From NCBI GenBank assembly GCA_905171695.1, contig LR991653.1, positions 1,550,625 to 1,614,624 of the forward strand: a DNA stretch of 64,000 nucleotides, in the 5' to 3' direction. The DNA is from Candidatus Methanoperedenaceae archaeon GB37 (GTDB taxonomy: Archaea > Halobacteriota > Methanosarcinia > Methanosarcinales > EX4572-44). The notes beneath the pieces were generated by a model, which did not search any database, was not told where the DNA came from, and saw nothing but the letters and a program-made list of their open reading frames with translations. Of this stretch, positions 1-64,000 are shown piece by piece. A program made the position numbers and the translations under genes. Positions within the stretch are counted from its first letter, which is position 1. Each line of letters begins with the position of its first letter.

Positions 1-357
1 TTCTTCTTTTGCAGAATCAAACCGTCCATCAGCCTGCATACTCGCAGAAGCATCTAGAACTATCACAGTATGCCCACCACCAACCTCCTCATCCCCCAAG
101 ACAAAAGGTTCTCCAACCGCAAGCGCAAGCAACAACAAGACCAGCAACTGAATCAAAAACAGAGGATCCTTAACAAAACGCCTGATAGTTGAAAATCTCT
201 TCTTCTCATCCCTAAAATCAAACAAAAACATTATGGAAGAAATCCTGAGCAGAAGAGGCTTGGGCCGCAAGAGATAAAGTATCACCAATGGAACAAGACT
301 GAAGAGCGCCAAAAGCCCCATAGTATTCGCAAAACCAAGCGGAAATCCAGCAACCAT
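1..357 (-). CDS. BatA/vWA domain membrane protein (5' part; runs off the window)
   Basis: Manual translation from ATG at 357: MVAGFPLGFANTMGLLALFSLVPLVILYLLRPKP...LLLLALAVGEP...VIVLDASASMQ. This is a BatA N-terminal double TM plus a vWA MIDAS DxSxS; it follows a DUF58 gene. Confidence 0.8.
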   Translation of the reverse strand, partial: MVAGFPLGFANTMGLLALFSLVPLVILYLLRPKPLLLRISSIMFLFDFRDEKKRFSTIRRFVKDPLFLIQLLVLLLLALAVGEPFVLGDEEVGGGHTVIVLDASASMQADGRFDSAKEE

Positions 358-370
358 AAAACCCACTACC

Positions 371-1222
371 TCACACTCTCATAATCTCAAAAAACGAGTC
401 AAAAATAGGCTTATCAGTAGGAAACATATGATAACTCGCACCAATTTCATCACAAACACCCCGAATCCTATTATTATGAGACTCAAGCCGTGCCCTGTAC
501 TCTCTTGCAAAGCGCGGACTCACATCAACCTCAACACTACCACCACTCTCAAGATCAACAAACCTCACATCACCACGAACCCCAAAACCAAGCTCGAACG
601 GATCCAAGACCTGCAACACCAAGAGCTCATTACGCGCAAACCGATAGATACCAGAGAGAAGACTCTCAGAATCGAAGAGAAAATCAGAGATCAAGACAAC
701 AAGAGACCTCGAACGAATAAAACCCTGATACTGCGCCATACACCTATCAAAGGAAGTGACACCCGAAGGCTTCACACCCTCAAGCATCCGAATAACACTC
801 GAAAGATGATGCATCCCACGCCTCGGACGAGCCACATCAACATCCTCTGAAAAACACGAAACCGAAAACCGCTCATTCTGCCTCCCAACAAGATACGCAA
901 CACCAAGAGCAAGCCGTGCAGCATAATCAAACTTAGGCGGAGACCCAAAACCCATACTACCACTAACATCCAGCAAAACATGAAGGGTGAGACTCTTCTC
1001 CTCCTCAAACTGCTTCACAAAGAGACGCTCAGTACGAGCATACACCCTCCAATCAATACTCCTGAAATCATCACCCGGCACATACTCCCTGTGACCCACA
1101 GCAACCAACCCACGCCCCAAGAGAAGAGACTTCCGAGACCCAGCATACGCAGTAGAGACACGCTTGCGCACCATGAGCTCAAAACGATCCAACTCACTGA
1201 AAAAATCAGGATCGACCAACAT
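371..1222 (-). CDS. DUF58 / vWA-like protein (MoxR-associated)
   Basis: HREYVPGDDFRSIDWRVYAR, LLDVSGSM and LISDF motifs typical of DUF58. Confidence 0.9.
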   Translation of the reverse strand: MLVDPDFFSELDRFELMVRKRVSTAYAGSRKSLLLGRGLVAVGHREYVPGDDFRSIDWRVYARTERLFVKQFEEEKSLTLHVLLDVSGSMGFGSPPKFDYAARLALGVAYLVGRQNERFSVSCFSEDVDVARPRRGMHHLSSVIRMLEGVKPSGVTSFDRCMAQYQGFIRSRSLVVLISDFLFDSESLLSGIYRFARNELLVLQVLDPFELGFGVRGDVRFVDLESGGSVEVDVSPRFAREYRARLESHNNRIRGVCDEIGASYHMFPTDKPIFDSFFEIMRV

Positions 1223-1487
1223 GATAACACCACCATTACTATTCCTACACCACTATTATTCTTTTTTCTCACCTGCCGCATTTCATTAAGGTGGTAGAAA
1301 GCATCATGCTCCATCCTTTTAAGACCATCTTCTGAAGAGCCGTTTAAATCGACATTTTTAAAAGTCTTGGATTTCGGACAGAAACTGAAACACGCTCCAC
1401 TTCGCTCACCACTTCATAACATGCACCACAACAGCAACAGACAGGAAGACTCCACCCGGCACTCCCAATTACCGATTACCTGTACAA

Positions 1488-1531
1488 TAAAAGGAGGGAG
1501 GGCTTGAGCGCAGAAGACCCCCTCTCCTTTA
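1488..1531. repeat. Imperfect inverted repeat (hairpin) downstream of the DUF2240 gene
   Basis: taaaaggagggagggctt ... aagaccccctctccttta. Confidence 0.45.
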
Positions 1532-1551
1532 CTCACCCCACCTCTCAGGTT

Positions 1552-2064
1552 TCAGATTCTCTTCTCTGGGGGTCTTCTTTCTCCATTGGTGGGTTGTGGT
1601 TTTGTTAGTTCTTGGTAGGCTTTTTCGATCAGGCTTTCGAGTTTGGCTCCGTGTTCCATTCCTATTATCAGTGCACTCACGTTTATTTCTACCAGTTTAA
1701 AGAGTTTTTCTTGGTTTTTATTGATTGCAGCGATGAGTTCACGTCTCCCTATACCGGTTTGAACCATTATTTGATCGAGTATTCTTTCAAAAAGGGTTTG
1801 TTTCCCTATTTTTAGTACTTTGGCACTTGGTTTGAAGTCGATCGGTGGATTTATCCTTGCAGGGTTGAAGCATGCTATGATCGATTCGTCATCCTCTCTC
1901 TTAAGCAGTTCGTTCTCGATGCCGATCTGCATGAGGGTCTTTGCTTCCTGAGGGCTGAACCATTTCAGGTCGAGTGTGAGTGTGAAGATGAACTCTTTTA
2001 TTCTGAGCTTCTCTCTGCCTTTCGCCTTGAATGGTTGTGCTACTGCGTATAATAGTTCGCTCAT
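1552..2064 (-). CDS. DUF2240 family protein
   Basis: AVAQPFK...EFIFTLTLDLKWFSPQEAK...P.DFKP pattern of euryarchaeal DUF2240. Confidence 0.8.
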   Translation of the reverse strand: MSELLYAVAQPFKAKGREKLRIKEFIFTLTLDLKWFSPQEAKTLMQIGIENELLKREDDESIIACFNPARINPPIDFKPSAKVLKIGKQTLFERILDQIMVQTGIGRRELIAAINKNQEKLFKLVEINVSALIIGMEHGAKLESLIEKAYQELTKPQPTNGERRPPEKRI

Positions 2065-2561
2065 CTGGTCTTTTGGTGGTTCTTCTCAAGCTCGGTTATG
2101 ATCGTGTCCACCACCTCTTCACACCTTGTCTTTCTCGGTCCGTCGATGTGATGCACCCTCAGTGTCAGCATCTTCCTATCCTGCTCTGTGCCTTCGAAGT
2201 TTGCTCTGACGAGATACGTGTCACCTTTGAATGGCGTGGGTCGGTACTTCTCATCGAGGTAGGTGTATTGAAGCTTGATCTTGAAATCGATCGTGCCTGT
2301 GCCATCGCCTTTGATCACGTCCTTGAGAGACTCCTCATTGAGCGGTATGAACCCGGTCTTCCTCCCTGTAACCTCAACGATGATCTCTCTCTTGGCTCTG
2401 ACCTTACCACCTCCACCTGGCAGGATCGTGGTAAAACTGCCCGACTTCCTGTTCATCAGCGCCATCGTATGAATGAAGTATGGCACAGTCTCACGATAGA
2501 AGAACTTCTGCTCCACAACTGGCATGGCTCTCGGATAACAATACTGCCTACCTTCACTCAT
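2061..2561 (-). CDS. Hypothetical protein
   Basis: 166-aa ORF with a 4-nt overlap to the DUF2240 gene. Confidence 0.6.
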   Translation of the reverse strand: MSEGRQYCYPRAMPVVEQKFFYRETVPYFIHTMALMNRKSGSFTTILPGGGGKVRAKREIIVEVTGRKTGFIPLNEESLKDVIKGDGTGTIDFKIKLQYTYLDEKYRPTPFKGDTYLVRANFEGTEQDRKMLTLRVHHIDGPRKTRCEEVVDTIITELEKNHQKTR

Positions 2562-2608
2562 AGCACTCGAATGTTAGAAGTGCTCTGATAAAAACCTTAC
2601 GATAAATT

Positions 2609-3619
2609 TGCTGTGTTGAATAACTCTTAAGTTTCCTTCCTGTATTTCTCATTTGCAGGAGGGATGATTGGGATGCAGAGTAAGAGAAATTGGAAGGAAT
2701 ATAATGAAAAACTTGTGCGGAGGGGAGAACTCTATATCTCATTGGATTTCCTTGAGAACTGGGATGAAGAATTAAATAGGATGAATGAGGGGAAGGTTGG
2801 CAGACCTTTCAGGTTTCCTCGAACCTTTATGTGTTTTCTAGCTTTCTTGCATGTAGCTTTCCTTCCATTAAGACAAATGGAAGGATTTTTGAGGAAATTA
2901 TCAGAATATATACCTGAGTTAAAGGTAGCTGATTATTCCACTGTTTGTAAGAGGTTGAGGAAACTAGACTTTGAACTCTCTAGTAATCTTGGAGAAGATC
3001 TTGTAGTTGCAATAGATTCGTCTGGTATGAAGATAACGAATAGAGGAGAGTGGATCAGAGATAAATGGAAAGACGAGAAAGGGTTGGATTAAGGTTCATA
3101 TTGCTATAGACGTTAAAACAAGGAAACTCTTAGCCTTAAAGATAACAGATGAAAGAACAGGTGATGGAAAGATGTTAAAACCTCTGGTAAAGCAAATTAA
3201 AGGAAGAGGTGGAGAGATAAGTAGGGTATATGGTGATGGAGGTTATGATAGCAGAGAGAATTTCAATTATCTTGCTGAAAATGATGTAGAACCAGTGATC
3301 AAGATAAGAAGTAACTCTTCAACTAAGTCAAGAGGCTCTCCATCCAGAGCTAAGAGAGTAAGAGAACCCAAAAGAGTTAGGTCATGAAAGATGGAAAGAT
3401 AAATACAGGTATGGCTGCAGATGGACAACAGAGAGTTTCTTCTCTGGTGTTAAAAGAGTATTTGGTGAAACATGCAGAGCAAGATCTACAGAAGCCTTGT
3501 TTCAAGAAGTAAAGATGAAATTCATCTTCTACAACATGCTCATAAGTGTTTAAGCCTACATTCTCAGAGAAACAATTACCTGAAGATATACCCCATCCAG
3601 CCAATTGTTCAACACAGCA
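2609..3619 (+). mobile_element. IS5-family element, copy 1
   Basis: TIRs tgctgtgttgaataact (2609) and aattgttcaacacagca (ends 3619), 15/17 match; transposase fragments inside; near-identical copy at 24760. Confidence 0.9.
2664..3553 (+). pseudogene. IS5-family DDE transposase with two frameshifts
   Basis: NWKEYNEKLVRRGE, AIDSSGMK, KGWIKVHIAID (shifted frame), GDGGYD and RWTTESFFSGVKR (third segment); shifts near 3070 and 3370. Confidence 0.85.
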
Positions 3620-3714
3620 GCTATTGATAATGTATATATATTATGGTGACAGATTGGGAAATGACAATATTTCATTATGCTCATCATAAGCATTATGTTG
3701 TTTGGTATTGATGG

Positions 3715-4428
3715 ATGGAAGAAGGCATGCTTGATTACTCACTCGGCATCCCCGAGGTCGATGAAATAACCGGTGGTGTCCCGAAGGGCACGAACATAAT
3801 GTTACTTGGACCACCCCTCACAGGAAAACATCTCCTCATCAGACACATAATCTACCACACAATAAAAGAAGGGGATTCCGCAGTACTAGTATCGACCAGA
3901 GACACGGGAGACGAGATCATAGAATGGTTCTCAGAATACCTTGAAGAAGAGGAGAGATCGCGCATAGGAATCGTTGACTGTGTGACAAAGAGCCTCGGCA
4001 AGAACATCCATGACAAGGACGTTGTGAAATACGCATCAAGCCCCGTAGATCTCACAGGCATCGGGATTAAGATAAGCCAGTTCTTCGAAGAGTTCATACG
4101 GAGAAGACAGATACCGAAGACGATACTCTGCATCGACTCGGTCTCAACCCTACTGATGTACACCAACATCCAGACACTCTTCAGATTCCTGCACGTCTTC
4201 ACAGGCAGGGTGAAGCTTGCAGGAGCGATCGGGATCTACGTGGTGGACGAAGGGATGCACGATGATAAGAGCATCAACACTCTGAAACAGCTATTTCCGG
4301 CAGTCTTTGAAGTGAAAACAGATGGTGAAGAGAATCACCTCCGTATTCTCGGACTTGGATCAAAACCCACCCCCTGGAAGAGGTACGAGATAGACGGGGT
4401 TGAGGTCGTGATCAAGAGCGGTGAATGA
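3715..4428 (+). CDS. KaiC/RAD55-like RecA-superfamily ATPase
   Basis: GIPEVDEITGGVPKG; Walker A GPPLTGKH; Walker B LCIDS; FRFLHVFTGRV. Confidence 0.85.
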   Translation: MEEGMLDYSLGIPEVDEITGGVPKGTNIMLLGPPLTGKHLLIRHIIYHTIKEGDSAVLVSTRDTGDEIIEWFSEYLEEEERSRIGIVDCVTKSLGKNIHDKDVVKYASSPVDLTGIGIKISQFFEEFIRRRQIPKTILCIDSVSTLLMYTNIQTLFRFLHVFTGRVKLAGAIGIYVVDEGMHDDKSINTLKQLFPAVFEVKTDGEENHLRILGLGSKPTPWKRYEIDGVEVVIKSGE

Positions 4429-4431
4429 ACG

Positions 4432-5601
4432 ATGGTCACCACAGGAATTCCCAAACTGGACGATTACCTTGGTGGCGGAATTCCGCCTGGCAAGACCGTT
4501 CTCTACTACAATCACCCAGGGGTTGAAGGAGATATCTTCATAATCCATGCGCTCTACCACAACATACTTGCAGGCAGGAAGAGCATATATCTCACCTTGA
4601 GTTCAGACCCGCAGATCTTCAGAGAGGAGTTCATGAGCCTTGGATGGAAGATAGAGGAGCATGCAGAAAAATTTATACTCATTGATGCCTATTCGAGTCT
4701 CATTGGAGCCACATCAGGAGAAGAGTATGTTGTAGATAATCCGGAAGATATAGGTAACATTGACAGAATCGTTAGAAGAGCACTGGACGACTCCGATGAG
4801 AATCTGCTGCTCTGTTGTCCACTCTCAGCAATTATGGATCTATGTGGTGTTGAGGAGACTCTCAAGGTGGTTGTTGGGTGGAACAACATGGTAGGGGATC
4901 GCGGCCAAAATATAATCTATCACTTCACAGCATGGCCATATCCAAGCGAAGTTCTGGAGAGAATAAAAGAGGAACTCTTCAACGCAGTGATCGAGATTGG
5001 AGGAATAAGAGAGCGCGTCATCTTCGGACAGTACTTTGCAGTGGTGAAGGCAGATTGGACACGGGCAACCGGGAAGACCGTTCTCTTCAAGGTGGTGCGA
5101 CCCGGAGGGGTACGATTATATATACCAAAGATACTTGTAACAGGTCCATTCAATGCTGGGAAATCGAGCTTTGTGCGCGCACTCTCGACAAAGTCGGTCT
5201 CGGTGGATCGTAACAACACAACAGTAGCGCTTGACTATGGACACGTTGACCACAAAGGCATGAGCGCAGACATATTCGGAACGCCTGGTCAGGAACGATT
5301 CGATCCGATACTGCGGATGCTATCGAGTGAAGCGATGGGAATATTCCTGGTGTTGGACTCAACGAGACCAAGAGACTTTGAACGTGCAAAGAAGATGTTA
5401 GAAATGGCAAGATCGTATGGACTACCATATATTATAATAGCGAACAAGCAGGACCTGGATGGCGCGCTCTCTCCAGACGAGATAAGAAGACGATTCAATG
5501 TGCCAGATGATGTTCCAATAGTTCCAACGATCGCCACCGAGAAGAAGGGTGTGTTCGAAGCCTTTGAACTACTGGTCGAACGAATAATGGAGGACAAGTA
5601 A
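4432..5601 (+). CDS. Fusion of an inactive KaiC-like domain and a small GTPase (MglA/Rab-like)
   Basis: N-terminal TTGIPKLDDYLGGGIPPG with a degenerate P-loop (HPGVEGD); C-terminal G1 GPFNAGKS, G2 TTVALD, G3 GTPGQERF, G4 NKQD. Confidence 0.85.
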   Translation: MVTTGIPKLDDYLGGGIPPGKTVLYYNHPGVEGDIFIIHALYHNILAGRKSIYLTLSSDPQIFREEFMSLGWKIEEHAEKFILIDAYSSLIGATSGEEYVVDNPEDIGNIDRIVRRALDDSDENLLLCCPLSAIMDLCGVEETLKVVVGWNNMVGDRGQNIIYHFTAWPYPSEVLERIKEELFNAVIEIGGIRERVIFGQYFAVVKADWTRATGKTVLFKVVRPGGVRLYIPKILVTGPFNAGKSSFVRALSTKSVSVDRNNTTVALDYGHVDHKGMSADIFGTPGQERFDPILRMLSSEAMGIFLVLDSTRPRDFERAKKMLEMARSYGLPYIIIANKQDLDGALSPDEIRRRFNVPDDVPIVPTIATEKKGVFEAFELLVERIMEDK

Positions 5602-5602
5602 G

Positions 5603-5968
5603 GTGTTGAGTGGTGAAGACCTTGACACGATGCTATCACAACTACTGAGAGTGGGAGGGATCAAGGCCGCGGTCATCGCGAGCAGAGATGGACTCCTCAT
5701 CCGTGCAATGCTGCCTGAGGCGAAAGGGCATGAGAAGACGCTTGCAGCCATGTCAGCCACGATGCTTGGGGCAGCAGAGACCGTTATGATCGAGATTGGA
5801 AAAGGGGTTCCTGATAGTGTTATTGTGGACTCGAAGAACGGCAGGATGATCGCGATCGGAGCCGGGAAACGAGCGATACTTGTGGGTCTGACCGAAGAGG
5901 ATGCAACTCTCGGGCTTGCACTGGTCGAGCTTGAGAAGGTGGCAAAAGAACTGAGAGAAAAATTATAA
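5603..5968 (+). CDS. Roadblock/LC7 (MglB-like) protein
   Basis: GIKAAVIASRDGLLI...LAAMSATMLGAAE...LGLALVEL signature. Confidence 0.9.
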   Translation: MLSGEDLDTMLSQLLRVGGIKAAVIASRDGLLIRAMLPEAKGHEKTLAAMSATMLGAAETVMIEIGKGVPDSVIVDSKNGRMIAIGAGKRAILVGLTEEDATLGLALVELEKVAKELREKL

Positions 5969-5991
5969 TAAATGATATTAAATGATATTTT

Positions 5992-7077
5992 TTGGTGTTC
6001 CGCTTGATTGAGCCGCCACGACTTCTCGCATGGGAACTGACCGCAGCATGCAACCTTGAGTGTGCCCATTGCAGGGGCGCCGCAACCAGAAGACCGAGCC
6101 CGGACGAGCTCAGCACCGAAGAAGCGATGCGACTCATAGACGAACTTGCAGATTATGGAAGACCGATCCTGATCATAAGTGGAGGCGAGCCACTCGTAAG
6201 AGACGACGTCTTCGAGATCGCACGATACGGGACAGAGAAGGGGCTCAGGGTGGTTCTTGCAACCAACGGAACACTGGTCACAAGAGAGAATGCCAAAGAG
6301 ATGAAAGAGGCAGGAATCAGGCGTGTGAGCATAAGTATCGACGGTGCAACCCCTGAAACACACGACGATTTTCGCGGCATGAAGGGATCGTTTGAAGGCG
6401 CACTTCGAGGCATAGGCGAGATACAGAGAGCAGGAATCGAACTACAGATCAATACAACCATAACGAAACGGAACAAGTGCGAGATCGAAGAGATCCACCG
6501 ACTTGCAGAGACGCTCGGTGCAGATGCACACCACATATTCCTTCTCGTCCCAACAGGAAGAGCCAGCGGGATGGAAGAAGAAGAGATACCTCCAGAGGAG
6601 TACGAGGCTCTCTTGAACTGGTTCTACGATCTCGAAAAGAGAGAAAGAGAGAAGGCAAAAGAGGGCAAGAGACAGATGGATCTGAAGGCAACCTGTGCAC
6701 CACACTACCAGAGAATAATGCGAGAGCGTGCAAAACTGGAGGGAAGAAAGGTAAAACCAGTAGAAGACGGGCTTCGAGCCACTGCCAAGGGATGTCTTGG
6801 GGGAACAGGCTTCTGCTTCGTATCGCACATCGGCGAGGTCTACCCCTGCGGATACCTTCCCGCTCTTGCAGGAAAGATCAGAGAAGACTCATTTAAAGAT
6901 ATATGGGAAAAATCTCAGGTCTTTAATGATCTACGCGACCCGGACAAGTTAAAAGGCAAGTGTGGAATCTGCGAGTACCGAAAGGTCTGCGGAGGATGCC
7001 GCGCACGAGCCTTTGCAGAGACAGGCGACTACCTATCAGAAGAACCATACTGCATATACAACGCCAATGAAGGATAA
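5992..7077 (+). CDS. ahbD: Radical SAM heme b synthase (AhbD)
   Basis: WELTAACNLECAHC, KATCAPHY, GCLGGTGFCF, SPASM CGICEYRKVCGGCRARA; adjacent to ahbA. Confidence 0.85.
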   Translation: MVFRLIEPPRLLAWELTAACNLECAHCRGAATRRPSPDELSTEEAMRLIDELADYGRPILIISGGEPLVRDDVFEIARYGTEKGLRVVLATNGTLVTRENAKEMKEAGIRRVSISIDGATPETHDDFRGMKGSFEGALRGIGEIQRAGIELQINTTITKRNKCEIEEIHRLAETLGADAHHIFLLVPTGRASGMEEEEIPPEEYEALLNWFYDLEKREREKAKEGKRQMDLKATCAPHYQRIMRERAKLEGRKVKPVEDGLRATAKGCLGGTGFCFVSHIGEVYPCGYLPALAGKIREDSFKDIWEKSQVFNDLRDPDKLKGKCGICEYRKVCGGCRARAFAETGDYLSEEPYCIYNANEG

Positions 7078-7534
7078 ACCCGTGCCACTCGACGAGATTG
7101 ACAAAGAACTCCTGAACCTGATCCAGCTTGACTTTCCACTCGAAAAGGAGCCGTTCAAAAGACTCGGAAGCGAACTTGAGATCACCGAGAACGAGGTTAT
7201 CGATCGGATCAAACGGCTCATGAGAGAGGGCGCTCTGCGACGCATAGGACCTGTGATCAACCGAGAGAACCGTGGTGGTGCTGGCGTCCTTGCCGCACTA
7301 CGAGTAGAGGAAGAGAGAATCGATGAGGTGGCAGAGATCATCAACAGGTACGATGAGGTTTCACACAACTATCTGCGAGAGGGACCCTACAACATCTGGT
7401 TCACAGTCTCGGCAGAGAACCCAGGAGAACTTGAGAGAATACTCTGTGAGATAGAGACGCAAACAGGATACACACCACTCAGACTCCCAACAAAGAAGGT
7501 CTTCAAGATCGGGGTGAGATTCGAGATACGCTGA
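7067..7534 (+). CDS. ahbA: Siroheme decarboxylase alpha subunit (Lrp/AsnC fold)
   Basis: ATG at 7067; LLNLIQLDFPLEKEPF, VSHNYLR, YNIWFT, FKIGVRF. Confidence 0.8.
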   Translation: MKDKPVPLDEIDKELLNLIQLDFPLEKEPFKRLGSELEITENEVIDRIKRLMREGALRRIGPVINRENRGGAGVLAALRVEEERIDEVAEIINRYDEVSHNYLREGPYNIWFTVSAENPGELERILCEIETQTGYTPLRLPTKKVFKIGVRFEIR

Positions 7535-7566
7535 AGCGTTCCATCACGTATTCAAAAATGTTTAGA

Positions 7567-7581
7567 GAGAAAGCTTTAAAT
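7567..7581 (+). promoter_or_regulatory. Putative BRE-TATA promoter upstream of tRNA-Lys and the rpo operon
   Basis: gagaaag-ctttaaat. Confidence 0.35.
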
Positions 7582-7744
7582 CTGGGCAGAGCATTAAAGG
7601 GCGTGGTATCGTGGCACATCTGATGGATCAATTCAACATCCTGGATCAGTGTGCGGCAAGCCTGATTATATCGCCTCTGCGTTCTGAGTATAGCTGTCAG
7701 AGTATGAGTTGCAGGAGTTGGAGGAGTGTAGATTCTACCCATGT

Positions 7745-7818
7745 GGGCTCGTAGCTCAGTTAGGCAGAGCACCTGGCTTTTAACCAGATGGTCGTGGGTT
7801 CAAATCCCATCGAGCCCG
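7745..7818 (+). tRNA. tRNA-Lys (UUU)
   Basis: Acceptor stem GGGCTCG/CGAGCCC, D-arm GCTC..GAGC, anticodon loop CT-TTT-AA, T-loop GGTTCAAATCC; no intron; CCA not encoded. Confidence 0.95.
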
Positions 7819-7920
7819 TCAGTATCAGGTGCTCTTAGGTGCTCTTATCCTGCAAATGTGGGTCTCGTTGTGGGTCTCGTTTGATGGTGAGCCTATGTGA
7901 TACGGAGGGTGTTTAAGTAA

Positions 7921-8157
7921 GTGGATGAATTCAGTCTGTTGGATCATGAGATGGTTCCTTGTCATGAGATACTGGACGAAGAAGAGGTTAAATCTCTTCT
8001 GGAGAGATACGGTATTGAAAAGGAACAGCTTCCAAAGATCAAAGTCAAAGATCCTGTAATAAAAGAGATCAAAGCGCAGGTGGGAGATGTGATCAAAATA
8101 ACCAGGAAGAGTGCCACAGCAGGAGAAGCAAACATATACAGATTGGTTATCGGATAA
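7921..8157 (+). CDS. rpoH: RNA polymerase subunit H (Rpo5)
   Basis: HEMVPCHEIL...QLPKI...DP...GDVIKITRKS.TAG...YRLV. Confidence 0.97.
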   Translation: MDEFSLLDHEMVPCHEILDEEEVKSLLERYGIEKEQLPKIKVKDPVIKEIKAQVGDVIKITRKSATAGEANIYRLVIG

Positions 8158-8181
8158 AATAGCTCGAGAGGGGTTGTTGCA

Positions 8182-9756
8182 TTGTTAGATAGAAGAGTTC
8201 TGTCAAAGGCTTATTTCACGCATGATAAGATGGTTCGACACCAGATCGATTCGTTCAACGAATTCCTTGATCATGGACTCCAGAAGGTCGTTGATGAACA
8301 ACGTATTATAGAGACCAATATCGAGGATGTTTATATAGAGCTCGGAGAGATCAAAGTTGGAAATCCGATCGTCAGGGAGGCTGATGGAGCAACAGATAGG
8401 CTCTATCCCACGGATGCACGTCTGCGAAACATCACCTATGCAGCACCGATCTATCTTGAGATGATCATCGTTAAGGATGGTGAGGAGAGTGAGCCGAGGG
8501 ATGCAAGGATAGGAATGCTTCCGATAATGCTCCACTCAAAGGCATGTAATCTGTGTGGCATGTCCGAGAAGGATATGATCAGTCTTGGTGAGGATCCCCA
8601 TGACCCAGGAGGTTATTTCATAATAAACGGAACAGAACGTGTGATAACCACGCTTGAAGATCTTGCACCGAACAAGATAATGGTGGAGTTTGAGACACGC
8701 TACGGTGAGCAGATCGAGGTTGCAAAGGTCTTCTCGCACCGAAGAGGTTATCGTGCCCTTACAGTCGTTGAACGGAACAAGAACTCCATCCTCGAGGTAT
8801 CGTTCCCCTCCATCTCAGGGCGAATCAACTTTGTTACCATAGTACGGGCGCTCGGTGTGGAGACCGATGAAGACATCGTGGGAATGGTCTCGAGCGATCC
8901 TGAGATTGTGAAGTTCATGCTCGAGAACCTGGAAGAGGCTGAGGTATGGACACGTGACGAAGCTCTTGAGAAGTTGGGCAACAGGATTGCAGCTGGCCAG
9001 ATAAAGGAGTATCAGATAAAGAGGGCAAACTACGTGCTTGACAGGTACCTCCTTCCACACCTTGGAAACGAGGAGCGATATCGCCTGCTTAAGGCGCAGT
9101 TTCTTGGGCGGATGGCTGAGGCTTGCTTTGAACTTGCAATCGGGCGCAGGGGCGAGGTCGACAAGGATCATTATGCCAACAAGCGGTTGAAGCTTGCAGG
9201 GAATCTGATGGAGGATCTCTTCAGGGTCTCGTTCAACCGATTGACACGTGATATCAAGTACCAGCTTGAACGTGCCAATATGCGGAACAGGGATCTCAGC
9301 GTTGCGACCGTTGTGCGTTCAGACGTTCTCACCGAGCGGCTCAACCACTCGCTTGCCACTGGAAACTGGGTGGGTGGTCGCACTGGTGTCTCGCAGCTCC
9401 TTGACCGCACGAACTTCATAGCAACGCTCTCACACCTGCGCAGGGTTATTTCACCGCTCTCTCGTTCACAGCCACATTTCGAGGCACGTGATCTTCATCC
9501 AACGCAGTGGGGGAGGATATGTCCGTCAGAGACCCCTGAGGGGCCAAACTGTGGGCTTGTTAAGAACTTTGCCCAGATGGTTGAGATCTCAACAGGTATC
9601 GATGATGAGACCGAGGTTAAGGACATGCTCTTTGAGAGGCTTGGCGTGACGCCGCTTGCACCATTCCTGGTGGGTGACCGGGAGGTTCCTGTCTCGTATG
9701 CAACCGAGCTTGAAGCACAGGACGATGAACTGGTTTATGAGGTTGAAGAGGTATGA
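8182..9756 (+). CDS. rpoB2: RNA polymerase subunit B'' (Rpo2N)
   Basis: [33 protein letters not shown]. Confidence 0.97.
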
Positions 9757-11570
9757 ATAAATCACGAGTATTCTTCAATGGAGAGTTGGTTGGACATCAT
9801 GAGAACCCTGTGGAACTTGTGAAGAGTATCAGAGAGCTTCGCCGCTCTGGCAAGATCTCGAAACAGTTGAACGTCGCATATCACCAAAAGACCGATGAAG
9901 TGGTGATCAACACCGATAGCGGCCGGGCGAGAAGGCCGCTCATAATCGTGGAGGATGGGATGCCGCTTGTGACAGATGAGCATATAGCCATGCTCAAGAA
10001 CGGCGAGATAACCTTTGAGGACCTTGTTGATGCAGGGGTTATCGAGTATCTTGATTCCGAGGAAGAAGAGAACATGTTCATCGCTGTCAATGAAGAAGAT
10101 CTCACGAGTAGACATACACACCTCGAGGTTGATCCTGCACTGATACTCGGCATCTCTGCTGGCTTGATCCCGTTCCCAGAGCACAATGCCTCGCCAAGAA
10201 ACACGATGGGCGCTGGCATGGTCAAGCAATGCCTTGGAATGTCAACTGCAAACCTGAAGCTTCGACCAGACACGAGATCACACTATATTCACTATCCACA
10301 GAAGGCACTTGTCACAACCCAGACAGCCGAGGCACTCGGATTTGACGAGCGACCTGCTGGACAGAACTTCGTTGTGGCGGTTATGTCATACGAGGGATAT
10401 AACATAGAGGATGCGCTCGTCATAAACAAGGCATCGATCGAGCGGGGTCTTGGACGGAGCCATTTCTTCCGCACACAACAGGGAGAGGAGCGTAAATACC
10501 CGGGTGGACATCTCGACAAGTTCGAGATACCTGATGCAGAGGTGAGAGGCGCGCGTGGGACTGAAGCGTATGCACAGCTTGACGCTGACGGACTCCCGAA
10601 TCCTGAGATCGTTGTTAATCCAAATGATGTTCTGATCGGTAAGACCAGTCCACCGCGTTTCCTTGAAGAGCCGACAGACCTTGGGGGTCTGAGTCCACAG
10701 CAGCGCAGGGAGAGCTCGGTTACCATGCGTTCCAATGAAAAAGGCGTGATCGACACGGTGATACTCACAGAGTCCGAGAGCGGTGCCAGGCTTGCAAAGG
10801 TTCGCACGAGGGATCAGAGAGTACCTGAGATCGGTGACAAGTTCGCATCGAGGCATGGTCAGAAGGGCGTGATAGGCTTGATAGTACCACAAGCCGATAT
10901 GCCATTCACAGAGAACGGGATGGTCCCAGATCTCATAATCAACCCGCATGCAATTCCATCACGGATGACTGTTGGTCACGTGCTTGAGATGATCGGTGGA
11001 AAGGTGGGAAGCCTTGAAGGGCGACGGGTCGATGGCACACCATTCTCAGGTGAAGACGAAGAGAGCTTGAGAGAGGCTCTGCACCGGGCAGGTTACGCGC
11101 ACACTGGAAAGGAAGTATTCTATGATGGTGTTACAGGCAGACGAATCAACGCCAACGTATTTGTGGGCGTTATCCTCTACCAGAAACTGTACCACATGGT
11201 CGCTGCCAAGATGCATGCACGCTCTCGTGGACCGATACAGGTTCTCACCCGACAGCCCACCGAGGGGCGTGCGCGGGAAGGTGGTCTCAGGTTCGGTGAG
11301 ATGGAGCGTGACGTCCTGCTTGGGCATGGTGCTGCGATGGCGTTAAAGGAGCGATTGCTTGACGAGTCTGACAAGGTTACAGAGTACGTCTGTGGAGAGT
11401 GCGGGATGATTGCCACGTTGGATCGGCGTCGAAACATCGTCTTCTGCCCGAACTGTGGTGCCGACACCAATATTCATCCTGTGGAGATGAGCTATGCATT
11501 CAAGTTGCTTCTGGATGAGATGAAATCACTTGCAATTGCACCGCGCCTCATACTGGAAGATGCAGTATAA
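9753..11570 (+). CDS. rpoB1: RNA polymerase subunit B' (Rpo2C)
   Basis: [31 protein letters not shown]-terminal Zn finger. Confidence 0.97.
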
Positions 11571-11602
11571 AAATATATGGAATGTAGGGGGTTTTTAGAG
11601 TT

Positions 11603-14239
11603 ATGATTCGCTCAGTTCCAAAAAAGATTGGTCAGATAAAGTTCGGGCTTATATCACCGAGAGAGTTCAGAAAGATGAGCGTTACAAGGGTGATAACGGC
11701 GGACACCTATGATGATGATGGTTTTCCGATAGAGATGGGGCTTATGGACACGCGCCTTGGAGTCATAGATCCGGGATTGCGGTGTAAGACCTGTGGACAG
11801 AGAGCAGGTGAGTGCCCGGGGCACTTTGGGCATATCGAGCTTGTCGCGCCTGTGATTCACATAGGGTTTGCAAAGCTTATCAGGAAGATCCTGCGTGCTG
11901 TCTGCCGGTCATGCGGGCGACTACTGCTGACAGAGACTGAGAAGGAAAGATACCTCGATGAGATACGAACCAATCTGAAGATCGGGAATTCGATCGATGA
12001 CGTGGTGAATACGGTCTTCAAAGAAGCCCGCAAGACAAAGAAATGCCCGTATTGTGATGAAGAACAGATCGATATCAAGTTTGAGAAGCCAACCACCTAT
12101 TATGAAGATAAGCACAAACTGATGCCTGCCGACATAAGAGACCTGCTTGAGAAGATACCTGACGAGGATGTTGAGGTGATGGGGATGGACCCTGTGAGTG
12201 CACGCCCCGAATGGACGGTACTCACCGTGCTCCCGGTACCACCTGTGACGATGCGCCCCTCGATCACACTCGAGTCAGGACAGCGGAGTGAAGATGACAT
12301 CACCCATAAACTGGTGGACATTATCCGAATCAACCAGCGTTTCCAGGAGAATCGGGAGGCAGGAGCGCCACAACTGATCATAGAAGACCTGTGGGAACTG
12401 CTCCAGTACCACGTTACAACGTTCATAGACAACGCGGTCTCGGGTGTACCGCCGGCACGCCATAGATCAGGTCGTCCGCTGAAGACTCTCTCTCAGAGAC
12501 TAAAGGGAAAAGAAGGTCGTTTCAGAGGTAGTCTCTCTGGAAAGCGTGTTAATTTCTCAGCGAGAACGGTCATATCACCAGATCCAAACCTGAGCATATG
12601 TGAGGTGGGTGTTCCTGAGGAGATTGCAAAGGAGCTCACCATAACCATGAACGTCACACGCCACAATATCAACGAGGCAAAGGAGTACGTGGCAAGAGGT
12701 CCATCCAATCACCCTGGTGCAAACTATGTCGTCCGTGGTGATGGGAGACGGGTCAAGGTCACGGAGAGTAACGCTCCCGAACTTGTCGAGGCGATCGAGA
12801 CCGGTTGGAAGGTGGAGCGACACCTAAAAGACGGTGACATAGTTCTCTTCAACAGGCAGCCATCACTCCATCGGATGAGCATAATGGCTCATGAGGTCAA
12901 GGTCTTGCCAGACAAGACGTTCAGGCTGAATCCTGCCGCATGTCCACCATACAACGCCGACTTCGACGGTGATGAGATGAACCTCCATGTCCCACAGACA
13001 GAGGAGGCAAGGGCAGAGGCAAAGATCCTGATGCACGTCGAACATAACATACTATCACCGAGATTCGGTGGACCGATCATAGGCGGGATACACGATCACA
13101 TATCAGGGTTATACCTGCTCACACACAAGGATAAAAAAATATACAAGCCAGAGGCTCTGGAACTGCTGAAAAAATCCAGAGTTAAAGAGCTCATGGAGCC
13201 TGCCGGATACGAGAATGGCATGCCATACTGGAACGGAAAGCAGATCTTCAGCATGATACTCCCAGAAGGCTTACACTTAACCTTTCAGGCTGAGATGTGT
13301 GAGCACTGCGAAGAGTGCAAGAGAGAAGGGTGCGAACGTGATGCATACGTGGTGATCGAAGACGGAATCCTGAAAAACGGATCCATCGACGTGAAAGCGA
13401 TCGGATCCTTCAAGAGCAAGATCCTAGACAAGATCTATAAGGAATACGGTGAAGAGAGAGCACGAATGTTTATTGACGACGCCACCCGACTCGGAATACG
13501 TGCCATCATGCGAATGGGCTTCAGTTTCGGGATAAACGATGAAGATGTCTCTTCAGAGGCTGACGTTCGGATTGGAGAGGCCATCTATGAAGCAGAGGAG
13601 CGTGTCAGGAAACTCATAATGGCTTACAACGCGGGAGAACTTGAACAGCTCCCAGGACGAAGCATGGACGAAACTCTTGAGATGAATATCTTGCAGGAAC
13701 TCGGGCGTGCGAGAGACGCTGCCGGAGAGATTGCAGGCAGAAACCTAGGGCTTGAAAACTCGGCAGTGATCATGGCGCAATCAGGTGCCAGAGGCTCGAT
13801 GCTCAACCTCACCCAGATGGCTGGCTGCGTCGGACAGCAGGCGGTTCGAGGAGAGCGTATACGACGAGGGTATGCTGGAAGGACTCTTCCACACTTCGAA
13901 GTAGGAGATCTCGGTGCCGACGCACGTGGATTCGTGAAATCAAGCTACAAGAAGGGTTTATCTCCAACAGAGTACTTCTTCCATGCGATCGGCGGGAGGG
14001 AGGGGCTCGTGGACACCGCTGTTCGCACATCACAATCAGGATACCTCCAGCGGCGAATGGTCAACGCACTCCAGGATCTGGAGGTTCAGTACGATGGAAC
14101 GGTGAGAGACACGAGGGGCATGATCGTCCAGTTCATGTATGGAGAGGACGGGCTCGACCCGATGAAAGGAGATTTCGGGACACGTGAGAGCATACGGAGC
14201 ATAATCAACACGGTCGTGGCGAAGAGGGAGTCCAGATGA
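11603..14239 (+). CDS. rpoA1: RNA polymerase subunit A' (Rpo1N)
   Basis: Catalytic [11 protein letters not shown]; [10 protein letters not shown]; [10 protein letters not shown]. Confidence 0.98.
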
Positions 14240-15393
14240 TCGACAAGCAGGCAATGGAATCACGAATCGAGAGTCTACCACTTCCCAAGAAGATACGAAG
14301 TGCCATGCTCGCTGAACTTCTTGAGATGGAACTCACAGAGGAAGAGTTTGAAGATGTGATCAGGCTCACACTCAAGCGATACAACGAGTCACGCATCCCA
14401 CCATACGAAGCCGCTGGTGTTGTCACTGCCCAGTCGATCGGAGAGCCTGGCACACAGATGACGATGCGTACATTCCACTACGCAGGCGTTGCCGAGATCA
14501 ATGTCACACTCGGCTTACCCAGAATAATCGAACTCCTCGACGCACGCAAGAATCCGAGCACCCCAAGTATGACGATCTACCTTAAAGAGGAGTATGCCAA
14601 CGATCGGGAGAGATCGAGTGATGTCGCATGGAATATCGAGTCAACATACCTCCACCACGTCGGAGACATCACCACCAACATATCAGATATGGAGATCACC
14701 GTGAACCTTGACGAGAAGGCACTGGAGATGCGGAAGATGAGACCAGAAGAGGTGGCTATGGCAATAGAGGAGGAGATAGGTCTCCCGGTGGAGCTTCTAG
14801 ATCACAGACTGAGAACAGCCCCGGAAGAGGTCTCGTACCGCGGACTATTGCAGCTAGCTAAGAAGATTAGAAACGTGAAGTTGAAGGGGGTTGACGAGAT
14901 AAAGAGGGTGGTGATCCGCAGAGAGAACGACGAGTACATCTTCTATACCGAGGGCTCAGCCCTGAGCAAGGTCCTGCAGATTGAAGGTGTAGACCCAACC
15001 CGCACCCGGACAAACAATATCTTGGAGATGGCAGAGGTCCTTGGAATCGAAGCGGCCCGTCAATCGATAATCGACGAGATAATGGGAACTCTGAGAGAAC
15101 AGGGGCTGGACGTGGACATCCGCCACATAATGCTTGTCGCAGACATAATGACATGCGACGGCGAAGTCAAACAGATCGGGCGACATGGAATATCAGGCGA
15201 GAAGGCGAGTGTGCTGGCGAGAGCAGCCTTCGAGATCACAGTCAACAACCTGTTAGAGTCGAGCGTGCGAGGCGAGGTCGATGAACTCGATGGCGTGACC
15301 GAGAACGTGATCGTGGGACAACCAGTTAAACTCGGAACCGGAAGCGTGAAACTCATAGCAAAGAGTGAGATGGGAGGAATGAACCATGGTTGA
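14236..15393 (+). CDS. rpoA2: RNA polymerase subunit A'' (Rpo1C)
   Basis: [30 protein letters not shown]. Confidence 0.97.
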
Positions 15394-15676
15394 TACAGAT
15401 AAAATACTAAGAACTGTAATAAAAGAGGGCAAGGTGGTGATCGGTGCAAAAGAGACGATCCAGAGCGTGAAGGATGGAAAGGCAAAACTCGTGATCGTAT
15501 CATCAAACTGCCCCTCAAGCGTGAGAGAAGAGATCGGGGTGGATAACTTCATCGAATACGGCGCGGACAACATAGAACTTGGGACAGCGTGTGGAAAACC
15601 GTTCGCGATATCAGCACTTGCGATACTCGAAGCCGATGAGACCGATATCCATGCACTCAGGGGTCTTCAATCTTGA
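15386..15676 (+). CDS. rpl30e: 50S ribosomal protein L30e
   Basis: [10 protein letters not shown]...[10 protein letters not shown]; conserved position after rpoA''. Confidence 0.95.
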
Positions 15677-16104
15677 GCGAACTCAAGCTTGACACGGACG
15701 GAATACGATACATCGCACTCTTCGAGAAGAGAACAGGAGCATCGCCAACAGACTGCATCATAGACAGTGCCCATAACAAGGTGACCTTTATCGTGAAGCC
15801 GGAGGATATGGGCGCAGCCATTGGAAGACATGGCGAGCACGTGAGCCGTGTACGAACAACCATCAACAAAGAGATAGAGATAATAGAATACTCAGAAAAC
15901 CCACAAGAATTCATAAAAAACCTGCTGCAACCTGTATCAGCCAAAAAAATAAGTATAATCAAGAGAAACGACAAACGCATCGCCTACGTTGAAGTGCCTG
16001 CAAGAGAGAAAGGACTTGCCATAGGAAGAGGTGGGCAAAAGATAGAGAGACTGAAGAGAATAGTCAAAAGACATCACGACATCGACAACATAATCATCCA
16101 ATAA
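15673..16104 (+). CDS. nusA: Archaeal NusA (two KH domains)
   Basis: GAAIGRHG and GLAIGRGG KH motifs; conserved position. Confidence 0.95.
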   Translation: MSELKLDTDGIRYIALFEKRTGASPTDCIIDSAHNKVTFIVKPEDMGAAIGRHGEHVSRVRTTINKEIEIIEYSENPQEFIKNLLQPVSAKKISIIKRNDKRIAYVEVPAREKGLAIGRGGQKIERLKRIVKRHHDIDNIIIQ

Positions 16105-16106
16105 TA

Positions 16107-16901
16107 TTATTTTAGGAGTTTTACGATTCTGCTGTGAAGTCTATCGTCCCTCGTTGCGATGAGTTCGATACTCGTGGCTCTTGCGTCTCTGTTGAGCGGT
16201 CTTCCATCGAGGTCTGTGAGCTCTCCCCCTGCTTCTCGCAGTATCAATTGTGATGCCATTATGTCATAGCTACTGATATGTCCCCGTGTATCGATGACTC
16301 CGTCGATCCTCTTCTCTGCGACAAAACAGATCTCAAGTGCAATGCTCCCAAGCGTTCGCTGAACGACCTCTCTCCCAAGCTCGACCACCCCATCTGGGAT
16401 TCTCTTCACTCCATAGGAGTAGATAGAGATGATCGGTTTTGGTCGCGCTCCTCCCATTCTACCTGTGATCTCTCTTCCATTGATGAACGCCCCTCCCCCC
16501 CTCACTGCACTGTAGGTGTTATTGTTTATCTCTGTTATCGCTGCCATCGTAACATCGTTGAAGCTTGCACCTCTCGTCTTTTCAGAGAGTGCAAGCGATG
16601 TGCAGAAGAATGGTATGCCACAGGTGGCGTTGGTCGATCCATCCACCGGATCAAAGACGAGCAGTACCTCTGGATCCCTTCCAACCGTTCTATCTCCGAG
16701 TTCTTCCGAGATGATCCGCGCCGAGATCTCACGTGCTCTCAGCGCTTCATCAAGCGCGTTCTCTGCTACAAGGTCTATCTTTCGCGTGATGTCACGCGGT
16801 CGTACCGTCACCAGTTCACCATAATCAGAGGTGCTGGCTATCGACTCTGAAATAATGTCACGTATCTCCTGGGTTATCTCACAGAGTGTCTCGATCTTCA
16901 T
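16107..16901 (-). CDS. Inositol monophosphatase / FBPase family phosphatase
   Basis: ISEE, DPVDGSTN, RTLGSIALE, YDIMAS..ILREAGG. Confidence 0.9.
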   Translation of the reverse strand: MKIETLCEITQEIRDIISESIASTSDYGELVTVRPRDITRKIDLVAENALDEALRAREISARIISEELGDRTVGRDPEVLLVFDPVDGSTNATCGIPFFCTSLALSEKTRGASFNDVTMAAITEINNNTYSAVRGGGAFINGREITGRMGGARPKPIISIYSYGVKRIPDGVVELGREVVQRTLGSIALEICFVAEKRIDGVIDTRGHISSYDIMASQLILREAGGELTDLDGRPLNRDARATSIELIATRDDRLHSRIVKLLK

Positions 16902-17437
16902 CCGAATAACTCCTCTACCTTCTCAGCTACACGTCTTGCACACTCTTCGATCGTCTCTTTACTGCTCTCAACGTGTATTTCAGGGTTTCGTGGCGGCTCA
17001 TAGGCTACATTCACACCAGGAACGGTTGCTCCACTTCTCTTCGACCCCACGTAGACTCCTCTTGGCGCGTCATACGTCTCCTCCCTATCCCTCTCCCTTC
17101 TGATACATACCTCAAGTGGACACTCCACATACGCCTCTGCAAAGTTAGGTATGAGACTTCGCGCCGTATCACGATACTCTTGCTTGTTCGCCGTTGCATC
17201 GATGAAGACATTTATGCCGCAATCAACGAGGAGGTATGCCATGTATGCGAGGGATGCATACACGATACTCCGTTCTTCATCACTGTAACTCGGCTCTGGC
17301 GTTATCGTTCTACGTATCCTATCAAGTTGAAGTATCCTGACCATGTAACCCTCTCTTCTCAAGATCTCCGCTGCTTTACGTGAGATAACACTCTTCCCAC
17401 TCCCTGGAAGCCCTGTGAACCAGACCGCGAAAGCCAT
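16898..17437 (-). CDS. cysC: Adenylyl-sulfate (APS) kinase family protein
   Basis: Start at ATG 17437; VWFTGLPGSGKS, YVECPLEVC, VPGVNVAYEPP.NPEI. Confidence 0.8.
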   Translation of the reverse strand: MAFAVWFTGLPGSGKSVISRKAAEILRREGYMVRILQLDRIRRTITPEPSYSDEERSIVYASLAYMAYLLVDCGINVFIDATANKQEYRDTARSLIPNFAEAYVECPLEVCIRRERDREETYDAPRGVYVGSKRSGATVPGVNVAYEPPRNPEIHVESSKETIEECARRVAEKVEELFG

Positions 17438-17444
17438 CGACCCT

Positions 17445-18437
17445 TCATCCTTCAAGCCATGACATCTTACTCCTGAGCTCTCTTCCAACCTGCTCGATCG
17501 GATGCTCGTGCTCTCTCCTCTCAAGCGCCTTCAGAACAGGCATATTGGCTCTACCCTCAAGCACAAACTCTCTTGCAAATTCACCGCTCTGAATATCCTC
17601 AAGAATCTCTCTCATGGCTCTCCGTGTCTCCTCGTTGATGATCCTCGGACCCCTCGTGAGACCACCATACTCTGCAGTGTTTGAAACGTAGTACCACATC
17701 TTCGTGAGCCCACCTTCATGGATGAGATCGACTATGAGCTTCAACTCATGGAGCGTCTCAAAGTATGCAATCTCCGGCTTATAACCCGCCTCGACCAGCG
17801 TCTCAAAGGACGCTTTTATGAGTTCACTCACACCACCACAGAGATCAACCTGCTCGCCGAAGAGATCGGTCTCGGTCTCTTCTGCAAAACTCGTCTCGAT
17901 CACACCCGCGCGTGTGCCACCGATCCCCTTTGCAAAGCCAAGCCCGATCTCCCACGCACGACCACTCGCATTCTGATGAACCGCGAGTAGACAGGGCACG
18001 CCAGCACCTTCAAGGTACGTTCTGCGCACAAGATACCCTGGTCCCTTCGGCGCCACCATGAAGACATCCACATCCTCTGGCGGGACGATCTGATGATAGT
18101 GAATATTGAATCCATGCGAAAACGATATAGCATTCCCCGCCTCAAGACCCTTTGCAATCTCACGCTGGTACACATCCGGCTGCACCTCGTCAGGAAGGAG
18201 CATATGAACAATATCAGCCCTCCTCGCAGCATCACCGATCCCAACAACCTTCATCCCATCAGCCTCAGCCCTCTTCCACGAAGAACCGCCCTCCCGCAGT
18301 CCCACAATCACATCCAGACCAGAATCACGGAGGTTCTGAGCCTGAGCAGCGCCCTGACTCCCATACCCAATGACCGCGATCGTCTTCTCAGCCAAGAGAC
18401 CCAAGTCAGCATCCTCATCATAGTACATCTTCACCAT
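17445..18437 (-). CDS. ilvC: Ketol-acid reductoisomerase
   Basis: [32 protein letters not shown]. Confidence 0.97.
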
Positions 18438-18710
18438 ACATTCACCCTCAAATAACCATTGATCGCCCAATAGATTGGCAGACAGGTATGATTAACCTGT
18501 TGGTAGAAGGAAAACCCTACCAAAACGTAACGTCCACACCAGTCGATATACCACCCTCTTTAAGAAGAAGAACGTTCCGAGCGTATCTGAAGTCCATCCA
18601 TCAAGCTGGATTTGGGTCGAAGTACCGAAGGCACGTAGCCAGACACGCTCTGTTAGGCGTAATGGCGATTTTACTCGCTTTTATCATCCGCTTTTGACTT
18701 TCTCATTATA

Positions 18711-18965
18711 GAGACCTTTGCAAGACCAAAATCCTTAAACCATCATGATGATAACATGCAAACGCTCATAAGCTTTGCAGTTGAAGAAAGATACTGTAAG
18801 ATACTGTAAAGTTGTCAGTATTGGTGATTGACTTGGCGTGGTTAGTAAAATCGTTGATTGGGGATGTTTTCGTCCCGTTAGGGTCGGAGTGCGCAAAGCG
18901 AACGGAGAAGTAGCCAAAAACCTTGGTGGTGGGACACCACACGATTACATTATGGTCTTGAGAAG
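18711..18965 (+). mobile_element. Relic left end of an IS5-subgroup element
   Basis: gagacctttgcaa terminus (IS1106-like) followed by a broken MQTLISFAVEERY..VSIGD*LGVVSKIVDW..FRP...GGGTPHDYIMVL, resembling archaeal IS5 transposase N-termini. Confidence 0.55.
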
Positions 18966-19032
18966 TTGCCCGCCCGTTTTTTGCTCTTTTCTGAAAAAGA
19001 AGGTTTGGTCGAGAAAACTTTAAAAAGAGAGA

Positions 19033-19064
19033 TATTTACATACATTTGTGAATAAATATTTATT
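19033..19064. promoter_or_regulatory. Inverted repeats upstream of the RHH/RM operon (candidate operator or promoter)
   Basis: tatttaca-N6-tgtgaata (7/8 inverted) overlapping the perfect palindrome aataaatatttatt (19051-19064). Confidence 0.4.
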
Positions 19065-19075
19065 AAGTGGTTGAA

Positions 19076-19225
19076 ATGGAATCAAAAAATATTACATTGA
19101 GGGTAAAATCTGATTTATATGAGGAATACAAGAAGTTATGCAAGAAGAAGGGTTTATTAATTTCGCGTCAATTTGAGATTATGATGGGAGAACAATTAGA
19201 GAAAGAGGGGCGAGAAAATGATTAA
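19076..19225 (+). CDS. Small ribbon-helix-helix-like regulator (49 aa, not in the ORF track)
   Basis: MESKNITLRVKSDLYEEYKKLCKKKGLLISRQFEIMMGEQLEKEGREND; alternating beta strand then helix-G-helix; overlaps the start of the RM gene. Confidence 0.7.
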   Translation: MESKNITLRVKSDLYEEYKKLCKKKGLLISRQFEIMMGEQLEKEGREND

Positions 19226-21002
19226 AGAAAATCATGACTCTGTTTTTATGAAAAATATACAAAAGGTAATAGAAAAAGGGATAATCACAGTAACAAGCGA
19301 TGGCTCAAGAATCACTTATCATTGTAAAAGAGATTATACAACTTCTTTCAAGAATCCAGAAGAAAAGGTAAGGGCTTCTTATTTTGTTGAATTGGTTTTA
19401 GATTACAATTATCCGCCTAAAAATATTGATATTGAGGTTATTGTTCCAAGAAGAACACCAGAAGACAGGGCTGATATTGTTGTTTATGACGAAGATGGCG
19501 AAGAGTATCTTGTTGTAGAATGTAAAAAAGATGGTATTACTGACGCAGAATTTAAACAGGCTATTGAACAGGTTTTTGGAAATGCTAATAGTTTAAGGGC
19601 AAAATTTGCTTCTGTTGTTGCAGGTATTACAAGAACAGCTTTTGATGTTGCAGGATTTAAGCCAAGTGAAAGAGAAAAAAATGTTATTTCTGATATTCCT
19701 AAAAAATATGGAAGAACGCCGAAATACAAATTTATTAAAGGAGATAAGGACAAAGATTTAAAGATAGTTTCAAGAGAGGAATTAATAAGAGCTTTAGAAA
19801 AATCCCACGATACAGTCTGGCAGGGTGGAAAGTTAGCACCTACGACTGCTTTTGATGAAGTTTCTAAATTGTTATTTTGTAAATTAAGAGATGAAAAAAC
19901 AACAAAGAAAGGTGATACTTACAAGTTTCAGATAGGAACGCATGAATCTGCTGAAGAAGTTTTTAAGAGAATCAATGCAATTTATCAGAAAGCGAAAAAA
20001 GAAGATTCTGAAGTTTTTAAGGAAGACATGAGATTAAGTCCGAAAGTTGTTTATAATGTTGTTGAGCATTTGCAGGGATTGGCAATAAACAAGATTGATT
20101 TAGATACAAAGGGTATCGCTTTTGAGAGATTTATGCAGGATTTCTTTAGGGGCAAGATGGGGCAGTTTTTTACGCCTCGCGAGATTGTAAAATTCTGTGT
20201 TGAGATGATGAATCCAGACAGAAGCGATTTAGTTATAGACCCTGCCTGTGGCTCTGGCGGTTTCTTGCTTAATGCGATGGATAAAGTAAGGAGATATGCA
20301 GAAGAAAATTATGAAGGAATAGAGGCATGGGACTATTGGCACAGGTTTGCGATGAATAACCTTTATGGGATTGAAATTAACGACCAGATAGCAAGAGTCT
20401 GCAAAATGAATATGATTATCCATGATGATGGGCATACAAACATCATAAGCACAGATTCTTTAAGACCATTTGAGGGGATAACAGAAATACACAAAGCTTT
20501 CAAAAAAGAACATTTTGATATTCTTTTGACTAATCCGCCATTCGGAGCAGTAGTAAAATCAACAGAAAAAGACTATTTAGATAAATACGAGTTAGGCAAA
20601 GGCAGGAAAAACCAGAAAACAGAGATTTTGTTTATTGAACGCTGTCTTGATTTCTTAAAGCCAGATGGAAGAATGGCGATAGTTCTGCCAGATGGAATTT
20701 TAACAAACTCTTCTTTACAATATGTCAGGGATTTCTTAATGGAAAAATCTCAAATTTTAGCGATTGTTTCACTGCCACAATTTGCATTTACTCACTTCGG
20801 AGCAGGAGTTAAAAGCAGTCTGGTTTTTGTAAGAAAAAAGAAACCAGATGAAGAATTAGACAATTATCCTATTTTCATGGCAATAGCAGAACATATCGGC
20901 TATGATGCCACAGGCAGAAAAGACCCAATTAATGATTTAGACAGGATTTTAGAGGAATATAGGAAGTTTGAGAAGAATCTGAGGGGATATAAAGGGGTTT
21001 GA
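19218..21002 (+). CDS. Fused PD-(D/E)xK nuclease (HsdR N-terminal-like) and N6-adenine methyltransferase (HsdM-like)
   Basis: PEEKVR...RADIVVY...VECKK; GQFFTPR; DPACGSGGF; NPPF; LPDGIL. Confidence 0.9.
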   Translation: MIKENHDSVFMKNIQKVIEKGIITVTSDGSRITYHCKRDYTTSFKNPEEKVRASYFVELVLDYNYPPKNIDIEVIVPRRTPEDRADIVVYDEDGEEYLVVECKKDGITDAEFKQAIEQVFGNANSLRAKFASVVAGITRTAFDVAGFKPSEREKNVISDIPKKYGRTPKYKFIKGDKDKDLKIVSREELIRALEKSHDTVWQGGKLAPTTAFDEVSKLLFCKLRDEKTTKKGDTYKFQIGTHESAEEVFKRINAIYQKAKKEDSEVFKEDMRLSPKVVYNVVEHLQGLAINKIDLDTKGIAFERFMQDFFRGKMGQFFTPREIVKFCVEMMNPDRSDLVIDPACGSGGFLLNAMDKVRRYAEENYEGIEAWDYWHRFAMNNLYGIEINDQIARVCKMNMIIHDDGHTNIISTDSLRPFEGITEIHKAFKKEHFDILLTNPPFGAVVKSTEKDYLDKYELGKGRKNQKTEILFIERCLDFLKPDGRMAIVLPDGILTNSSLQYVRDFLMEKSQILAIVSLPQFAFTHFGAGVKSSLVFVRKKKPDEELDNYPIFMAIAEHIGYDATGRKDPINDLDRILEEYRKFEKNLRGYKGV

Positions 21003-21811
21003 AGATGGGGGATGATCAAACAGACTTAAAGGGGAATATTCTTGTCAGTCAAGATGAGTTATATTTTGTATATGAGGGGCCTTCTTTTAATGGCAAGATG
21101 GAGATGCCCTCTCTCATTAATCAACTTAAATCAACTGAATTTTTAATAAGGGAGGTAATCAGGACTTTATACGAGCAAAGAAAATTAAGCGAGCCAGAAA
21201 ATATAAAATTATACCTCAAATTAAAGCATAGCTCTTTTACCGAGATAATTGAAATAATCTTAAACCACCCACTCTCAATTTCTATAATCGGCAATTGTGT
21301 TGTTGCATTATTCAATAAATTATTTAACAAAAAAGGCAAAGAAGCAAAAACAGAGATAAATATAGAGAATTTAACTAATAATTTGACTTTTGTTAAAAAA
21401 ATAGACAATATCGCACTTCCTCTACAAAAAGAAGGAGATAAATTAACTGTTTATTCTCCAAAGAAAAAAGAAATTAAAACTGAGATAAAATTTAAAGAAA
21501 AAGAGATGATTGAAGAAATTCTAAAGAAACTCCAAGAAGAAGTGACAGTAGAAATTTACGAAGAAGAATTTTTTGGGTATCTTTACATGATGAATATAGA
21601 CAGAGGAGCATTAGGATTTACATTAGAAGGAACAAATAAACACGTCCCAGTAACATTTATCTCCCAACCAGATTTAGATGAGTTAAAAAGTATTTTTGCC
21701 GAGAAGCTTTGGATTAAGGCAAATGCAACATACAGAAATAAAGAATTAGAGAAACTTGAAATTAAAGAATATCGTGTTAAAACAAGAAAGAGCTTAAACG
21801 ATTTTTTTTAA
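20999..21811 (+). CDS. Hypothetical protein embedded in the RM operon
   Basis: 270-aa AT-rich ORF with a 4-nt overlap to the MTase gene. Confidence 0.75.
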   Translation: MKMGDDQTDLKGNILVSQDELYFVYEGPSFNGKMEMPSLINQLKSTEFLIREVIRTLYEQRKLSEPENIKLYLKLKHSSFTEIIEIILNHPLSISIIGNCVVALFNKLFNKKGKEAKTEINIENLTNNLTFVKKIDNIALPLQKEGDKLTVYSPKKKEIKTEIKFKEKEMIEEILKKLQEEVTVEIYEEEFFGYLYMMNIDRGALGFTLEGTNKHVPVTFISQPDLDELKSIFAEKLWIKANATYRNKELEKLEIKEYRVKTRKSLNDFF

Positions 21812-21828
21812 GAAAGGAGAAGATAAAA

Positions 21829-23202
21829 ATGCCTGAATGCTTTACAATAATGAGTAATGAAATTGATGGAAGAATTGATCCTTTTTATTATAGACCTTAT
21901 TTTAAAGAACAAATTAAACACTTATCTAAAACAAAATTTACCATAGCCAAATTAAAGGATATTTGTACAAAAATAACAGATGGTACGCATTTTACCCCAA
22001 GGTATGTTAAAGAAGGCGTGCCATTTATTAGTGTAAAAGATGTAAGAGAGAATAAAATAAGCTTTGATAATATAAAATATATTTCTAAAGACGAACATAA
22101 AAAATTAATTAAACGATGCAAACCAGAATCAGGAGATATCCTATTAACTAAAGTTGGAACTGTTGGAATAGCTACGGTCATACCACAAAATGCTCCTGAA
22201 TTTAGTATTTTTGTGAGTGTTGCTCTATTAAAAATTGATAAAACAAAAGCTAATCCTTATTATGTATCAACATATCTCAATAGCAAATATACAAAAGTAC
22301 AAATTGAAAGAGTTTTAAAGGGAATTGGAGTTCCTGATTTTCATTTAGAAAATATAGCAGAAATTAAAATCCCTCTCCCGCCACTTTCAATACAAAACAA
22401 AATAGTTCAATTAATGGATAATGCTTACCAAATCAAAAAACAAAAAGAAACCGAAGCCCAGCAACTTCTTGACTCAATCAACGATTATGTTCTTTCCGAA
22501 CTCGGCATAAAACTGCCAGAATTAAAAGACCAGATGACTTTTGTTGTCTATGCTAATGATGTTAAAGGTAAAAGAATAGATGCTTATTATTATCAGCCGA
22601 AGTTTGAAGAAGTTGAGAAAGCGATAGAGGAAGGGAAGTTTGAGGTTAAAAGTTTGAAAGAAATTACAAAATTACTGATAAATGGGCTTGACTTTAGGGA
22701 ATTTGTGGATGAAGGGGTAATGTATTTGCGCGTTTCAAATATTAGACCAAATCGTTTCAATTTATCAGATGTTGTGTTTATTCCGAATATGAATATTTAA
22801 AAAGATATAAAACTGAAAGAGGGTGATATCCTGCTTACTCGAAAAGGGACTTATGGTGTAGCAACAGTAGTTAATAAGGAAAGTGGAGAGTATCTTATCT
22901 CTTCAGAGATTTTTAGAATTGTTGTAAAAGAAGGGCTAAATCCATTCTATTTATCCGCTTGGTTGAACTCAAATATCCAACAGATTGTATTTGATAGAAT
23001 CAAAACAGGGGGTATAATGGGGCATTTGAGCCAAAAAGCTCTACTTCAAATAAAAATCCCCCTCCCGCCCCTCGCTGTTCAAAACAAAATCGCTGAAGAA
23101 GTAAAAAGAAGAATGCAGAAAGCTGAACAATTGCAGAAAGAAGCAAAAGAAGAATTAGAGAAAGCAAAGCAGGAAGTTGAAAAGATGATTTTAGAGGTAT
23201 AA
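21829..23202 (+). pseudogene. hsdS: HsdS-type specificity subunit with one in-frame TAA (22798-22800)
   Basis: Two TRDs, each followed by IKIPLPPL..QNKI; the same frame continues after TAA as KDIKLKEGDILLTRKGT...LNSNI. Confidence 0.85.
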
Positions 23203-23203
23203 A

Positions 23204-23695
23204 ATGGTTTCTGTTTCTTATCAAGCTGTTTTTAATGACAAACACGATTTTAGAGAAGAAATTAAAGAATTGTTAAAATCCGCTTTTGAACAAAACTATG
23301 ATGATTTTTCTGAAGAAGAATTAGAATCGTATATAGAAATACATTATGAGAAACAAATTGATAATTACAAATACATTATTGGTTTTGAAATTAATTTTGA
23401 TGAGATTGGAACGGAAGTAACCAAAATTATAGAAGATTTTAGCGAAAACTTAAAGGGTTCTAAGAAAATAATTTTGGTTCTAAAATTCTATGACTTGGAC
23501 TTGCTAAATTTTCTTTTAGACATATATAAAGAGTTATTTAGAATAGAAATGAAACTTAAAGAAATAATTAGCTTTATTTTCATTGACACTTATAAATCAG
23601 GGGATAATTTGCTTAAAAATGTAAATCTCAAACCACGATTTGAAGGAAAAAATAATTTGCAGAAAGATGAAAATCAAAGAAGAGAATATTTATAG
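23204..23695 (+). pseudogene. Hypothetical protein truncated by an IS630 insertion
   Basis: Acidic AT-rich ORF that ends exactly at the ta/tagttaag IS630 junction. Confidence 0.6.
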
Positions 23696-24758
23696 TTAAG
23701 TGCATAGCATCTTAAACTTGTTATCCAGGAACTTTTCAATCCATTTTTTTGCAGAGGATGTCGATTTTGTAAGTTTTTTGAAGGCTTTAGCAATTGTTTT
23801 TTCAGTTCTTCCATGTTCAGTGGAGATCTCTCTGAAACTGCTCTTTTAACGTTTTTCTAGATGTTTTCGATTGGATTCAGGTCGGGAGAGTAAGGTGGTA
23901 GATAAATCAGTGAAATGTTCAGTTTTTCAGCCTTTTTCTTCACTTTCTTGGCATGATGTGTTCTGAAATTATCCAGAACGAGTACAATTCTTTTCTCAGG
24001 TTTTGCTTCCCTTATCCTTGAAACGCTGTAAAGTCTTCGGCTTTATTTTTCTCAGGAAATTCTATTAAGCTCTCTCCATTTATACAATAGAGCCCTGCGA
24101 CTTTGGCTTTAACGTGGGTAGCAACTCTCTTAAGAGGCTTATCGAAGCTCCAGAGTCTCGTTGTGTTTGCATTTGCTTCGACTGCCATCTCATCGACGAA
24201 TCCTATTACATCATCGTTAATTCCAGCCTCATCTAAGTTTTTTTAAAGTGTTTTCTGTATTATCTGGCTTTCTGTAATCCTTCTGGTACGGTTTGGCGTA
24301 TCTCATTCCAAACGATTTCAGGATTCTTCTGACCTGCCATGAGGAGTAGATAACTCCGAACTCTGCTTCAATGACTTCCTGAACTTCCTTCGTCGTCCAG
24401 GAATCCTTTTTCTTGAGCATTTCTCTGAGTTCTTCCTTCTGCTCTTCTGTAAGTTTAGATGGTCTTCCTCCACCAAAATCCGGAATTAAACCTTCATAAC
24501 CTCTGGAGTTCCATCTCTTAAGCCATACATAGCCCGTTGCTTCAGTGACCCTAACCAGTTCAGCAGCTTCCTCAACACTCATCCCTCTGTAGAGATATCC
24601 TATAAAGTATAATCTTTTGAGAACTCCTGTATCCTTTTCGAGCCTCTTGATCCTTTTGCCGAGTTCTTCTACTGGTATGCGTTTTGCAACTTCGTAGACT
24701 CGCTTTCTGCCCATATATTTTGTTGCTTTGTTTTAGTATAAATAGCTTTGCTCAAGAC
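23693..24758 (-). mobile_element. IS630-family element (defective)
   Basis: ORF1 24229-24714 (HTH; GGGRPSKL); A-tract TTAAAAAAAC frameshift site; ORF2 with GFVDE, LVLDN, LPPYSPDLNPIE and a TAG at 23857-23859. Confidence 0.85.
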
Positions 24759-24759
24759 C

Positions 24760-25772
24760 TGCTGTGTTGAATAACTTTTAAGTTTCCTTCCTGTTATTTC
24801 TCATTTGCAGGAGGGATGATTGGGATGCAGAGTAAGAGAAATTGGGAGGAATATAATGAAAAACTTGTGCGGAGGGGAGAACTCTATATCTCATTGGATT
24901 TCCTTGAGAACTGGGATGAAGAATTAAATAGGATGAATGAGGGGAAGGTTGGCAGACCTTTCAGGTTTCCTCGAACCTTTATGTGTTTTCTAGCTTTCTT
25001 GCATGTAGCTTTCCTTCCATTAAGACAAATGGAAGGATTTTTGAGGAAATTATCAGAATATATACCTGAGTTAAAGGTAGCTGATTATTCCACTGTTTGT
25101 AAGAGGTTGAGGAAACTAGACTTTGAACTCTCTAGTAATCTTGGAGAAGATCTTGTAGTTGCAATAGATTCGTCTGGTATGAAGATAACGAATAGAGGAG
25201 AGTGGATCAGAGATAAATGGAAAGACGAGAAAGGGTTGGATTAAGGTTCATATTGCTATAGACGTTAAAACAAGGAAACTCTTAGCCTTAAAGATAACAG
25301 ATGAAAGAACAGGTGATGGAAAGATGTTAAAACCTCTGGTAAAGCAAATTAAAGGAAGAGGTGGAGAGATAAGTAGGGTATATGGTGATGGAGGTTATGA
25401 TAGCAGAGAGAATTTCAATTATCTTGCTGAAAATGATGTAGAACCAGTGATCAAGATAAGAAGTAACTCTTCAACTAAGTCAAGAGGCTCTCCATCCAGA
25501 GCTAAGAGAGTAAGAGAACCCAAAAGAGTTAGGTCATGAAAGATGGAAAGATAAATACAGGTATGGCTGCAGATGGACAACAGAGAGTTTCTTCTCTGGT
25601 GTTAAAAGAGTATTTGGAGAGACATGCAGAGCAAGATCTACAGAAGCTTTATTTCAAGAAGTAAAGATGAAATTCATCTTCTACAACATGCTCATAAGTG
25701 TTTAAGCCTACATTCTCAGAGAAACAATTACCTGAAGATATACCCCATCCAGCTAATTGTTCAACACCAGCA
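24760..25772 (+). mobile_element. IS5-family element, copy 2
   Basis: Same TIRs and the same two frameshifts as 2609-3619. Confidence 0.9.
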
Positions 25773-27214
25773 GTATTACGGAAAATATTTATATTATAAT
25801 GCCTAATTGACCATTATGAGCTTCATCAGATACAAGAAGTTCAGGAACAAAGAATATGCTTACGAGGTAACATCTTACTGGGATCCTGAAAAGAAGAAGC
25901 CGAGGCAAAAAACAAAGTATCTGGGAGTTGTTGTTGACAAGGAGAAGAAAATATTCAAGAAAAAGAGTAGAGAGAGGAAAGAGAAGTTAATTCTAGATTT
26001 TGGTGATACTTATTTCCTCAACCAGTTCATTAATAGAGTAACATTCTTTGAGAACCTTAAAAAAGAGATGTTTCTTCCACTCATCTTCTACCGATTGTGT
26101 TATCCATCTGCAATGAGGTATGCAAGGATGTGGTATGAGGGCAACATAGTCAGGAAGTTCTTTGATGTTGATATAAGTTCACAAAGAATAAGTGAGTTTC
26201 TTGAGGAGATTGGTGATGAAAGCATCCAGAGGGAATTCTTCAAAGAATACATCAGACAGATAACACCCTCAGAAGGAATAGTAATTGATACAACTGCTCT
26301 TCCAAACCAGATAAATATTCCAAGATCATCATGGGGATGGCATAACGAGGAAATAGACAAACAAATCAAGTTGTTGCTTGTTATTGACAGGAGTACATCA
26401 CTTCCTTTGTTTTTCAGGTATATTGCAGGTAATATTGTTGATGTGTCAACCCTCAAGGCAACTGTGGAGGAGTTAAAGAAGTATGGTGTATCAAGATACT
26501 TTCTCATTCTTGATGCAGGATTCTTCTCTGAAGAGAATATAAAGGAGCTTTACAATGAGGAAATACAGTTCCTGATAAGATTGCCGGCTTTAAGGAAGCT
26601 GTACAAGAGGCCTATTCTTGAGGAATCCAGAGAGTTAGAGAGTTACAGGAATGCTGTAAGGTATGGAAGAAGAGTACTGTTTGTAAAGCAAAGAGAAGTT
26701 GAGTTATTTGGTAAAAGAGTCTATGCTTATGTTGTACTTGATCCTGAAAGAAAGGGAAGAGAGATAAGAAGAACTCTGCTTAAGGTAATGGATGAGATTG
26801 AAGAGGATGAAGAAGAGGAGATGGAATACATTTTGATGAAGAAAGGGATAATGATTCTCATTTCCTCTTCTGAACCGGATAGAGAGAATGTAATATCTTT
26901 GTATTACACAAGACAGATTGCAGAAAAGCTGTTTGGCTTTCCAAAGGATGATCTGAACCTGCTTCCTCTGAGAGTGCATAAGGAAGAGACGCTGAGGGGC
27001 TACCTGTTTCTGCAGTTCGCTTCACTTGTTGTTTATTCACTGCTGAAGAGAGAATTAGGGAGAGATTACACTGTGGAGGAGGTTCTACTCACCTTAAGGA
27101 ATCTGAAGTGTAAGGTGTATGAGGATGAGATTATAGTTCAGGAATTAACCAAGCAGCAAAGGAAGATTTTTGAGAAGTTTAGTATCATGGTGCCTAAAAG
27201 TATGGGAATTTAGG
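25773..27214 (+). mobile_element. IS1634-family element; left end clipped by IS5
   Basis: Right terminus gggaatttagg overlaps the transposase stop; left side abuts the IS5 TIR. Confidence 0.7.
25807..27213 (+). CDS. IS1634-family DDE transposase
   Basis: YWDPEKKKPRQK, IDTT, GNIVDV, ILDAGF, RQIAEKLF, PLRVH. Confidence 0.85.
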   Translation: MTIMSFIRYKKFRNKEYAYEVTSYWDPEKKKPRQKTKYLGVVVDKEKKIFKKKSRERKEKLILDFGDTYFLNQFINRVTFFENLKKEMFLPLIFYRLCYPSAMRYARMWYEGNIVRKFFDVDISSQRISEFLEEIGDESIQREFFKEYIRQITPSEGIVIDTTALPNQINIPRSSWGWHNEEIDKQIKLLLVIDRSTSLPLFFRYIAGNIVDVSTLKATVEELKKYGVSRYFLILDAGFFSEENIKELYNEEIQFLIRLPALRKLYKRPILEESRELESYRNAVRYGRRVLFVKQREVELFGKRVYAYVVLDPERKGREIRRTLLKVMDEIEEDEEEEMEYILMKKGIMILISSSEPDRENVISLYYTRQIAEKLFGFPKDDLNLLPLRVHKEETLRGYLFLQFASLVVYSLLKRELGRDYTVEEVLLTLRNLKCKVYEDEIIVQELTKQQRKIFEKFSIMVPKSMGI

Positions 27215-27340
27215 AATTTTTCCTTTATTGTAGGGTCTCTTTCTTTTCTATATTTCTCTTCCAGTTCTTCTTTTGTAAGGCGTTTTAGCATGAAGAATAA
27301 TAATATCTGGAGGTGAAGTTATTTTAGGGATAAACTGTAG
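27215..27340 (-). mobile_element. 5' stub of a second IS630-like element, cut by IS1634
   Basis: ATG at 27291 gives MLKRLTKEELEEKYRKERDPTIKE, ending at the IS1634 terminus. Confidence 0.5.
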
Positions 27341-27683
27341 TTAAAAGATCACAATATCCATCTTCATCTTTAAGCTCTTCCTTCAGATCTTTTAAAAATT
27401 TTGATTTACCCGACTTTCTACATCACTTAGAACATAAAACAGACTTATTTTTATGAATAAGTACTTTTAACACCAAATTTTACCTCAATGTCTCTTTATC
27501 ACTCTAATTTTCCCTTTTTAATCCTTAATTTGGTGATAGCTACTGGTAAAGCACTTCCTGACGGGTGAATACCATCTTCATGATAACTCTTGCCGTGGTT
27601 GTGACTATGAGATGAGCATCTTTGAAGCTTATGGTTAAGTGATGCGCCCCTCTCTCCTCTTCACTTCTGGCATCGCCTTGATA

Positions 27684-28013
27684 TCAGTCTGGAAGCCCTG
27701 CTTTTGTTGTGGCATCAGCCAGTAGATGGGATGCATACCCAAGGAAGAAGCTTGAGACGATGTAGAGTTTCATAAGAGCTGTTAAGAGAAATACCGTCCC
27801 GGTTATTTTTAAAATTCGTTTACTGTGGAATAGACCTCGGTGTGCCCAATTCGTAGGAGGTTCTAAGATATCAGGGATGATAGAGCCTGAAATGGCAGCT
27901 ATAAATGCATATATAAACGCGTACCCAGTTATCTCCGAGTGAGAAGGATCTCTAAGATAGGTGTACGCAAAGAATGCAATAGCACCTATTGCTAAGTGCA
28001 CGTCCCTCTTCAT
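27684..28013 (-). CDS. YdjM-like membrane metal-dependent hydrolase
   Basis: H..IG, GSIIPD, HRGLFHS, SHLLAD..T..G. Confidence 0.85.
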   Translation of the reverse strand: MKRDVHLAIGAIAFFAYTYLRDPSHSEITGYAFIYAFIAAISGSIIPDILEPPTNWAHRGLFHSKRILKITGTVFLLTALMKLYIVSSFFLGYASHLLADATTKAGLPD

Positions 28014-28028
28014 CTGTTTTTCCTTTTA

Positions 28029-29528
28029 TCAAGTGGCAACTTCGGATTTCAACGGTTTTGCAAATCTTCTTTCGATTGTCTCGCGGTGAAGAGTGTTATA
28101 CGTGCAGAAGGGTATTACTCTTCCATCTGGGGTTGCGTAGTGGATGCCGCAGCGTTGTATTCGCTCCAGATCTATATTATACAGATCTTGGAAGTGCATA
28201 ACTCCAATGAAGAGTGTGTTTCGATGGAATTCTTTAGTGGCTTCGTCGGTTCCGTCTTTTAACACGTCGATGAAGAGTTTTCGAACATTGACGTGCTTTG
28301 GTGCAAGTTCAGAATCGATGAATCTGGGAATTCCTTTTATGAGCTTTCCAATAGCGGTTATCTTCTCAAGAGACTTTATGCGCTTCTTCTCTTCTATGCC
28401 TGATGCCAGCTCGCCCACGAACTCGAGCAGACCCTCGACATCGATGAAGCGCGTGATAGGTATCATCCTGCCGTCTTCGATGTATACGTAGGTACCTGCT
28501 CCACAGTGTGGATGGACAGAGAACTCAGCGTACGGCATATTCTTCTCGGCTGTAACGAACCTTGAGATCGGGACAACGAATGGCACCGGGTAAAAGTCTG
28601 ATGCGCTGATCTCGCCACTGGTCTGTTCCTCAACCGCGTGGAAGACGTCAGGCACGGTGATCCGCATCATTTCACGCTCATCTTTATCGATACGCCCTGT
28701 GAAAGATATCGGCTGGAAATTGATACCTTTCACTGTATCGTTATTCTCTGCGGCGAAACGAACTATATCGCCGATCTGATCATCATTCACTCCCCGGGCA
28801 ATCGTTGGAACGAGCGCCACACTGTTAAGCCCGCTAGCCCGACAGTTCTCAATCGCATCCAACTTTATCTGAAGCGCATCGTAACCACGCGCTATCTGGT
28901 AGGGTATCTTTGTAACGCCGTCAAACTGGAGATACACGGTTCTAAGACCTGCCCGACAGAGCATTCTTGAGAGTTCGGGTTCTTTTGCAAGGTTCACCCC
29001 GTTGGTCGCCATCTGTATATGTGGAAAACCAGCGTCCCTGGCTGCTTGAACGATCTGAACAATATCTCTTCGCACAGTAGGTTCTCCACCCGCAAACTGG
29101 ACCGCTGGGCATGGAACAGGCTTCTGACTTCGAAGCCCTGCAAGCATCTCTTTTATCTGATCAAAACTCGGTTCATAGATATAACCCGCAGCAGAAGCAT
29201 TTGCAAAGCAGATGGGGCACCTCTGATTGCACCTGTTGGTCACATCGATATTTGCAAGAATCGTCGTGGTTTTATGATTCGAACATACCCCACAGTTTTT
29301 GGGACAGTTACTATCGAGAGAGTTCATCGATCCGCTCAAGAGACTGTTTTCACACCAGTATCTCTCAAATTTTCTGTAGAGTTCAGCGTCAGACCAGTAG
29401 ATATCCTCAAAGATACCGTGAACGTCACATGCTTTCCGAATCTTCACCCTGCCAAGAGCGTCCTCAAAGATCTCTGCCTCAATTACCTCCAGACACTCAG
29501 GACAGAGAGATTTTGTTCTCCTCATCAA
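28029..29528 (-). CDS. tes: Tetraether lipid synthase (GDGT macrocycle radical SAM enzyme)
   Basis: N-terminal CPEC..C..HG, CPKNCGVCSNH, CNQRCPIC, HPHCG, MHFQD.YN...RC.IHY..PDGR.IPFC. Confidence 0.85.
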   Translation of the reverse strand: MMRRTKSLCPECLEVIEAEIFEDALGRVKIRKACDVHGIFEDIYWSDAELYRKFERYWCENSLLSGSMNSLDSNCPKNCGVCSNHKTTTILANIDVTNRCNQRCPICFANASAAGYIYEPSFDQIKEMLAGLRSQKPVPCPAVQFAGGEPTVRRDIVQIVQAARDAGFPHIQMATNGVNLAKEPELSRMLCRAGLRTVYLQFDGVTKIPYQIARGYDALQIKLDAIENCRASGLNSVALVPTIARGVNDDQIGDIVRFAAENNDTVKGINFQPISFTGRIDKDEREMMRITVPDVFHAVEEQTSGEISASDFYPVPFVVPISRFVTAEKNMPYAEFSVHPHCGAGTYVYIEDGRMIPITRFIDVEGLLEFVGELASGIEEKKRIKSLEKITAIGKLIKGIPRFIDSELAPKHVNVRKLFIDVLKDGTDEATKEFHRNTLFIGVMHFQDLYNIDLERIQRCGIHYATPDGRVIPFCTYNTLHRETIERRFAKPLKSEVAT

Positions 29529-29660
29529 ACCACCTGCAGCTATGCAGTACCTCCAACCACAGTATCAATGCCTATACTTTATTACTCTTTCTATAAAATA
29601 TACTTCTGTGGCGGAGAGAACCCCATTCACATACAGGTGTAAGACTAGCAGCGTTTCTGA

Positions 29661-32600
29661 TCAGCTTATCGTGATCGCACCCTTTGGTCGCACCACGACC
29701 ACCACGAGACTCCCCACAGTGTTGTTCGCATTGCTCGCACTCCCACGGATGTGCGCCACGCCTGCAACAGGGCTTGTGAGATTGACACGATCAGAGCCAC
29801 TGACAGTCTTTGCTATGCTCGTCTTCGTCTGATCGTGGTTGAAGTACCCTATATCGGTATAGAGCTGCACACTCGCTATCGCAGGGTTGCCGTCAGTATA
29901 CCATGTTCTCATCGTGATATTCGACGTCTCGCCGATGAGTATCAGAGTGGGATCTGCACTCAACTCCAGACTGCCAAGTCCTATGTAATCCACATCAGCG
30001 CCACTGCCACCTGTGCTCGTACCCCCGCCAAAAGTGATGTTTACAGTGATGTTCTCTCCGTTCACATCTGTGTAGGTAAGATTTGACCCAGGTAGTATCA
30101 ATGGTATGAACCCGGCGCCTTCGACCACGAGCTGGTACCACACACCCCAGCTCTCACCCACCCCAAGACTCGGCAGGTCCCATGTGAGCGTGGTTATGTT
30201 CCCCACAGTGTTTATATTGGGCTCAGCATTGCCTGTACCAGGACCTATCACTGTTCCGTTCTCTCCACCCGTGACATTCGTGGAATTGCCCCAGGTAGCA
30301 TTGCTGCTGTTAGCAACATAGGTCGCGGTTGCAAGCGAGAGGTTCGTAATGTAATTATGAGGGATTAAAAGGTTCATCGTTGGTCCACTTGCCGTAAAAT
30401 TGGTTATATTTGCAGCAATCCCACGGAATATGCTCTGCAGCACACTTGCACTCGGCGCAAAGTAATACTCACCACCCGTGATCTTCGCAATCTCGGAGAG
30501 CACAGGATCAACCTCGGACTCACTACTCCCAAAACCGACCGTGTAGATCACAGTATTATTAGCAGCAGCGCGCTCTGCTTCAAGGAGGAGCGAGTGATAC
30601 CCAGCATTATCCAGCCCATCAGTCATCAAAACCATTGTGGAGTTACCAGAGACACTCGCAAGCTCACCATTAGCCACAAACATACCCTCATCGATCGCAG
30701 TGAGCCCATCAGCAGTGAAGTTATTGATAGAAGCGTTGAGGTGAAGAAGAGTATCATTGTTAAGAGTGGAGGAAAGGTCGGCGTGCCACTCGGTCCAGTC
30801 GAGGTCCTGGCTTACAGTGAGGTTGAACCTTGACGTGTTGCCGAGGACGTTCGTGCCGTTCACGATCACATGATACGTTGCGTCTTCGAGATACAGGCTG
30901 AACTCCTCAAAACCTGTTGTGTTGTTAGAGGATGCGACAACATCAACACCTTTGTATAGGTATAGATCAAGATTATCGCTCTGGTTATCCCATGTGAGAT
31001 TGAATGTGACTCTCGTTCTGGTCGCATTGAATGTGCAGTTATACGGATGATCCGAGACGAGATTCTCTACAGAAGGATAACTAACAATAACCCCTGTTTC
31101 ATTCCAGATTTCTACATTTCTTACCTTGTTGTCGTAATCATGCGGATCATAGAAGCTGACCACATTGAGTCCATCTTGCACATAATCAGTAATATCGTAT
31201 TCGTAATCATCCTTCCATTGTCCATTTCCGCTGGATGGGGGCGGAACCCATGTGAGAGTCTCTCCATTCACATCGATGCGGCAGTCTCCAGAGTAGTCAA
31301 GATCATATCCATCAAATCGGAGCGTGTACTGTGACGTGGTCGGCACATCAAAGTAACCCACCCACGTACTGTTATTTCGCACGTAACTGCTCTGACTGAA
31401 TCTGTTTGCCACGCTCTCGTTGCTGTAGAGGACAAGCCCGCATCTGTCTCCATTGGTCTCGTTGAAGCTTGAGATGAACGCGTGGGATGCGAGTTTTACA
31501 GCGCTCTTCTTGTCGATGTAGGTGGTGATGTTGAACTCTTCGCTTTCGCTGCCTGTACCTCTTACCTGCACGGTCCAGACTCCGTTCTCGACTGTCTCTG
31601 CATCGGTATCAGGATACGTATACGGGAGTGGATGAACCCAGATGTACTCTGAGGTCTCTCTTGTGATTGTGTATGTGACTGTGACGAGCGGGCGCCAGCC
31701 GTTGAGGGTGTAGTGATGAGCTTCGGTATCGGTCTCGCTTGATGCAAACCGATCGGCGCCCGCGCCGTCATAGCCCTCCCCTACAAGCACGATGTTACAC
31801 TCCTCGCCCCACTCTGGAAGACGATCGCCGCTCCAGTTCGCACTCGTGATATTGAACTCGACCACCTCGTCATCGATCGATGATGAGAGTGCCACTGAGT
31901 CGATGAGATATGAATCAATGTCCGCGCTGCTGAAACTGCCGTTTGCCCACGCCTGCGATGTAGAGTTATCACTACAGTTCCATGTTGGGTCGTCACCATA
32001 ACCTGTCACGAGATCGTAGATGTTGATGGATCTCGGCTCACTGCCAGGATCAGAGGTTGAGCTTATGCCGCGCAGATACATCGTCACACTCTCGATTCTC
32101 GCGTTATCTGTTGGCGCACTCGGAAGCTTCCACCGCATGATCGAACACGCCTCTTCACCACCGCTCATTTCGTCCGTTACATAGAATGAGGTCTCGTCTG
32201 TAAAGACCGTGTTCGGGCTTGCCGATGTGATGTACGTGTCAAACTCAGGGGAGCGGAGATCGATCGGAACAGCCTCCCGATCATCGAAGTAGTAGCCGGT
32301 GGTGTCAGTGTTGTTGACACCATAGCGTATCTTCATTTCATCGATGTACACACAATCATCATATTCGCTTCCACTTCCATCCTTCACATATTCCCACTTT
32401 AGGGTATGTGTGCCTGCATCAAGGGATTCATTAAAACGCATCCAGCTGGTGTTGCCTGCCACATGCAATTCCCTAGCGCCATCGATGTAAAAATTGAAGA
32501 AATCGTGATAGCGTTCACTGCTTATCCTGTACCAGAACTCCACTGATCCACTTTGGTTGAGAGTCACGGTTCTATCCAGCCATGTTGTCTCTCCATCGCT

Positions 32601-35600
32601 TATGTTTCCGCTCTGTGCAGACTTCTTGCCACTGTGATAATCATCAGTTGTGGTCGTCCAGCTCTGATCGCCTCCTGTGGAATAATTAGATCCCAGCGAG
32701 CCTCTTTCATAATCATCTTCAAGGTGCACACTGCCCGTAGATTCTGTTCCGTACACGTTACCATCTGGACTGGTCAGCGTCAAATTCAGATCAGCAGAAC
32801 TGTTATCCCATCTCAGAAGTACCTTGAAATCGTTGACAGACTCGTTGACTATGAATGTGTCAATGAACGATGCAAAGGGTAGGTCATCAGAGAACTGGCA
32901 GGAGTATCCGTCTCCTTTTATATCTACCTCTGCCGGGTAGTATGCGATCCGAGTATTATTGGCAAGGACCTCTACATTTCGTATTTCATTATTCCATGGA
33001 GAACCAGTGCAGTAATCGTGATAATCATAAAACGTTACAGTATTGGAGCCGTTCTGAACAAGATTAGTAATATCATACTCATAGTCCATCCACCCCGGAT
33101 TACAGTCCCTGGTGCCATGCGAGGGTGGAGGGATTAAGGTAAAGTTCACACCATTGATCTGAATCAAACACTCACCGGCATCGCTGCCACCATAATTGGG
33201 ACTGGCATCGAAGTGATCATCAAGGTCATATCCTTCAAACCTGAGTGTGTACGTTGGATTGGATATAGGCACAAGACACCCTTCCGTCTCGTAATCATGC
33301 GGGGTGAATCCTTCGTCTCCGTACTCGATCTTGGTTATGTCGTAGTCGCTGATCTCCTGTGCGATCGAGTTGTAGACGCTCTGCAGGTCTGAGCTTGTGG
33401 GTGCGTTGTAGTATGTGCCTCCTGTCTCGGTTGCGATGCGCTGGAGGAGTGGTTCGTCGATGTATGATGCGCTGCCAAGTCCGATCGTGTATATTGTGAT
33501 GCCGTTTGCATTTGCTGTCGAGATCGCATTTGAACAATCTTGATCCGATCCTGCATTGCACTTGCCGTCTGTGAGGACGATCATGATCTTTCTTGCATCA
33601 CTGCGTCCGTTTATGAGCATGGTGTTTGCATCTTCCATTCCATCTCCCATTGCGGTGCTGCCAGAGGCGTATATTCCATCGATTGCGTCTCTGAGAAGTG
33701 TTCTGTTCTCTGATGTGTTCAGTAGTGTCAGGTTTACATCAACCCTGCTGGACGTTGAGAACGATACCACTCCGACCTGTGCGTTCGAGACAAGGTTCTC
33801 CATGAAGACCTTTGCCGCTGTCTTTGCATCGGTCATCGGCTGCTCAGGGTCGTCGCCGAGGAATTTCATGCTTCCTGAGCGGTCGAGTACGAGCACCACA
33901 TCCAGCGGCGTGCCAGCGTAGTAGTCAGGATCCATGCTCCCTGAGCGGTCAAGTACGAGCATTGCTGACGCTGCTGGTCGTGTGATCGGTAGCTCGCCTT
34001 CAACCGATACTATGGTTGTGACGTTGACGGTATCACTTGAGTTGATGCTCTCTGGTTCGATCGTGATGTTCACAGAGAGGAATGGCTGGTCTTTTATCTC
34101 AACTGTGGTCGATGCGTTTATCGTCCCGTTTCTTGCTGTGATGGTGGCATTCCCGGCTTGCGTGCCACTTGTGAATGTTGCATAGATTCTGCCGTCTGTG
34201 TTCGTACTCGTGTTTAAGACGTCTGTTGCGTTCACGCCAGGGATTGTGATCTCTCCGAGTGTGGTGTTCATACTCTCGAGTGTCACGTTGATCTCTGGAA
34301 GTGTGTGCCCCCATTCGTCGAGTGCCACGAGGGTTAGGGTGGAGTTGTGGTTTCCACTGAGGTTCTGGGTGAGAACGGCAGATGGGCTTGCATAGAAGAT
34401 GAAGCTTGCAAGGCTTCCTGCTATGAAGCTTAAGTGTGTGGTGTTGGTTATATTGGTCGGTCCTGTCGCGTTCTCGTATGTTGCGTAGACGTCCACGGTC
34501 TCAACGTATGGGGTTGGTCCGACGAGTGTTGTCGCTGTAGCGGTCTCATTCAAGGGTATGAGTGTTGTGCCTCCTGTTGTTGTGAAGCGCACCTGTTCTT
34601 TAATCGGGCAGCAATCGGGGAGGACAGGGTTTAAGAATTGGTCGACTATCTGCGCATGGAGCCTGCACTTGTCCTCGTTATTTGCGTAGAGGATGCCTGG
34701 TGTACGGCTCAACAAGAGGTCACAGGCGTAGTCTGCAACCCCTGTGATCGTGATCGTCGTCTTCACCGCAGAGTCTGGGATTGTGATGTTGATCGTGTTA
34801 GTCCCTGCCCTCTTATCCGTTCTGAAGATGGTTGATGCAACCCCATCCTGGCGGGTGGTGTTCTCCTCTGGTGTTAGGGTGAGTGAGTTGTACTCGATCG
34901 GGCTGTTGTACTTTGTATTGGGTGGTGGTGTTGCAGTGAAGTTAAGAGTTGTCTTCTCTACAGGATTGCCATAGCGATCAGAGACTCTCACTCTTATCGG
35001 ATACGTCGTGTTCACGGTGTACTCGTCATCATAGGATACGGTCATGGTGTGGGGGGCTGCTGGAGTATACGTGATCTTGGTCGTCTTCGTGGCACTGCCC
35101 GCGGTTGCGGTGAGAGTGAAGTTTCCTGCAAGTGTGGAGTTGATGAGAAGAGAGACGTTTGAACTGGTCGCATCCGTCTTGTTGGCGAGTCTCAGACTGA
35201 CCTCGCTCTCTCCTTCCTCACTTCCTGCACTGTAATTGACAAAGATCTCTGTCAGCGTCCCGGGTGCTCTTGTAATCTCCACGTATTCTGTGATCTCTCC
35301 AAGAATGTCTCTTATCGTGAGGTTCAGTCCCACATCTGCAGTGGTATTCACGTTCTGATACTCGTCATACACTGTCAGGTTCACTCTTGTCTCGTTGCCC
35401 GCTCTGATCGGGTTCTGGCTGAGTCTGGTCTCTATCGAGGATGGAGTTCCTGGTGTGAAGCTCACGTTCGTGGTGTTGTACGTCGCATTCACACTCGCAT
35501 TCACGGTAGCAATGCCAGCAATGGTCGAGTTCGCCCATACCACAGCCATGCCTGACCCATTAGTGTATGCTGACTCCGCACTGAGGTTTCCAAGGCTCGT

Positions 35601-35786
35601 TGTGAGATTGACAAGCGTGTTCTTCTGCGGTGTTGAGTTGTTGAGCACCGTTATGGTCACGTTCACACTATCACCCACCGGGGTCTCGAACGACTCTGGT
35701 ATGATCTGTATCTCAAGTCCAACCGCAAGCCCACACAGGAGCGCGAGGGTCACTATCATCAGCAGTATTCTACAGGGACGGTTCAT
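29661..35786 (-). CDS. Giant secreted surface protein: Ig-like (invasin-type) repeats, nested vWA domains and beta-sandwich inserts
   Basis: Signal peptide MNRPCRILLMIVTLALLCGLAVG; many N-x-S/T sequons; two DRSGSM MIDAS motifs; LTDG and MTDG. Confidence 0.85.
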   Translation of the reverse strand: MNRPCRILLMIVTLALLCGLAVGLEIQIIPESFETPVGDSVNVTITVLNNSTPQKNTLVNLTTSLGNLSAESAYTNGSGMAVVWANSTIAGIATVNASVNATYNTTNVSFTPGTPSSIETRLSQNPIRAGNETRVNLTVYDEYQNVNTTADVGLNLTIRDILGEITEYVEITRAPGTLTEIFVNYSAGSEEGESEVSLRLANKTDATSSNVSLLINSTLAGNFTLTATAGSATKTTKITYTPAAPHTMTVSYDDEYTVNTTYPIRVRVSDRYGNPVEKTTLNFTATPPPNTKYNSPIEYNSLTLTPEENTTRQDGVASTIFRTDKRAGTNTINITIPDSAVKTTITITGVADYACDLLLSRTPGILYANNEDKCRLHAQIVDQFLNPVLPDCCPIKEQVRFTTTGGTTLIPLNETATATTLVGPTPYVETVDVYATYENATGPTNITNTTHLSFIAGSLASFIFYASPSAVLTQNLSGNHNSTLTLVALDEWGHTLPEINVTLESMNTTLGEITIPGVNATDVLNTSTNTDGRIYATFTSGTQAGNATITARNGTINASTTVEIKDQPFLSVNITIEPESINSSDTVNVTTIVSVEGELPITRPAASAMLVLDRSGSMDPDYYAGTPLDVVLVLDRSGSMKFLGDDPEQPMTDAKTAAKVFMENLVSNAQVGVVSFSTSSRVDVNLTLLNTSENRTLLRDAIDGIYASGSTAMGDGMEDANTMLINGRSDARKIMIVLTDGKCNAGSDQDCSNAISTANANGITIYTIGLGSASYIDEPLLQRIATETGGTYYNAPTSSDLQSVYNSIAQEISDYDITKIEYGDEGFTPHDYETEGCLVPISNPTYTLRFEGYDLDDHFDASPNYGGSDAGECLIQINGVNFTLIPPPSHGTRDCNPGWMDYEYDITNLVQNGSNTVTFYDYHDYCTGSPWNNEIRNVEVLANNTRIAYYPAEVDIKGDGYSCQFSDDLPFASFIDTFIVNESVNDFKVLLRWDNSSADLNLTLTSPDGNVYGTESTGSVHLEDDYERGSLGSNYSTGGDQSWTTTTDDYHSGKKSAQSGNISDGETTWLDRTVTLNQSGSVEFWYRISSERYHDFFNFYIDGARELHVAGNTSWMRFNESLDAGTHTLKWEYVKDGSGSEYDDCVYIDEMKIRYGVNNTDTTGYYFDDREAVPIDLRSPEFDTYITSASPNTVFTDETSFYVTDEMSGGEEACSIMRWKLPSAPTDNARIESVTMYLRGISSTSDPGSEPRSINIYDLVTGYGDDPTWNCSDNSTSQAWANGSFSSADIDSYLIDSVALSSSIDDEVVEFNITSANWSGDRLPEWGEECNIVLVGEGYDGAGADRFASSETDTEAHHYTLNGWRPLVTVTYTITRETSEYIWVHPLPYTYPDTDAETVENGVWTVQVRGTGSESEEFNITTYIDKKSAVKLASHAFISSFNETNGDRCGLVLYSNESVANRFSQSSYVRNNSTWVGYFDVPTTSQYTLRFDGYDLDYSGDCRIDVNGETLTWVPPPSSGNGQWKDDYEYDITDYVQDGLNVVSFYDPHDYDNKVRNVEIWNETGVIVSYPSVENLVSDHPYNCTFNATRTRVTFNLTWDNQSDNLDLYLYKGVDVVASSNNTTGFEEFSLYLEDATYHVIVNGTNVLGNTSRFNLTVSQDLDWTEWHADLSSTLNNDTLLHLNASINNFTADGLTAIDEGMFVANGELASVSGNSTMVLMTDGLDNAGYHSLLLEAERAAANNTVIYTVGFGSSESEVDPVLSEIAKITGGEYYFAPSASVLQSIFRGIAANITNFTASGPTMNLLIPHNYITNLSLATATYVANSSNATWGNSTNVTGGENGTVIGPGTGNAEPNINTVGNITTLTWDLPSLGVGESWGVWYQLVVEGAGFIPLILPGSNLTYTDVNGENITVNITFGGGTSTGGSGADVDYIGLGSLELSADPTLILIGETSNITMRTWYTDGNPAIASVQLYTDIGYFNHDQTKTSIAKTVSGSDRVNLTSPVAGVAHIRGSASNANNTVGSLVVVVVRPKGAITIS

Positions 35787-36016
35787 CTGCAACACCCACA
35801 CACTATATGCACATACAAATATATATATTGCGTGAGCATAATTTCGGGTTGAAGAAAGAGAGCTGTCGCTCAGGAAAAGTAGAATCTCTCAAACGCTTGG
35901 GCAGATACTTTACGAAATTTTTGAGAAGAGGCGATCAGAGAGCTCTATAACTTCATATATTTAGAGGTGGCTTGGGAGGAGTCTCTCTTAGGTGAGAATT
36001 TGGGTTGGTGATTTTT

Positions 36017-36187
36017 TCAGTACCATGCTTTCCGTTTCCATCTGTAGTTTCGCATTCGTTTTGTTCTTCCGAATCCACAGTAGGAGCAGATCTTTTTGTT
36101 GGTGTGGAATGATACTCTGCCGCATCGTCGGCATTTGATATGTGTTCGCTTCTGTCTTTTTCCTTGTGAAGGCGTTCCTTTACTCAT
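36017..36187 (-). CDS. rpl37e: 50S ribosomal protein L37e (not in the ORF track)
   Basis: [28 protein letters not shown]...CSYCGFG; directly after Lsm. Confidence 0.95.
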
Positions 36188-36204
36188 ATTGATACGATCC
36201 TCTT

Positions 36205-36423
36205 TTATGGTGAGATAAATATTATGTTGTCGCCACGCACCACGATCGTTCCGAACTTCCTTGTTGTGTTGTCGTTCATTATCTCTTCGGCGTTGTCGAG
36301 CACGAGGTTCATGTGCATGTCGTAACCTTGTAACTGTCCACGGAACTCTCTATGTCCTTTTAAGCGTACAAAGACGTTAGAGTTCAGTGTTTCATTCAAA
36401 ACGTCAAGTGGCCTCTTTCCCAT
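36205..36423 (-). CDS. Sm-like archaeal protein (SmAP1/Lsm)
   Basis: [21 protein letters not shown]. Confidence 0.95.
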
Positions 36424-36573
36424 CTACAGACGCTCCTTCAAGATGCTGATCTTTCGAAACGGAATATACTTGAGTGCATGAGTCTGGTATCATCATGAGG
36501 ATTGAAGATACTTAAAGCTAACGAGCCAGTGGGGTTCTTGAGCTTGGAGTTGTGATGGCAAGACATATAACGT

Positions 36574-39216
36574 ATGCTGGCTTATGGCGTCTATGTGTTG
36601 AAGTTCCAGGTCTTTGATGCTGATTATATCTATGATGATGCTGGGAAGCCTCTTCTGCGTTTCTATGGGCGTGACGAGGAGGGTTCGAGTATCTGTTGTT
36701 TCGTGCCCAACTTTGAACCTTATTTCTATCTTAAAACTGATCTTGATGTGAAGGAGAGGCTTGAGAGAGAGTTTGAGGAGATTGTGCGTGTGGAAGAGGT
36801 CCTGAGGTTCCCGCCTCTCGGTTACTTCAGAGCCCCTCTTCCGATGTATCGAGTGGTTCTCTCTGACCCAAAGAGTGTGCCAGAGATACGTGATGCCGTG
36901 GGCGAGTTTGGCGAGGTCTTCGAGACAGATATTCTCTTTCGGAATCGATACATGATCGATCATGGTATTGGTGGTATGAGCTGGGTTCAGGTTGAGGAGG
37001 AGGACGCGGGTGGGGTCAGGGTTGACGGTGTTAACTGCGATAAGTGTGTTGTGGGACAGCTCACGCATATCGAGAGAGTCTCGAACGTGAAGCTTCGGTA
37101 CCTCGCATTCGATATTGAGTGTCTCACGACAGGTGGCATGCCTGACCCAAAGACGTCTCCTATTATACTGATCAGTTTCTCGTTCAAGCCTGCGTATAAC
37201 GGCTTGGATTCGCTCGTGCTCGTTGCAAAGCCTGTCAACGGAGACGGTGTTGAGGGTTGCAGGGACGAGGTCGAGCTTATCAGGCGCTTCTGTGAGATCG
37301 TCAGGGATTTTGACCCTGATGTGATCTTCGGGTACAACTCGAACGGCTTTGATTTCCCCTACATCGTGGACCGGGTGAAACACCTCAACCTCGATCTGAA
37401 GCTTGATATCGGGAGAGATGGGCGACCAGTCTACTATCGGCGCATCGGAACGACCAGTCGCGTGAGTGTAACAGGAAGGATCATCGTTGATCTCCTCCCG
37501 ATCATTCGAAGAGAGTTCAGTTTGAAGCAGTACACGCTTCGAAATACTGCAAAAGAGCTTTTAGAGATGGAAAAACATGATGTCAGTCCTGATATGATGG
37601 CAGAGTACTGGGAGGACGACTCACTTCTCCCGATCTTCATCGAGTACTCTCGCAACGACTCCCATCTTGCAATGGAGCTTATGATGCGCTATCGATTGCT
37701 TGACAAATACATCGCTCTTGCAAAGATCAGTGGCTCACTGCTCCAAGAGATCCTTGACAGCGGACAGACAGCGATGGTTGAGAATATACTCCTCAGTGAG
37801 TATCACGCCAACGATCGTGTTGTGCCGCCAAAACCCAGTGAGAAGCTCTCATCGAGGCGCAAGCAGGTTGAAGAGCTCAAAGGCGGGGAAGTGCTGGAGC
37901 CAGAGCACGGCTTGCTCGAGGACATAGTGATACTCGATTATCGCTCACTCTACCCAAGCATAATGATGGCACACAACCTCTGTTACACAACAGAGATCAT
38001 AGCTGACGAACCAGACGATCCAGCCGACGTTATTACAACACCCTCGGGAGCGCGTTTCGTATCAAGGAGCGTGTCTCGTGGGATCGTGCCGCAGATCCTG
38101 GAGAGATTACTTGAAGAGCGGGTCGAGATAAAGAGACGGATGAAAGAGTCTGATATGGGGTCGGATGAGTTGCACGTGCTTGATGCCACACAGCTTGCGC
38201 TGAAGATCCTCCTGAACAGCTTCTATGGATACGCTGGTTATGCTCGTGCACGACTATACAGCCTCAACCTTGCAAACTCGGTTACGAGCTATGGACGTGA
38301 GAACATACTCCGCACCAAGAAGCTGATCGAAGAAGAACTTGAAAGCATGCCACGAATCGAGAACGCTTCTGAGAGAGTCTTCTTTAAAGTGGTCTATGGC
38401 GATACTGACAGTGTCTTTGTGAGACTGAAGACCGATGGTAAGAATGCTCTCCCACCCAACTCAAACTCAACGAAAGAGCCCCCCATCTTCAACATAGGGC
38501 TTGACGAAGCTGGGCGTATTGGCGAAGAGATTGCAAGAAGCGTTACTTCTTCACTTGAAGACCCAATGGAACTCGTCTTCGAATCATTTGCACGCAGAGC
38601 CATATTTCTCGCAAAGAAGCGATATGCAATATGGGTTTTTGAAAAAAGTGGAGACGGTTGGAGAGACAGCATAAAGGTGAAAGGGATGGAGACGGTGCGG
38701 CGTGACTGGTGCGAACTTGCATCAGAGACGCTTGAACAGGTGCTCGAGATCGTGCTCAAGAAGGGCGATATCGACGAAGCAGTAGAGTACGTACGCGGCG
38801 TAGTTAAGGACATCCGCAGGCTGATGGTTGAACACGATCCAGAGATAATAAGAAAGCTCGTTATAACGAGACGCTACACCAAGAAGGCCGAGAGCTACAA
38901 TAGCAAACAACCACACATCACAGTGGTCGAAAAGATCAGGAAGCGAGGCGGAAAAGTACCTGAAGTCGGAGATCGCGTCCCATTCATAATAACAGCTGGA
39001 AGCGGCTTACTTGTAGATAGAGCAGAGGACGCTGAGTACGTGATGGCACACAACGTGCCTGTTGACACAGACTATTACATCCACAAGCAAGTACTTCCAC
39101 CAGTCGAGAGAATCTTCAAATCCCTCGGAGTTAACAGAAAACGCCTCAACACACACGCAATCGGTCTCAGTGAACTCGCTGAGAGAGGAACACAGAGGTC
39201 ACTCATGGACTTTTAG
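36574..39216 (+). CDS. polB: Family B DNA polymerase
   Basis: Exo FDIE and YNSNGFD; pol DYRSLYPS, KILLNSFYG, YGDTDS, KKRY; C-terminal PIP-box QRSLMDF. Confidence 0.95.
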   Translation: MLAYGVYVLKFQVFDADYIYDDAGKPLLRFYGRDEEGSSICCFVPNFEPYFYLKTDLDVKERLEREFEEIVRVEEVLRFPPLGYFRAPLPMYRVVLSDPKSVPEIRDAVGEFGEVFETDILFRNRYMIDHGIGGMSWVQVEEEDAGGVRVDGVNCDKCVVGQLTHIERVSNVKLRYLAFDIECLTTGGMPDPKTSPIILISFSFKPAYNGLDSLVLVAKPVNGDGVEGCRDEVELIRRFCEIVRDFDPDVIFGYNSNGFDFPYIVDRVKHLNLDLKLDIGRDGRPVYYRRIGTTSRVSVTGRIIVDLLPIIRREFSLKQYTLRNTAKELLEMEKHDVSPDMMAEYWEDDSLLPIFIEYSRNDSHLAMELMMRYRLLDKYIALAKISGSLLQEILDSGQTAMVENILLSEYHANDRVVPPKPSEKLSSRRKQVEELKGGEVLEPEHGLLEDIVILDYRSLYPSIMMAHNLCYTTEIIADEPDDPADVITTPSGARFVSRSVSRGIVPQILERLLEERVEIKRRMKESDMGSDELHVLDATQLALKILLNSFYGYAGYARARLYSLNLANSVTSYGRENILRTKKLIEEELESMPRIENASERVFFKVVYGDTDSVFVRLKTDGKNALPPNSNSTKEPPIFNIGLDEAGRIGEEIARSVTSSLEDPMELVFESFARRAIFLAKKRYAIWVFEKSGDGWRDSIKVKGMETVRRDWCELASETLEQVLEIVLKKGDIDEAVEYVRGVVKDIRRLMVEHDPEIIRKLVITRRYTKKAESYNSKQPHITVVEKIRKRGGKVPEVGDRVPFIITAGSGLLVDRAEDAEYVMAHNVPVDTDYYIHKQVLPPVERIFKSLGVNRKRLNTHAIGLSELAERGTQRSLMDF

Positions 39217-39330
39217 ATGCGTCGCAGGAAAAAACCGTTTAGTTTATATTGCGAGTCTGTGTATCTGTTTTGCTGAGATATGTCTCAGCCTTGTAGATGT
39301 GGTCCAAGAATGTCTCAGGGATGATAATGT

Positions 39331-40401
39331 ATGATGAATGGCTATGATCAACTGGTAGAAGAGGTTATTGATGCTGGAATATGTGTCTCTTGTGGAAACT
39401 GTGCTGCGGTCTGCCCACTCCAGTACATCTCCATGGAAGAGAAGAAACCAGTGCAAGATAGAGAGAAGAGAGATGAGATTGAGAAGAGAAGCGGGCTTGC
39501 GTGCAACGATTGTAATCTCTGTGCAATGTCCTGTCCCAGAATAGAGCCAACGTACTTCTGGCAGAAGAGAGAGCTCAAAAGGATGGAGCACGAGGGTGAG
39601 GTCAAGGCGGCACGCACCACCTACAAGCCGATACAGGACGTATGCCAGGACGGCGGGATTGTAACAACTCTCTTCAAGTACCTTCTCGATAGTGGACGTG
39701 TCGACGGGGTCGTTGTCTCACAGTACAATGGGGACTATAATCCTATTCCTGTCTTGGCAAAGACAGAGGATGATCTCCTTAGGGCAGCAGGCACGCGCTA
39801 CACTGTCTCTCCAGCCTACTCGCCACTCACAGATATTAAACAGTTAAAGGATGATGGCTACGAGAGGATCGCTATAGTCGGAACACCCTGCCAGATATAC
39901 GCACTCCGCAAGACACAGGCGATATATAACAGCCAGAGGTTGCTGATACCGCACAACATCATCACCTTTGCAGTAGGACTATTCTGTGCAGAAGAATTTG
40001 ATGACAGGATACTTCAAGACCTTGAAGTGGATATAGCAGATGTAACAGGCTTCGACGTCAAGAAAGAGGGACTGATAATCTCACTCAAGAGTGGTGAGAA
40101 GAAGATAATACCCCATGAAGACCTCGAAGAGTACGTAAGAGAGGGATGCAAGATCTGTTCTGACTTCAACTCACCATACGCAGACATATCGGTCGGCAGC
40201 GTGGGATCGCCCCCTGGATGGTCAACAGTCATCGTGCGCACAGAGACCGGGAGAGAGATATACCAGAAACTCTTGGAGAAGGGGCTTATAGAAGAGACGA
40301 CCGTGGACGAAAAAGGCTTGAAACTGATAGATAAAATGGCACAGAAGAAGATAAATAACGCACAAACAAAAATAAAAGAGCGGAGCAATAAAGAATCATA
40401 G
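39331..40401 (+). CDS. Coenzyme F420-dependent oxidoreductase beta subunit (FrhB/FpoF-like)
   Basis: CVSCGNC...CP and CNDCNLC...CP; QDGGIVT, GTPCQ, GLFC, CKIC.D...ADISVG. Confidence 0.85.
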   Translation: MMNGYDQLVEEVIDAGICVSCGNCAAVCPLQYISMEEKKPVQDREKRDEIEKRSGLACNDCNLCAMSCPRIEPTYFWQKRELKRMEHEGEVKAARTTYKPIQDVCQDGGIVTTLFKYLLDSGRVDGVVVSQYNGDYNPIPVLAKTEDDLLRAAGTRYTVSPAYSPLTDIKQLKDDGYERIAIVGTPCQIYALRKTQAIYNSQRLLIPHNIITFAVGLFCAEEFDDRILQDLEVDIADVTGFDVKKEGLIISLKSGEKKIIPHEDLEEYVREGCKICSDFNSPYADISVGSVGSPPGWSTVIVRTETGREIYQKLLEKGLIEETTVDEKGLKLIDKMAQKKINNAQTKIKERSNKES

Positions 40402-40835
40402 GAAGAATGAAAGCATTACCAAAAAAACTATTTTTATTTGTATTTATTCAAAATAAATAAGTGGAAAGATGTGATTGGAATGGAAGAGAAAGAAGAGAAA
40501 GAGATTTCGAGATGTGCACTATGTGGCTATACAGCCTCTGGCAAATTCGTCGGAGACATCTGTCCAGAATGTGGACTGACTTACTGGAAATGTATCAATT
40601 GTGGTTACATCATAACCGCGGCAGCTCCACCAGACGTCTGTCCAAGTTGTGGGGATAAAAGCGGGTTTATAAACATCACCTGCTATACTCCAGAGTGTGG
40701 TGGGCCTGAACACATCGATCCCCGATTGTAGCAGAACGAATTGCAGCAAAAGACAGAGATGAGATATTGGTCGGCAGCGTGGGATCGCCCCTTAGATGGT
40801 CAACAGTCATCGTGCGCACAGAGACCAGGAGAGAA
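40191..40835 (+). repeat. About 67-bp direct repeat (40191-40257 and 40769-40835) of the frhB-like 3' region, flanking the rubredoxin-like gene
   Basis: ggtcggcagcgtgggatcgcccc..gatggtcaacagtcatcgtgcgcacagagacc occurs twice. Confidence 0.85.
40480..40731 (+). CDS. Small double rubredoxin-like Cys-rich protein
   Basis: CALCG..CPECG, WKCINCG...PPDVCPSC, CYTPECGG. Confidence 0.75.
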   Translation: MEEKEEKEISRCALCGYTASGKFVGDICPECGLTYWKCINCGYIITAAAPPDVCPSCGDKSGFINITCYTPECGGPEHIDPRL

Positions 40836-40964
40836 ATGATAGAAGAAGCCAAAATAAAAGAATGCAATAAAAGAAACAGAGAAATGAAAAGCGTGAACCA
40901 CCAGTTCCCCTGAAGGGGCTGGAATCCTTCTCCTGTATGTATTCGTATTACTTGTCAGTCTCTT

Positions 40965-41345
40965 TTAGTGTGATTCTTTGGTCTCCTTCTTTTTTTCTTT
41001 TTTGTCTTTCTTTTTTGAGTGTGTTTTGAAGACTGTTGTGAGTGGTACTATGTATCTCTCTCCATCTCTTATCCCGAGTATGATCTCTTCTTTTTTGAGG
41101 AGTGAGTCGAGGTTCAGTTCGTATTCGCCTGGTGTTACTATTCGCACTGATTCTACGCTTTCTGGGGTTATTTTTCTCTTCTCTTCTCTGGCTTGTGTCT
41201 CTTCTATTATTTTATCTATGCTGGGTTCATCTTTCTCTTCTTTGATGTACTCGAATTTGTTGTTTCCACATTTTGGGCAGCCGTTCAGTATTTCGGCAGT
41301 GCCTTCTCTGTAGATGGTGTGGCATTTGATGCATCTGTGTGGCAT
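40965..41345 (-). CDS. oapC: OapC/ArvC (DUF2072) Zn-ribbon protein
   Basis: MPHRCIKC...GCPKCGNNKF, ESVRIVTPGEYELNL. Confidence 0.85.
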   Translation of the reverse strand: MPHRCIKCHTIYREGTAEILNGCPKCGNNKFEYIKEEKDEPSIDKIIEETQAREEKRKITPESVESVRIVTPGEYELNLDSLLKKEEIILGIRDGERYIVPLTTVFKTHSKKKDKKEKKKETKESH

Positions 41346-41359
41346 GGTGGTATTCTCTT

Positions 41360-41752
41360 TTATTGTTTTGTTACGATGGCTGTGATCATGTCTCTATCTT
41401 TTTTGATTGTTTTCAGTTTGTCTGCTGGTCCGATCACGGTTAGTCGTGTTCTTGTTGTGTTTTTTCCAAAGATTTTTCCAAATATGCTTGTGTTTTGTTT
41501 TGTGGGGTAGCTTTCTATCTCTATTCCGCTGAATCCGTCTGGTGTTATCTCGATCATTGTGAGTTCTATCAGTTTTGCTTCTTCTTCGGGTGTGAGCCCG
41601 CGTTCCAGTACGAGTATCTTGCTTGACCGTACTTCGTCGAGTATGAAGCGTATCTTCTCTATTGCTGTCATGGTTGCAAGCTTGTCTTCTGATATGAAGT
41701 CAAGCTCTACGCCCTGGACTCTGGTTGTGGTCTGGTTCTTCTTTCGTGTCAT
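41360..41752 (-). CDS. oapB: OapB/ArvB (DUF2073)
   Basis: EKIRFILDEV...ILVLE.GLTPEEE..LIE.TM, GIEIESYP, LTVIGPA. Confidence 0.88.
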   Translation of the reverse strand: MTRKKNQTTTRVQGVELDFISEDKLATMTAIEKIRFILDEVRSSKILVLERGLTPEEEAKLIELTMIEITPDGFSGIEIESYPTKQNTSIFGKIFGKNTTRTRLTVIGPADKLKTIKKDRDMITAIVTKQ

Positions 41753-41759
41753 CGTCTAT

Positions 41760-42380
41760 TCACCCGAATCGGTTTGCTATCTCGTCGTATAGTGTTTCTA
41801 TGTTCTCTCCCTCGAGCGCTGATATTGGGACGAGTGTGTGTTGTGGGAAAGCGCTTCTGATGCGTGTTGGTGATGCTTCTGGTAGGTCTATCTTGTTTGC
41901 TGCAATCAGCATTGGCAGGTGTCTTGCTTCCATGTTGCCTATGACTGTGACGTTTACCTGTGTGAACGGGTCTTCTGTTGCGTCCATGACAAGAATTACG
42001 CCGTCCAGGTCTTCAAGCCATTTCACCGCTTCTATCACCCCTTCTGTCGCTTCTTTTGCGCGTCGTTTAGCTTCGTCTTCCTCCAATCCATATCTCATGA
42101 ATTCGTGGAAGTCTATCTTGGTTGCAAGCCCCGGAGTGTCAACGATGTCGAGCGTTATGGTTCTCCCGTTCGCCTCTATTGTGATATCTTCTCGCCTGCG
42201 CGCTCTGCGTGTCTCGTGTGGTATGTGTGAGACGGGTCCCACTGCGTCTCCTGTCCAGTCACGCACTATTCGGTTTGCAAGTGTCGTTTTTCCTGCGTTT
42301 GGCGGGCCATAGATACCGATCCTCGCCATCCTTTTCTTCTTAAACAGTTTCTTTATCCATGAAAATAATTTGATTGGCAT
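41760..42380 (-). CDS. oapA: OapA/ArvA small GTPase
   Basis: IGIYGPPNAGKTTLANRI, PHETR, DTPG, DPFTQVN, NKID, SAL. Confidence 0.9.
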   Translation of the reverse strand: MPIKLFSWIKKLFKKKRMARIGIYGPPNAGKTTLANRIVRDWTGDAVGPVSHIPHETRRARRREDITIEANGRTITLDIVDTPGLATKIDFHEFMRYGLEEDEAKRRAKEATEGVIEAVKWLEDLDGVILVMDATEDPFTQVNVTVIGNMEARHLPMLIAANKIDLPEASPTRIRSAFPQHTLVPISALEGENIETLYDEIANRFG

Positions 42381-42448
42381 CTCTTCATCACACCCTATAC
42401 AGGTTCTTGTTCATCTATTTTTCTATTATTCTACTCATGATATAGATC

Positions 42449-44350
42449 TTATTTCAGAACTCTATTTAGCTGGTGCAGAACCTCGATGAAGAGTGCAGCA
42501 CTCCACCCGAGTGGTATTGCCCATGCTGGATCTCCTGTGTACTTGTCGACCTGCTCAGGGAGTAGTTTGGTGCTTGTGGCACCACCTGTAACAAAGCCCA
42601 CGTGGGTCTCTGTCTTCTTCACCCATGATCTGTATGCTTCATCATCTCTTCCCTTGAAGTACTCGGCAAGGTCGAGTTCTGCTCTCATCAACCAGAGGGT
42701 TGTTACGACCCATGGGTTTCCACCCACGTATTCGTCGTTCTCGTATCGTCGTATCCCTCTCCTGCCGTCTACCCAGTAGTTGAGCCGATCCTCAACGGTG
42801 TTGAGTGTCATTATTATCTTCTCGCGCTCATCTTCTACCACTGGGTTGAGCACCCTGAAGGGTGTTAGCACTCCGACCACACTTGCGTCAATCACAGGAT
42901 AGATCTCTCCGTCTATTATGCCTTTGGCAAAGCATCCTGTGTCAGGCACCCAGAGTCTCTCGATTATGGATTTCTTTATCCATTTTGCACGTGATCCGTA
43001 GCGAAGAGAGGTGCTCTTTGAGAGGTCTTCTGCAAGTATCGATGCTTCCCTAAGTGCTGCAGAGATTGCTGCGTTTGTGTAGGTGAAGCATCCATAGTAT
43101 GTCTCCCAGAGGTCGAGGCATGAATCATGCAGTCCTTCTCCTGTTCGCCTCATCAGATACTCTGCGCCGCGCTCGATTACATCCCAGTACTCATCGATGT
43201 ACTTCTCTCTCAGATCGCCGCTGAGTGTGTTGCCGTGTCTTGCCATTGCATAGATTGTGGAGGCGGTCTCATCTATCTGGGTTGAGTGCTCGAAGTTTCC
43301 CCACGAGGGTGCCAGTGTTCCGTCAAGCCAGTATCGCTGGAACCACGAGCCGTCCCGCAGTTGTGTCTTCTTGCACCATTCGATGAAACGCGGGAGGTAC
43401 TCTGGGTATCCGGCGGTCTGAAGTGCAAAGACTGCTTCGACTGTGTCCCGATTCCAGCAGAACCCGTAGCCTCCACACTCTTCGTATGCATGGTCGAACT
43501 CTGGTGCAGCTATCATCGAGCCAAGCTTCTCATCGAAGAGCAGTCTTAAGACGTGCAGGCTTCGATAGTAGTATTCTCTGAGCGTATCTGATAGGTCTAT
43601 CTCTTTTCCACGCAGAATCCATTTATTCCATGCGTCACACGTCTCAATTACGAGTTGTTTTGGGGGGATGCTTGTTATTTCGTCTTTCAGTCTGTAGAGT
43701 TCTTCTCTATTATCTGCAAAGATGATATACTCTATTATCTCTTTCTCTTCGAGTGGGAAGCGTGCTGCCATGTTCACGTTTCCGATCTCTTCTCTGTTCT
43801 TCTGGAGTTCGCCGCGCTCGATTCCCCATTTGGCACTCGTCCACCATGCGGTGTCAAGTGCTTTTCCAAGCTGCCAGTCGTCGAATAACGGGATTGTAGT
43901 AACTCCCACATAGTTGTTCTGCCAGTACTGAACGAGGATTCCGTTCTCTTCATCGTAGAATCCTGCATTCTTCTCCCGCATCCCCCCAACATCGAGGTCA
44001 AAGTATGTGTAAAAGGAGCCTTCAATCTCGTTGTTATTTATCCTGAAGTGTCGCATAATGACCGGGTATCTGGGCGGTATGGTGTCCGTTATTGAGACGG
44101 TGATTCCGCTGAAGTGGGAGAGGTCTGTCTGGAGTATTCCGTTAGATTCTGGGTGGTACTGTTTTGACTGCCAGTCGATCGTGTTCAACCAGTGATAGTT
44201 TCCATAGGTGTTGATTGCAAGGAGCGCGTCTGTTACATACTGGGCATGGTCTCTTCTCGGATAGTAGATGTTGAATATCTCGCCCTTCATTCCGAGTGTT
44301 ACGAGGAGGTGCTCGTTTCCAATGATCGAGTTTGGCTGTTTTATCGCCAA
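42449..44350 (-). CDS. Glucoamylase (GH15)
   Basis: GYGFCWNRD, QIDET, DLWE, RRYENDEY, LLPEQ, PLGWS. Confidence 0.9.
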   Translation of the reverse strand: MAIKQPNSIIGNEHLLVTLGMKGEIFNIYYPRRDHAQYVTDALLAINTYGNYHWLNTIDWQSKQYHPESNGILQTDLSHFSGITVSITDTIPPRYPVIMRHFRINNNEIEGSFYTYFDLDVGGMREKNAGFYDEENGILVQYWQNNYVGVTTIPLFDDWQLGKALDTAWWTSAKWGIERGELQKNREEIGNVNMAARFPLEEKEIIEYIIFADNREELYRLKDEITSIPPKQLVIETCDAWNKWILRGKEIDLSDTLREYYYRSLHVLRLLFDEKLGSMIAAPEFDHAYEECGGYGFCWNRDTVEAVFALQTAGYPEYLPRFIEWCKKTQLRDGSWFQRYWLDGTLAPSWGNFEHSTQIDETASTIYAMARHGNTLSGDLREKYIDEYWDVIERGAEYLMRRTGEGLHDSCLDLWETYYGCFTYTNAAISAALREASILAEDLSKSTSLRYGSRAKWIKKSIIERLWVPDTGCFAKGIIDGEIYPVIDASVVGVLTPFRVLNPVVEDEREKIIMTLNTVEDRLNYWVDGRRGIRRYENDEYVGGNPWVVTTLWLMRAELDLAEYFKGRDDEAYRSWVKKTETHVGFVTGGATSTKLLPEQVDKYTGDPAWAIPLGWSAALFIEVLHQLNRVLK

Positions 44351-45153
44351 TGACCTGTCACCTCACCCCTTGACTCTGAATCGTCTTCTGGGGCTGGGAG
44401 GAGGACGAATTCACACCTATCGGCACCCATACTCTTACATCGTGCCTCGTGCACGCTCATATCCCTCTCAAGTATCTCTGTGAAGAAGCCTGCAAAGTAA
44501 CCGCTCAGGTATCCGCACTGGTTCGCTCCATCCTCTCGGCGGGGGATCTCTGCGAGAAAGGAGTCTTTCACATAGATTCTTCCTTTGCACGATTTAAAGT
44601 CAAAGGTTATCTCCACGACTCCCCAGCCTGCAGAGAAGAGTACACCCTTGAGTAGTGTGATGAAGTCGTTCTTCTTTATCCCTGCAACCTCCTTGAAGTA
44701 GCGTGCATCATCCATTCCGCCCTTCAAACCACAGTGAAATATCAGCGCATTTGCATTTGGACTTAACTCCTCTATTTTTTCGATTATATCGTTAAAAATT
44801 GTGTTTTTCAAGAGTATAGCCCTTGATTTGAATATTTCAAGTGGAAACTCGGCTGTTTGAATAAGTATCTTCTCTGTAACACAGTATTCTACGTCAAGTA
44901 CTTCATCAAGGCTCCGGAGATCTGCTACCAGCTTCTCAACATCGACTCCTGGAAGCTCTGTGAAGGTTACGTACTTGCCCTTGACTCCACGCTCGATAAG
45001 GCTGAAATAGCCGAACAACTGATCAACACCGTTCTCCCTGAAGACGAGAGGTATCTGTGCAAGCGATCCCACTCTATCGACAAGTGTTACCTTGAACCAT
45101 CCAAGCAGGGTCTCGTCATCCCCAACGTAGAAGATGCATGCATCTCTCGGCAT
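44341..45153 (-). CDS. ACT + V4R domain ligand-binding protein
   Basis: N-terminal DRVGSLA (ACT-like); GWG, C..LSGYFAG, EARCKSMGADRCEF (V4R). Confidence 0.8.
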   Translation of the reverse strand: MPRDACIFYVGDDETLLGWFKVTLVDRVGSLAQIPLVFRENGVDQLFGYFSLIERGVKGKYVTFTELPGVDVEKLVADLRSLDEVLDVEYCVTEKILIQTAEFPLEIFKSRAILLKNTIFNDIIEKIEELSPNANALIFHCGLKGGMDDARYFKEVAGIKKNDFITLLKGVLFSAGWGVVEITFDFKSCKGRIYVKDSFLAEIPRREDGANQCGYLSGYFAGFFTEILERDMSVHEARCKSMGADRCEFVLLPAPEDDSESRGEVTGHWR

Positions 45154-46355
45154 AATCCCATATTCACCTCTTTCAATCTCTTGAATACCATGAGCTTGAA
45201 ATCCACCACCACCGCCATGAAGTTCACTGCAGCGTCAAAAGGAGAGGTGTGGATACTGAAGTATGAGTGAACGTCTCCATCTGCAAGCCACTTGGTGCAC
45301 ATATAATAGTAGTGATCAGATGTTTGAAGAGAGCGCCAGATCCTGAGAAGCTCCCTATCCCCGGTCTCTTTCACATACGGCTCAAGGAGCTTTATCTCTT
45401 CAAAACACCTCTGCTGCATGTAATTTCCAAGCCAGGCGCTGGTATCCCGCTCCATATCTGCCCACGAGATAGTTGAGAGATCAAAGAGATCGATCTCGCC
45501 AACAGGTGAATACCTCTCGACCACTTCAGACGGCGTCCTGAACTCCAGTCCCCTCGAGAGCACCTCGCCTGGAAGGTGTCTCAAGAACTCGAATATCCCG
45601 GTACTCTCCCACTGGTGTTCTCCAAAGGTCTCGTAATCCATGAATATATTGACTACCTCACCCTCTGCCGACGCTGCCCATTGAGCCCATTTATCCGCGG
45701 TGAGAGGGTAACCGTTCCACCACTGCGAGGAGAAACGATATGCAATATCATCACTCAACCTGTAGTTTCGAAAGAGGATAGGGAGATTGCTGCCACTTGC
45801 AGTGTAGACGTGGTTTGCCGAGCGGGTGCCAAGCACGTGCTCGGTTCCCTCAGTAAGGATTGCCTTGTACCCGAGACCTGCTATCGTTGACGCGATCGAG
45901 TTGTTGTAGAGAAGCTCTGTGTTCCTGAAGACCTTTGGTGTGTAGTGTATCTCATCCCTCATAACGGCGTTGTGCTCACGTATCTGTTCCACAAACTCAT
46001 CCTTTGACGGGAAGAGGCTTGCAAGGGAGTGGTGGTAGGTCTCATCGAGAAACTCCACAGACCCGGACTCTCCCATCTGGGAGAACGTATCGAGAAGGTC
46101 GCGATCCCACTCCCGGCACTGATCGATGAAGGTGCCTGTGATGGAATAGCTCACCCTGAACCGCCCCCTGTGCTCATCGATCAACTCCAGGATCAATCGG
46201 TTGGTGGGCCAGTAGCACTTGGACGCAACCTTGTGAAACGTCTTCTCGTTGATGTGAGAATCAAAGTATCGATCAAAGCTCACACGGTCATCTGGCCAGA
46301 ACCACCTGAGCCTGTGCGGCTGATGCACCTGAAAGTAGAAGCAGAGTGAGCGCAA
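45087..46355 (-). CDS. GH57 alpha-amylase-type glycosidase
   Basis: FQVHQP, ETYHHS, RNTEL, MDYETFGEH, SWAD, QTSDHYYY. Confidence 0.9.
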   Translation of the reverse strand: MRSLCFYFQVHQPHRLRWFWPDDRVSFDRYFDSHINEKTFHKVASKCYWPTNRLILELIDEHRGRFRVSYSITGTFIDQCREWDRDLLDTFSQMGESGSVEFLDETYHHSLASLFPSKDEFVEQIREHNAVMRDEIHYTPKVFRNTELLYNNSIASTIAGLGYKAILTEGTEHVLGTRSANHVYTASGSNLPILFRNYRLSDDIAYRFSSQWWNGYPLTADKWAQWAASAEGEVVNIFMDYETFGEHQWESTGIFEFLRHLPGEVLSRGLEFRTPSEVVERYSPVGEIDLFDLSTISWADMERDTSAWLGNYMQQRCFEEIKLLEPYVKETGDRELLRIWRSLQTSDHYYYMCTKWLADGDVHSYFSIHTSPFDAAVNFMAVVVDFKLMVFKRLKEVNMGLCREMHASSTLGMTRPCLDGSR

Positions 46356-46360
46356 AAGGA

Positions 46361-47404
46361 CTACACCCTCCTTCGTGCATAATCTGAAAGAATTGAGAGG
46401 GCGTTCACCGCATAATCGAATGGATATGGCTTCCCATCGCCCATCTCGAAGAATATATCTGCCTGCTGAAGGTAGCCGAAGATCTTATCACCACCCGCGC
46501 CCATCCGAGAGAGCCGCTCAAGCTCGTGGAGGTAGAGATGCTGCATATGGTTTGAGAGGCAGTGTTTAAGGTTCAGACGTGAAAGCTCAAGAGCACCGTC
46601 ATAGAAGGAAGGATCAAACTCAGAGATTGCTTCACTCACGGTCAAGAGATCAATACCACGTAAACCAAGCTCGTCCACCAGATCTCCGAGAAACTCATCT
46701 GAAACACTTCCATAATCAACGTAGAGTGTTAACAGATCCCCAGCGATCTCTGCAATCCACCCAGCGAACTTGGAAGCAGTGAGCGGATACTCACACCACG
46801 TCGTATCATGCGCCCGGAATTCAAGATCTTCAGATAGAACTGGATGGCGGAATAATGTGAAGAGTGCATCATCATCGAAAAGGGAACAACGCTCCCCAAG
46901 CCCAAACCCACCCTCTGAAAGAACGGCTGAAAAACCAAGCTCTCTTAGAAGCCGCGCAATCGCACTATTGTGGATAAGCTCGGTGTTGACAAAGACAGTG
47001 CTCCTGACACCGAGAAGATCATAGAGTGCATCCCTCTGCATCCGCACCTGACGTACAAACTCATCCTTCTCTTCAAAGAGTGACGCAAGTGAATTGTAGT
47101 AGGGTGATGAGAGAAACTCAACCACACCCCTGAGTTTCCTGAAAGATCTGATCAGTTCAGGATTCCAACTGGACTGGTCCAAGAGAGTGCCTGAAAGATT
47201 AAAGGTACACCCCAACCCTCTATCCTGAATCACCCTGTTTAACCGAATGTACGCCTCAGACATCTCCTCAAAGACCGAGCGGTTTAAGCCCTGATCAAAG
47301 TATAGATCAAGAGAAGCAGAATCACTCTCATATCCTTCAATCGGCCAGAACCACCTGAGCCTGAATGGCTGATGCACCTGAAAACAGAGACAAACCGCCC
47401 TCAT
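46361..47404 (-). CDS. Divergent GH57 paralogue
   Basis: FQVHQP, PYYNSL and NTEL kept; ETFGEH and SWAD regions absent. Confidence 0.8.
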   Translation of the reverse strand: MRAVCLCFQVHQPFRLRWFWPIEGYESDSASLDLYFDQGLNRSVFEEMSEAYIRLNRVIQDRGLGCTFNLSGTLLDQSSWNPELIRSFRKLRGVVEFLSSPYYNSLASLFEEKDEFVRQVRMQRDALYDLLGVRSTVFVNTELIHNSAIARLLRELGFSAVLSEGGFGLGERCSLFDDDALFTLFRHPVLSEDLEFRAHDTTWCEYPLTASKFAGWIAEIAGDLLTLYVDYGSVSDEFLGDLVDELGLRGIDLLTVSEAISEFDPSFYDGALELSRLNLKHCLSNHMQHLYLHELERLSRMGAGGDKIFGYLQQADIFFEMGDGKPYPFDYAVNALSILSDYARRRV

Positions 47405-47433
47405 GATCCACTACAGAGAACCATCAAAATCCC

Positions 47434-47874
47434 TCATAGAGAAGATGCTCGATCATCCAAGATCTTTTTGATGCACTCTCTAACACGATCAACGATATCA
47501 GGATGTCCCTTAAAGAGATCTAACAGATTGATCTCCTCCCCAAGCTCAGCAATGGTCATATAAGCCACAACACCAACCACGCCAACAAGCTCACCAGTAT
47601 AGTCAAATATTGGAACGGCAGAGACAGGCACACCCTCATACAGACCACTCGTCGGAACGGTCTTAACAGCACGCCCAGACGAGAGCACCTCCTCAAGAAC
47701 GGGTCCTGTAAACTCATAATCCACCACCTTCCCATTTATCACATGAACACCTTTCTTGGTGACACTGCGCACAGCAACAGGAAGACCGGTCAAGTGGTGA
47801 ACCGTCATAGCAATAGGTTCCAACTCCCTTGCAGAAGAGTCCTTCGAGATCCGCAATCCAATCATACATACCAC
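47434..47874 (-). CDS. DUF2111-family protein
   Basis: LEPIAMTVH.L.GLPV..RS...G...VVD..FTGPVLEEV...P.SG.YEGVPV. Confidence 0.75.
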   Translation of the reverse strand: MVCMIGLRISKDSSARELEPIAMTVHHLTGLPVAVRSVTKKGVHVINGKVVDYEFTGPVLEEVLSSGRAVKTVPTSGLYEGVPVSAVPIFDYTGELVGVVGVVAYMTIAELGEEINLLDLFKGHPDIVDRVRECIKKILDDRASSL

Positions 47875-48339
47875 AACACAGAGCAGAGCGCCAGAAAACC
47901 TTCAACCTCGGTCAGATCTTTCCAAGACGCACAAGAAAACTCATACGCGAAGAAGAACCAAGAAGATCACATCATCCAAACAACATCATATTATATTATC
48001 TATCTCCACTAAAATAAACCTTTCGTGCCAGAGAAGAAGTACCAAAAGAGTTGAAAAAGAGCTCGAAAAACCACCTGAAGAAGGTGCAGACGAAGAAATG
48101 AACCACCCGCCTCGACGTGAGGTGTAGCGTCGTACTCCACTCCACAATCTTCCACCCTTCATTTCTTCATCTCTCTTTCAAAAGTCGAAGTGCTTTGTGT
48201 TAATTGTCTGGCAAGCCAGATACGATCTGACACAAAGGAGGAACTTGCATAAAGAATTAGCTCAGAAAATTTTAAAATTTTTTGAAATTTTAGTATCAGA
48301 CAAAATATTTTTAACTAGCAAGTGCGATTTACCTGTGTG

Positions 48340-49375
48340 GGGCGAAGGCCTGAAAGAGAGGCTGTTAAGTGGCTGACCCTGGAAGAGTTGAATGAAGAGA
48401 TTTAAAAGAGAAAAGTGTGCGTAGAAGTCCTGAGAAAGCTTTTCTTCGTCAAAGAACTATACAAAGTGGCAACAGTTCCTCAAGGTAGCCAGATGAAGTG
48501 GGAGTGAGCAAAGTTATCGGGTATGTATGGCTTGAAAGGTGGAATAAACAGGGTATGGAAGGCTTGAAACCGAACTATGGAGGGGGAAGACCTTCAGAGT
48601 TAAGCGAAGAGCAGAAAGCAGAAGGAGGAGTTGAAGGCAATCCTGAAGGAGAGAGATGACTGGAGAACAAAAGAAGTCATCAAAAGTATATTTGGAGTTG
48701 AATACAGCTTAAGAGATGTGAACAGAATCTTGATTACTATGTAATTAAGAGTTGCTTACAGGCAAGTAACATACTAAAATCATCTGGAATGGAATACGCT
48801 AAGCCCTACCAGAGAGACTACAGAAGGCCTGGGAATGCAGAGCTTCATCATAGGATCTCTTGATGAGAGTTCACTTTAGCTCGATCGCAAACACTCAAAA
48901 CGCCTGTGGTCATTCTGCCTGTGGTCATTCAATAAACCAGTTGTTAAGAAGAACACCACAAAGATGAGGGCAAATACCTTCGGTTTCTATGCGATAAATG
49001 GGGAGAGCGTTGTGGACTTTAAAGGAGATTCGAAGAAGGAGTCTGTCTGTGAGTTTCTGGAGAAGATAAGAGAGAAGAATCTGGAGAAGACCATAGTCAT
49101 TATTCTGGATAACTTCAGATCGCACAGAGGACAAGAAAGACAAGAAGAAAATCAAGAAAGCTGAACACGGTTCTGGTTCATCTCCCACCTTACTCTCCAG
49201 ATCTGAATCCGATCGAAGAGATCTGGAGAGCTACAAAGAGAATACTGTTTCCTCTCTTCATCAAAACCTTAGATGAGCTTAAAGAGGCCATCTCTAGCAG
49301 CTTTTATGAGCTAACACAGAGAATAAGCTTCGCAGAAAAGTGGATAGAAAAACTCTTAAACCATGGTTAAGTGAG
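48340..49375 (+). mobile_element. Decayed IS630-family element
   Basis: Broken frames with GLKPNYGGGRPSEL, YAKPYQRDYR, IILDN and PPYSPDLNPIE; many stops and indels. Confidence 0.8.
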
Positions 49376-49588
49376 TTATGTTGGATACTATGATTGCCAA
49401 TCATCAATCATTTGAGAAAAATACTGAGCCAAAGTATCGAATGTTTCTTCTTCTTTTGCAGGGTCTATTTGTGATTGAGGCATCTTTGCGTGCTCAACGA
49501 GCCATTTTAAATAAAATTTTTTCAACTCCATTTCTTTTTCAGGTTTGTTATCAGACATTTTTCGTCTCCTAAAGCCCCATCCTCGCCA

Positions 49589-49608
49589 CCCCGCAATGAA
49601 TTGCGGGG
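49589..49608. repeat. IS200/IS605-like terminal hairpin
   Basis: ccccgcaa-tgaa-ttgcgggg, perfect 8-bp stem. Confidence 0.55.
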
Positions 49609-49824
49609 CATCCACGGGGATGGAGGTCGGGCGATAGGATGAGCGCGGACAGATGTGGGGTGTGTCATTGTCGGCTTTACGTTTGGTATCAGATCTCTTG
49701 CACGTCCCCCGGCTGCCAGTTCGAGAGATACAACACCCACGTTCGCTTGCGCACAGGCACGCTGCCGCCTGATTTTGTGATGAATGCGCCTGTCATCGAG
49801 AGCGTTCAGTACTACAAGCTACTA

Positions 49825-50285
49825 TTACGATTGTGAGATAGCGCCATTTTTACAAATCAGATGAGGATTTACAAAATAATTATGGAAGCCTACAAAGAGT
49901 GGAGAACAAAATAGTAAAACCGCTAAGATTATAAATATAATTTGTCCTTTATTAAAAATTTCTGCTTTATTGGTTTGAACATTTTTATTTTCAAGATCAT
50001 TGGAAATATCTCGTTTAATCTTTCCAGGATTTTTAGACGAATAAATTACAAGAAAAGTAACTATGCTTATAATTATACCTATCCAACCAAAATCTTCAAT
50101 CATAGATTTTGTATATACAATGAGCATCAAAATATAAACGAAAAATTCCAATTTTGTTTTTTTATGTGATCATTTATTATTTCTAAAGATTTATCTTTTA
50201 CATCTAAAGATTTATCTTTTACATCTTTTATAGCTTGTAGTGATTTATCATAAAAATCTTTCTCGTTTGCTTTATCAGTTGTCAT
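49825..50285 (-). pseudogene. AT-rich membrane protein gene frameshifted at an A7 tract
   Basis: MTTDKANEK...HIKK joins TKLEFFVYIL... if the tract near 50157-50163 were A8; 21-bp tandem duplication at 50182-50223. Confidence 0.45.
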
Positions 50286-50599
50286 ATCTTATCCATGAAA
50301 AATGTACTAGTTTAATATATAACTCGTACCATGCGCTTCGGCGGATCTGCCTGTGGTTGAGTCAACAAACGATGTTTTAAACCGGCCATAGGGATTACAT
50401 AATCTCATGCATTATGATCGGCAACGCCACGATACTTAAACCTAACCGACCTCTATCCACCCCACAAAACACTTCCGATCCCACACGACCCGTCCCGACC
50501 TACCTCTATGCTTGTTGTGATAATCTCCCGGAGTCACTATACCCCGTACTTAATAAGTACAGGGTTTGTTAGCGTTTTTGGCATATGAATGTTTCGTTT

Positions 50600-51041
50600 T
50601 TATTTATTCTGTATAGAGATACATTTCTCAACTATGCTGCGTACTTCGTATGCCAGCAGCCTCGATGTAATCGAGGCTTATCCTATCCCTGTCCTACTGA
50701 ACCGTGGTAACATCCCGGGTGACCCTATATGGGCGGGACACCACTCTTTTAAGTGTGGGAGGCGTTGTCTTAATATTCTACTGTTTCTCCCTCTTTTACT
50801 TTCTTGGCTATATAGCTCACGGAATACTTTGGTGGATATTTTATGAAGAGGTGGACGTGATCTACATTCACAGCAATATCTATGATCTGAATATCCCTTT
50901 CACTGCATGTTTTTCGGATAATGCCTTCGGTAACCAGAGCAACATCGAAAATTTTACCGCGGTATTTGGCGTTATCACCATGTGATCGGTGAGCAGCAAG
51001 ACCATATGCCGGTCATGGCGAAGATCGTTCCATGTCATCAT
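50600..51041 (-). pseudogene. tnpA: IS200-family TnpA (HUH Y1 transposase) relic
   Basis: LRHDRH...TDHMVITP, DHVHLFIKYPPKYSVSYIAK, HLKEWC; frameshifted; hairpin cccgtactt-aat-aagtacagg near 50542. Confidence 0.8.
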
Positions 51042-51240
51042 GTTAATTCTCATTCTTGCATCACATTAATCCCACATAAGCCATTTAATTCTCAAATACC
51101 AAACGAAAAAGCTTCAGTTTAAAAAAGAATGAGAATTTTTCTGAATCTGTGAAAAGAAAGTTGTACAATAGAATCTGAAAAGAAGAAGCTTATTTCGGTA
51201 AAGTTGCAGAAAGCGAAGAGGAGGTGAGATAACCAGATCT

Positions 51241-51789
51241 TCATCTGAACAGTACATAAACCTCCATCAGCGTCCCGGAATATCTCTCAACCCTCCCAAG
51301 CAGGTTCAATTCATGCTCAAGCCAGTCAAGATCGACCGCTTTCAATGTGCTGGATGATCCGTGAAACTTATCAAATCCCTCTTCGTTCAACTCGGCTATA
51401 ATGACCTTCTCTCCTGCAATTCGATACGCTTCCTGAATGAACTTGCCTCGCTTTGCAGGCTCAATGTGATGCAGGGCTCCGTAGCTTATCACCACATCGA
51501 AGCTTCCTGTCGGATAGCCAGGTGAGGTTGCATCTCTCCTTTCAAATTTGATTTTTCCTGTAAGCCCTTCCTTTGCTGCATCCTGCTCTGCATCCTTTAT
51601 TGCATCCTCAGAGATCTCTATCGTTGTGACCCTGCAGTTGAAATCTCTTGCTGCAATGATCGCAAGAGGTCCTGCTCCAACATCAAGAAGCGTTTTATCA
51701 CACACATTCCATCTTCTCAGGATCTCAGCTCTCTCTATCAACCCTTCCGAACCTTCTCTCAACACATTACCCTCTATCATTAACACCAC
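51241..51789 (-). CDS. Class I SAM-dependent methyltransferase
   Basis: LLDVGAG, SFDVVISYGALHH. Confidence 0.85.
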   Translation of the reverse strand: MVLMIEGNVLREGSEGLIERAEILRRWNVCDKTLLDVGAGPLAIIAARDFNCRVTTIEISEDAIKDAEQDAAKEGLTGKIKFERRDATSPGYPTGSFDVVISYGALHHIEPAKRGKFIQEAYRIAGEKVIIAELNEEGFDKFHGSSSTLKAVDLDWLEHELNLLGRVERYSGTLMEVYVLFR

Positions 51790-51821
51790 CTCTCTTAACT
51801 AAACCTGTACCTCCATAAAAC

Positions 51822-52499
51822 TCACCTCAGCTTCACCATCTTGCTCATCCCTTCATCGTATCTTATGATGACCTCTCTTCTTTCCAGATCCTGAAGTGTC
51901 CTTGATAGCGTGGACTTCGGTATCCCGGTTCTCACACCGAGCTCGGTCTGGTTCATCTCGCCGTAGGTTGTAGCAGTTCCATTCCTGATCATCACACCGC
52001 TTGCACCAAGTGGCGGGCTGATCCGTGTAACCTCGCCCTTCTCAAGATCGATGTGCACATGGTAGATCATCCCCTCCACGAGAAGCTCAAGGGATGCAAA
52101 TCTCATCTCTGATCTCTGACCATCACCTTCCACGCGCACACCGTATCCCTCGCCGATGTGTCCAATCTCATAGTCCTTTCCGTCTATGAGTTTCTGAACC
52201 TCTGGGTCAGCGAGTGCGATCTGCTTTGCCTCTTCCCGTTCTTCATCGCTCAGTGGCTTAACATCTTCTGGGTTCAGGTGCATGGTCTCAAACTCGCCAT
52301 CTCTTGAGATGGTTATAGCCCCAGCCCCTGTCATGTTATTGTCGTCTCCGCTTATGCTTATCTCCGGGATCCAGAGCATCTGCACTCCACTTCGCATGTT
52401 CATACCTGCAGGCGATGCCATCACGACATATCCTGCTGCCATACCTATACCGACCATCGCCAGTATGCCCAATATCAATACTTTCTTCACTTTCTTCAT
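51822..52499 (-). CDS. Signal-anchored protein with a C-terminal winged HTH
   Basis: MKKVKKVLILGILAMVGIG signal; QTELGVRTGIPKSTLSRTLQDLERR. Confidence 0.65.
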   Translation of the reverse strand: MKKVKKVLILGILAMVGIGMAAGYVVMASPAGMNMRSGVQMLWIPEISISGDDNNMTGAGAITISRDGEFETMHLNPEDVKPLSDEEREEAKQIALADPEVQKLIDGKDYEIGHIGEGYGVRVEGDGQRSEMRFASLELLVEGMIYHVHIDLEKGEVTRISPPLGASGVMIRNGTATTYGEMNQTELGVRTGIPKSTLSRTLQDLERREVIIRYDEGMSKMVKLR

Positions 52500-52850
52500 A
52501 TCCTATTTCCTCCATATCTTTCTGGAGTATTTATGCCATCGCACCCTCCGCCGGTGCTCACGCAATACTGGGATGGAAGAGCGGATGTATGTGATCTGGA
52601 ACAGGGTATTCCGAAAGATGGAACAGGTATGAAAAGGCTTTACATCCAGTCCCACCATGATATACGCTCTAAGAATGCGAAAGATTGCTTGATTGAAAAT
52701 GGCGATTTTGTTCACATCAAAACCAGGCGTGGGGTTGTTGGCATGTCGTCATGGCGTGTGAAGAGCGAATCTGCGTGACAAAAAGGATATGCAACCAAAA
52801 GCCTTAAAGGAGTCAAATTCGTATGGCTTTCAGGAGGAGGTCTTTTAGAT

Positions 52851-53438
52851 ATGAAGCAGACGATTGAAAATTTAACGAAGGCATTCATCGGTGAGAGTCA
52901 GGCTCGAAACAGGTACACTTTCTATGCCAAGATTGCAAAGAATGAGGGGTTTGTGCAGATCTCAGAACTCTTTCTTGTAACCGCAGAGAACGAGAAGGAG
53001 CATGCAAGCCAGTTGTTCAAGTTGATTAGCGAGCTGAAGAAAGAGATGAAAGAAGAGTCCCTTGACGAGATAACGGTTGAGGCAGCAGCTCCCACGACGC
53101 TTGGCACAACTGCCGAGAATCTTAAATCCGCGATTGCAGGTGAACACTATGAAACAACCGAGATGTACCCGGAGTTTGCTAAGGTGGCAGACGAGGAAGG
53201 TCTTAAGGAGATAGGGGCAAGGCTCAGAGCGATTGCAAAGGCTGAAGCACACCATGAAGAGCGGTACAGAAAACTCCTGAAAGAGGTTGAGGCAGGAACC
53301 GTCTTCAAGAAGGAGAGAGAGGTGGAGTGGGTATGTCTCGAATGCGGATATGTCCATTACGGGAGAGAACCCCCGGAAAAATGCCCGTCATGCAACCACG
53401 ACCGCGGTTACTTCATGGTAAGATGCGAGGAGTATTGA
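52851..53438 (+). CDS. rbr: Rubrerythrin
   Basis: [29 protein letters not shown]...CPSC. Confidence 0.95.
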
Positions 53439-53489
53439 GATTTGATATGTAACAAAGCTTAAAATGATAAGAGGATTATATGGGTTCGG

Positions 53490-54461
53490 ATGCCTGCCAC
53501 CACGAGAGATCCGCATCTTCAGCGAAAACTCGTCGAGATCCTGCGCATAATTAAAGAGAGCAAGAGTGCAATCGGAGCTAGGCTGATAGCCGATCGCTTA
53601 AACGAGCGAGGATACCAGATCGGAGAGCGAGGTGTGAGGTATCATCTTCGAGTACTCGATGAGCGTGGGTTTACCAGGAAGCAGGGCTACGAGGGTAGAG
53701 TATTAACTCTTTCAGGTTTAAAAGAGCTCGAACGTGCCCTCGTCTCAGACCGGCTCGGGTTCGTGATAATCACGATTGAAAAGATGATGTACAACACAAC
53801 ATTCGATCAAAGTACCAGAAAAGGCAATATCGTGGTCAACACTTCCATAATAGACCTCGACCACTTTGATCCTGTTATGGACATAATCGAAGAGGTGAAC
53901 AGAAGCGGTTACACGGTCAGTCCATACATCGGACTGATCGAGGAGAGCACCCCTGAGGTCAGAATCCCGGCGGGTAAGATCGGGATTGCAACGATATGCA
54001 GTATCACGATCGATGGAATACTTTTAAAGAACGGAATTCCAGTGAACACCAAGTACGGTGGGTTAATCGAGATAAAAAATAGAAAACCACATAAATTCAC
54101 AGATTTAATCGCATATCGAGCCACAACCATCGATCCAATGAAGATATTCCTATCCAGAAAGATGACGTCCATAACCACTGCGATCAGAGATGGGAACGGG
54201 AAAGTCCTTGCAAGCATCCGTGAAATACCGCTCTCGGCAGAAAAAGACGTGGAAGAGATACTGAAAACCGTAGAAAAAGCAGGGATTGGTGGATTAATAG
54301 AGAGCAATGAGGAAATACTCCTGCAAACCACGCCCAACAGAGCAATTATACCGATCTACGCAGGTATCAACGCAGTCGGAGCGGTGAAGGAGGAGGGAAT
54401 ACCTATCATCAACCACCCGGTCTCACAGCTCATGAAGTTCGAGGATATGAAACGGATATAA
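53490..54461 (+). CDS. nrpR: NrpR-family nitrogen regulator (wHTH plus a single NRD/DUF128 domain, NrpRI-like)
   Basis: EILRI...GARLIA..L..RGY.IGERGVRYHL, ATICSITIDG, TIDP. Confidence 0.85.
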   Translation: MPATTRDPHLQRKLVEILRIIKESKSAIGARLIADRLNERGYQIGERGVRYHLRVLDERGFTRKQGYEGRVLTLSGLKELERALVSDRLGFVIITIEKMMYNTTFDQSTRKGNIVVNTSIIDLDHFDPVMDIIEEVNRSGYTVSPYIGLIEESTPEVRIPAGKIGIATICSITIDGILLKNGIPVNTKYGGLIEIKNRKPHKFTDLIAYRATTIDPMKIFLSRKMTSITTAIRDGNGKVLASIREIPLSAEKDVEEILKTVEKAGIGGLIESNEEILLQTTPNRAIIPIYAGINAVGAVKEEGIPIINHPVSQLMKFEDMKRI

Positions 54462-54511
54462 CAAGACCGAGTCGATATCCGAATCGATATGGATCTGGGT
54501 GGATCTGGGTC

Positions 54512-55612
54512 TCAGGCACCTTTCAGTATCTTGAGCGGTAGTGTTGCTGCTGTGAAGAGGAGTATACCGTTTGCTATGATTATGGACTCTTCGCTTGTTA
54601 TGGATAGTGCTATTCCGCTGAGGATTGGTAGTGCTGCAAGCCCGGTGTATGTGCAGGTGTTGAAGATGCCCATCGTGGTTCCACGTTCTGTGGTGAGGTT
54701 TGCAACTCCGCTCACAAGTCCCAGCAGCCCGAGTCCTGTGCCTGCGCCGATCAATGCAAATCCTATCGGGTGAAGTATGGTTATGAGTGCTCCGATCCCT
54801 GCCATCAGTATACCTCTTCTCGCGACTCTCTCGTGTTCTATCTTCAGGTGTCCTCCGATTATCGAGGTTATCATTGCACCTATGTAGAGAGTTGATAGGT
54901 AGATTCCGAGTTCGTTCTTTCCGATCTCTTCTGCTGCGTACTCTGGATAGATTGAGATGATCGCACCTGTAGCTCCAAAGAGTATAAAGGCGGTGACCCA
55001 CACACTTGGAAGTCCTGGTCTTGTGAGGAGTTCGATCGTTCTCCTCACTTCTCCTCGTGGCCTCTTCTCTGCGCTGTCTCTCTTCTCTCGTTCTTCCGGG
55101 AGCTTCCATGTGAGCAGCAGGGGTATTATGGAGATGACCGTGAATACTACGATCCCGTTCTTTATGCTCGTCTCTGCAGAGATGCCTGCCACAAAGACGC
55201 CTCCTCCAAGCCCGAGGTTCAGGAGGAAGTTCAGTTCTCCTATGTACTGCTCCTTCTTTTCAAACTCTGCGAGGATTGCGAAGGCAGCCGGGAAGAACGC
55301 GGCCGCTCCAAATCCTTCTGTGAACCGTGCGAGAAGTATCATCCAGAGGTTATTCGATAGTGTGAGGATGATGCCTGCTGTGAGCGTGAGGACTGCAGCT
55401 GTGCGGATGAGCGTGTTGTTACCGCAGCGGTCTGCAAGGATCCCTGACGGGAGCATGGCGATGAGTGCACCTGTGAAGTAGGCTGAGAAGATCAGACTTG
55501 CTGCAATGCTCTCACCCCTTGAGAGTTCCGGGAGTATCGGGATTGCCGCGTTTGAGAGCGCCATTATGGCGAAGACGAGTGTGTAAAGAGAGAGTCTCTG
55601 GAGCAAAACCAC
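54512..55612 (-). CDS. MFS transporter
   Basis: About 12 hydrophobic segments; GILADRCG motif A; ARFTEGFG. Confidence 0.85.
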   Translation of the reverse strand: MVLLQRLSLYTLVFAIMALSNAAIPILPELSRGESIAASLIFSAYFTGALIAMLPSGILADRCGNNTLIRTAAVLTLTAGIILTLSNNLWMILLARFTEGFGAAAFFPAAFAILAEFEKKEQYIGELNFLLNLGLGGGVFVAGISAETSIKNGIVVFTVISIIPLLLTWKLPEEREKRDSAEKRPRGEVRRTIELLTRPGLPSVWVTAFILFGATGAIISIYPEYAAEEIGKNELGIYLSTLYIGAMITSIIGGHLKIEHERVARRGILMAGIGALITILHPIGFALIGAGTGLGLLGLVSGVANLTTERGTTMGIFNTCTYTGLAALPILSGIALSITSEESIIIANGILLFTAATLPLKILKGA

Positions 55613-55615
55613 TAC

Positions 55616-56404
55616 TCACTCTATGTATCTCTTAAGTTTATCTTTCTCGACTCTCGCTGTTGCATCAAGAGAGAGCGGCGTTACTGAGATGTGCTCGGAG
55701 TTGAAGACCGCATTGATATCGGTTCCAGCTTCATCATCCACGATCAAATCCCCGTTTATCCAGTAGTATGGTCGTCCCCTCGGATCATGGCGCTCCTCAA
55801 CACCCGTTCGGAATATCTTGCGTGAGAGCCGTGTAATCTCGATCGGAGTTTCCATCGTCGCATGACGCGGCAGGTTGATATTCAGGAGATCCACACCATC
55901 TGGAAGCCCATACGCTAGCACACGTTTCGCTATCCTCCTCAGTATCTTTATCCCCTCATCAAAGTCATAGTGGTAGCTTCGCAGATCATCGAACTTCTCC
56001 CCTTCATCCAGAACCTGAATCGAGATCGCGATCGCAGGCACACCATAGCTTGCAGCCTCAAGAGCCGCTCCGATCGTGCCAGAGGTCGTGAGCGCGTCAG
56101 TACTGATATTCTCGCCAACATTGAATCCCGAGACTACGAGGTCTGGCATCGTCTTCATTATAGAGAATATTCCGATTATCACAGCATCGGTTGGAGTGCC
56201 ACCGACAGCATACGCTTCAAAGCCATCCATCACCGTGTGTGATACCCGCAAGGGCTCGAATATCGATATTGACCTGCCAACACCACTCATCTGCTTGGCA
56301 GGTGCAACAACCGTGAGATCTCCTAACCCAGAGACTGCCTCAGACGCAGCCCTGAGCCCGACAGCGTACACACCATCATCATTGGTAACGAGAATCCTGG
56401 GCAT
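55616..56404 (-). CDS. surE: 5'/3'-nucleotidase SurE
   Basis: ILVTNDDG, SGVG, GTPTD, SGFNVGEN, SGTIGAA. Confidence 0.95.
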   Translation of the reverse strand: MPRILVTNDDGVYAVGLRAASEAVSGLGDLTVVAPAKQMSGVGRSISIFEPLRVSHTVMDGFEAYAVGGTPTDAVIIGIFSIMKTMPDLVVSGFNVGENISTDALTTSGTIGAALEAASYGVPAIAISIQVLDEGEKFDDLRSYHYDFDEGIKILRRIAKRVLAYGLPDGVDLLNINLPRHATMETPIEITRLSRKIFRTGVEERHDPRGRPYYWINGDLIVDDEAGTDINAVFNSEHISVTPLSLDATARVEKDKLKRYIE

Positions 56405-56506
56405 CGTCACAAGGAGAGTAGTCCTCCAATGGATAAAAGCTTGCCCATCTTCTCTCACCCTCTCTATGGAAAGGCTTAACAGTCTCTCGGTTCATCATCT
56501 CTCTTT

Positions 56507-57289
56507 ATGTGCGGTGTTGTTGGGATTATGCGTCCATCGCGTTATGCTCGTGAGTCGCTTCTCTTTGCAGAGTCTATCGGGCTTGATGCACTCTTGGTTC
56601 CGATGATAGAGGTAGAGGAGTATCTGGACGAGGGTTTTGAGGGTTTTCTTGGGCGGGTCTTCAGGGGGGACTCGGATTATGTGATCTTCACCAGTGTGAA
56701 TGGTGTTGAGTTCACCTTGAAGAGAGTAGGTGATGGGATGGAGTTTGTCAGGGCTTTGAATGATCACTCTATGGTTGCAGCGATTGGTCCACGCACGGCA
56801 GAGGCACTTGAGAGGGTAGGGGTTCGCGTCGCTCTGCTCCCGAAGGTCTACAGTTCGAGTGGGCTGCTTGATCTCTTTGAGAGGAGGGTTTCTGGTGGGT
56901 GTGTGGAGATTCTTCGGAGCACGCACGGTGCGCCCATGCTTGTGGACGAGCTTCTCGCGCGTGGTGCAGAGGTTCATGAGACCTGTGTCTACACGCTCAC
57001 ACGTCCGGTAGGTGAGGAGCAGTACGGTCTTCTCAAGAAGGTGCTTGAGGGTGGTGTGGACGGGCTTGCATTCACAAGCACCATGATGGTCCACAACTTC
57101 ATGAAGACCGCTCTTGAGATCGGGATCCTTGATGGGGTTGTGGAACGGATGGGTGAGATATCGGTTGGTGCGATCGGTACTCCAACGGCGAGGACACTTG
57201 AGGGCTATGGTGTGAAGGGGATAATAGTTCCTGAGAGGTCTCTCTTCAAGGATCTTCTGATGGCACTTAAAGAGAGCATCTCTCGATGA
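56507..57289 (+). CDS. hemD: Uroporphyrinogen-III synthase
   Basis: IFTSVNGV, AIGPRTA..L, FTS, AIG.PTA..L. Confidence 0.9.
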   Translation: MCGVVGIMRPSRYARESLLFAESIGLDALLVPMIEVEEYLDEGFEGFLGRVFRGDSDYVIFTSVNGVEFTLKRVGDGMEFVRALNDHSMVAAIGPRTAEALERVGVRVALLPKVYSSSGLLDLFERRVSGGCVEILRSTHGAPMLVDELLARGAEVHETCVYTLTRPVGEEQYGLLKKVLEGGVDGLAFTSTMMVHNFMKTALEIGILDGVVERMGEISVGAIGTPTARTLEGYGVKGIIVPERSLFKDLLMALKESISR

Positions 57290-57302
57290 AGAAGGAGAGT
57301 TG

Positions 57303-59210
57303 TCATAGCTCTATCACTTCTCCGCTTCTCTTGTATGTGGTTATCCCTTCTGGCAGTCTCTTTTTGAGCTTTCTTGATTTCAGGGTTTGGATGATCGAGT
57401 CTGCCTGTGGGGTGTTGATGAACTTCTTTGTTGTGAGGAGGTCGTACTCTTCATCCGCTACTTTGATGAATCGGAGGTTGTTCTTGATCGCTGCTGGTCT
57501 TATCCCGATTCCTGCATCTGCCCTACCGAGTTTCACCGCTGATGCAACGGCGCTGTGGGTCTTTGCCTGGGTGTGGTAGCCTTTTATCTCTCTTCTTATC
57601 TCTTCTGGTTCTCTTCCGTCTTCGAGTGCTATCTTCTTTATCAGGAGGTCGAGGAGTAGGCGGGTGCCTGAGCCGTTGTTTCGGTTCATTATGGTTCTTC
57701 CAATGAGGTCTCTTACGCCTCTAATTCCTTCATCCTTTGTGATTATTCCCTGTTCGCGCAGGTATCCTTTGATCAATACTGCGTCTTTTATTCGGTATCG
57801 TCTGATCTCTCCTTCGTTGTAGTTTCCGTCGTGGTCGAGGAGGTGCGTGCCTGCAATGTCGGCGTGATTGTTTCTGATGGCTATGATGCCGCCTGTGGAT
57901 CCTGTGTTTATGATGCGCATGGTGTAGGGTATCAGGTCCTCAACGACGTCGAGTCCTGGGCAGTGGCTGCCGATGAAGAGAATGTCTGGTGTTTTGATCT
58001 GCGAGAAGAGTTGTACTTCCACGCTCGTTCCAGCCTCGATAATCTCGGTCGTGGATGGTATGTGGATGAAACCGTCTGCGTGGGCGAGGCTTGTGATCGC
58101 ACCTGATCCTTTGTCTGCCAGATAAGCGTTCTCTCGTGCGATTATCACTGGGAGGAGTTCTTCTCTCCCGCTTGTTTGAATCGTCGTTGCGAGTCGAGCT
58201 CTTGTCGTATTCTGGGCTCTGGTCTCTGCGAGGCTTCTCTGGATTGTCTCTGCGATGAAGTGGTTGAAGATTGTGAGGGCTGATGTTGGATATCCTGGAA
58301 GCCCGATTATCGGTGTTTCGTTGATGATTCCGAGCATTGCGGGTTTCCCTGGTCTTATGTTTATCCCGTGGAAGATGAGTTCTCCTTCATCTGCTATTAT
58401 CTGGTAGATGATGTCACCGCTTCCTGCCGAGGTGCTTCCTGATGTGAGCACGAGATCGCACTCATCTGCCGCCTCTCTGATGGCTTCTCTCATAATCTCG
58501 TGGTTGTCAGGTATGATCGGGTAGACCCGTGGTGTTGCGCCGCACTCCAAGAGGGCTGCTCTGATGGTGTAGGTGTTGGTGTCATATATATGTGCCTCTG
58601 GGAGTGTTTCTCCTGGTGGTGTGAGCTCGTCTCCTGTTGAGATCAGACCCGCGACCAGACTCTTTACCATGACCTCTCTCTTTCCGATCGCTGCAAGCAC
58701 ACCGATCTCGCGTGGCGTAAGCCGTGTACCGGCTCGCAATACTCGCTCTCCCACCATCATGTCTGTTCCTGCATGCATCGTGTTCTCGTTGACTGCAACG
58801 GGTCTTTTGATCGCTACAAACCCGTCCTCGATAGCCTCCTCTGTATCCTCGACCATCACAACAGCGTCTGCGCCTCTCGGCATTGGAGCCCCTGTTCCAA
58901 CCTCGATTGCCTCTCCCTTCCTGATCTCTCTCTTGGATACTCTGCCGGGGTGTATGGCATCGATCACACGGAGTTTCACAGGGATGTCTTCGCGTGCTCG
59001 GTAGGTCTCTTCTGCCTTGAGAGCGTATCCGTCCACGCTTGCACGGTCGAATGGCGGGACGTCTATCATGGTTGTGATATCCTCTGCAAGGACTCTTCCA
59101 CTGGCTTCTTCAAGTGGGACTCTCGTGGTTCTCGTCTTGAGCTGGATTTTTGATAGTATCTCTCTTGCCTCTCTCGCACTTATGAGTCCTCTGAACTCTT
59201 TTCTCATCAC
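57303..59210 (-). CDS. moeA: Molybdopterin molybdotransferase MoeA with a C-terminal PBP domain
   Basis: PPFDRASVDGYA, STGDEL, SGSTSAG, LPGYP; GSH, NRN.GSGTR, H.AVA..V..G.AD.G.G. Confidence 0.92.
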   Translation of the reverse strand: MMRKEFRGLISAREAREILSKIQLKTRTTRVPLEEASGRVLAEDITTMIDVPPFDRASVDGYALKAEETYRAREDIPVKLRVIDAIHPGRVSKREIRKGEAIEVGTGAPMPRGADAVVMVEDTEEAIEDGFVAIKRPVAVNENTMHAGTDMMVGERVLRAGTRLTPREIGVLAAIGKREVMVKSLVAGLISTGDELTPPGETLPEAHIYDTNTYTIRAALLECGATPRVYPIIPDNHEIMREAIREAADECDLVLTSGSTSAGSGDIIYQIIADEGELIFHGINIRPGKPAMLGIINETPIIGLPGYPTSALTIFNHFIAETIQRSLAETRAQNTTRARLATTIQTSGREELLPVIIARENAYLADKGSGAITSLAHADGFIHIPSTTEIIEAGTSVEVQLFSQIKTPDILFIGSHCPGLDVVEDLIPYTMRIINTGSTGGIIAIRNNHADIAGTHLLDHDGNYNEGEIRRYRIKDAVLIKGYLREQGIITKDEGIRGVRDLIGRTIMNRNNGSGTRLLLDLLIKKIALEDGREPEEIRREIKGYHTQAKTHSAVASAVKLGRADAGIGIRPAAIKNNLRFIKVADEEYDLLTTKKFINTPQADSIIQTLKSRKLKKRLPEGITTYKRSGEVIEL

Positions 59211-59278
59211 TCGATCCTCTCAACGGTCGATGGTTTATCCTTTTAGGAAGAGTTCTTCTGGTTAAAAAGCTTCTCTTT

Positions 59279-59734
59279 TTATCGTTGTTTGTAGGGTGAG
59301 GTCAGTCTGGTGAGTGTTGGTTCAAGTGTTGTTCTGATTCTATGGATGAATGTTGGTTTTCGTGCGCTCTGCGGTCTATCCACTGCTGTGAGGATGGGTT
59401 TTAGGCTTACTTTGTGTGTCCTTCTGGTATTCTCTTCTCGATCTTTTTGTGTTGTTATCTTCCCTACTTTTACTTTTTTCCCACTCTGTTTGATGGTTTT
59501 TTTACCAATGCCTCTTGTTATGTCGTGTTGTTTTCTGTATGCTCCTTCGCTTTTGCCTTTTTCATAACATTCTTTGATGATCTTGAGTGCTATTCCGAGT
59601 TTCTCTCCCTCTGTTTGTATCCTTCTATATTCTCGATGTACCCATCCAACCTCTGAATGGCTGAAGTACCCTACCTCCTGACCGAGTTTGTACACCTTTT
59701 CGAGTAGTTTCTTCTTCCCATCTCTGGATGACAT
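59279..59734 (-). CDS. Basic hypothetical protein downstream of a KaiC-like ATPase
   Basis: 151-aa Lys-rich ORF, co-oriented. Confidence 0.65.
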   Translation of the reverse strand: MSSRDGKKKLLEKVYKLGQEVGYFSHSEVGWVHREYRRIQTEGEKLGIALKIIKECYEKGKSEGAYRKQHDITRGIGKKTIKQSGKKVKVGKITTQKDREENTRRTHKVSLKPILTAVDRPQSARKPTFIHRIRTTLEPTLTRLTSPYKQR

Positions 59735-59760
59735 GGCACATTTATAATATTTTTATAATA

Positions 59761-60525
59761 TTACATCTTGTTCAGTACACTCAAGCCTGCGTCGCCGAAC
59801 TCGATTCGTCGCATGTCGCAGTCATGTTTGGTGCCACGCATCTTTATCACCTGGATTGCACGCTTCATCGTGTTCGACTCTTCATCAAGGAAGTTGTGCA
59901 GGAATATTACACCGTTTGAGACGAACTGTTCCACTGTGTAGGAGTGTGGGTTTGTCATCTCTGAGAGGATGATGGTTGTGCATCCCAGGTTTTTGATGTT
60001 TCGTATGAAGTGGGTTATCGATTTCTCTTCTGCTGCGGGGTGTTCTGCTGTGAAGCGGATGGATGAGAGAGAGTCGATGACGAGCCGTTTTGCCTTGTAC
60101 TTCGTCACGTACTTGTGGATCTCTTTGAAGACCGATGCTGGTGTCGGCGGCTCTGGCTCAGAGCTTAACTCTATTTGCGCCTGATAATCTGTTGTGATTA
60201 TATTCTGCCCACTCTCGAGGTAGTTGTATGCCATTGTTGGGCCAAGATCGACGAACTGCAGCTTTTCGAGCTTCATAAGCCCGAAGATGTTGAAGGAGTA
60301 GTTTGACATGTCGTCCATGATCGTCTCTGCAGGCTCGCTCAGTGTGATGTATAGCCCTGGTTCGCCCTTTATGCCACCGTGTGCCAGGAACTGAACCCCG
60401 AAGGTGGTCTTGCCAGATCCTGGCGGTCCTGATACCAGATAGACGCGTCCAGGGAGAAAACCCCCTTGGATCAATCCATCGAAGCCGTGAATCCCGGTTG
60501 TCACTCTCTTCCTCTGTTCCACCAT
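59761..60525 (-). CDS. KaiC/RAD55-like ATPase
   Basis: TTGIHGFD..IQGG, GPPGSGKT, LVIDS, IKMRGT.HD. Confidence 0.92.
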   Translation of the reverse strand: MVEQRKRVTTGIHGFDGLIQGGFLPGRVYLVSGPPGSGKTTFGVQFLAHGGIKGEPGLYITLSEPAETIMDDMSNYSFNIFGLMKLEKLQFVDLGPTMAYNYLESGQNIITTDYQAQIELSSEPEPPTPASVFKEIHKYVTKYKAKRLVIDSLSSIRFTAEHPAAEEKSITHFIRNIKNLGCTTIILSEMTNPHSYTVEQFVSNGVIFLHNFLDEESNTMKRAIQVIKMRGTKHDCDMRRIEFGDAGLSVLNKM

Positions 60526-60562
60526 ACCAAATCCATCATTACTATTATCACCACATAGATAT

Positions 60563-61477
60563 TTAAACGTTCCTATCAATCTCACAGATGATCCTTCTCC
60601 CAAGCTCCACACTCACTTCAAGAGACGTCATCAGCGTATCAGCCACAACCACCGGGAGATCGAACTCGTCAGGAGAGACTCCATCCCGCAGATCGACCAC
60701 GAAGAGATCGAGGATATCACCATAATACTCTGCAACACCACGACTCGATACACTATAGCCCTCAGAAGAGAGGAGCTTTCCTGCTGGACCGCTCACAGGC
60801 TCACAACCAACGATCGGACTCACAGCCAGAACAAACCTTTCACGAAGGAGAGACCTGACGCCCCGCAGACTCAGGATCGGACCGATGCTTGTTACAGGAT
60901 TGCTCGGGCCTATAACGACCGAATCGGAAGATCTGATCGCATCCATCACCTCTGCTGTCGGACTGGCATCATCCAGTCCCTTGATCAGAACACCATCGAC
61001 CCGTGGAGTCCCGTGCCTCACAACCCAGAACTCCTGAAAGTGGATGAGACCCGAGTCGGTCGCAATCATGGTGGCGAGAGGGTCGTTACTCATCGGAAGG
61101 ACTCTTGCTCTCACACCCATCCGTGATGCAAGTATCTCTGTAGCCTCGGTCAGGCTCTTACCCTCACGGATCAGGTTGCTTCGCAGCACATGGGTGGCAC
61201 GGTCGATGTCACCGATCATCATCCTCTCATCACAACCGAGCCGCATAAGAGCATCGTGCGTATGATAAGTATCATTCTTAACACCCCACCACCGTTCATC
61301 ATCGATGATCCCGGAGAATAGGTAGAGCAGGGTGTCGATGTCAGGGCAGATTAGATTTCCTGAAACCCATGTATCCTCTGCAGTATTAACGATTACAGTA
61401 ATATCCTCATCAGGTATCAGCTTCCTTACGCCCTGAATGAGCTTCGGAGTCCCGGTACCGCCAGAAAGAAAGAGCAC
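60563..61477 (-). CDS. cofD: 2-phospho-L-lactate transferase (F420 synthesis)
   Basis: LSGGTGTPK, CPDIDT, GDIDRATH, HFQEFWV, GPSNPVTSIGPI. Confidence 0.95.
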   Translation of the reverse strand: MLFLSGGTGTPKLIQGVRKLIPDEDITVIVNTAEDTWVSGNLICPDIDTLLYLFSGIIDDERWWGVKNDTYHTHDALMRLGCDERMMIGDIDRATHVLRSNLIREGKSLTEATEILASRMGVRARVLPMSNDPLATMIATDSGLIHFQEFWVVRHGTPRVDGVLIKGLDDASPTAEVMDAIRSSDSVVIGPSNPVTSIGPILSLRGVRSLLRERFVLAVSPIVGCEPVSGPAGKLLSSEGYSVSSRGVAEYYGDILDLFVVDLRDGVSPDEFDLPVVVADTLMTSLEVSVELGRRIICEIDRNV

Positions 61478-61544
61478 ACTACCCCCTAACTAAAGTTATT
61501 GTGATATGTTGTGCGATTTAAGACTCGCAGGAAAGTTTAAAGAT

Positions 61545-61799
61545 CTATTCAAGGACCGCCCACTGAAGATGCGCAAACCTGTCCCTCTGATCCTCTTCAA
61601 CCTTCTTTGCTTCGTCCTTTATCTTGATATTCTTCTCTTCAAGAGCTTTTTTAAGCTCATCCATCCGCTCATCGTCCATATTCAGATGTATAACACTTCT
61701 ATCGTTTATAACCTTAACCCTGCCTTCATTGATTGTTATCTCTCGCACGCTTGAGATTGTGGTTGAGGCACGTTCACAGAACTGATTGTAATAACTCAA
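61545..61799 (-). CDS. Small hypothetical protein (start uncertain)
   Basis: Charged helical ORF co-oriented with pstA and cofD. Confidence 0.4.
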   Translation of the reverse strand: MSYYNQFCERASTTISSVREITINEGRVKVINDRSVIHLNMDDERMDELKKALEEKNIKIKDEAKKVEEDQRDRFAHLQWAVLE

Positions 61800-61948
61800 T
61801 TCCCGCCCTGATCCTCATCTCTACATCGGTTATGATCTGGTCAAAGACCGGGAGCGCTCTTTCTATCCAGAGCGGTGTAGTGATCACGACAAACCCTAAG
61901 ATAAAGACGATCATTGCGAGAATTGCATGCTTCGACCTCACTTCCTAG

Positions 61949-62821
61949 TCACCACTCCAATCTCCTCTGATATCTGTTGCGCAGGATGATAGCTGTTGCG
62001 TTCATCGTCAAGAGGAACGCCATGAGGACGATGATACCTGCTGCTGCAAGGCTCGCAAACTCTTCCTGCGGTCTTCCCACCCAGCTGAATATCTGGATCG
62101 GGAGGGCTGTGAACGGATCGAGAGGCGTCCGTGGTACGAACGCCACGAAGCTGAGAGCGCCGACCATTATCAGTGGCGCCGTCTCTCCAAGCGCACGCGA
62201 GAGCGCGAGAATGTTCCCTGTGAGAATCCATGGGCGTGCTGCCGGGAGTACCTGATGGCGAATCGTCTGCCAGCGGGTTGCACCAAGCGCATACGATGCC
62301 TCTCTGATCGATTTCGGAACTGCCCTCAACGCTTCCTGGCTTGAGATTATTATTATTGGAAGTATCAGGAGTGCCATTGTGAGAGCACCTGCCAAAAGGC
62401 TTCTGCCGAGAAGGAGAGTCCGAACAAAGAGCGTCAGACCGAGTATGCCGTAGACGATGCTCGGAACACCTGCCAGATTGGATATGTTGATCTCAATGAT
62501 CTTCGTAAGACGGTTTTTCGGAGCATACTCCTCGAGATATATCGCTGCGCCAACACCAATCGGCACCGCAAAAGCGGCTGTTAGAAGTATTAACCAGATC
62601 GAACCAAAGAGCGCTGATTTTATCCCGGCACGCTCTGGAAAGCGCGAGGGAAAACTTGTGAGGAAGTCCCAGCTCAGCCATGGAAGACCTCTCGTGAAGA
62701 CGTCCCAAAGCAGGAGAAAGAGGAGGAGAACACCCACCATCGTCGAGATGAAGCAGACGATCGTGAAGAGCCGATCCTTCAACCACCGCCCATCCTGCAG
62801 CTTCCACGACTCAACTCTCAA
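61949..62821 (-). CDS. pstA: Phosphate ABC permease PstA
   Basis: [37 protein letters not shown]. Confidence 0.95.
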
Positions 62822-63708
62822 TCATACACCTCCTGATAGCGCGACCGTATCCACTGACTGAAGATGTTCATCACAAGCGTCATGGTGAAGAGCACCATGC
62901 CTATCACAAAGATCGTCTTGTAAGCGACACTCCCGGCAGGCGTGTCACCAAGACTCACCTGAACGATGTAAGCCGTCATCGTCTGGATGCTCTCAAAGAA
63001 GTTCAGCGTCATAACAGGTGTTGCACCTGCGGCAAGCGTCACAGCCATCGTCTCCCCAATAGCCCTTGAGACTGCGAGGATGAAAGAGGCGAGTATGCCT
63101 GAGAGCGCAGACGGCACAACCACCTTCGTTGTCACCTCGTACTTGGTCGAACCGAGCGCGTAAGCACCCTCTCGAAGAGAACGCGGCACACTCCTGAGAG
63201 CGTCCTCGCTCAGGCTAGAAACCATCGGCAGGATCATTATCCCAACCACGATACACGCACTCGCCGCATTGAAGATATCAGTCTCAGGAAGAACTCTCCT
63301 GATGAGCGGTGTTACGAACGTCACAGCAAAGTACCCATAGACTATCGTTGGCACGCCTGCAAGAATCTCCAGAAGAGGCTTCAAGAGACTGCGTACACGC
63401 TCGTGAGCATACTCACTTAAATATACAGCACTTGAAATGCCGAGTGGGAGCGCAATGATACTTGAACCGATGGCTACAAGGAGCGTGCCATTGACGAGCG
63501 GAAGCACGCCAAACCGCGGCGGCGTGAACATGGGAGACCACCGTGTCCCAAAGAGAAACTCGAAGACACTCACATCCCTAAAGAACGAAAGAGTCTCAGA
63601 GAGAAGTATGAAGACGATACCGATCGTAACAAAGATGGAGAGGGCTGCATAGAGAAAGAGAATGTGCTCGATCAATCGCTCCTTCAGCTTACTATAGCCA
63701 TTCACCAT
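62818..63708 (-). CDS. pstC: Phosphate ABC permease PstC
   Basis: [30 protein letters not shown]. Confidence 0.95.
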
Positions 63709-63847
63709 TCGTGCACACAACCAGCCCAACAACTCTACCTCCCTGCACAAATACGTTTTCAAAAGCCACTCTCTCTGTGGGGGTAGGCTTATCTGGGGTG
63801 GGCGTCTTTTACTGGTTTAAAGAGATACTCTTTGAAGAGGGGTTCTT

Positions 63848-64000
63848 ATGCCGGTTGTCTCGCTTTATCTTGATGATCTGGAGAAGCTTCTTGGAGTCGA
63901 TCCAAGGCTTGTGGTTGAGCGTTTACCGATGATCGGTTCTGACGTGGAGCGGGTCTTGGACGATCGTGTGGATGTTGAGTTCTTCCCAAACAGGCCCGAC
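63848..64000 (+). CDS. pheT: Phenylalanyl-tRNA synthetase beta subunit (5' part)
   Basis: MPVVSL..DDLEKL...LPMIGSDVE......VEFFPNRPD. Confidence 0.88.
   Translation, partial: MPVVSLYLDDLEKLLGVDPRLVVERLPMIGSDVERVLDDRVDVEFFPNRPD

What the first reader, a model, noticed from the sequence alone, without database searches (positions are those of the whole stretch)
1..64000. Sawtooth G+T / A+C strand skew that resets at intergenic sites regardless of gene orientation
Seen: the + strand jumps abruptly from A/C-rich to G/T-rich at about 1550, 16105, 35850, 40940, 54470, 56470 and 63770, then drifts back to A/C-rich over several kb. Hand counts of G+T per 60-nt line: 541-600 = 11 versus 1561-1620 = 47 (both in minus-strand genes); within polB, 36601 = 37 versus 38881 = 20; across the all-minus block, 41401 = 46 versus 47581 = 21. 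Jumps occur at tandem, convergent and divergent junctions, so simple coding-strand bias does not explain it. Inference: a mutational asymmetry radiates from intergenic DNA, for example from many dispersed replication starts (analogous to skew N-domains) or a chromatin- or transcription-boundary process. The counted lines were chosen by eye, so they overstate the contrast.
Basis: partly seen in the sequence, partly recalled or inferred. Interest (0 to 1): 0.75.

Follow-up and report, generated by a model that had tools for sequence, protein, structure and literature searches.

The report
Sawtooth strand skew at gene-unit borders
In this archaeal genome the balance of G+T against A+C on a DNA strand jumps up at the borders between gene clusters and slides down over the next one to three kilobases, most strongly at silent codon positions, which points to an unusual, locally directed mutation process that is so far undescribed in microbes.

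Summary
All six hand counts reproduce exactly. The skew is strongest at fourfold-degenerate sites. Per-gene silent-site keto skew has sd 0.285 against 0.093 expected by chance. Along transcription units the coding strand runs from G/T-rich to A/C-rich: silent T falls 0.33 to 0.16 and A rises 0.21 to 0.38. The 5' end is more keto than the 3' end in 339 of 388 units.

Because a falling ramp is unchanged by reverse-complementing, the + strand shows one sawtooth whatever the gene orientation. Abrupt up-steps outnumber down-steps 103 to 17, and 78% lie in non-coding DNA against 17% of random points.

Codon positions 1 and 2 and all eight fourfold families share the trend, and it does not reset at cistron starts. 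This indicates mutation pressure, not codon selection.

The pattern is strong in a congener and in one other family. It is weak in the sister genus and absent elsewhere in the order. The three strong genomes have the most heat-adapted-looking proteomes among well-sampled genomes and lack MutS and UDG.

The mechanism is unresolved. I favour border-anchored outward transcription exposing one strand. Dispersed DNA-synthesis starts remain a live rival.

The parts
1223..1551 (.). Strongest upward step of the window. It lies in a 330-nt spacer between two minus-strand genes (tandem junction).
   Evidence: Step 0.50 (arms 400) and 0.54 (arms 750), genome percentiles 99.8 and 99.9. Left gene 371..1222(-) is DUF58 with third-position keto +0.77 on its coding strand. 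Right gene 1552..2064(-) is DUF2240 with -0.46. The A/C-rich + strand continues through the non-coding spacer up to the stop codon at 1552.
7921..16104 (+). RNA polymerase operon (split rpoB, split rpoA, KH/NusA-like). A shallow tooth.
   Evidence: Pfam hits. Per-gene fourfold keto on the coding strand is +0.19, +0.08, +0.03, -0.04, -0.25, -0.02, -0.29 from 5' to 3'.
16090..16110 (.).
   Evidence: Step 0.27 at 16090 (arms 400, percentile 96.5) and 0.18 with arms 750.
16107..18470 (-). Three-gene minus-strand unit (ketol-acid reductoisomerase, APS-kinase-like, inositol monophosphatase-like) forming one tooth.
   Evidence: Coding-strand fourfold keto is +0.36, +0.06, -0.09 from 5' to 3'.
18471..19217 (.).
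   Evidence: Step 0.27 at 18652 (arms 750).
35802..36573 (.).
   Evidence: Step 0.28 at 35895 (arms 400, percentile 97.1). The + strand fourfold keto goes from -0.20 to +0.52.
36574..40401 (+). polB plus an FrhB-like gene: a plus-strand tooth.
   Evidence: The + strand fourfold keto falls from +0.52 (36337-36840) to -0.36 (39972-40317). Pfam DNA_pol_B and FrhB_FdhB.
40914..40964 (.). Strong upward step at a convergent junction.
   Evidence: Step 0.45-0.46, percentiles 99.6-99.7. Sequence shown.
40965..47874 (-). Eight-gene minus-strand block (OapC, OapB, GTPase, GH15, V4R, two GH57, DUF2111): the clearest tooth.
   Evidence: Coding-strand fourfold keto from 5' (47874) to 3' (40965) is +0.46, +0.13, -0.03, -0.26, -0.41, -0.33, -0.72, -0.75. 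Fourfold T-versus-A skew reaches -0.90. Pfam hits.
47875..48497 (.).
   Evidence: Step 0.28 at 48127 (arms 750).
54462..54511 (.). Upward step at a convergent junction (NrpR-like + gene, MFS - gene).
   Evidence: Step 0.36 at 54470 (arms 400, percentile 98.9).
54512..56458 (-). Two-gene minus-strand tooth (SurE, then MFS transporter).
   Evidence: The + strand fourfold keto goes from +0.48 at 54548 to -0.36 at 55904-56195.
56459..56506 (.). Sharp upward step inside a 48-nt divergent spacer.
   Evidence: Step 0.46 at 56505 (arms 400, percentile 99.7). Sequence shown.
56507..63762 (.). One tooth that runs through a convergent junction without a break. It spans HemD (+, 56507..57289) and then seven minus-strand genes (57303..63762).
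   Evidence: The + strand fourfold keto is +0.40, +0.36, +0.48 in HemD. It continues at +0.52 and +0.80 in MoeA and falls to -0.60 at 63106-63349. Genome-wide, short units show the same continuity into a convergent neighbour (r=0.29-0.31, n=207).
63763..63847 (.). Upward step at a divergent junction.
   Evidence: Step 0.43 at 63775 (arms 400, percentile 99.6).

Best explanation
Shown: the sawtooth is a mutation-type strand asymmetry anchored at the borders of transcription units. On either side of a border, the strand that runs 5'->3' away from the border is enriched in G and T. The enrichment decays over about 0.8-1.3 kb. Seen in coding orientation, every unit therefore starts G/T-rich and ends A/C-rich.

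Inferred, my preferred mechanism: a polymerase-like machine leaves the borders in both directions and keeps that strand transiently single-stranded. Most likely this is RNA polymerase. It would include sense transcription from promoters, read-through past stop codons and terminators, and antisense transcription into the 3' ends of neighbours. The non-template strand would be exposed in transcription bubbles or R-loops.

Hydrolytic deamination (C->U, read as T; A->hypoxanthine, read as G) on the exposed strand then drives it towards G+T. The effect would become visible in this lineage for two reasons. The organisms appear to live warm and presumably divide rarely, and they lack UDG-family uracil glycosylase and MutS, so such lesions and mismatches are fixed more often.
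For: Mutation-type, not composition or codon choice:
- The effect is largest at fourfold sites, where T falls 0.327->0.164, A rises 0.215->0.380, G falls 0.265->0.195 and C rises 0.193->0.261 at constant GC.
- It is also present at twofold sites, where T/(T+C) falls 0.62->0.37 and G/(G+A) falls 0.65->0.46.
- It is present at codon position 1 (+0.059->-0.053) and position 2 (+0.032->-0.044).
- All 8 of 8 fourfold families shift the same way.
- The skew continues into non-coding spacers.

Unit-anchored:
- The 5' 450 nt are more keto than the 3' 450 nt in 339 of 388 units of at least 1.5 kb, with mean difference 0.41.
- The skew keeps falling across operon-internal junctions (step -0.10; L-R continuity r=0.63) but steps up at inter-unit junctions of all three types.
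- The change point lies nearer the upstream gene's stop.
- An edge-decay fit gives A5=0.37 with decay length 0.8 kb, and A3=0.23 with decay length 1.25 kb.

Independent directional sources rather than bidirectional ones:
- The two flanks of a border are uncorrelated (r=0.07, n=656).
- The 5' and 3' ends of the same unit are uncorrelated for units of at least 2.5 kb.

Strongly transcribed short genes mark borders: the step across tRNA genes is +0.16+-0.026 (36 of 43 positive), against +0.074 at 553 other spacers.

No replication-scale skew was seen.

Transitions dominate divergence between close strains. In run X4, 391 of 520 differences are transitions and only 24 of 520 are A<->T.

Context, not gene identity, sets the value. 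Ortholog skew correlates at r=0.75 with the congener (177 pairs) but r=0.04 with G010, which has the same phenomenon (93 pairs).

Lineage pattern:
- Strong in G000, G001 and G010 (within-gene first-minus-last-third differences +0.198, +0.244 and +0.280).
- Weak in the sister genus (+0.068 and +0.079).
- About zero or negative in 12 other genera of the order, 3 of them well sampled, and in all 20 genomes sampled elsewhere in the class.
- The three strong genomes have the three highest IVYWREL fractions of the 8 well-sampled genomes: 0.434, 0.424 and 0.4245, against 0.402-0.4105.
- Near-identical DNA is held by hydrothermal-vent and sediment metagenomes.
- UDG was not found in G000 or in 18 of the 21 genomes searched.
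- MutS was not found in families f1 (0 of 6), f6 (0 of 1) and f3 (0 of 4), but was found in f2, f4 and f5 (10 of 10).

The deamination chemistry and its strand logic are established knowledge, not a tool result.
Against: - The 3' effect is about as large as the 5' effect. Transcription can explain that only if antisense or read-through RNA is as mutagenic as sense RNA, and I have no transcript data.
- The mcr operon is presumably the most expressed operon (my assumption). It has no G/T-rich 5' part: coding silent skew is -0.33, -0.29, -0.55 and its 5' spacer is neutral.
- The step at tRNA genes does not depend on tRNA orientation (+0.177 against +0.143).
- A direct test on 74 copies of five repeat families (686 private keto-changing substitutions) was at best borderline. 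Gains versus losses were 124:119 in G/T-rich contexts and 80:113 in A/C-rich contexts (Fisher p=0.053). The per-copy correlation was 0.03.
- Temperature and repair loss are not sufficient. Genus g11 (MutS not found, IVYWREL 0.422 on only 12.5 k residues) shows no effect.
- 16S G+C barely separates the groups: 55.3-55.5% in G000/G001 and 57.8% in G010, but 56.6% in G008, which has no effect.
- One tooth crosses a convergent junction smoothly, and a rise occurs inside a 2046-codon ORF near 30.7-31.0 kb.
Confidence: 0.42

Rival explanations
1. DNA synthesis, not transcription, starts at unit borders and runs outward for about a kilobase. Candidates are dispersed replication starts (a kilobase-scale analogue of mammalian N-domains, for instance recombination- or R-loop-primed replication) or nick- or break-initiated repair and gene-conversion tracts between genome copies. 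Either the lagging-strand template is exposed and deaminated, or uncorrected G.T misincorporations enrich the newly made outward strand in G and T, because MutS is missing.
For: - The sign is that of the classical leading-strand bias: the + strand is G/T-rich to the right of the step.
- Once a constant coding offset of about -0.085 is removed, the effect is about equal at 5' and 3' gene ends. The offset-corrected flank means, with the left flank's sign reversed, are 0.106 (left) and 0.108 (right).
- Steps occur at tandem, convergent and divergent junctions and at tRNA genes of either orientation.
- One tooth crosses a convergent junction, and short units are continuous with convergent neighbours.
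- MutS is not found in exactly the families that contain the affected lineages.
- Origin-independent replication is reported for other archaea. I saw only the search listings and the start of the abstracts of PMC5663688 and PMC11005403.
- N-domain skew is ascribed to fork-polarity gradients. I saw only the listing of PMC3320577.
Against: - Flank strengths at one border are uncorrelated (r=0.07, n=656). A bidirectional start should couple them.
- No k-mer is enriched at the 150 strongest of 860 junctions after correcting for 793 tests. AT content and spacer length do not differ.
- There is one Orc1/Cdc6 gene and no skew landmark beside it.
- There is no replichore-scale skew, although forks from a normal origin should then leave one.
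- About a thousand starts, with tracts of only about 1 kb, would be needed.
- Simple 5'->3' break resection followed by deamination of the 3' tail predicts the opposite sign (my own derivation).
Confidence: 0.27
2. Selection rather than mutation. Codon choice or mRNA or DNA composition is selected to change along polycistronic messages, for example a slow-codon ramp, increasing accuracy towards 3' ends, or an unstructured A/C-rich 3' RNA.
For: - A/C-ending codons are the Watson-Crick partners of G34/U34 tRNAs (my own knowledge).
- The mcr operon, presumably highly expressed, is A/C-ending throughout.
- Private substitutions in repeat copies lean to A+C in element orientation (313 gains against 373 losses, p=0.024).
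- A mean coding offset of -0.054 to -0.085 exists.
Against: - There is no reset at cistron starts inside operons (step -0.10 at 448 junctions with gaps of 10 nt or less).
- Positions 1 and 2 and non-coding spacers share the trend.
- All eight fourfold families move together, and the main axis is T<->A, which are decoded by different tRNAs.
- Ortholog values are unrelated between the two affected lineages (r=0.04).
- A:T ratios of about 19:1 at silent sites would need very strong selection per site.
Confidence: 0.08
3. No local process is at work. The pattern would be a by-product of amino-acid composition, gene orientation, foreign DNA, assembly error, or scrambling of a genome that once had a strong replication skew.
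For: - Membrane and low-complexity proteins do shift positions 1 and 2.
- The window has a low-GC island of foreign-looking DNA at 19-28 kb.
Against: - The silent-site signal is the strongest.
- Gene orientation explains 3.5% of the variance.
- The shapes are ramps, not blocks, and up-steps outnumber down-steps 103:17.
- The same pattern is seen in an independently assembled congener, with ortholog r=0.75, and in G010.
- The island itself is nearly flat.
Confidence: 0.02

Closest known systems
Skew N-domains of mammalian genomes (upward skew jumps at replication initiation zones with linear decline between them). PMC3320577 and PMC2764438, seen only as search listings with the start of the abstract.
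   Same: A sawtooth of T-vs-A plus G-vs-C skew on one strand, with abrupt upward steps, gradual decline and sign change. The steps lie in open, non-coding DNA.
   Different: The scale is about 1000 times smaller (1-7 kb against about 1 Mb). The amplitude is far larger, with silent-site skew up to +-0.8. The steps coincide with transcription-unit borders. The two flanks of a border are uncorrelated. The organism is a prokaryote with one Orc1/Cdc6 gene.
Long-range bidirectional strand asymmetries that originate at human CpG islands (Polak and Arndt 2009, PMC2817419; abstract and outline read).
   Same: Complementary substitution asymmetries of opposite sign on the two sides of a promoter-associated landmark, resembling those around bacterial origins.
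   Different: In that work the asymmetries were measured from substitutions in intergenic DNA over up to 1 Mb and attributed to replication. Here they are inferred from composition, on a kilobase scale, and also occur at convergent gene ends that carry no promoter.
Transcription-associated strand asymmetry and R-loop-linked GC skew at the 5' and 3' ends of genes. PMC3787257, seen only as a listing with the start of the abstract. The E. coli non-transcribed-strand deamination literature is recalled, not read.
   Same: G and T excess on the non-template strand near promoters, a decay length of about 1 kb, and a second zone beyond gene ends.
   Different: The known cases keep one sign along a gene. 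Here the coding strand reverses to strongly A/C-rich at the 3' end (silent keto down to -0.75 in the window). The presumably most expressed operon lacks the 5' part.
Gradient of strand skew along vertebrate mitochondrial DNA, set by time spent single-stranded. Recalled; PMC9561281 seen only as a listing.
   Same: Very large silent-site skews dominated by C->T and A->G on the exposed strand, and a position-dependent gradient.
   Different: That is a single gradient per genome tied to one replication mode. Here there are hundreds of short gradients of alternating sign.
Replichore GC/keto skew of bacteria and the cumulative skews of archaea. PMC12999951, passages read; PMC3269012, listing only.
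   Same: The same compositional axis: G>C and T>A on one strand.
   Different: No replichore-scale signal is present here. The archaeal survey attributes local deviations to gene-strand bias and translational selection, and the word 'gradient' does not occur in its text. Here gene orientation explains 3.5% of the variance.

Membership tests
Replication-origin skew step (bacterial oriC type / N-domain border) | An upward step of G+T (G>C, T>A) skew on the + strand at the site, with the opposite sign on the two flanks. | tested here: met
   Genome-wide, 103 up-steps against 17 down-steps. The seven named steps lie at percentiles 96.5-99.8.
Replication-origin skew step (bacterial oriC type / N-domain border) | One bidirectional source, so the strengths of the left and right flanks co-vary. 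| tested here: not met
   The correlation between the left flank (sign reversed) and the right flank is r=0.07 at 656 borders. The operon-internal control gives -0.63.
Replication-origin skew step (bacterial oriC type / N-domain border) | Origin sequence features: repeated initiator-binding elements, an AT-rich unwinding element, an adjacent initiator gene. | tested here: not met
   No k-mer survives correction at the top 150 of 860 junctions, and AT content is equal (0.593 against 0.601). The single Cdc6_C hit lies about 84 kb from the window.
Replication-origin skew step (bacterial oriC type / N-domain border) | Replication demonstrably starts there (marker frequency, nascent strands). | not testable with these tools
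   Only assembled contigs of metagenomes were available.
Transcription-associated strand asymmetry | The non-template (coding) strand is enriched in G and T at neutral sites along the transcribed region. | tested here: inconclusive
   Met for the first kilobase or so (silent keto +0.19). The sign reverses towards 3' ends (-0.28 to -0.39).
Transcription-associated strand asymmetry | The boundaries coincide with transcription units, not with single cistrons. | tested here: met
   No reset at gaps of 10 nt or less (step -0.10, n=448). Up-steps occur at larger gaps and at strand switches. The 5' end exceeds the 3' end in 339 of 388 units.
Transcription-associated strand asymmetry | The strength scales with transcription. 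| tested here: inconclusive
   tRNA genes carry larger steps, but the mcr operon has no G/T-rich 5' part. No RNA data were available.
Translational codon-usage selection | The effect is confined to synonymous positions and to particular tRNA/codon families. | tested here: not met
   Positions 1 and 2 and spacers share the trend, and 8 of 8 fourfold families shift alike.
Translational codon-usage selection | It is a property of the gene (expression level), so it is conserved between orthologs and restarts per cistron. | tested here: not met
   r=0.04 between the two affected lineages (93 pairs). No restart at cistron starts.

The most novel reading that the evidence does not exclude
These warm-sediment archaea do not copy or maintain their chromosome mainly from one origin. 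Instead they use roughly a thousand short DNA-synthesis tracts that start at the open DNA between transcription units. These could be recombination-, nick- or R-loop-primed. Without mismatch repair, the tracts write a kilobase-scale N-domain-like sawtooth into the genome. The skew map would then be a fossil record of every initiation site in an uncultured organism.
Probability: 0.2. Interest if true: 0.92.

Novelty: new variant of a known kind. Interest (0 to 1): 0.78.

Why it matters
Silent-site composition here is governed less by genome-wide mutation bias or codon selection than by distance to the nearest unit border. Single genes reach 19:1 A:T at fourfold sites.

If the cause is transcription-linked single-strand damage, this would be the clearest natural case in which damage outside replication dominates sequence evolution in slow-growing, warm-living, uncultured archaea. 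It would also give a sequence-only read-out of unit borders, read-through and antisense activity.

If the cause is dispersed DNA synthesis, it bears on how archaea replicate without fixed origins.

There are practical consequences.
- Gene finders and codon-adaptation indices trained on average codon usage will miss or mis-score genes in such genomes. My first single-model pass missed a Pfam-supported gene at 371..1222.
- Skew-based origin prediction will fail.
- Composition-based binning and detection of foreign DNA may be misled.

The patchy distribution also offers a comparative handle on the cause: two separated lineages, a weak sister genus, and a link with missing MutS and a heat-type proteome.

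Tried and rejected
- Expression: no RNA holder listed for the stretch, so no transcript evidence of any kind.
- Polarised mutation spectrum from close strains: read laying listed only 40 of 1265 variable places and gave run totals only, so no spectrum by context could be built. The cap is one call.
- Shared motif at strong steps: none.
- Oligo-T terminators as blockers of the downstream run: for units with a T-run of at least 6 (n=42) the downstream flank is 0.022 against 0.104, p=0.10. An A-run control behaves similarly. Inconclusive and confounded by local composition.
- Repeat-copy natural experiment: borderline (Fisher p=0.053; per-copy r=0.03). Three of the eight seed families gave too few full-length copies.
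- Candidate gene losses that could explain lineage specificity:
  - RNase HII, topoisomerase IA, gyrase A, aCPSF1 and histone are present in G000 and relatives.
  - Endonuclease V is present.
  - A Y-family polymerase was not found in G000, G001, G002 or G010.
  - UDG was not found in most of the order.
  - NucS_C hits in G000 lie in ORFs of atypical length.
  - None of these separates affected from unaffected genomes. MutS does so only partly.
- 16S G+C as a thermometer: not discriminating. In the 16S tree one sequence (G002) was left in the wrong orientation and is meaningless there.
- Break resection with deamination of the 3' tail: rejected on sign (my own derivation).
- Thermal fraying of AT-rich spacers and supercoiling alone: rejected because they are strand-symmetric.
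- Literature: searches found no description of a unit-scale sign-changing skew gradient in a prokaryote. One search failed on syntax. This covers only the held open-access library.

Full report
WHAT WAS CHECKED. The window is bases 1,550,625-1,614,624 of a single-contig genome of 1,922,745 bases with 46.5% G+C. Pfam hits identify it as an archaeon of the methanogen/alkane-oxidiser type. They include split RNA polymerase B and A subunits, F420-related proteins, CofD, NrpR, OapB/OapC and methyl-coenzyme M reductase. I did not try to name it.

Keto skew in 500-nt windows ranges from -0.40 to +0.38 in the window. Genome-wide its sd is 0.122 against a binomial 0.045, and its autocorrelation vanishes by about 1.25 kb and then turns slightly negative. 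All seven named positions are upward steps. Five lie above the 98.9th genome percentile with 400-nt arms, and 16105 and 35850 lie at the 96.5th-97th. Two further steps, at 18652 and 48127, are of similar size.

The sawtooth shape is a genome-wide property.
- Abrupt up-steps outnumber down-steps 103 to 17 (p=3e-16) and 263 to 70 at a lower threshold.
- Up-steps sit in non-coding DNA 78% of the time, against 17% for random points.
- They sit within 100 nt of a gene boundary 71% of the time, against 26%.
- Of 152 up-steps, 79 are at tandem, 36 at convergent and 35 at divergent junctions, and 2 are intragenic.

IT IS NOT AMINO-ACID COMPOSITION. I built my own gene set. A second pass with skew-class-specific models gave 1733 genes and 83% coverage. 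In the window, 43 of 47 ORFs tested had Pfam support.
- Per-gene keto skew correlates 0.92 with its fourfold-site value and only 0.59 with codon position 2.
- Among 1518 genes with at least 40 fourfold sites, coding-strand silent keto skew has sd 0.285 against 0.093 binomial. It ranges from -1.00 to +0.80, and 265 genes exceed 0.4 in absolute value.
- Gene orientation explains 3.5% of the variance of + strand silent skew.

THE ANATOMY IS POLAR IN CODING ORIENTATION. Silent keto skew on the coding strand falls from 5' to 3'.
- Gene deciles run from +0.08 to -0.18.
- Units of 1.5-3 kb run from +0.19 to -0.39 when measured from the 5' end.
- The first 450 nt are more keto than the last 450 nt in 339 of 388 units of at least 1.5 kb, with mean difference 0.41.
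- The first third exceeds the last third in 536 of 700 genes of at least 900 nt.
- At fourfold sites T falls 0.327->0.164, A rises 0.215->0.380, G falls 0.265->0.195 and C rises 0.193->0.261, with GC unchanged.

A decreasing ramp is invariant under reverse-complementing. This is why the + strand shows the same sawtooth for genes on either strand.

The ramp continues through operon-internal junctions. The step is -0.10 at 448 junctions with gaps of 10 nt or less, and it is -0.08 at mid-gene pseudo-junctions. It steps up at larger gaps: convergent +0.26 to +0.37, divergent +0.07 to +0.29, tandem +0.14 to +0.19. In long spacers the change point lies nearer the upstream gene's stop codon (median relative position 0.35 for ++ pairs and 0.78 for -- pairs; n=25 and 21). 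A two-edge exponential fit gives a baseline of -0.085, a 5' term of +0.37 decaying over 0.8 kb, and a 3' term of -0.23 decaying over 1.25 kb. It fits slightly better than a straight line in relative position.

MUTATION-TYPE RATHER THAN CODON SELECTION.
- The same gradient appears at twofold sites: T/(T+C) 0.62->0.37 and G/(G+A) 0.65->0.46.
- It appears at codon position 1 (+0.059->-0.053) and position 2 (+0.032->-0.044).
- It appears in all eight fourfold families.
- It appears in non-coding spacers, for example 1381-1551.
- It does not restart at cistron starts.
- Between close strains, differences are mostly transitions. In run X4, 391 of 520 are transitions and 24 of 520 are A<->T. So the large T-versus-A skew must arise through the two transition pathways.

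WHAT SETS THE STRENGTH.
- Strength is not a property of the border. Left and right flank strengths are uncorrelated (r=0.07, n=656), while across operon-internal junctions the + strand skew is continuous (r=0.63).
- Strength is not a property of the unit. 5' and 3' ends are uncorrelated for units of at least 2.5 kb.
- Short units are continuous with a convergent neighbour (r=0.29-0.31, n=207). In the window this is seen in the tooth 56507-63762.
- tRNA genes carry larger steps: +0.16+-0.026, 36 of 43 positive, regardless of their orientation, against +0.074 at 553 other spacers.
- No sequence word marks strong borders.
- The mcr operon is A/C-ending throughout (-0.33, -0.29, -0.55) and lacks a G/T-rich start.
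- There is one Cdc6/Orc1 gene, with no landmark beside it, and no replichore-scale skew.

DISTRIBUTION. The statistic is first-third minus last-third silent keto in ORFs of at least 300 codons chosen by length alone.

| Genome | Relationship | Difference | Detail | Between-gene sd |
|---|---|---|---|---|
| G000 | the window's genome | +0.198+-0.011 | 76% of 697 ORFs positive | 0.256 |
| G001 | same genus | +0.244+-0.026 | | 0.30 |
| G002 | sister genus | +0.068 | | 0.11-0.12 |
| G003 | sister genus | +0.079 | | 0.11-0.12 |
| G009 | other family | +0.013 | | |
| G008 | other family | -0.097 | | |
| G006 | other family | -0.081 | | |
| G010 | other family (f6) | +0.280+-0.041 | 86% of 63 ORFs positive; up:down steps 14:3 | 0.293 |

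Nine further genera of the order, sampled at 14-60 kb each, gave differences of +0.025 or less. Among twenty genomes from elsewhere in the class, sampled at 13.5-20 kb each, none combined a high difference with a high spread.

On a 16S tree G010's family pairs with an unaffected family, and that pair is sister to the window's family. So the trait is either gained twice or lost repeatedly.

Per-gene skew is conserved within the genus (r=0.75, 177 ortholog pairs at a median 84% amino-acid identity) but unrelated between the two affected lineages (r=0.04, 93 pairs). It therefore follows local context, not gene identity.

CORRELATES.
- The three affected genomes have the three highest IVYWREL fractions among the eight well-sampled genomes: 0.434, 0.424 and 0.4245, against 0.402-0.4105, with bootstrap sd 0.002-0.006. 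The use of this index as a growth-temperature proxy is recalled from Zeldovich and colleagues, not read.
- Two small samples are exceptions: g11 at 0.422 and g34 at 0.433, neither with the effect.
- 16S G+C does not separate the groups.
- Near-identical DNA occurs in hydrothermal-vent and sediment metagenomes of 11 studies.
- UDG was not found in G000 or in 18 of the 21 genomes searched.
- MutS was not found in families f1, f3 and f6 (0 of 11, counting G000). It was found in all 10 genomes of f2, f4 and f5. So all affected genomes lack it, but so do unaffected ones.
- RNase HII, topoisomerase IA, gyrase, aCPSF1, histone and endonuclease V are present.

MECHANISM. What is shown is a border-anchored, kilobase-range, sign-changing, mutation-type asymmetry in which the strand running 5'->3' away from a border gains G and T. 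Established chemistry (my knowledge) says that the strand left single is driven towards G+T by C and A deamination. The machines that expose that particular strand are an outward-moving RNA polymerase (the non-template strand) or an outward-moving replisome (the lagging-strand template). Outward DNA synthesis with uncorrected G.T misincorporation gives the same sign. Break resection gives the opposite sign.

I favour transcription, including read-through and antisense, for four reasons.
- The borders are unit borders.
- Each flank behaves as an independent directional source.
- The step follows stop codons.
- There is no replication-scale signal.

I hold this at about 0.4. The 3' effect is as large as the 5' effect, the mcr operon does not fit, and a direct test on repeat copies was only borderline. 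Gains to losses were 124:119 in G/T-rich contexts and 80:113 in A/C-rich contexts (p=0.053), over 74 copies and 686 substitutions.

COMPARISON WITH THE LITERATURE. The nearest known things are listed here with what I saw of each.
- Mammalian N-domains: listings only.
- Bidirectional asymmetries at CpG islands, PMC2817419: abstract and outline.
- R-loop-linked skew at gene ends, PMC3787257: listing only.
- The mitochondrial single-strand gradient: recalled.

A 2026 survey of archaeal skews attributes local deviations to gene-strand bias and translational selection and does not mention gradients (passages only). My searches found no report of a unit-scale, sign-changing silent-site gradient in a prokaryote. 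They cover only the held open-access library.

VERDICT. The finding is real and statistically overwhelming. It is not explained by the ordinary causes and is phylogenetically patchy. Its mechanism is open. I rate it a new variant of a known kind (strand-compositional asymmetry) and of high interest.

Noticed in passing
window 19000-28000: A low-GC island (29-41% against about 50%). It holds a type I restriction-modification methylase (19218..21002) and specificity subunit (21829..22800), helix-turn-helix/transposase genes (24229..24714, 25807..27213), and little of the sawtooth. It looks like recently acquired DNA that has not yet taken on the local skew.
   Followed up: partly
window 47900-51240: An ORF-poor stretch with transposase-like fragments. 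In four metagenome runs, 48238-49571 has about 5-10 times the depth of its neighbours, which suggests a multi-copy element. Contigs of several runs skip about 915-918 bases at 49613-50532, which suggests a strain-variable insertion or deletion.
   Followed up: partly
window 40965-41752; genome 1466612-1467853: Genes for origin-associated proteins OapC and OapB sit at the strongest convergent step. The genome's only Cdc6/Orc1 hit lies about 84 kb away, so they are not beside the initiator gene.
   Followed up: partly
window 29661-35801 (-): A 2046-codon VWA/Big_1 surface-protein gene breaks the rule. Its coding strand is A/C-rich from about 0.5 to 2.4 kb from the start and G/T-rich in the last 1.5 kb. 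This gives an upward + strand step inside the ORF near 30.7-31.0 kb. An internal border, such as an internal promoter or a fused gene, is possible.
   Followed up: no
window 40481-40730 (+): A small cysteine-rich, zinc-ribbon-like ORF read by eye in the spacer. My gene caller missed it and I did not search it.
   Followed up: no
whole genome (G000): About 139 kb (7%) lies in repeat families with at least 3 other copies. They include a family of about 700 nt with up to 35 copies and one of about 1 kb with about 21 copies.
   Followed up: partly
G010 (loci L136-L140, L161-L165): A genome of another family in the same order shows the same sawtooth at equal or greater strength. It also has the highest 16S G+C of the 13 compared (57.8%).
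   Followed up: partly
window 371-1222 (-): A DUF58 gene with third-position keto skew +0.77 was rejected by a single-model codon scorer in favour of a shadow ORF on the other strand (428..850 +). Standard gene finders may mis-call such genes.
   Followed up: yes
genome 421303-421635, 288735-289004, 593329-593478: Three NucS_C-domain matches in G000 lie in ORFs of atypical length (363 aa, 456 aa, and a 52-aa fragment with a stop). None were found in the four same-family genomes searched.
   Followed up: no
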